Shown here one piece after another: positions 1 through 25,923 of a stretch of 25,923 nt of DNA. The first letter of the stretch is position 1; each line of letters begins with the position of its first letter. The stretch spans positions 1 through 25,923 of the IMG/VR virus record IMGVR_UViG_3300044513_000463. One strand, written 5' to 3'. Origin of the DNA: a virus. Its lineage: Duplodnaviria; Caudoviricetes. The notes under the pieces were generated by a model. It was not told the DNA's origin. It did no database searches and was given only the letters and a program-made list of their open reading frames with translations. The translations under genes were made by a program, and so were the position numbers.

Positions 1-572
1 ACAGAAGCAGAGAATGCTGAATCGTAGTTGATGTCAGACATAGATGCCAATGAAGCAGTTACACAAGAAGCTTCAGCTACAACAGATGATGTAGTGTTGA
101 TAGTGTAACCGAAACGACCAGCACCATAAAGACCTTCAGAAGCGTCATTTGCAGTTTCGGTGATACCGAATACAGAATCAGTTTGTGAGTCTTTACCAGC
201 ACCTGTTTCAAATCCTGGCTGACCAGCAGTACCATACTTGAAATCCAAGTAGAATACAAGACCAGAAGGCAAGTTCATAGGTTGTACAGAAACGAATTCT
301 TTAGCAGCGATTTCGCTGAAAATTCTTCGTACTAATGGAAGAGCGACACCAGCCCACTCTTCAGAGTTTGCAGAAGTACCTGTGCTTGAAGCTTCAGATA
401 CTAATTGTTTTGCTTGGTTTTCCAACAATGTAGCGATACCGGCTCTTTCGAAATCAGCAGTGATTCCTTCTAAAAGACCAGTTTTTTCCCACTTTGAAAC
501 AAGGCCTTTAGCCTCTTCGTTCATTTTCTTGTTGAAACCAGCAGATTCGTTTAATAATGAATTTGTGTTCAT
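1..572 (-). CDS. gp23: Major capsid protein, T4 gp23-like (5' part; runs off the window)
   Basis: Not in the ORF track. Manual translation from ATG at 572 gives MNTNSLLNESAGFNKKMNEEAKGLVSKWEKTGLLEG...LLENQAKQL...LPLVRRIFSEIAAKEFVSVQPMNLPSGLVFYLDFKYG. KW..LLEG, LENQ, LVRR and VQPM..P.GLVF are gp23-family hallmarks. SD-like AAGGA at 581-585. Confidence 0.95.
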   Translation of the reverse strand, partial: MNTNSLLNESAGFNKKMNEEAKGLVSKWEKTGLLEGITADFERAGIATLLENQAKQLVSEASSTGTSANSEEWAGVALPLVRRIFSEIAAKEFVSVQPMNLPSGLVFYLDFKYGTAGQPGFETGAGKDSQTDSVFGITETANDASEGLYGAGRFGYTINTTSSVVAEASCVTASLASMSDINYDSAFSAS

Positions 573-601
573 CTTATTAATCCTTTTCTTTAGGTTTAAA
601 A

Positions 602-1672
602 TTATTTAATTAGACCAGCTAACTTCTTAAATCTATCAGCAACCAAGTTTCCTTCAGAAATAATTTCTTTCTTCGGTGCACTTGACTTCATAGGCTTAGA
701 AGCGAGTGATTCTTTTACAACAGCTTTTGGCTTTTTAGCAACATTCAAGTTCTCACCTAATGTAGCGAATACCAATTTTACTTCTCTCAAAGATGCAGCT
801 CTATCGAAGTTTTCGATGACCTTCATTTTTTGACCTTCGTTCAAATCAAAAGTTCTGAACAACTTGTTAGTGTAAAGAAGTTTAGCATTCAAAAGATTTA
901 CCTCGTTGATAGTGCTTCTCAAAGATTCGATAGTTTTGTATGCTTCTTCCAATTCGGCAGCTGCATCTTCTTCATCTTCTTCTTCGGTTACCACTTCTTC
1001 AACAGCTTCTTCTTCATCAGCCATTTCTTTCAATGTAGCGATGATTTCATCCAAAGATAGTTCTTCATCAAGGTCTTCACCTTCTTCACCTTCTTCACCT
1101 TCTTCGTACATTTCTTCAGTAGCTTCTTCTTCTTCAGATACTTCTTCAGCATCTTCTTCTTCAGAAACTTCTTCAGCTTCTTCATCACCTAAAGCAGCTT
1201 CCAATTCAGCGATTACTGATTCAAGGTCGAGTTCATCTTCCTCTTCATCCATCATCTCTTCTTCTTCAGATACTTCATCATCTTCTGATTCGTAAGTTTC
1301 TTCAACTTCATCTTCTTCAGATACTTCTTCTTCAGAATGCATTTCCTCTTCGTGAGACTCAATTTCATCGGAAGCGATATCAGATACCTCTTCTTCTTCA
1401 TCTGCGTCTAACTCTTCTTCAACTTCATCTTCCATTGAATCTTCAGCAGGCAAATCCATTTCATCTTCTGGGCTCATATCAGTAGCCATAGAATCTTCCA
1501 TTTCATCTTCTACTTCTTCTTCATCATCTAACTCTTCAGCGAGTTTATGAGAAAGCATAGATTGAAGTTTTGGAGTGAATGCCTCTTCGAGAGCCATCTT
1601 TGCGTTTGCTAATGCAGTTTCCTTTACGGCCTTGGCGTCAGCAATTGCTTCTTTTAACAAATCTGATTTCAT
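602..1672 (-). CDS. Prohead core scaffolding protein (gp22-like)
   Basis: 356 aa with a very E/D-rich centre and coiled-coil C-terminus ending RFKKLAGLIK. Lies immediately upstream of the MCP. SD AGGAG at 1680-1684. Confidence 0.8.
   Translation of the reverse strand: MKSDLLKEAIADAKAVKETALANAKMALEEAFTPKLQSMLSHKLAEELDDEEEVEDEMEDSMATDMSPEDEMDLPAEDSMEDEVEEELDADEEEEVSDIASDEIESHEEEMHSEEEVSEEDEVEETYESEDDEVSEEEEMMDEEEDELDLESVIAELEAALGDEEAEEVSEEEDAEEVSEEEEATEEMYEEGEEGEEGEDLDEELSLDEIIATLKEMADEEEAVEEVVTEEEDEEDAAAELEEAYKTIESLRSTINEVNLLNAKLLYTNKLFRTFDLNEGQKMKVIENFDRAASLREVKLVFATLGENLNVAKKPKAVVKESLASKPMKSSAPKKEIISEGNLVADRFKKLAGLIK
1121..1340 (-). repeat. Low-complexity coding repeats (EEVSEEE-like units) in the scaffold
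   Basis: Near-copies of tcttcttcagatacttcttc on the + strand encode EEVSEEE/DEVSEEE. Confidence 0.7.
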
Positions 1673-1702
1673 TTGTTATCTCCTAAATTAACTTTTGGAT
1701 AA

Positions 1703-1769
1703 TAAGATTATTGGGAATCTTAATAGAATATAAATTTCAATAATGTAAATCACTCATTAAGGGAGTGAT
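1703..1769 (-). promoter_or_regulatory. Two 7-bp stem-loops in the leader of the scaffold-MCP transcript
   Basis: taagatt (1703-1709) pairs with aatctta (1716-1722); atcactc (1749-1755) pairs with gagtgat (1763-1769). Both lie between the promoter-like motif at 1777-1786 and the scaffold SD. Confidence 0.5.
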
Positions 1770-1776
1770 ATTTTTC

Positions 1777-1786
1777 TAATAAATAT
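1777..1786 (-). promoter_or_regulatory. Putative late promoter motif (ATATTTATTA)
   Basis: Copy of the recurring sense-strand TATTTAT[AT] motif, upstream of scaffold/MCP. Confidence 0.55.
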
Positions 1787-1820
1787 GGGACTTTTTTTTG
1801 AAACGATAGAGTGTTTACTA

Positions 1821-2069
1821 TTAATAGTCTTCTCTTCTTCTACGAACCCAGTCAGCTCTTCGAGCATCGTTCATTTTCTTTCTCTTACGAGTAGTCGGTT
1901 TAGTGTACTCACGATTTTGTTTTACATAGTCAATAATTCCACTATCTTTCATCATTCGTTTCCACTTACGCAGTGCTGCCTCAACATTACCATTGATAAC
2001 CTTCACACCATTTGCGTGACCATAGAGGAATAACTCCTCTCTTTCTTTTCTAACTTTTTGTTCTGCCAT
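1821..2069 (-). CDS. rpsU: Phage-encoded 30S ribosomal protein bS21 homolog
   Basis: 82-aa basic protein with VKV..GNVEAALRKWKRMMKDSGII..VKQNREYTKPTTRKR, matching the bS21 pattern (ALRRFKR...G...R..YEKP...R). Located in the head gene cluster. Confidence 0.88.
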   Translation of the reverse strand: MAEQKVRKEREELFLYGHANGVKVINGNVEAALRKWKRMMKDSGIIDYVKQNREYTKPTTRKRKKMNDARRADWVRRRREDY

Positions 2070-2090
2070 ATATAACTTTTTTACAAAATA

Positions 2091-2121
2091 AAACGGACAT
2101 CACTTATCGTAACATCCGTTT
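2091..2121 (-). terminator. 13-bp RNA hairpin plus U-rich tail upstream of bS21 (terminator, attenuator or leader)
   Basis: Minus strand reads AAACGGAUGUUAC-GAUAA-GUGAUGUCCGUUU followed by UAUUUUGU. Three G-U pairs form only on the minus-strand RNA. Confidence 0.55.
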
Positions 2122-2128
2122 ATAAATA
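2121..2128 (-). promoter_or_regulatory. Putative late promoter motif (TATTTATA)
   Basis: Exact motif about 50 nt upstream of the bS21 start. Confidence 0.55.
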
Positions 2129-2140
2129 GTTTGAAATAAA

Positions 2141-3466
2141 TTAATCAAGATAATAATAATCAATATGTTTATCAGATATTAACTTTTGCCTTATTCGTTC
2201 AGATGACATATTAAAATAGGTTGCAGCTTCTTGTATAGAGGTAAATGCCTTACCACCACAACTAATAGTATCAAGCTCAAGTCTTATTTTATTGTCCCAG
2301 GTGGATTCCATTTCAATATAAGATATATTATATTTGGTTGGTTCTGCTAATTTCCAATGCTTCCAATTTTTAGATGATGAATTTATCCAAGTGCGTATCT
2401 GACTTGTTGATACGTTACCATTAAAATACTCGAATATTTGATTTATAGATTGAAATAACACACCATCGATATTGTATTTTATCTGGGGATGTTTAATATC
2501 CCCGATAATGTTCCAATTTCTATATTTATACTTGGTAGACTGACATCTACGTTTCACTTCACTTGCTACAAGTTTGTTTGGTTCTATGTCAATTGCAGCC
2601 TCTCTGAAAGACTTATATTGTTTACCCTCTATATCACACACATATGTACCATCCCATTGTATATCTTCAGTAGCTAAATCAGGATTACCTTTTACAAACA
2701 TCAAAACATTCTGATGGGTTGATGCTACCTTTCTATTACGATTGAAGTATACATTAGACATTCTACCAGATTGTTGTGATGAGTTTATTAGTACCACATC
2801 ATTGTAGTAGTGGAATCCACAATCTTCTGCTATTTGTATTGTAGATGGGACAAACCCCTTATACTTACCAATCTTATAGTTACCAGTAGTAAGTCTATCT
2901 CGTATTTCAGTTACCACAATAATAAAGAACCGATTATCTTTCAGTTTATCATATGACTTTTGAATGATTGATTTGTATTTTGTTAGGAACTCATCCCAAG
3001 ACATATTAGATAGGTCATTGGGATTGTCTGAATATATCTCCAGGTCGTGGTATGGTGGACAGGTGAATATCAAATCGTATTGACTATCTAAAGTGTCTAA
3101 CACCACATCACTATCACCACATATCCAAGTTGGTTTACTTGATTGTAGTTGATTAGCATCTACTTGCTCTTGTGATAATTCTATACCTGTATAGCTAAAA
3201 CCAAGTTCTTCCGCTACTATACCTCTAACCGAACCACCTGCGAATGGGTCAAGGACTGAACCACTTGGTGGTATAAAGGATGTATACATATCCTCACATA
3301 ACTTAGCATCAAATATGGATACTGTCGTATCATCCCAAAACTTTGATGTTGATATTGTATTCTCTCTACCAAGTTCGGATTGAATGCCATACTTTTGTAT
3401 CCACCAACGCTTCCTATCCTGCCACTCCTTTTTTCTTGTATCTAATACTGATAAAATTCCACTCAT
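2141..3466 (-). CDS. Orphan DNA amino-methyltransferase (N4-C/N6-A type) with C-terminal NUMOD1-like HTH repeats
   Basis: SAM-binding LDPFAGGSVRG precedes catalytic TCPPY. Three C-terminal repeats: GKQYKSFREAA, GVLFQSINQIF, GKAFTSIQEAA. ATG at 3466 is preferred over the TTG at 3502, which lies inside a hairpin. Confidence 0.8.
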   Translation of the reverse strand: MSGILSVLDTRKKEWQDRKRWWIQKYGIQSELGRENTISTSKFWDDTTVSIFDAKLCEDMYTSFIPPSGSVLDPFAGGSVRGIVAEELGFSYTGIELSQEQVDANQLQSSKPTWICGDSDVVLDTLDSQYDLIFTCPPYHDLEIYSDNPNDLSNMSWDEFLTKYKSIIQKSYDKLKDNRFFIIVVTEIRDRLTTGNYKIGKYKGFVPSTIQIAEDCGFHYYNDVVLINSSQQSGRMSNVYFNRNRKVASTHQNVLMFVKGNPDLATEDIQWDGTYVCDIEGKQYKSFREAAIDIEPNKLVASEVKRRCQSTKYKYRNWNIIGDIKHPQIKYNIDGVLFQSINQIFEYFNGNVSTSQIRTWINSSSKNWKHWKLAEPTKYNISYIEMESTWDNKIRLELDTISCGGKAFTSIQEAATYFNMSSERIRQKLISDKHIDYYYLD

Positions 3467-3480
3467 AAATATTAATATAC

Positions 3481-3508
3481 AAAAAAGGTTTGGAATAACC
3501 AAACCTTT
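3481..3508 (-). terminator. Rho-independent terminator-like hairpin
   Basis: Perfect 10-bp stem aaaggtttgg (3484-3493) / ccaaaccttt (3499-3508) with a 5-nt loop, followed by a T-run on the minus strand, just after the 3532 stop. Confidence 0.65.
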
Positions 3509-3531
3509 CTTAAAATTATTGTATGCAAGAC

Positions 3532-3954
3532 TTACTCTCCTGGAAAATAGTCCATATTATCGATGTATTTTGATTCAATACTGGCTAAGTTTTTTCTATA
3601 ACCCGTTAACTGTTTTTGATTTTGTTTCATCAGTTCTAATTGAGATTTGGCAGTTTTCATATCACCTTTTGACCGTGCATCAAAGTATGGTTGTGCCAAT
3701 TCCTTCTGCTTTTCTTCAAGTTCTTTTATTTTTTTTATAACAGCTCTATACTTAACATACATTTTTGGAACTCGACTTTCATTAACCGATTCATTAGTAG
3801 TTGATAAATTATCTAAACCTTCTTTAAAATCACCAATTAGATTTCCCAACTCTCTTTGAGTTTTTGGGTCAAGTTTTTTGATGTCTTTAATATGTTGTTT
3901 AATTACTTTAGAAACATCAACTGAAAAGTTTTGTAGGATTCTCATCTTATCCAT
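3532..3954 (-). CDS. Hypothetical two-module protein, probable internal head protein
   Basis: 140 aa; two helical halves joined by TNESVNES. TAATG-coupled to the upstream gene; SD-like TAAGGTG at 3960-3966. Confidence 0.7.
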   Translation of the reverse strand: MDKMRILQNFSVDVSKVIKQHIKDIKKLDPKTQRELGNLIGDFKEGLDNLSTTNESVNESRVPKMYVKYRAVIKKIKELEEKQKELAQPYFDARSKGDMKTAKSQLELMKQNQKQLTGYRKNLASIESKYIDNMDYFPGE

Positions 3955-5273
3955 TACTTCACCTTACCCTTTTCGATATCTCTTTCCAATTCTTGACCAG
4001 CACCGAGTACATATCCCATAGCAGTTTTGATATCAACATTCATATATTTAGCAATCTTTCTAACTGCCATCAGTACGATTCTCTTTTCTTCAGTAGAGTA
4101 TCCTTCGTTTACCGATTCATCAGATTGAATTTCTTCCAAGCTTTTTTTCATCTTGATTAATTTTGATGATGGTAACTCACCAAATCCAAAAGATTCGTTT
4201 AATAATGATTTTAATTTCATTGTGCTTCCTTCGTTTACCGATTGTTCTACTTGTTCAAAATAAAGGTCAGACATAATGTCTTTGAGTTTTGGATTCTTAA
4301 CATCAAAGTTAAACTTTTCCAATGCTCTTCTTGCTTTCAAAGCGTTCTTTACTGGAATTACAAAGTATCCAGCTTTTTCACCACCCATTTTCTTGGCAAG
4401 TTTTGCGGCCTGGTCTTTCATACCCTGACCCATTACATTACCATTCTTTGGATTAACAACCGTGTACTTTGATTCGTTGATTGACTCTTGAATTGATTCC
4501 ATCAATCCGATTGCAGTATCACCAACAACTCTCTCAGCACCATCTGCATATTTGTTATTTAGAATTGCAATCTTAACCGGCTTATCGATTATATACATTG
4601 GTATCATATTAGTACCAAATGAATATTTGATTCCGTTTGATTTCAACTCTTTACCAATATCCATAAATGACTTAGCACCTTTTACGATGTCAGCAAGTTT
4701 GTCTAATATAGCGTCGTGTTTACCTTCGTTAACTGATTCTTTAGCGAAGTCTTTTGCGTTCTCCTTGTCTTCAGCATCTACATCTTTGACTGGAAACTTT
4801 TTACCACCAACTTCAAACTCATCATCACCAGCAGCGATTGCTTTTGCTCTTTCAGCACCAAACTCATTTCCTTCTTTGATTTCGTAGTATTTACCAAGAA
4901 CTTCACCCATCTCATCGTAACAAGACTCAAGTCTTTGTTGTAGGGTGTTTACTTCTTTGATAGTATTAGAGAAAACCTTGAATGATTCGTTCATAGACTT
5001 CATATGTCTATTCACAGTTACTTTGTCAAACCAATCGCCGGTTTCTTCAAGAGTTACTTTGTGTGCAGTCTCTACGATACCTTTGATAGATTCGTATACT
5101 TCAGCCAAGTTACCTGAACGATAGATAGACTCACCAAATTTCTTGTATTCAGAAACTGCCTTGAGGAATTCTCTTTTTTCCTCGTTAGTCATTCCCTTTT
5201 CTTCTTCCTCACCAACATTCATTCTTTTATAAGAAAGGTGTTGAGACTCATTTAGGATATCTTTTAAATTCAT
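3954..5273 (-). CDS. Modular hypothetical protein, probable protease-processed internal head polyprotein
   Basis: 439 aa; leader MNLKDILNE; internal ESVNE, ESINE, QSVNE, LLNE and ESVNE. TAATG-coupled to the prohead protease; GGAG at 5281-5284. Confidence 0.75.
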   Translation of the reverse strand: MNLKDILNESQHLSYKRMNVGEEEEKGMTNEEKREFLKAVSEYKKFGESIYRSGNLAEVYESIKGIVETAHKVTLEETGDWFDKVTVNRHMKSMNESFKVFSNTIKEVNTLQQRLESCYDEMGEVLGKYYEIKEGNEFGAERAKAIAAGDDEFEVGGKKFPVKDVDAEDKENAKDFAKESVNEGKHDAILDKLADIVKGAKSFMDIGKELKSNGIKYSFGTNMIPMYIIDKPVKIAILNNKYADGAERVVGDTAIGLMESIQESINESKYTVVNPKNGNVMGQGMKDQAAKLAKKMGGEKAGYFVIPVKNALKARRALEKFNFDVKNPKLKDIMSDLYFEQVEQSVNEGSTMKLKSLLNESFGFGELPSSKLIKMKKSLEEIQSDESVNEGYSTEEKRIVLMAVRKIAKYMNVDIKTAMGYVLGAGQELERDIEKGKVK

Positions 5274-5914
5274 TATTTTACTCCAAAATCACATTCACAA
5301 TACCCACCAACCTCACAAATGATATCTCTCATTAGGTTGTTAGCTTTTGTGTATTTATAAGTATTCTTTTTTGTTGTAACCGACTCATTAATTACACTTT
5401 CATTTGTTGGAGAAAGAAATGCTCCGTGAGTTGATGGGTTAGAAACAAAGTCCCAACAAATCAAATCAAAGTCTTGTTCTACTGCAACAGTGTCTTCACC
5501 AATTTGTTTTACCGAACCCATACCTCTTGATGAGATACCAACAGTACAACCTGCTTTAATCAACTCTTTGAGGATGTTACCAACCGGAGTGTTTAGAATT
5601 TCAACTACACCAATTACATCATCACCCTTCCAATATACATCACGAACAATATGTGATGTGTTCTTCAATTCTACAACTGAAGATTCTGGATGGTCAAGTT
5701 CACCATATGCTCGGTTCTCTTTGATTTCACGACCTTTGTATTTGGTAACTTCTCTTTCAAGAATGTTTCTTGGATATACACGGCCATTTTGGTTTTTAGC
5801 GTTAGCTCTTTGCAATACGCCACTAACCAAGAGTCTTCCGTGTTTCTCCTGAGCTTCTTGTAACATAGTAGGTGTTACTTCGAATATCATTGTATCAATG
5901 AGAAGTTGTTTCAT
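5273..5914 (-). CDS. gp21: Prohead core protease, T4 gp21-like
   Basis: Motifs NQNGRVYP, GELDHP, GISSRGMGS and DFVSNPS. Start set at ATG 5914 (TAATG overlap; GGGAG at 5920-5924). Confidence 0.93.
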   Translation of the reverse strand: MKQLLIDTMIFEVTPTMLQEAQEKHGRLLVSGVLQRANAKNQNGRVYPRNILEREVTKYKGREIKENRAYGELDHPESSVVELKNTSHIVRDVYWKGDDVIGVVEILNTPVGNILKELIKAGCTVGISSRGMGSVKQIGEDTVAVEQDFDLICWDFVSNPSTHGAFLSPTNESVINESVTTKKNTYKYTKANNLMRDIICEVGGYCECDFGVK

Positions 5915-6054
5915 TAGTTCTCCCAAACCTTTTTCTTTCTATATAAATCAAAGAAAACTCTGGCCAATTCTCTACGAATCATCAATCTGATGTCTTCGAG
6001 GTCTTGAATATCAAGGTCTTCATTCAATTTATTTTTATTACATCCACACGACAT
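5914..6054 (-). CDS. Small hypothetical protein (46 aa), missing from the ORF track
   Basis: MSCGCNKNKLNEDLDIQDLEDIRLMIRRELARVFFDLYRKKKVWEN* fills the gap exactly: ATG 1 nt after the upstream TAA, and its TAA overlaps the gp21 ATG. Confidence 0.75.
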   Translation of the reverse strand: MSCGCNKNKLNEDLDIQDLEDIRLMIRRELARVFFDLYRKKKVWEN

Positions 6055-6055
6055 A

Positions 6056-6583
6056 TTATGCACTCAATTCTTTTAATTTGTGAGCAACTTTTAACATTCT
6101 TTCAGAAATCTTTCCAAATCTCTTTTGTGTAGATTTCCAATATTGACCATTATGTACACCAGTCTCGTTCTTCAACTTTGTATTCTGATTAACGATTTTC
6201 TCAACCTCATACATCAATCTATTGATTTCTTTGATTGAGGTGTTAACCTTTTGGTGTGCCTTCATAGAGTCATCGTTCTTGTAATCACGGTAAGTTGCTT
6301 CAATTAGTTTTTCAAGTCTGTCTTCTAATTTCTTCATACTCTTTGACTCCGTATTTATTTTGGTCTTCTTGGCTTTTTTATAACCCAATACTTCAATGTG
6401 GTCTGTATCTAAATCATCCTCATCTTTACTTTTAGAAAAAGCGTTTGGTGTTTTAGGAGGACCAGCACCCCCATCCATATTACCAGTTACATTGGCCTCA
6501 TCAATTTCCTCATCTTGAAGAGTTTCCTTTGCTTCCATCTCTTCAAATTTAGCTTCTAATTGTTCTAATAAAAATTTAGACAT
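6056..6583 (-). CDS. Hypothetical protein, probable prohead core component
   Basis: 175 aa between portal and protease (the T4 gp67/gp68 position). SD TAAGGAG at 6592-6598; 8-nt overlap with the upstream gene. Confidence 0.7.
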   Translation of the reverse strand: MSKFLLEQLEAKFEEMEAKETLQDEEIDEANVTGNMDGGAGPPKTPNAFSKSKDEDDLDTDHIEVLGYKKAKKTKINTESKSMKKLEDRLEKLIEATYRDYKNDDSMKAHQKVNTSIKEINRLMYEVEKIVNQNTKLKNETGVHNGQYWKSTQKRFGKISERMLKVAHKLKELSA

Positions 6584-7421
6584 TTGAAACTCTCCTTAAC
6601 TCTTGTAAAAGTTCGTGGTATCTTAAAAGTGAAAGAATCTGATTTTCGTTGATAACTTTGGAATTAGCAATATTGTCAATAAGGTTGATAGTTTCGTTCA
6701 ACTTGATTGATGCAACTTTATCAGAAATTTTTACTTTTGAGAATTCAGTTTTAATTTTCTTAACCTCTGACATAACAAAAGTTCTCAACTTACCAGAATT
6801 ATCAACATTGTTGATGTAGGTACGAAGAATCTTCTTTTGCGTTTCTGAAAGGTTTGTGTATTTTGAATTAAACGAATCTACCAAGAATTTGTAAGCCAGC
6901 ATACGAACCTCTTTAGGTTGTGATGTGTATTCTTTGTCAGAAGACTCGGTTACGATTTCTACATCAGCTTTAGTGATGGTTTCGAGAATAGTATTTTTAC
7001 AAGTAACATACTCTTTTGGAGATGAAGATTGATTGTATTCAAATAATTTAAATACCGATGCCATCTCACGATAATTTGATACACGATACTTAAAGAAATC
7101 TTCCATAACAAAAGATTCTTTGATTGACTTAATCAAGTTATACTTTTGTCTACGAAGAATTGTTTCGTTCAAACTTACTCTCTCTTGTAGAATGATATTA
7201 ACAAACTCTTGAGCCTTGTATTGTGAATCAAAGTTTTCTTTTGTCAAGGACTGATACAACTTTAACTCTTTGTTAAGTTCAGTTCCTTTTTTAAAGTGTT
7301 TTTTGATAATCTCAAGGGCAAGAGAATCTTTGTTCGCTAATGTATCAGAAGCGATTTGTCGTACAAGTAATTCAAATAAAATACCTGTATTCTTAAATTT
7401 ACTATGTTTAAGTTTAGTCAT
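6576..7421 (-). CDS. Hypothetical helical protein, probable head-morphogenesis protein
   Basis: 281-aa ORF (KHSKFKNTGILFELLVRQI...) directly after portal. No catalytic motif recognised. Confidence 0.7.
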   Translation of the reverse strand: MTKLKHSKFKNTGILFELLVRQIASDTLANKDSLALEIIKKHFKKGTELNKELKLYQSLTKENFDSQYKAQEFVNIILQERVSLNETILRRQKYNLIKSIKESFVMEDFFKYRVSNYREMASVFKLFEYNQSSSPKEYVTCKNTILETITKADVEIVTESSDKEYTSQPKEVRMLAYKFLVDSFNSKYTNLSETQKKILRTYINNVDNSGKLRTFVMSEVKKIKTEFSKVKISDKVASIKLNETINLIDNIANSKVINENQILSLLRYHELLQELRRVSNV

Positions 7422-7449
7422 CTTAAACCTTATCTATTACTATTCCAAT

Positions 7450-7461
7450 TAATAAATATAC
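7450..7461 (-). promoter_or_regulatory. Putative late promoter motif (GTATATTTATTA)
   Basis: Motif in the 49-nt gap between portal and the 7421 gene. Confidence 0.55.
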
Positions 7462-7470
7462 AAAAACTCA

Positions 7471-9321
7471 TCAAATCGTGTCATCAAGGAGATTTCTCTC
7501 ATCTAAAAGACCACTTTCTTTCTGAACATCATCACTTAACGACTCATTTATAATCGTTGAGGACTTTTGTTTTACTGATTTTAAAGATGTCTTTAAAGCT
7601 TGTGCACTTTCGTATGCAAGTGGTGAGTTTCTATATTTGTGATAGGTCGAGGCTGGTTTAATATCAGTATCTTGACCTAATGGGTCTCTACCAAATGGAT
7701 TATCATCGGTTTTATATGTTCCACCTTCCGGCGGTCTACCTGCACCATCGAACCCACCTTCAGGTGAACCACCCTCATCATCAGACTTCTGATTCATAGA
7801 TGCAATATCATGAGCAGTACCAAATGATTGGCCAGTTTTAACTGGGTCATTACCCTCATCTTCAATTTGAGTTTGTCTAAATCCAAGTTTCAAGTCGTTG
7901 ATAACTTTAGCTTGTTCCAACTTCCACTCATCATCTGACATATTAAAGATGTTCTTATACATCCACTCTTGAGATACCATTTTCAAGTCTTTCATATCAC
8001 GAACGAGTGATACCTTTTCAGACCATAAGTTTGCTTTCTCTTGTTCGTAGATGATAGATGGGTTAGTCAACTCCAACTCAAAGTTTACAAGGTCTTCGTT
8101 TTCATATCCTTGTGAATACAAATGTACAATTGCAATCTTTGTTAATTCCGAAAGAGCAATCTTTTGGATTCTTTCAACCGAACGAGCAAATCTAATATCC
8201 TCTTGTGCAAGTGTTGCTTTACCTTCAACTGATTCATCGTATCCAATAAATGCTTTTGGAACTTTAAGTGCGGCCATCATTCTATTACGAAGGTATTCAA
8301 TATCATCAATACCACCGAATTCCATACCACTCAATGAATCTATTTCAGTACCACTCTGACCACCACGAACTGGAAGATAATAATCATCCAACATATTCAT
8401 CAAGTTAAACTTGAGGTTGTAATCGCCGGTAGTTTGGTCAAGATAAGGTACTTTCTTCATTTGGTCGATGATACCTCTCATATGGTTATCAACTTCACCT
8501 GGAGGGATGTTACCCACATCAATCTTGAATACTCTTCGTTCGGGTGCTCTCATAATTCTATGAATCATCATAGCATCTTCCATAAGAGTTAATTGTTTCC
8601 AAGTCTTCCGTGCACCTTCTAATAGTGAACGGCCATAAGGAAGGAAGTTGGTGTCTGCCATCAAACGGAAGTGAGCAATCTGATAGAACTCGAAGAATTC
8701 GGCATTCTTATTAGAAGACATTCCGTGGGCAGCACCCATAGAACCCATCTTGAATCTAACTTCATATGGATTATCGGGATTAAATCCCTCTTCACGTTCC
8801 AACTCATACGCAGAGATTGGCGATACATTTACAATACCAACACCTTCTTCAATATCAAGGTGTAGGAAGTAATCGCCATACTTGTTCATACCACGAATCC
8901 AAGCCCATAGGTTGAATTCAATATTTAAAACATCGTAAAATAAATTGTGAAGAATTTTCTTAACATTCTCATCTTGAGTTTTAATACGAAGGACATCACC
9001 GACATCATTCTTTAGGGTACACTCATCCGAATAGATGTCGAGTACCGAAGCAATGATTGAATCTTTATCCATTGCTTCATAATCAGTATACAATTCAAGT
9101 TTGTTTGAATGATAGTTGAATTGGTTGTTATAAGTTTCCCAGTTTCTACGAGAAGTATGTAAACGACCAAATCTATCGTAATACGATGAACCACGGAGGT
9201 TACCGGAAGATTGTAATCGTTGAGTATCAACTGCTTGAGTATTACCCTTACCAATCCTACGAACAACAACCTGCGTGTTGAACAATTTCTTTAATCTACC
9301 AAAAAGCGATTTATCTGCCAT
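7471..9321 (-). CDS. gp20: Portal vertex protein, T4 gp20-like
   Basis: Motifs QLTLMEDAMMIHRIMRAPERRVFKIDVGNIP, DDYYLPVRGG..GTEIDSLSG, IDDIEYLR..M.AALKVP and EDIRFAR. Confidence 0.95.
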   Translation of the reverse strand: MADKSLFGRLKKLFNTQVVVRRIGKGNTQAVDTQRLQSSGNLRGSSYYDRFGRLHTSRRNWETYNNQFNYHSNKLELYTDYEAMDKDSIIASVLDIYSDECTLKNDVGDVLRIKTQDENVKKILHNLFYDVLNIEFNLWAWIRGMNKYGDYFLHLDIEEGVGIVNVSPISAYELEREEGFNPDNPYEVRFKMGSMGAAHGMSSNKNAEFFEFYQIAHFRLMADTNFLPYGRSLLEGARKTWKQLTLMEDAMMIHRIMRAPERRVFKIDVGNIPPGEVDNHMRGIIDQMKKVPYLDQTTGDYNLKFNLMNMLDDYYLPVRGGQSGTEIDSLSGMEFGGIDDIEYLRNRMMAALKVPKAFIGYDESVEGKATLAQEDIRFARSVERIQKIALSELTKIAIVHLYSQGYENEDLVNFELELTNPSIIYEQEKANLWSEKVSLVRDMKDLKMVSQEWMYKNIFNMSDDEWKLEQAKVINDLKLGFRQTQIEDEGNDPVKTGQSFGTAHDIASMNQKSDDEGGSPEGGFDGAGRPPEGGTYKTDDNPFGRDPLGQDTDIKPASTYHKYRNSPLAYESAQALKTSLKSVKQKSSTIINESLSDDVQKESGLLDERNLLDDTI

Positions 9322-9359
9322 AATTTGTATCTCAACTAAAAGTATATACTCTTACAAGT

Positions 9360-9393
9360 TATAAATATACAAAAAATAAACTTAACTACCAAA
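9360..9393 (-). promoter_or_regulatory. Promoter-like region: TATTTATA overlapping a Bacteroidota-type TTTG-N20-TAnnTTT element
   Basis: Minus strand TTTG (9393-9390), 20 nt, then TATATTTA (9369-9362) and TAA, upstream of portal. Confidence 0.55.
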
Positions 9394-9394
9394 T

Positions 9395-10966
9395 TTAAAG
9401 TAGCCAAGTTAAATCATTGTCATTACCACGTTGGTCTTTTTGTTTCCAAGGGTCTTGTCCCAACGCTCTTCCCGAATACACACCACTATTTGACTTACCA
9501 ATATGACCTAACGTAGTTCTTGTTAAGTCCATACCTTGCTGTCTTAATTTCAGTGCCGTGTCACGAACCCAAAGGCCAGTAGAGAATGATATAACCAAAT
9601 CATCATTATAACCTCGCTGTGCCTCTGCTCTTGAACCATTCCATATGAATACAAACAATTCATCAATTAGTCGCTTAGAATGGATGATTGGGGTTCGTTC
9701 TCTCATATAAGTATCGAGTTTAGAAATTACCAATGGTCTCGTTCTACTTGTCATTGAGAAACCAGGAACCATATCATCTTTACGTTTCAAATCCCAGCCT
9801 TTACGAAGATGGATATCCTCATCAATATATCCTAATTCTCTATACGAATAATAAAGGTTTTGATATTGTCTATCAATCACTTCTTGGATTACAGCCCAAC
9901 CAATGTTTGCATTTTCAATTACCAACATTGCGTTGTTCCATTCACTTGCAACTGAAGTTAAGAATGCGCCATATTGTTTGGTTTCAATCTTACCTTTATA
10001 TTCTGCAACTTGTTCAACAGTCTCTACATCGAAAACGTGGAATGCTGAATAATCCGTTGAGTCACCACGAGCAACATCGGCAACCACTACATAATCACGA
10101 GAGTAATTTGGATAATCCCATAACCAATAGTTACCATCAAACCCTCGTTTCTCAACAGGGTCTTTTACATAGGTCTCTTGATACCATTGTAGAGTAGAAC
10201 CTTCCACCACAGTGTAACCAGATGAAATAAAGTCACAATCACATTCCTGTGCAGCGCCCTTTTCACCAAGAAGCTTTGATTGTTCATCTCTCCATTGTTG
10301 GTTTCTATCAGGATGTACAGTCCAATGGAGTTCCGTTGGATGCCATTGTTCTCCGTTCTGACCTTGTAACCATACTTTGTGGAACCAGTTACCTACACCA
10401 TTTGGAGTAGAAAGTACAATAGCACCACCACCCGTAGAAAGTGTAGATTGCGCGGAAGTCCAAATCTCTTCAACATTATCAATAAATGCAGCCTCATCAA
10501 TAATCAACATCGATAGTGCTTCAGAACGACCAGCGTCTCCTGCGGCAGATGTTGCTTTGATTTGTGAACCATTCTTTAATCGAAGTGATAATTTATTATC
10601 TTCTTCAGTCTGACCCTTTAACCACGATGGTAAGTTTTGATGCATGAATCGAACCTTTGTTACAAGGTTCTTTGCAACCTCTTGTTTGGTTGCGATTACA
10701 AGAACATTCTTATCTTCGTGGAATAACATCAACCATAAAGAATATCCGGCTGATAGGGTTGATATACCTAATTGTCGAGACTTGAGGATTACATTGAATC
10801 GGTTGTCATTGATGTTGTTCATCAAATCTTCCTGAAACTCGTATAGGTTGAATAAGATTTTACCTCGGTGAGGGTGCTGGATATAACAATACTTCCTAAA
10901 GAAATATACAGGGTCTTTAGCGCACTTGACCCATTCCTCTTTTATTAATTGTCTTAAATCTGGCAT
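9395..10966 (-). CDS. gp17: Terminase large subunit, T4 gp17-like
   Basis: Q motif LYEFQ, Walker A KSRQLGIST, Walker B LIIDEAAFI, coupling motif STPNG, nuclease motifs ADVARG..TDYSAF and NDDLV. Confidence 0.96.
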   Translation of the reverse strand: MPDLRQLIKEEWVKCAKDPVYFFRKYCYIQHPHRGKILFNLYEFQEDLMNNINDNRFNVILKSRQLGISTLSAGYSLWLMLFHEDKNVLVIATKQEVAKNLVTKVRFMHQNLPSWLKGQTEEDNKLSLRLKNGSQIKATSAAGDAGRSEALSMLIIDEAAFIDNVEEIWTSAQSTLSTGGGAIVLSTPNGVGNWFHKVWLQGQNGEQWHPTELHWTVHPDRNQQWRDEQSKLLGEKGAAQECDCDFISSGYTVVEGSTLQWYQETYVKDPVEKRGFDGNYWLWDYPNYSRDYVVVADVARGDSTDYSAFHVFDVETVEQVAEYKGKIETKQYGAFLTSVASEWNNAMLVIENANIGWAVIQEVIDRQYQNLYYSYRELGYIDEDIHLRKGWDLKRKDDMVPGFSMTSRTRPLVISKLDTYMRERTPIIHSKRLIDELFVFIWNGSRAEAQRGYNDDLVISFSTGLWVRDTALKLRQQGMDLTRTTLGHIGKSNSGVYSGRALGQDPWKQKDQRGNDNDLTWLL

Positions 10967-10972
10967 ACATTT

Positions 10973-11377
10973 TTATAATACAAACAATACAGCAATTATA
11001 ACAGCTCCACCAGCACCACCCAAGAAGAGTCCATTAAAGAACTGACCTCTTTTTTGTTTCTTTAGGGTTTTGATTTGGGTATCCTTCAGTTCAATCATAT
11101 TGTCTTTTTGTTGAATGATACCATCTTTACTTTGTAGGGCTACTGAAAAGTTTGCAAGTTGTTCGGATTGTAATCCAATCTTGTCATTTTGTAGAGTGAC
11201 CAACTCTTGTGTTGTTTTTAACTCCATTTGACATACATCAAATTGAGACTTAACAATGAGAGCTTTCTTCACTGCGGCTCGTGGAACTGCAATTACGCTA
11301 TCAGTCGAAAGCGTTTGTGAAAGCAGTGATGAGGTCATCATCAGACATATCATCAAACTTATCAATTTGCTCTTCAT
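10973..11377 (-). CDS. Secreted/membrane coiled-coil protein (spanin-like, second component)
   Basis: Signal peptide MKSKLISLMICLMMTSSLLS|Q, a long coiled coil, and a C-terminal hydrophobic Gly-rich helix FFNGLFLGGAGGAVIIAVLFVL. Overlaps the upstream gene by 77 nt. Confidence 0.55.
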   Translation of the reverse strand: MKSKLISLMICLMMTSSLLSQTLSTDSVIAVPRAAVKKALIVKSQFDVCQMELKTTQELVTLQNDKIGLQSEQLANFSVALQSKDGIIQQKDNMIELKDTQIKTLKKQKRGQFFNGLFLGGAGGAVIIAVLFVL

Positions 11378-11645
11378 ATTGTTTTCTCAAATTAAGGAGT
11401 TGTGCATTTTTAGAGTTAATCTGATTGTCAATTTCAGCAATCTGATTACTTAAACCAAGATTGAGTTGGAGAAGTGAGTCTGCCTCACTCTCCAATTTTT
11501 CAATCTCACTTAAATACTCGGTTTCCTTCTCTTTTAACATTCGTTCATATTCTTTTTTGTAGGTATTACCCAAAAAGAATTGTTGGTAGATTAGTACACC
11601 TGCCAAACAAACAATAATTAATTGAGATGGGTTGAGTTTTCTCAT
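11301..11645 (-). CDS. N-terminally membrane-anchored coiled-coil protein (i-spanin-like)
   Basis: Hydrophobic LIIVCLAGVLIYQQFFL followed by about 80 aa of heptad coiled coil. Confidence 0.55.
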   Translation of the reverse strand: MRKLNPSQLIIVCLAGVLIYQQFFLGNTYKKEYERMLKEKETEYLSEIEKLESEADSLLQLNLGLSNQIAEIDNQINSKNAQLLNLRKQYEEQIDKFDDMSDDDLITAFTNAFD

Positions 11646-12122
11646 TTACTTTTTGTTACGAGTAGTTTTACCCTTACCAGCACCTGAACCACTTGATTTA
11701 GCACCATTTCCACGTTTTGGAGCGGCCTTTTTCTTACCAGCACCTGAACCACTTGATTTAGCACCATTTCCACGTTTTGGAGCGGCCTTTTTCTTACCAG
11801 CACCCGAACCACTTGATTTAGCACCACCTCTGGATGTAGACTTACCATTACCAGCACCTGAACCACTTGATTTAGCACCACTTCTTGGTGTAGCTTTCTT
11901 TTTAGGTGTAGATTTACGACCTTTGCGAGAACTACCCTTAGCAGCATCAACTACATCAGCTATCTGGTCTGCAGTATTTGCGAATGCATCTTTAACATCA
12001 CCGAGCTCTTCTTTGACTCTGTTAACTCTACGTTTAGTTTCTTTAGAAACTTCAACAATCTTTTCATCGATAGTAGTTTTACCTAATAACCAATTCCAAG
12101 TTTTCTTTAACCAATTTTTCAT
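11646..12122 (-). CDS. Basic protein with amphipathic N-terminus and K/G/S-rich repeat tail
   Basis: MKNWLKKTWNWLLGK..., a coiled segment, then four GAKSSGSGAG units with KKKAAPKR-type linkers. Confidence 0.7.
   Translation of the reverse strand: MKNWLKKTWNWLLGKTTIDEKIVEVSKETKRRVNRVKEELGDVKDAFANTADQIADVVDAAKGSSRKGRKSTPKKKATPRSGAKSSGSGAGNGKSTSRGGAKSSGSGAGKKKAAPKRGNGAKSSGSGAGKKKAAPKRGNGAKSSGSGAGKGKTTRNKK
11674..11880. repeat. Coding tandem repeat: four copies of a 33-bp core, period 60/60/54 bp
   Basis: ttaccagcacc[tc]gaaccacttgatttagcacca at 11674, 11734, 11794 and 11848. The first two linkers are identical. Confidence 0.95.
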
Positions 12123-12154
12123 AATTTTCTCTTTTATTAAACTTATTGTTCCAA

Positions 12155-12163
12155 TATAAATAT
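12155..12163 (-). promoter_or_regulatory. Putative late promoter motif (ATATTTATA)
   Basis: About 33 nt upstream of the 12122 start. Confidence 0.55.
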
Positions 12164-12178
12164 GGTAGAATAATTTAA

Positions 12179-13123
12179 TTATTTAATTTTTTCAATTAAA
12201 GAGTAATACGACTCGTGTATTGTCTTATAATATGGACTCTCTAAAATGAGCCGTTCTGCTTCAAGTAGTTCTAATTTTGTAAGTTTATGTATTTTGTGAT
12301 TTACTTTATTTTGGTATTTTTTGGCTCCCCATAAATGATACATTGCCGATGAAATTTCTATTTCAGAAAAGGACGGGTCTATATCTAAATCCAACAACCT
12401 TAAAGTTTCGGATGTGTATATGACATTACAAAATGACTTTGATTTAAAATTTAACTTTCTTCGACTTTGCCAATCGTGTGCTAATCCAGCCAACATCCAC
12501 TGCTCTATCATAATTTGCGCAGAACTGTCACCAACCATTAGGTGTGAATTTTCGTTAGCATAACTTATTTCACCTGTGGAGTTAAACACAAAGTTAAAGT
12601 ATATATCGGTATATTCTTTTTTAAATTCTTCGTTGAACATACCCACTACTGCACAATTCATTGGGAGTGTATCTTTTAAAGATTTTATAAACATACCATC
12701 CCATTTAAAATTATCAGTATGGTGTACATCATAAATATTTGGATAACTTGATGTACTCTCACGGTGTAGATATAATAAGTCAGTTTCGAGATATGGTTCA
12801 AGACTCTTGTTTAATACCAAATCAATGTCATATACAACAAATGGTGTTTTTAATTTTGACATTGCCCAAATCTTTGGACTGGCCCAATAATTATTGCTTA
12901 TTTTATCATATGGGTAATCATCGAAGATATCGGTAATTACGCTGTCATATAATTTAGTAATGTTGTGGGATTCAAAGAATTTACGACTTCGTTCATTTGT
13001 TACCAAATGTAATGGGATATTTGGATTTGTGTTTTTGTGATTAACACACGAGTATATTTGTGTAATCAATTCAAATTCTTGTGGGGGATGTTCACCGACC
13101 ACATAAATGTGATATGAGTTCAT
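12179..13123 (-). CDS. Glycosyltransferase-like protein (GT-A-type DxD; DUF6734-like)
   Basis: WASPKIWAMSKLKTPFVVYDIDL (DxD after a beta strand), NCAVVG, IMIEQW, and C-terminal YHLWGAKK. Confidence 0.55.
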   Translation of the reverse strand: MNSYHIYVVGEHPPQEFELITQIYSCVNHKNTNPNIPLHLVTNERSRKFFESHNITKLYDSVITDIFDDYPYDKISNNYWASPKIWAMSKLKTPFVVYDIDLVLNKSLEPYLETDLLYLHRESTSSYPNIYDVHHTDNFKWDGMFIKSLKDTLPMNCAVVGMFNEEFKKEYTDIYFNFVFNSTGEISYANENSHLMVGDSSAQIMIEQWMLAGLAHDWQSRRKLNFKSKSFCNVIYTSETLRLLDLDIDPSFSEIEISSAMYHLWGAKKYQNKVNHKIHKLTKLELLEAERLILESPYYKTIHESYYSLIEKIK

Positions 13124-13135
13124 AACTTATTTTAG

Positions 13136-13143
13136 TATAAATA
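13136..13143 (-). promoter_or_regulatory. Putative late promoter motif (TATTTATA)
   Basis: In the 24-nt gap upstream of the GT-like gene. Confidence 0.55.
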
Positions 13144-13147
13144 GTGT

Positions 13148-13804
13148 TTACCACTTTCTACAAGACCAATATCGTGCTTTCCATCTTGGACCTGGTGAAT
13201 CACAATTCATTCTTGCTCTAAATGATTTACGAGCGCCTGGATTATCCTTCTTAATAGTCATACCCTTTTGTCCAAAGTTTACCTTGACAACATTACCTTT
13301 ATCGTTGTTTACATATACTTTGAACTTCTTAACATCACCTTGCATAATCTTACCAAGTTCAACTTTTCTACCTTGATATTCTGCTTCGTTGATATTATTA
13401 ACACCCTCTTTGTGTAGATTTAACATTTGAGAGTATTCCTTCATAAAGTTAATGAAGTCTTTAGTTTCCTCAAGCGTCTCAACATCATACTCATCAACCT
13501 CACCATAGTCTGATACTGTTGAAATGTAATCTTCGGCTTTTGTGATTAGAGATTGAACCCAAGGTTCTAAATCAGACTTACCTTGAAGTTTTGAGATTAA
13601 TTCTTGTGCTCTCTTAACCATAGTTTCAATTTGGTCTACGGCCATTTCAGCATCAGTCTCACCACCTTCGTTTTTAAATGCTGATACATATGGGTTATCA
13701 ATGACTTTACCCAACTCTGGAGTGAATCCATACTTCTCTTCCATAAAGTTTTTTACATTATGGTATTCTTCTCTGATAAGTTCTTTGAGTTGTTTTTCAG
13801 TCAT
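13148..13804 (-). CDS. Modular hypothetical protein with a basic C-terminal ...SFRARMNC...ARYWSCRKW domain (DUF6321-like)
   Basis: 218 aa; modules separated by FKNE, VDE and INE. The C-terminal domain resembles a widespread viral hypothetical family. Confidence 0.7.
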   Translation of the reverse strand: MTEKQLKELIREEYHNVKNFMEEKYGFTPELGKVIDNPYVSAFKNEGGETDAEMAVDQIETMVKRAQELISKLQGKSDLEPWVQSLITKAEDYISTVSDYGEVDEYDVETLEETKDFINFMKEYSQMLNLHKEGVNNINEAEYQGRKVELGKIMQGDVKKFKVYVNNDKGNVVKVNFGQKGMTIKKDNPGARKSFRARMNCDSPGPRWKARYWSCRKW

Positions 13805-13805
13805 C

Positions 13806-14774
13806 TTATTTAAACTTTTTAATTAGTTTTGATTGAACTGTATTTCCTGGCTTGCCTGCAATTGCTGATACCAATGCCATTCTTTCTGGAAGTTTACCAT
13901 TCTTAACATACTGATATACTTTTTCAATATCCAATTTGTTATCATCAACAAACTTTTGGATTGCGTCTTTGTTCATACCAGTTAGACCACCGATTTCCAT
14001 TGCGGTACGAGATGCAGCTTCGTTTACTGATTCATTCATATATTTCTTCCAATCTTTGTGTTCAGGTGCGAGTGCAGTACGACCCATATTTTTTCTCAAA
14101 TCTTTGTTCTGCTCTCTATTATCTGGATGTGCAATTCTTGATGCAAATTTGTTTTTCATATCCACATAGAAATGTGCGCCAAAATAATCTATGATATAAG
14201 CACCCTCCTTACCTTTGATTGTATCATATTCGTTATGAAGTAATACACCAGGAACTTTCAATCCAATTCCTGAGTGACCCGATACATATTTGATTGGAGT
14301 ATCTCTATATAACTGATAGTAGTTGTGTCCTCTTTGTGGAGTAATCATCTTTTCATCAATACTCTCTTTTTTAGAAAACTTGTCTTTCAATCTCTGAACA
14401 AGTGACTTTGCCTTTCCGTGAGCGGGATGTTGTTTATCCTTCAATGCGGTTGTTACTCTTACATCCTTTTTAGTTTCAGGATTCTTTACCTTTTGGTCAG
14501 CAATTGCCTTAGCGACCATCATATGAACGGCAAAGTTTTCGTTTGTGTTTTCCATTGATTCTCCAGCACATTGTTTCCAACCACCACCGGCGGCTTTATA
14601 TTGTTTAGATGCCCAACCATTTGCGTATGCGGATGGATATACATCAAACTTTTGTTTTGCCTGTGATTTGTAGTAAGACCATTTTGATGGGTTAGTAGGA
14701 CAATTCTTTTCTTCTAATTGTTGAACTTCCTCACCCAATAATCTTAACTCTTCAAGGTATTGTTTGTTATCCAT
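13806..14774 (-). CDS. Modular hypothetical protein
   Basis: About four modules separated by LEE, TNE, ESIDE and ESVNE; the first contains KFDVYPSAYANGW. SD TAAGGAG at 14780-14786 favours ATG 14774 over GTG 14777. Confidence 0.7.
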   Translation of the reverse strand: MDNKQYLEELRLLGEEVQQLEEKNCPTNPSKWSYYKSQAKQKFDVYPSAYANGWASKQYKAAGGGWKQCAGESMENTNENFAVHMMVAKAIADQKVKNPETKKDVRVTTALKDKQHPAHGKAKSLVQRLKDKFSKKESIDEKMITPQRGHNYYQLYRDTPIKYVSGHSGIGLKVPGVLLHNEYDTIKGKEGAYIIDYFGAHFYVDMKNKFASRIAHPDNREQNKDLRKNMGRTALAPEHKDWKKYMNESVNEAASRTAMEIGGLTGMNKDAIQKFVDDNKLDIEKVYQYVKNGKLPERMALVSAIAGKPGNTVQSKLIKKFK

Positions 14775-14783
14775 CACAACTCC

Positions 14784-15812
14784 TTAATTGATGTATGCGT
14801 TGAGTTCGTATCCGTTCTTCATACCATATACTTGGATTTGAAGAGACTTACGTTGTGGTTTTCCGCCTTTGAGAAGACCTACCGTAAATTCAGTAGTCTT
14901 ACCTTCACTTGGGCGTGAACGAACATTCTTACCACCCATACCGATTTGAGTTGACCAATCATCTTCATCAACTTCAAATCCTCGTTTTTCTGCGTATTTC
15001 TTTGCAGCGTCTGCGGCTGAAGTAAACGACTTATGATATACTTCGTATTGTGCTTCTTTGAGATATACCGACTCTTTGAAGAGTCTCATACCTTTAGATT
15101 CTACCAATGTCTCTACCTTTTGTCCGAGTGGTCTACCGATAGTCATTGAGATATAGAAACCCATTGCGTTTACGATTTCTTTACCATCCCACTTGCAAAT
15201 GTTTGCAACATCAGGACCCAAGTCGTAATGATACATTTGCTCAAGGTCTTTCTCAGCCATTGGGTCACCTTCATATTTTGCTTTAGGGAACAATTTAGCA
15301 ACACCCTTTGCTTCACTATGGAAGTTAGCATCACTCAAAGCACCCATCAAAATGTGCATTACTGCCCATTGGTGGTTTGCCCCACCTCTTCTTAAATCTT
15401 TAAGGTGTTTGTCTAAAAGTGCTTTAACTTTCTTATTTTCAGCAGGCCCTTCGGTAAGAATACCCTCTACAATGTTTGATAAATTCATATCACTCTCCGT
15501 GTTTTCTAGCATCTTTAATAACTTATCATCTTTGATGACAAATGCGTATCCAGCACCAGTATGGTGTGGGTCACTCTCAAAGTCGAGACCCGTTTTCTTT
15601 TTTAAATGAGTTATTGTCAAGATTCTAAAATCCTCATCAGCCAATCTTGGATTTCCAAATGCATCCATAATATCATCGATAGTATCTAAATCTTTTGATG
15701 ATTTTGCAATTAGAATAATTCTACCATTTTTAAATGATGTCATAAATTCGACTCTACCATTTTTGTAGTCAAATTTAGCTTTACCTTCTGATAACAACGA
15801 TGTCAATCTCAT
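14784..15812 (-). CDS. Modular hypothetical protein
   Basis: 342 aa; leader MRLTSLLSE; internal MNLSNIVEGILTE and MRLFKESVYLKE. ATGA overlap with the upstream gene. Confidence 0.7.
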   Translation of the reverse strand: MRLTSLLSEGKAKFDYKNGRVEFMTSFKNGRIILIAKSSKDLDTIDDIMDAFGNPRLADEDFRILTITHLKKKTGLDFESDPHHTGAGYAFVIKDDKLLKMLENTESDMNLSNIVEGILTEGPAENKKVKALLDKHLKDLRRGGANHQWAVMHILMGALSDANFHSEAKGVAKLFPKAKYEGDPMAEKDLEQMYHYDLGPDVANICKWDGKEIVNAMGFYISMTIGRPLGQKVETLVESKGMRLFKESVYLKEAQYEVYHKSFTSAADAAKKYAEKRGFEVDEDDWSTQIGMGGKNVRSRPSEGKTTEFTVGLLKGGKPQRKSLQIQVYGMKNGYELNAYIN

Positions 15813-16390
15813 TCTTCGGTCTCCAATTGTTGGATAAAGTTTTCTCTAAACATACGAAACTCATTTTCTATCTTTTCTTCCATCTCTTCCCAAGACATAC
15901 CATCCCATTCTTCAAACGAACCATCTTCGTTGATATATCGGGCTTTGATAGCCAGTTTAAGAGCTTCTTTCTCAAGTTCGGCCTGTTTTAACCAAGCCTT
16001 ACCATTATTCAATAATTTCTCTCGTTCATATTGTTCAAATTTACCCTCAATCTTTAATTGGTGTTCCATATCGATTACACAATCAAAGCACATACCGTGG
16101 ATGAATTTCATCTTTAGGTCGTTTCTATTTGGGCTTGTACAAGTACAAACTTCTTTTTGACATTTGGGGAATGTGTTGATTTCATTTCTCAACTCTGAAA
16201 GTTTACCAAGTTTGACTTTGTATCCTTTCTTTTGTTCCCAAATGTTTCCCTCATCATCAGTCCATTGGTCACCAACTTCCCTTTTGATAAAGTCCTTACC
16301 CTCCCCAAAAGCAACAGTGTTTTTGGTTTGAGTTCGGTGATTTCCAGCAATCATTTCTTTGACTGCCTTAATATTTTGTAATTTTGACAT
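15809..16390 (-). CDS. Hypothetical protein with a Cys cluster (possible Zn binding)
   Basis: 193 aa; CQKEVCTC...HGMCFDC followed by a charged helical region. Confidence 0.65.
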   Translation of the reverse strand: MSKLQNIKAVKEMIAGNHRTQTKNTVAFGEGKDFIKREVGDQWTDDEGNIWEQKKGYKVKLGKLSELRNEINTFPKCQKEVCTCTSPNRNDLKMKFIHGMCFDCVIDMEHQLKIEGKFEQYEREKLLNNGKAWLKQAELEKEALKLAIKARYINEDGSFEEWDGMSWEEMEEKIENEFRMFRENFIQQLETEE

Positions 16391-16424
16391 AACTTTTTTA
16401 TATAGTTTTACTACAATAAGTATA

Positions 16425-18716
16425 TTAAAAATACATTAAACCCAAGATTTGGTTGAGTGACGCAAATGTACCTGTAAGTTTCATAGTGTATCCTTTATAT
16501 GCAAATACAATACCCTCGTTTGGTACGATTTTGTTTCTACCACCAACTGCGTTTAATCTTTCTAATTCCATTTTTAATTTTTCAATCTTCTTTGGGTCAC
16601 CCGACTTCTTAACATCTTTGATTGTTTGGTCAAGTCTCTTTTGCATATCTCTCAATGCTTTGTCTGGGTTAACCGTTAATGCTGATGACATAAATGATAG
16701 AACCTCAGCACCAACACCCAAGAAGATATCTTCGAACTTGCGTGTGTTTTCTTTGGCTATCTTTGCTTGGTCAATTTTGTCAGTCTTCTTGGCCCAATCT
16801 AATGTTTTATTATCAGTAATGTTTTTTGAATCTAATCGGAAACCTTTATCGTAGAATGCCCATCTTTTTACCAATCCCATTTTGGTTTTGTTATCTAATG
16901 TAGATGGGGAATTCTTATCAACATATTCTTCCCACCATCTTTGATGATATTCAGCAACACCATCACTATCCTTGAGTTTGAACTCTTTCTGAACTTTTGA
17001 TAATTGCCCAAAGAACTTTGACTTTAGTTTGGATAGTTCTTGATTTTGTGGAAGTTTAACAACAGGTGGTCCTTGGATTGTATACTTGGATTGTACATCT
17101 GCGTTCACTTGTTTAATCATCCCAGCAAGAATCTTTGCGTCAGAAGTGTCAGCACCAATTGCCTCACCCTTTTCATTATATTCCATAGTTCCGTGGAATA
17201 CTAATAGGGGTTGACCATATGGTACTACGTTTACTGACTCCGGCCAGATGACTTCAATGTTCATAAATTTTGAACCAGATTTGAAGACTTTTTCTTTTTG
17301 TGCATCTGATAGTTTTGAGATTGCGTTACTCAAATCTTTCATTGCAAAGTTATACGCATCGGTCAACCCACCTCTATTAGCAAACTTATCTGAAACACCT
17401 TTAATGTCTAATGCGTTAAGTCCTCTATCCTTGAGGTGAGATTTATTTCTTGCAGCGATGATACCTCTATCTTTTCTATATGAGATAGCGAGTGCCTGTC
17501 CATCTGTTTTTTCTCTTGTGAATTCTAACTTACCATTGAGTGCATTGTCAATGATGATTTTTAAATCACCAAAGGTCAATCCCAATTCAGTATCGAATGG
17601 GTGGTTCATATGACCATATGCACCACCTTCATTAAGAACACCTTCTTTAAGGTTATTCTTTTTTGCCTTTTGCTTTTCAGTATCAATTTTTGGAGTAAGA
17701 TTATCAAGTTCTTTTGGTTCAACAAACTTAACGAACTCCATACCTAAACGAAGGGCAACTCTCTTAATGTGTTTTGCCCATTTAGCATAACCGGGACGGC
17801 CCGTGATGTCTTTACCATATCGTTTAGTTTGTCCATCCATTGTGTCGCCAGTTGGGAAGAATGATACACCCAATCGGCCAGGTCCTTTGGGATATGTAGT
17901 ATCGATAAACGATTCCATAGAATCATCATCCATTAGGTATGATACGATTTCCCAGCCCAATCGTTCAGTAACATCTTCAGCTTCTTTTTTGAAGGTATTC
18001 ATATTACCATAGAAAGCACCCGGCCCATCATCCACAATACCCTTACCACTTGTCGGAATAGAGGATGCTTCATTAATTAGTTCGTTCATATCAAATGTCT
18101 GAAGGAATGACTCCATTACGGACTCTACCTTAGCAATACGACCTGAAACTAAATCAAAAATCTTTTGGTTAAACTTTGGGTATACTTTCTTGAAGAATTT
18201 AACTCGTTCTTGCTCATCTGGATTTGACATACCTTTACGAACTTCGGTGCCGGATATACCATTACCTTGAGATGGGGCTGCGTAGACATACCCACCATCT
18301 TTCATAGAAATACTCGCATCACCCTTATATGGTCTGAAGTATTTACCACCCAATCGATTTTTATCCTTCTCACCAACTACCGTAATAAATGCGGTGGTAT
18401 CCTCATCAAATTTACCAAGAATTTCTTTTGGAGCATATGGGTTCTTTACTTGGACAATCCTATCTTTTGGAATACCAAACATCGTGTTCATAATCTGAAC
18501 CTTCTCCTTGAAACGGAATGGTGACTTTGGTAATTCTACTTTATCAGATGTTCCAATGTATACGTTTTCCTTACCAAACTTTTTAACCAAATGTTGGTAT
18601 GTTGCGTTATGACCCGAATGGAATGGATGAAACCTTCCTACATAGGTTACGACTGTTTTTTTGATGTCTTCAGTAAGGATTGATTCCGTTACCCATTCTT
18701 TTATTAATTGTCCCAT
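16425..18716 (-). CDS. HxGH cytidylyltransferase-like domain fused to a KxDG ATP-dependent ligase-like domain
   Basis: N-terminus: YVGRFHPFHSGH, VVGEKD, ISGTEVR. C-terminus from about 17627: EKTDGQ (motif I), ARNK, NIEVI, EGIVF (motif IV), MKLTG (motif V). Confidence 0.7.
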   Translation of the reverse strand: MGQLIKEWVTESILTEDIKKTVVTYVGRFHPFHSGHNATYQHLVKKFGKENVYIGTSDKVELPKSPFRFKEKVQIMNTMFGIPKDRIVQVKNPYAPKEILGKFDEDTTAFITVVGEKDKNRLGGKYFRPYKGDASISMKDGGYVYAAPSQGNGISGTEVRKGMSNPDEQERVKFFKKVYPKFNQKIFDLVSGRIAKVESVMESFLQTFDMNELINEASSIPTSGKGIVDDGPGAFYGNMNTFKKEAEDVTERLGWEIVSYLMDDDSMESFIDTTYPKGPGRLGVSFFPTGDTMDGQTKRYGKDITGRPGYAKWAKHIKRVALRLGMEFVKFVEPKELDNLTPKIDTEKQKAKKNNLKEGVLNEGGAYGHMNHPFDTELGLTFGDLKIIIDNALNGKLEFTREKTDGQALAISYRKDRGIIAARNKSHLKDRGLNALDIKGVSDKFANRGGLTDAYNFAMKDLSNAISKLSDAQKEKVFKSGSKFMNIEVIWPESVNVVPYGQPLLVFHGTMEYNEKGEAIGADTSDAKILAGMIKQVNADVQSKYTIQGPPVVKLPQNQELSKLKSKFFGQLSKVQKEFKLKDSDGVAEYHQRWWEEYVDKNSPSTLDNKTKMGLVKRWAFYDKGFRLDSKNITDNKTLDWAKKTDKIDQAKIAKENTRKFEDIFLGVGAEVLSFMSSALTVNPDKALRDMQKRLDQTIKDVKKSGDPKKIEKLKMELERLNAVGGRNKIVPNEGIVFAYKGYTMKLTGTFASLNQILGLMYF

Positions 18717-18724
18717 AATAATAA

Positions 18725-21700
18725 TTATCCTTGACTCTGACTTAACTGAAGTTTTAATTGATTTACTTCATTAGAAAGTTCTTGTATTGCTTTAATCATT
18801 GGTGAGATTAACTCAGCATATCGTAATCCCATCATAGAGCCGGTGGTTAGACCTGCGAAATCTAAAGTGGTTTTACCAACACCGGATAGAGATGAACTTA
18901 CTTCTTGTGCAATCAATCCGTAGTGTGTTCGTGTCTTACCAATCCAAGTGTAACTTACAGGTCGTAATGAATTTACAAATGTAAGGCCTAAATCAGATTC
19001 AACTATATTTTCTTTTTGATTTATATCCGAGGTTTGAATTGTGCCATTTGTAGCATATACATCATCCCATCGTGTTATTTTTAAACCACTACCAACATTG
19101 TCACCTTGTCCTAAATCATATACGTTATCACGGCCAGGAATAAGATTACCAAAGTGTGCAGTACCAAATTTAGTTGGAGCAAGTGCGGATTGTTCAAATT
19201 GTAATCCTTTTACAAACATACCTTCAGTAGATGCGGCTTTTAAAATTCGCAATTCAGCGATTCTAATATCATCTAAACTCGTAGAACCACCAGCCGCACC
19301 ATACCGATACCATTCTAATTTTATTCGGAAAGTTTGTCTTATGTTATATTGGTTACCAGCAAGGTATATTAAAGCATCTGTAAATGGGACTGATATTGGT
19401 AACCACTCACCTGCGTTTTGAGATGATATTTCAAATCTCTTTAACACGTTATTTGAGGTGTCTAATATCTCGACTCTAAATGTAGGTTGGAAACCACCAT
19501 ACGATTGGCCGATTCTAACTGCAGTTTGTAATACCAATCCGTTTATGTTTTCGGTAGATAGTAATGAAGATGGTATTGTTATATTCTCACTACGAATCCA
19601 ATAACTATAATTAGCACCCACGGATGCTACTGATGGAAATCTAAACACAACATTTTCAACCGTAGCATCGGTTGTATATTCTTCAGGATACCCATATGGT
19701 AATCCCTGTACCGAAATTCCATCATAACCCTTGATATCTGCCCAGCGTTTAAATGTAGGTGGTTCGGTGTTTTGAGTGTCATTCACACTCAATGCCTTGG
19801 TGTATTTTGATGCAGATATTGTTGTACCTATGAATGGATATGATGACATTCCCGAACCACTACCAACAGTCCAAGTATAATTACCATACGATATTGTTTG
19901 GCCAACATTTCCAATGTCAACTTTCGAGCCACCATAGAAATATGATGATGTAATATATGCGGATGAAGTTACCCACGACTCTAACAAATATTCATTGCTA
20001 CTATTTTTAGCGATTGTACCCACTACTTGTACATCATCAAAACGACCCAACTCTGCAATGATATTACCATCAATCTTTGCATCAGATGCTGTGATTTGTC
20101 CGTTTGCTTTTAATATAAGATTATCATTTGATGAATTGATTTGAGTTTCTGATACTTCAAAACCACCAATACTTGCAGATACAAATTTAGCAAAACCATC
20201 AGAGGTAATAGATGCCGATGCATTTGCAAGGGTAGATGGTGAACCACCAATTGTAGCGGGTGTAGTAAGTTGGTCAACTGCAAGGTCACCACGAACCGTC
20301 ATTGTACCATCTACATATTGTACATAGTTGTCAGTTGTCTTATCACCAAGTAGGATTGCCGAACCCGTTAATTCACCACTATCTCTTAAAATCAAATTGT
20401 TGTTTGAAGATGAGATGGTTGTGGAGTCAATTGAGAACCCACCAATCTCACCGAATGTTGCAATGATACCACCTTGAAGGAATACATTGTCAGTAGCAAG
20501 GCCAAAGCCAGGATTGGACCTATTGAATACTTTATTAGTATTTGCAAGTCCACTCAAATCGCCAAGTCTGGCTTTCAACTCAACATCATAAGTTCCACTA
20601 CCAGTTCTCTCAACAATATCAATGTATGGTGTTGATTGGTCGTTTGGATTTGCATTCATACGAATATAACCAGTACCAACTTTACCAGTAGAAACGATTA
20701 CTTGACTTTCTTCGTAATCTTGTGCGTTTGACCCAGTATCACCTACAAATGTATTTCCAGGAGTAGCACCACCAGTGTATCCACGTTCTACATAAATCTT
20801 ACCTGATATTGAATTTGGGTCTGACCCATCACCATCAAGTGATGATGATTCTATTAACACATATTCAGTTGTAAACCCGGTGTCAGAAATCTTTTTGATT
20901 TGTAATACTTCTCCGGCAGAAAACCCACTTGCATTTGCTACGGACATTGTAGTTTCCGATGCAAGTACACTTGACCCTGTAATTGTGGTTGAGTTGGCAA
21001 CAAATAATTGCCCACCAACTGCGTTTACACTTTCTTTCTCAAATGTGGTTGTTGCAAGTGTACCTCTAATCTTAACATTTTCAAATTCAGCTCTACCAGT
21101 TTCATCAATAATCCAACCTTTAAGGTTTGATACATAATCTTTGGTTTGAATTCTACCCGCCGAATTAATTTCTAAATTAGAACTAAAAATAGATGATGTG
21201 TTTACATTCCACCCACCAATACTTGCAGATACAAATCGGGCAAGTCCTTCCGAGGTGATAGATGAACTTGCGTTCAAATCAGTAGATTGTACACCACCAA
21301 TCGTGGCAGGAGTTCTAATATTATTTGCAGATAAGTCTGCTTCGATGATAGCATTTGCGCCAATAACCAATCTATCGTTTACAGGGTCTAAATGGAATAA
21401 AGATGAACTGATTTCAATGTTACCATCCGAACCACTTACAAATTGAGAATCGGATGTACCAATAAAGAATTTATCAGTTTTAACATCTAACAAGCCACCA
21501 TTTGCGGTTGTGAAGATGAGGTGTCTATCATCATTATCTCCAACAAACTGCATACCCACACCTTGTAAAACATCGGCGCCCATTTGCAATCCATTACTAC
21601 CACTATATATAATGAATCCACCTGGTCCAATACCCAATGATGCTGAAGTTACACCTTCATATCCAACTGATTTTAAGAAACCACTCGAATGACCACCCAT

Positions 21701-22942
21701 TTCAAGACCACTGCCAATTGCGTTTGCAATAAACAACGAACCGGTTACGATTGACTGATTACCACCAATGTATACGTTACCACCAGGGAACACAACATTC
21801 TTAATGATTGTTTCGGTTTTTGATACTTGACCTTGTTGGTTTAAGAATTGTACCTTTAGGGTCTTTACATCGTTGAGGTGTTCCGTTGGGATTGAAACAC
21901 GATATGTAAATGTTGTATCTTGATTTACTTTTGTATTTCCAACAAATTCAAAATCACCACCCGCGCCTTCGGATTTAATCAAAGTGTTTACCGAAGCAAT
22001 ACGACCCGTTTCTGGATTAACATTTGTAAGTGTTATATTTGCAAATGATATTTGGTTTTGGGTTGTTACCGTAGAAGCACTTGTAAAATATCTAATGTTT
22101 GCTGTTAATGCGTCACCATCTGAATATTCGTAGGTGTGTACTGACCCATCACTTCTACCATCACTTGATGTGAATGGTGAAGTTAATCTCAAGATTGTAG
22201 TTGAGTCTACATCTTTAATACTTGCTGTAAATGTTGTTGGTTGTGCTTGTCCTGTCAATCGTGGGAATAGTGTTGAATTACCAACATCTAAATAGATACT
22301 TCCGCTAATCATCTCGGAGTTGAAGGTGTTACCACTCTGCCACTCCAATGATGTTGTAGTTCCCCAAACCGATTTCTTATACTTTACATTTGTAGAGGTG
22401 TCAATCTCTCTTAATTCACCATTGGATTGTGGTAAGTTATTTACAACTTGAATTGAAGCAGATACACTACCCTTTGGTAAAACACTTGATTTAAATACAA
22501 TTTTTGATGGAGCCAGTTGTTGAATATCAATAGGAACTTTACGAGTCCATCTAACATTTGGCCTATCTCTAAACTCATCAGGTACATCTCGTGCAGTACC
22601 AACAATGATTACCTCACCGATGCCCGGCGCTGTATCGTGTCTATCACCACGGCCGGTATAAGTCCAAACTGAAATGATAATGGTGTCATCCGAGTTCTTT
22701 ATTGTAGAGAACTCATAATACATTGGCTTTCCGGCTTGGTCTAAAACCTCAACTTGAATTGGTGTATTTTCTTGTAACCTATCACGATTACCTTTTAGTC
22801 TTATCAATGACTTACCATCACCAAAGAATTCAGGAAACTCCACAATAGAAAAATACTCCGGAGACATATCCGAAGTATCCTCTATGAATACTCTTAAATT
22901 TTTGAGATTTTCTTTTGCTCTTCTTTTAAGTTCCAATGCCAT
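18725..22942 (-). CDS. Large virion protein, tail fibre/spike-like, with C-terminal intramolecular chaperone (peptidase S74)
   Basis: 1405 aa, G/S/T-rich beta repeats. C-terminal TIQTSDINQKENI...LRPVSYTW...HYGLIAQEV...LRYAELISPMIKAIQEL plus a coiled coil. SD AGGAG at 22950-22954. Confidence 0.8.
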   Translation of the reverse strand: MALELKRRAKENLKNLRVFIEDTSDMSPEYFSIVEFPEFFGDGKSLIRLKGNRDRLQENTPIQVEVLDQAGKPMYYEFSTIKNSDDTIIISVWTYTGRGDRHDTAPGIGEVIIVGTARDVPDEFRDRPNVRWTRKVPIDIQQLAPSKIVFKSSVLPKGSVSASIQVVNNLPQSNGELREIDTSTNVKYKKSVWGTTTSLEWQSGNTFNSEMISGSIYLDVGNSTLFPRLTGQAQPTTFTASIKDVDSTTILRLTSPFTSSDGRSDGSVHTYEYSDGDALTANIRYFTSASTVTTQNQISFANITLTNVNPETGRIASVNTLIKSEGAGGDFEFVGNTKVNQDTTFTYRVSIPTEHLNDVKTLKVQFLNQQGQVSKTETIIKNVVFPGGNVYIGGNQSIVTGSLFIANAIGSGLEMGGHSSGFLKSVGYEGVTSASLGIGPGGFIIYSGSNGLQMGADVLQGVGMQFVGDNDDRHLIFTTANGGLLDVKTDKFFIGTSDSQFVSGSDGNIEISSSLFHLDPVNDRLVIGANAIIEADLSANNIRTPATIGGVQSTDLNASSSITSEGLARFVSASIGGWNVNTSSIFSSNLEINSAGRIQTKDYVSNLKGWIIDETGRAEFENVKIRGTLATTTFEKESVNAVGGQLFVANSTTITGSSVLASETTMSVANASGFSAGEVLQIKKISDTGFTTEYVLIESSSLDGDGSDPNSISGKIYVERGYTGGATPGNTFVGDTGSNAQDYEESQVIVSTGKVGTGYIRMNANPNDQSTPYIDIVERTGSGTYDVELKARLGDLSGLANTNKVFNRSNPGFGLATDNVFLQGGIIATFGEIGGFSIDSTTISSSNNNLILRDSGELTGSAILLGDKTTDNYVQYVDGTMTVRGDLAVDQLTTPATIGGSPSTLANASASITSDGFAKFVSASIGGFEVSETQINSSNDNLILKANGQITASDAKIDGNIIAELGRFDDVQVVGTIAKNSSNEYLLESWVTSSAYITSSYFYGGSKVDIGNVGQTISYGNYTWTVGSGSGMSSYPFIGTTISASKYTKALSVNDTQNTEPPTFKRWADIKGYDGISVQGLPYGYPEEYTTDATVENVVFRFPSVASVGANYSYWIRSENITIPSSLLSTENINGLVLQTAVRIGQSYGGFQPTFRVEILDTSNNVLKRFEISSQNAGEWLPISVPFTDALIYLAGNQYNIRQTFRIKLEWYRYGAAGGSTSLDDIRIAELRILKAASTEGMFVKGLQFEQSALAPTKFGTAHFGNLIPGRDNVYDLGQGDNVGSGLKITRWDDVYATNGTIQTSDINQKENIVESDLGLTFVNSLRPVSYTWIGKTRTHYGLIAQEVSSSLSGVGKTTLDFAGLTTGSMMGLRYAELISPMIKAIQELSNEVNQLKLQLSQSQG

Positions 22943-22962
22943 TAATGGACTCCTGCCGTTTC

Positions 22963-25923
22963 TTATAAATATGATACTTTAGAGAACCCACGAACTTTAT
23001 TAATATCAATTATTTGGTCGACCATATCTCTGGTCTTGTCAATATGTGATATTGTAATGATAAAGTCAAACTGCGTCTTTAAGTAATCAAATAATAAATA
23101 TAAAGAATTAAAGTTATCCGTGTCAAGCGAACCAAACCCCTCATCGATTGCGATAAAGTTTGGCCGTGGTAGATTGGATACATTAATCAATGCCGTTCTG
23201 ATTGCAATTGATGAGATGAACTTCTCCATACCACTTGTGAGTTCCAATGGCCAGAATTCATCATCACCATATGCAATGTATGAATTAATGTTTTTACCAT
23301 CAGTATTCAACATAATTTGGAAATCTACAATTGGGGAAAGGATGTTGTTAATCTCAACTTCCAATCGTGGGAGGACATCTGAAATTAAATTGTATGGGAT
23401 ACCATCACGTTTTACACATTTAAGATAATGTTCGTATCCATCAAATTTGATTTCCATATCTTGGAGTTTATCAATCATTCGATTTACACTATCAATAGTG
23501 TTTTCAGCTAATTTGATATCAGAATTAATATTCATAATATCATCAGTCACTCTATCAATGTCTTCACGAATTTGTTCTCGTGTGACTTTAAAAGATTTTA
23601 TCTTTTCGTGTACTTTTACATTATGGCTTACAGCTTGTTCTTGGTCTTTTGCTTTTTGGATTTTATCCTCAAGTGACTTGATTTCCAAATCCATATCCTT
23701 TACCAACGAAACACAATAGTCGTATGACTTACTTGCTGATAACCACTCCTTATCCAATGATGAATGTCTACTTGAAAGGTCTTCGTATTCTTTCAACTCT
23801 TTAGTCACATTCAACGTGTCACGTTCACTCATTACACTCAATCGTTCTGAAACAATTGATGTGTATGTTTTACCCAATCTATTAATTTCATCTTCAAGGG
23901 TTTGTGCTTGTTTTGCGAATGGTGTATTTTTATTCTGAATACAATGACTACAAGTATCATCAAATGTCAATGACCCAATACCATCCAAGTGTTTCTTTGC
24001 GTGAATTATTTCAGATTCCAATTTATCTAACTCAACACCAAACTCTTTGAACTTTCTATCTAATGAGTTGTATTGATTATTTTTTTCTTGGAGTTCTTTG
24101 ATATTGTAATTTTCTAATTTAGATGTGATTGACTTTTGTTCAGTCTCCACATTGTGAACCTCCGCAAGATTTAGAGCACATTCACCATCTTGTAATTTAC
24201 GTTCTTTTTGTAAAGATTGTAATTCAACTTCCAAATCAGATACATCTCCCAAATCTTCAACAGGTTTAAGACTACCCATCTCATATTCAATTTTGGTATT
24301 AACCACCTCACGTTTAGACTCTAACTCCACCTTCCTATCTTGTAGAGTGGTTAATGACCCTGTAATAGATGTTAAGGTATCTTCTGCTGCTGCAAGTTGT
24401 GTTGGTAGGTCTTGGTTCTTATAGTCCTTTAGAAGAGCTGATAGTTCTTTAATCTCCTCACTTGCGATTTGGTAGAGTCCTTCGAAGATATCCATATCCA
24501 AGAATTGTGCGAGCAATTCCTTTCTCTCCTTTTGTGATTTTTCAATGAACCCACTATTGTTTGATTGGGTTGACATTGCTGTAAGGATGAAATCATCATA
24601 AGTTCCAACATATTCTCTAATACTTGCGTTTGTCTCTCTACGTTGTTCACCATTAAGGGATTCTACTTGACCATCAACAATACGATAGAAGTTAGTGTCT
24701 ACCTTTACAGTTCCTCGTTTAGGCGACTTCTTAGCTACCCTTTCGATGGTGTAATCAATTCCATTCAGTTCAAATGTAAATTTACAATCAAACGACATCT
24801 TTGAGTAGTTCATTACATCCTCAGCTTTTGAGGTTCTTGAACATTTATCAAAGATACAAAATGATAGAGCATCCCATAGGGTAGACTTCCCACTTGCGTT
24901 TGGTGCAAAGATTCCATATGCACCTTTCATCTGACTGAAGTCTATGACATTATTAGGACCATACGAGAACATATTTGAGAATTCAAATACCTTTGGTATC
25001 CAAGTGGAGTTTGTAATATTTTTGGGTGTTCCAAGTTTTGCGTTGATATCCTTGTTAATTGACTTAACAACTTCAAGTTGGTCTTCGGTAAGGTGTTCGG
25101 TGTCATTTAAAAACTCCTCAATCAGTTTATTCTGAAAAGCAGTATCACGGACATTCTGAAGAATAATCTTTTCGTGGTCACCACCATCTTTACGAGTAAT
25201 AACTTTTTGTATTGTTAGCTCTTGAACCTTACGACCCTTCTTGAGTTCAGCAATAATCTTATTTAAGTCAGATGCTTTTGTATCTTTTACACGAACTCTC
25301 ATTCGTGGTTTTTGTGGGATTGGCATACTTGAAACAATCTTGCCATCCTCAATATCCACCGTGACATACCCAAAGTCGTTTGGAATCATCACAAACTTGC
25401 TTTTACAAGTCTCAACATTCCAAACTAAAATTCCGTGTTCTGGATACTTTGCTTCTCCGTGATTCTGAACGATTAGTGACCCCGGATACTTGATAGTCTC
25501 TACACCTTGAACTTCGTTATTTGGTTTGTGGATATCACCAAGTAGAACCATATCATACCCATCGAAGTTTCCTACATTGATGTTTTTGTTCTCAATAGCA
25601 AATCCGTGTTCAGTCTCAATCTTATCAACTGGTCCGTGGAATAGACCAACCTTCACATCACCTTCAAAATCTCTAGCAGGTGGAAATCCAGGTGACTTGT
25701 CCCAAACTGATTGATGGACAAATGTAATACCACCAATATTCCAAGCACCAGTATCCTTTAGGTAAATCAATCTTGGGAGTTTCAATGCATTCACGATTGG
25801 AGTCAAAGCGTCTAATCGTGAGGTGTTATTTAGGTTTGCATCGTGGTTACCTGGAATGACAATAGTTGGGAGTAGGTCTGACAATCGAGTGAAAAACTCT
25901 TGAGTCAAATCTACCACTTCTGG
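22963..25923 (-). CDS. Fused Mre11/SbcD-like nuclease and Rad50/SbcC-like ABC ATPase (gp47-gp46-like); 5' end outside the window
   Basis: Phosphoesterase motifs PGNHD, LFHG, GDIHK and YPGS. Walker A APNASGKST, coiled coil with Zn-hook CSHC, signature TSGME, Walker B IAIDEGFGSLD, H-loop ISH. The frame is open to base 25923. Confidence 0.92.
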   Translation of the reverse strand, partial: PEVVDLTQEFFTRLSDLLPTIVIPGNHDANLNNTSRLDALTPIVNALKLPRLIYLKDTGAWNIGGITFVHQSVWDKSPGFPPARDFEGDVKVGLFHGPVDKIETEHGFAIENKNINVGNFDGYDMVLLGDIHKPNNEVQGVETIKYPGSLIVQNHGEAKYPEHGILVWNVETCKSKFVMIPNDFGYVTVDIEDGKIVSSMPIPQKPRMRVRVKDTKASDLNKIIAELKKGRKVQELTIQKVITRKDGGDHEKIILQNVRDTAFQNKLIEEFLNDTEHLTEDQLEVVKSINKDINAKLGTPKNITNSTWIPKVFEFSNMFSYGPNNVIDFSQMKGAYGIFAPNASGKSTLWDALSFCIFDKCSRTSKAEDVMNYSKMSFDCKFTFELNGIDYTIERVAKKSPKRGTVKVDTNFYRIVDGQVESLNGEQRRETNASIREYVGTYDDFILTAMSTQSNNSGFIEKSQKERKELLAQFLDMDIFEGLYQIASEEIKELSALLKDYKNQDLPTQLAAAEDTLTSITGSLTTLQDRKVELESKREVVNTKIEYEMGSLKPVEDLGDVSDLEVELQSLQKERKLQDGECALNLAEVHNVETEQKSITSKLENYNIKELQEKNNQYNSLDRKFKEFGVELDKLESEIIHAKKHLDGIGSLTFDDTCSHCIQNKNTPFAKQAQTLEDEINRLGKTYTSIVSERLSVMSERDTLNVTKELKEYEDLSSRHSSLDKEWLSASKSYDYCVSLVKDMDLEIKSLEDKIQKAKDQEQAVSHNVKVHEKIKSFKVTREQIREDIDRVTDDIMNINSDIKLAENTIDSVNRMIDKLQDMEIKFDGYEHYLKCVKRDGIPYNLISDVLPRLEVEINNILSPIVDFQIMLNTDGKNINSYIAYGDDEFWPLELTSGMEKFISSIAIRTALINVSNLPRPNFIAIDEGFGSLDTDNFNSLYLLFDYLKTQFDFIITISHIDKTRDMVDQIIDINKVRGFSKVSYL
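22964..22972 (-). promoter_or_regulatory. Putative late promoter motif (ATATTTATA) overlapping the SbcCD stop
   Basis: The last codons TAT TTA TAA of the nuclease gene form the motif, about 21 nt upstream of the tail gene. Confidence 0.5.

Follow-up and report, generated by a model that had tools for sequence, protein, structure and literature searches.

bS21 is described as the commonest ribosomal protein encoded by phages, with a job that is given as unknown (PMC9723584, PMC9976891). Bacteroidota ribosomes normally disregard Shine-Dalgarno (SD) start signals. A known basis for a role is the sequestration of the anti-Shine-Dalgarno (anti-SD) sequence by bS21, bS18, and bS6 (PMC7797042). Autoregulation of rpsU in Flavobacterium johnsoniae shows that whether Bacteroidia ribosomes use SDs depends on their bS21 status; this circuit works through the absence of bS21 and a single extended SD of 13 bp, located on rpsU (PMC7797042, PMC9976891, PMC13000457). 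SD reporters go up on bS21 mutation, and bS21 loss gives the weak AGGA no gain (PMC9976891). Among phages, the freshwater Bacteroidetes myophages of clades a–e (Chen et al. 2022) carry bS21 inside a T4-like TerL-portal-protease-MCP region, and for them a Bacteroidetes host, late expression, and ribosome substitution were proposed. In their genomes of 293–331 kb, bS21 is encoded on the reverse strand, with the portal and prohead protease genes on either side; the protein is Flavobacteriia-like with an aromatic residue at 54, and a function like that of its host counterpart was proposed. We found no analysis of SDs on phage genes in the main text (PMC9723584). The rpS21 of huge phages (Al-Shayeb et al. 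2020) has a basic and aromatic N-terminal extension and was predicted to substitute for the host protein; the SD analysis described in that paper concerns rpS1, not bS21 or gene classes (PMC7162821). No published report of a phage bS21 paired with SD-led virion genes was found in a search that covered supplements in part.

We analyzed a stretch of 25,923 nt from a tailed phage (the window), in which all genes described below lie on the minus strand. Homology and synteny of TerL, portal, gp21, and MCP to Immutovirus (51–57% identity for the close relative G004) identify it as the head module of an Immutovirus-like, T4-like phage; for this 26-kb fragment the likeness is, on these comparisons, one of family level rather than genus membership. 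The cultured Immutovirus (Flavobacterium phage vB_FspM_immuto_2-6A, NC_055915; hereafter immuto) has a syntenic head module, the same late motif, leader hairpins, and early promoter type, but no bS21. The window shares with clades a–e the position of bS21 inside the head region, as well as the likely Bacteroidota host, probable late expression, and proposed ribosome substitution. In contrast to theirs, its bS21 is on the same strand as its neighbors, between the protease block and scaffold, and is divergent, with Arg at 54 and, like the huge-phage proteins, a basic and aromatic N-terminal extension; its relatives have genomes of about 175 kb (178 kb for a complete close relative) and SD-led virion genes. 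Neither strand and slot nor residue 54 and genome size thus place it in those clades, and the loci found with the Chen gene order are SD-less. Unlike the F. johnsoniae circuit, the window combines many short SDs upstream of virion genes with the presence of a bS21 whose own gene is SD-less. A cultured relative, Microcystis phage Mel-JY01 (PP395634), has bS21 in the same slot and SD-led virion genes; it differs in an AAGGA SD on its own bS21, weak SDs on many non-virion genes, and a cyanobacterium as deposited host.

Anti-SD pairing energy was computed for 21 window leaders with a 13-nt anti-SD tail, and an SD was called at ≤−5 or ≤−4 kcal/mol. Genes are named below by their start coordinate where they lack another name. 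An earlier note on this DNA had listed ten SD-like strings at a spacing of 5–8 nt; all are present, and nine score ≤−5 kcal/mol. They precede the gp23-like MCP (1..572, cut by the window end; Pfam PF07068; AAGGA 581–585, −5.6 kcal/mol), an acidic protein that appears to be the scaffold from its position and homology to the immuto pre-MCP gene (602..1672; AGGAG 1680–1684, −7.3), a putative head-internal protein, so labeled from position and an xNES motif (3532..3954; TAAGGTG 3960–3966, −11.7), a putative head-internal polyprotein with seven (I/L/V)xE motifs (3954..5273; GGAG 5281–5284, −5.9), prohead protease gp21 (5273..5914; PF03420; GGGAG 5920–5924, −7.3), a conserved head-module protein (6056..6583; TAAGGAG 6592–6598, −8.5), two more putative head-internal proteins (13806..14774; TAAGGAG 14780–14786, −7.7; and 14784..15812, with an N-terminal LLSE motif; GGAG 15821–15824, −6.4), and a tail fibre with an S74 chaperone (18725..22942; AGGAG 22950–22954, −6.9; late motif 22965–22971). 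The tenth, on the conserved head-module homolog of immuto gp073 (6576..7421; TAAGGT 7427–7432; late motif 7452–7458), is marginal at −3.8 kcal/mol.

Nine genes had been named SD-less, and eight of them score above −3: bS21 (1821..2069, 82 aa; PF01165; PHROG 21469), a DNA methyltransferase with a weak I-TevI-like tail (2141..3466; with a TATATTA motif of host type 13 nt ahead of its ATG), the T4-like portal (7471..9321; PF07230; late motif 9361–9367), TerL (9395..10966; PF03237; 57% to Immutovirus TerL), 12122, 13123 (DUF6734; late motif only 21 nt upstream), 13804, and the conserved gene 16390 (15809..16390). The ninth, a cytidylyltransferase-like gene (16425..18716), was misassigned; it has AAGGA 11 nt upstream (18728–18732, −5.0), and three of four distinct relative leaders also reach ≤−4. 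Genes 11377 and 11645 (membrane or signal-peptide, putatively spanin-like), absent from the earlier lists, are SD-less as well; together with 12122, 13123, and 13804 they fill 10973..13804. The ranking was unchanged with two other 13-nt tails, and an 8-nt core lowered MCP and 18716 to −3.8.

Leaders at ≤−5 make up 10/21 in the window versus 17.9% of 604 other minus-strand ATGs (binomial p = 1.7e-3), a level reached by 0/400 leader shuffles; at ≤−4 the enrichment is weaker (p = 0.025; 1/400 shuffles). Most phage SDs are weak and short: on this scale AGGA is −4.0 and AGGAGGU −11.4 kcal/mol, and only 1/21 window leaders reaches the latter. Within the window's clade, SDs are conserved on MCP (15/15), scaffold (9/9), gp21 (20/21), and 6583 (26/27), and are rare or absent on bS21 (0/13), 16390 (0/9), 12122 (0/8), portal (3/31), and terminase (5/34). 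Portal and terminase are head genes yet SD-less, so the division first proposed, head genes versus others, does not hold; the window is split into abundant virion genes with SDs and low-copy genes without. A division into early and late genes fails too, since nearly all of the window sits behind a late-type motif, and of the nine TATTTAT motifs within the first 23 kb, eight coincide with or closely precede a gene start, SD-less genes included. Module classes derived from immuto gave no split (5/9 versus 4/7) because they count the primase-to-TerL block as non-virion. With classes set by the nearest promoter motif, SDs were found on 48/95 versus 17/71 genes in G004 and on 9/14 versus 0/4 in the window, the latter count leaving out bS21, 11645, and the cut MCP.

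The earlier note had proposed computing anti-SD energies genome-wide by gene class, and in relatives this revealed SDs enriched on virion over replication genes (≤−4 kcal/mol; internal-ATG background 20%–32%). In G004, a complete 178-kb relative whose TerL is 90% identical to the window's, SDs precede 19/24 virion versus 3/17 replication genes (MWU 1.1e-5). The corresponding counts are 19/24 versus 4/17 in G001, 16/19 versus 6/17 in G035, 14/23 versus 4/13 in G034, 14/23 versus 0/14 in G031, and 17/24 versus 3/12 in Mel-JY01; the two classes differ little or not at all in G036 (30/37 versus 37/59, p = 0.07) and G032 (8/34 versus 9/31, p = 0.78). A G enrichment peak at −11..−7 marks virion genes of G004 and G001, not those of immuto or the bS21-less G025. 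SD strength declines with the copy number of the virion protein: it is highest for tube (12/12), MCP (15/16), and sheath (10/12) and lowest for tape measure (3/11) and TerL (6/15). Genomes lacking bS21 have few virion SDs (immuto 3/21, G025 0/16, G013 1/15, G011 0/7), and only 5/209 called immuto genes score ≤−5; that relatives without bS21, the cultured Flavobacterium phage included, almost lack SDs agrees with the earlier proposal.

Across loci, SD-rich ones (at least 30% SD leaders) account for 60/60 with bS21 versus 0/32 without, where 27 of the 32 belong to one clade and independent contrasts number two pairs on well-supported branches (four on all; sign test p = 0.5). MCP is SD-led in 46/48 versus 0/19 and scaffold in 46/53 versus 0/32. 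Four apparent exceptions turned out to contain bS21, and in the immuto clade it is absent from 6/6 records at least 90% complete. The window's scaffold/MCP leader (1673..1785) comprises a late motif (1779–1785), two conserved hairpins, and then the SD segment; at the homologous scaffold leader end, most bS21-encoding phages have AGGAG, and bS21-less phages are G-poor. A phage bS21 is not by itself a predictor of SDs, because seven loci with a host-like, reverse-strand Tyr54 bS21 have 0/23 SD head leaders, and the head genes of LR756508 are SD-less too.

The window protein matches the bS21 profile PF01165 (E 1e-10, 41.6 bits versus a cut-off of 27). Its predicted structure (pLDDT 84) has helices at 29–43, 45–51, and 58–81, a helical fold with the KP(S/T) motif; the top 17 of 20 listed Foldseek matches are small-subunit ribosome chains, none reaching E ≤ 0.001. 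Arg71 occupies the column of host Tyr54, with Trp74 three residues on; Tyr54 is present in 11/11 parsed host proteins, a set that leaves out two non-Bacteroidia host bS21. The C-terminal part is basic (pI 11.6 versus 6.2–10.4 in the 11 host proteins), and the protein thus has neither the Tyr54 nor the less basic C-terminal part of anti-SD-masking Bacteroidia bS21. The N-terminal extension is 17 residues long, and one of 7–43 aa is found in 54/54 parsed bS21 of SD-rich loci. Loss of Tyr54 is neither necessary for SD use, as Tyr is kept in 4/54 of these proteins and in the L526-L553 group, nor sufficient, as the bS21 of LR756508 is non-Tyr54 and encoded before scaffold, yet its head genes are SD-less. 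The earlier suggestion that phage bS21 frees the anti-SD fits the window protein, which lacks Tyr54, but is too simple if it rests on this residue.

On balance, we think it probable, though far from secure, that phage bS21 replaces the host protein and lets SDs work on abundant virion genes in a Bacteroidota host. Ahead of bS21, a TATTTAT late-type motif (2122–2128) is followed by a terminator-like hairpin (2091–2121) and a T run, which likely make bS21 its own late unit. Judging from this motif, bS21 would be made late from an SD-less message and would take the place of host bS21 on the 30S subunit, where short SD–anti-SD helices could then form and promote the translation of capsid, scaffold, and tail proteins. 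As the phage SDs are mostly short, phage bS21 is likely to act by more than the loss of Tyr54. It probably aids the helix in the way that bS21 of SD-using bacteria does; the N-terminal extension and the basic C-terminal helix are candidates for the parts responsible. The earlier idea of an SD-less bS21 that starts the switch suits the window and its clade (0/13) but is not general, because a weak SD precedes 11/54 of the related bS21 genes. More tentatively, and with somewhat less confidence than doubt, we envisage two bS21 types in Bacteroidota phages: an anti-SD-locking host mimic (reverse-strand, Tyr54, SD-less genomes) and an N-extended, SD-reprogramming type that would open a phage-private initiation channel, SD strength setting virion stoichiometry.

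The host, which the earlier note had left to be assigned, is likely a member of the Bacteroidota, on evidence drawn from G004 rather than the window. G004 has a T9SS sorting domain (tail), a DUF4494 homolog, Bacteroidota-like genes, and −33/−7 promoters of Bacteroidota type. Its bipartite TTG...TATATTAG promoter motif is that of immuto (TTG 23/41 in G004, 34/43 in immuto; controls 5 and 4). TAnnTTTG is described as the Bacteroidota promoter consensus (PMC10309648). The best 20 TIGR03643 matches include 12 from Bacteroidota and three from Ignavibacteria.

An unlikely alternative, the best-surviving one, is that lineages with bS21 infect a partly SD-reading host of the FCB group or elsewhere, SDs simply marking highly expressed genes and bS21 being inherited along as a passenger or aiding translation in general. 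The small number of independent contrasts leaves room for it, Ignavibacteria are reported at 32% SD (PMC10783764), and in G036 no upstream TTG element is present (0/20) and both ssb and recA are led by strong SDs. Mel-JY01, the only cultured bS21-encoding relative found, is deposited as a Microcystis phage and shows the G peak in non-virion genes too, but it also carries a DUF4494 homolog and TATATTTG motifs; a search for a paper on it gave none among the matches listed. Against a host effect, replication genes of the window's clade stay at background, highly expressed ones included (G004 ssb −2.4, nrdA −1.7), and the clade's early promoter matches that of the cultured Flavobacterium phage.

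We consider it more doubtful still that the phage depletes or displaces host bS21 by another route (shut-off, protease, anti-SD-binding RNA), so that SDs are read by subunits devoid of bS21 and the phage protein does no more than restore the platform. Strong SDs are indeed read by ribosomes lacking bS21 (PMC9976891, PMC13000457), Tyr54-keeping phage bS21s co-occur with SDs, relatives encode a ClpP-like protease, and McNutt et al. speculated on a phage exchange factor; however, weak SDs, which most of the phage's are, go unused by bS21-free ribosomes, SDs are missing wherever this bS21 lineage is absent, and our analysis identified no depleting or displacing factor. That the purine motifs merely reflect translational coupling, re-initiation, mRNA protection, or coding, with ribosome specificity unchanged, is very improbable: four SDs (3954, 5273, 6583, 15812) do lie inside an upstream coding end, but the MCP, scaffold, gp21, 7421, 14774, and tail starts are 9–148 nt from the upstream stop, SD spacing is canonical, and in immuto the genes are coupled in the same order yet have no SDs.

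If phage bS21 does let SDs work on virion genes, one small viral protein would switch the start-site code of the host ribosome. Such a switch would be a clear-cut example of specialised ribosomes made by a virus and might serve to control expression in Bacteroidota. The SD pattern gives a concrete prediction for the existing F. johnsoniae genetic system of SD and SD-less reporters and rpsU alleles, with natural controls in the cultured bS21-less, SD-less relative, the host-like bS21s of SD-less phages, and the Tyr54-keeping bS21s of SD-led phages.

Some minor observations complete the picture. A sigma-70 scan was at chance level (23 versus 25.8), and no tRNA genes were found in the window. One metatranscriptome contained 5% of words; contigs of relatives give neither level nor strand. 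An association of early-promoter bS21 with SDs on replication genes was seen in G036 only; G037, G038, and G044 have two to three replication markers each. Gene 13804, SD-less in the window, is SD-led in four of six relatives.

All genes of the 25.9-kb phage fragment lie on the minus strand. Pfam matches identify bS21 (1821–2069), the major capsid protein (MCP), a methyltransferase, gp21 protease, T4-like portal, terminase and tail fibre, as well as domains suggesting an SbcCD-like nuclease. To score Shine-Dalgarno (SD) strength, we calculated the duplex energy of bases −18 to −4 with a 13-nt anti-SD tail of 16S rRNA. The ten SD-like strings of an earlier note were all present at 5–8 nt spacing. 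Ten of 21 window leaders reached ≤−5 kcal/mol compared with 17.9% of 604 other ATGs (p = 1.7 × 10−3), a count equalled by none of 400 leader shuffles. At gene level the earlier lists needed adjustment: gene 7421, assigned an SD, is marginal (−3.8 kcal/mol), 18716, called SD-less, has AAGGA (−5.0 kcal/mol), and 11377 and 11645 join the SD-less genes. Per-gene SD status is conserved in the window's clade (SD-led distinct leaders: MCP, 15/15; scaffold, 9/9; bS21, 0/13; portal, 3/31; terminase, 5/34). A split into head and other genes does not hold, since portal and terminase are SD-less head genes. Because, in addition, a late-type TATTTAT motif precedes SD-led and SD-less genes alike, bS21 among them, we infer that the split separates abundant virion genes from low-copy or non-virion ones.

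The nearest cultured terminases (57%) are those of Flavobacterium phage vB_FspM_immuto_2-6A (immuto), which lacks bS21, and of "Microcystis phage" Mel-JY01, the only cultured bS21-containing member found. G004 is a complete 178-kb relative with direct terminal repeats (TerL 90%, bS21 85% versus the window). Whole genomes were called without regard to SDs, taking the most upstream ATG and ATG only, so some called starts are wrong. With module classes transferred from immuto and SDs scored at ≤−4, the classes differed in G004 (27/36 versus 34/118, p = 1.3 × 10−6) and in a second relative, G001 (31/40 versus 22/112), but not in G036 (p = 0.07) or G032 (p = 0.78). With function-defined panels, picked after the G004 SD track was known, anti-SD pairing favored virion over replication genes in G004 (19/24 versus 3/17), G001 (19/24 versus 4/17), G035 (16/19 versus 6/17), G034 (14/23 versus 4/13), G031 (14/23 versus 0/14), and Mel-JY01 (17/24 versus 3/12). 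The corresponding virion and replication counts in bS21-less genomes were 3/21 and 2/12 for immuto and 0/16 and 1/10 for G025. Internal ATGs score 20%–32%, so replication genes are close to background. Across 16 bS21-containing records, SDs were most frequent on tube (12/12), MCP (15/16), and sheath (10/12) genes and least frequent on tape measure (3/11) and TerL (6/15).

Co-occurrence was counted in 92 of 169 loci with distinct gp21, leaving out 75 fragments that neither held bS21 nor spanned its slot and two that were too short. At least 30% of leaders carried SDs in 60/60 bS21+ loci versus 0/32 bS21− loci (1/32 at 25%); MCP was SD-led in 46/48 versus 0/19. Four SD-rich loci at first scored bS21− proved to contain bS21 when whole records were searched, and such searches found none in 6/6 immuto-clade records at least 90% complete. 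The scaffold leader is homologous family-wide, its last bases being AGGAG in most bS21+ phages and G-poor in bS21− ones. Independence is the weak point: 27/32 bS21− loci form a single clade, the five beyond it are fragments, and the two traits changed four times each, with two pairs on supported branches (p = 0.5).

The window bS21 has 17 additional N-terminal residues, a more basic C-terminal part (pI 11.6 versus 6.2–10.4 in host proteins), and Arg71 in the column of F. johnsoniae Tyr54, which is Tyr in 11/11 parsed host proteins. In SD-rich loci, each of the 54 bS21 that could be parsed is extended by 7–43 residues; position 54 is R in 36, K in 11, Y in 4, and other in 3, and 11/54 genes have their own weak SD. 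Among the best 80 of 159 matches to a host-like bS21, at least seven distinct loci are arranged as Chen et al. described, with bS21 reversed, portal and protease either side, and Tyr54. Six of these seven proteins lack the extension, one has an upstream in-frame ATG, and SDs were found in 0/23 of their head leaders. This SD-less state divides the phage bS21 proteins into two types. Scaffold and MCP have strong SDs in a same-strand group whose bS21 combines the extension with Tyr or Phe at position 54. The bS21 of LR756508 lacks Tyr54 and the extension, and the head genes there are SD-less. Hence the pattern is explained neither by bS21 presence, given the reverse-strand loci and LR756508, nor by Tyr54 loss, given the Tyr/Phe group and LR756508. 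The extension tracks the pattern best, though it is confounded with descent.

In published work, bS21, bS18, and bS6 conceal the anti-SD of Bacteroidia ribosomes (PMC7797042), bS21 Y54A, truncation, or depletion raises strong-SD but not weak AGGA reporters (PMC9976891), and the V of bS21 holds the SD helix in most bacteria (PMC13000457). Of the 21 window leaders, only one matches the strong-SD reporter in strength, so passive unmasking is likely insufficient. We favor, with moderate confidence, a replacement in which phage bS21 would take the place of host bS21 on the ribosome and would then support short SD helices. The pattern is real and this mechanism plausible. Substitution by phage bS21 was proposed by Chen et al., 2022 (PMC9723584) and Al-Shayeb et al., 2020 (PMC7162821), whose available portions make no link to virion SDs; "phage" does not occur in the main text of PMC13000453, and a search largely confined to non-subscription titles found no paper tying phage bS21 to SD-led virion genes.

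A host that itself tolerates SDs is an unlikely source of the pattern. In G004 and G001, non-virion genes lie downstream of TTG...TATATTAG; the TTG part is present at 23/41 sites in G004 (control, 5) and 23/35 in G001 (control, 3), comparable with immuto (34/43), and the motif resembles the Bacteroidetes TAnnTTTG element (PMC10309648). G004 also encodes a T9SS-tail protein, a DUF4494 homolog, and a TIGR03643 protein, the best 20 matches of which, in a scan covering 600 stretches, comprise 12 Bacteroidota, 3 Ignavibacteria, 3 cyanobacteria, and 2 others. Against a probable Bacteroidota host stand the deposited host of Mel-JY01 (Microcystis) and G036, where the TTG element is missing and ssb and recA carry strong SDs; the host argument draws on relatives' promoter motifs and gene content. 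Mel-JY01 (PP395634, L138–L141) resembles Immutovirus and carries Bacteroidota-type motifs as well as a DUF4494 homolog, and a Bacteroidota companion in the culture may be its true host. Unmasking of the anti-SD by another route seems rather improbable, and that the purine motifs reflect coupling or are a by-product is very doubtful.

In the G036 clade (L252, L253, L261, L266, L267, L271, and L274), a TATATT host-type motif, not the late motif, precedes bS21, possibly marking an early-acting variant. Many non-virion genes of G004 and relatives, e.g., helicase and primase, have the TATATTAG-type motif close to the ATG (10–18 nt before it in 11/29 cases) and are predicted to yield leaderless or near-leaderless early mRNAs. 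At 2091–2128 (minus strand) the late motif adjoins a terminator-like hairpin whose stem varies among relatives with pairing retained; this element likely ends read-through and begins a separate bS21 message. The scaffold/MCP leader (1673–1785, minus strand) folds into two hairpins with loops ending AAU, retained in an alignment of 24 bS21+ relatives despite changes in the stems and also discernible in bS21-less immuto-clade leaders, a possible RNA-stability element or translational operator.

The methyltransferase (2141–3479, minus strand), with its weak I-TevI-like C terminus, is likely a mobile insert; its gene has its own host-type motif 13 nt ahead of the ATG and a low GC content, and only three distinct relative leaders were found for it. 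Repeated (I/L/V)NE(S/G)-type motifs, which agree with the gp21 cleavage rule, occur in 3954–5273, 14784–15812, 16425–18716, and 13148–13804, whose products are likely head-internal cargo proteins. At 11646–11950, gene 12122 encodes four copies of a basic low-complexity repeat (GAKSSGSGAG).

Residues 19–69 of the window bS21 give a gapless alignment with mitochondrial bS21m, and its fold search is led by mitoribosomal chains, with weak scores; the N-terminal extension is possibly convergent. The bS21 frames of L232, L284, L288, and L290 lack an ATG ahead of the conserved part and likely use GTG or other non-ATG starts. Flagellimonas loci L466, L472, and L473 hold three bS21 paralogs, all with Tyr54 and only one with an extended SD (−13.1). 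The 735-kb phage LR756501 (L559) has an SD-led sheath gene and a host-like Tyr54 bS21 whose own leader contains a strong SD (−11.8).
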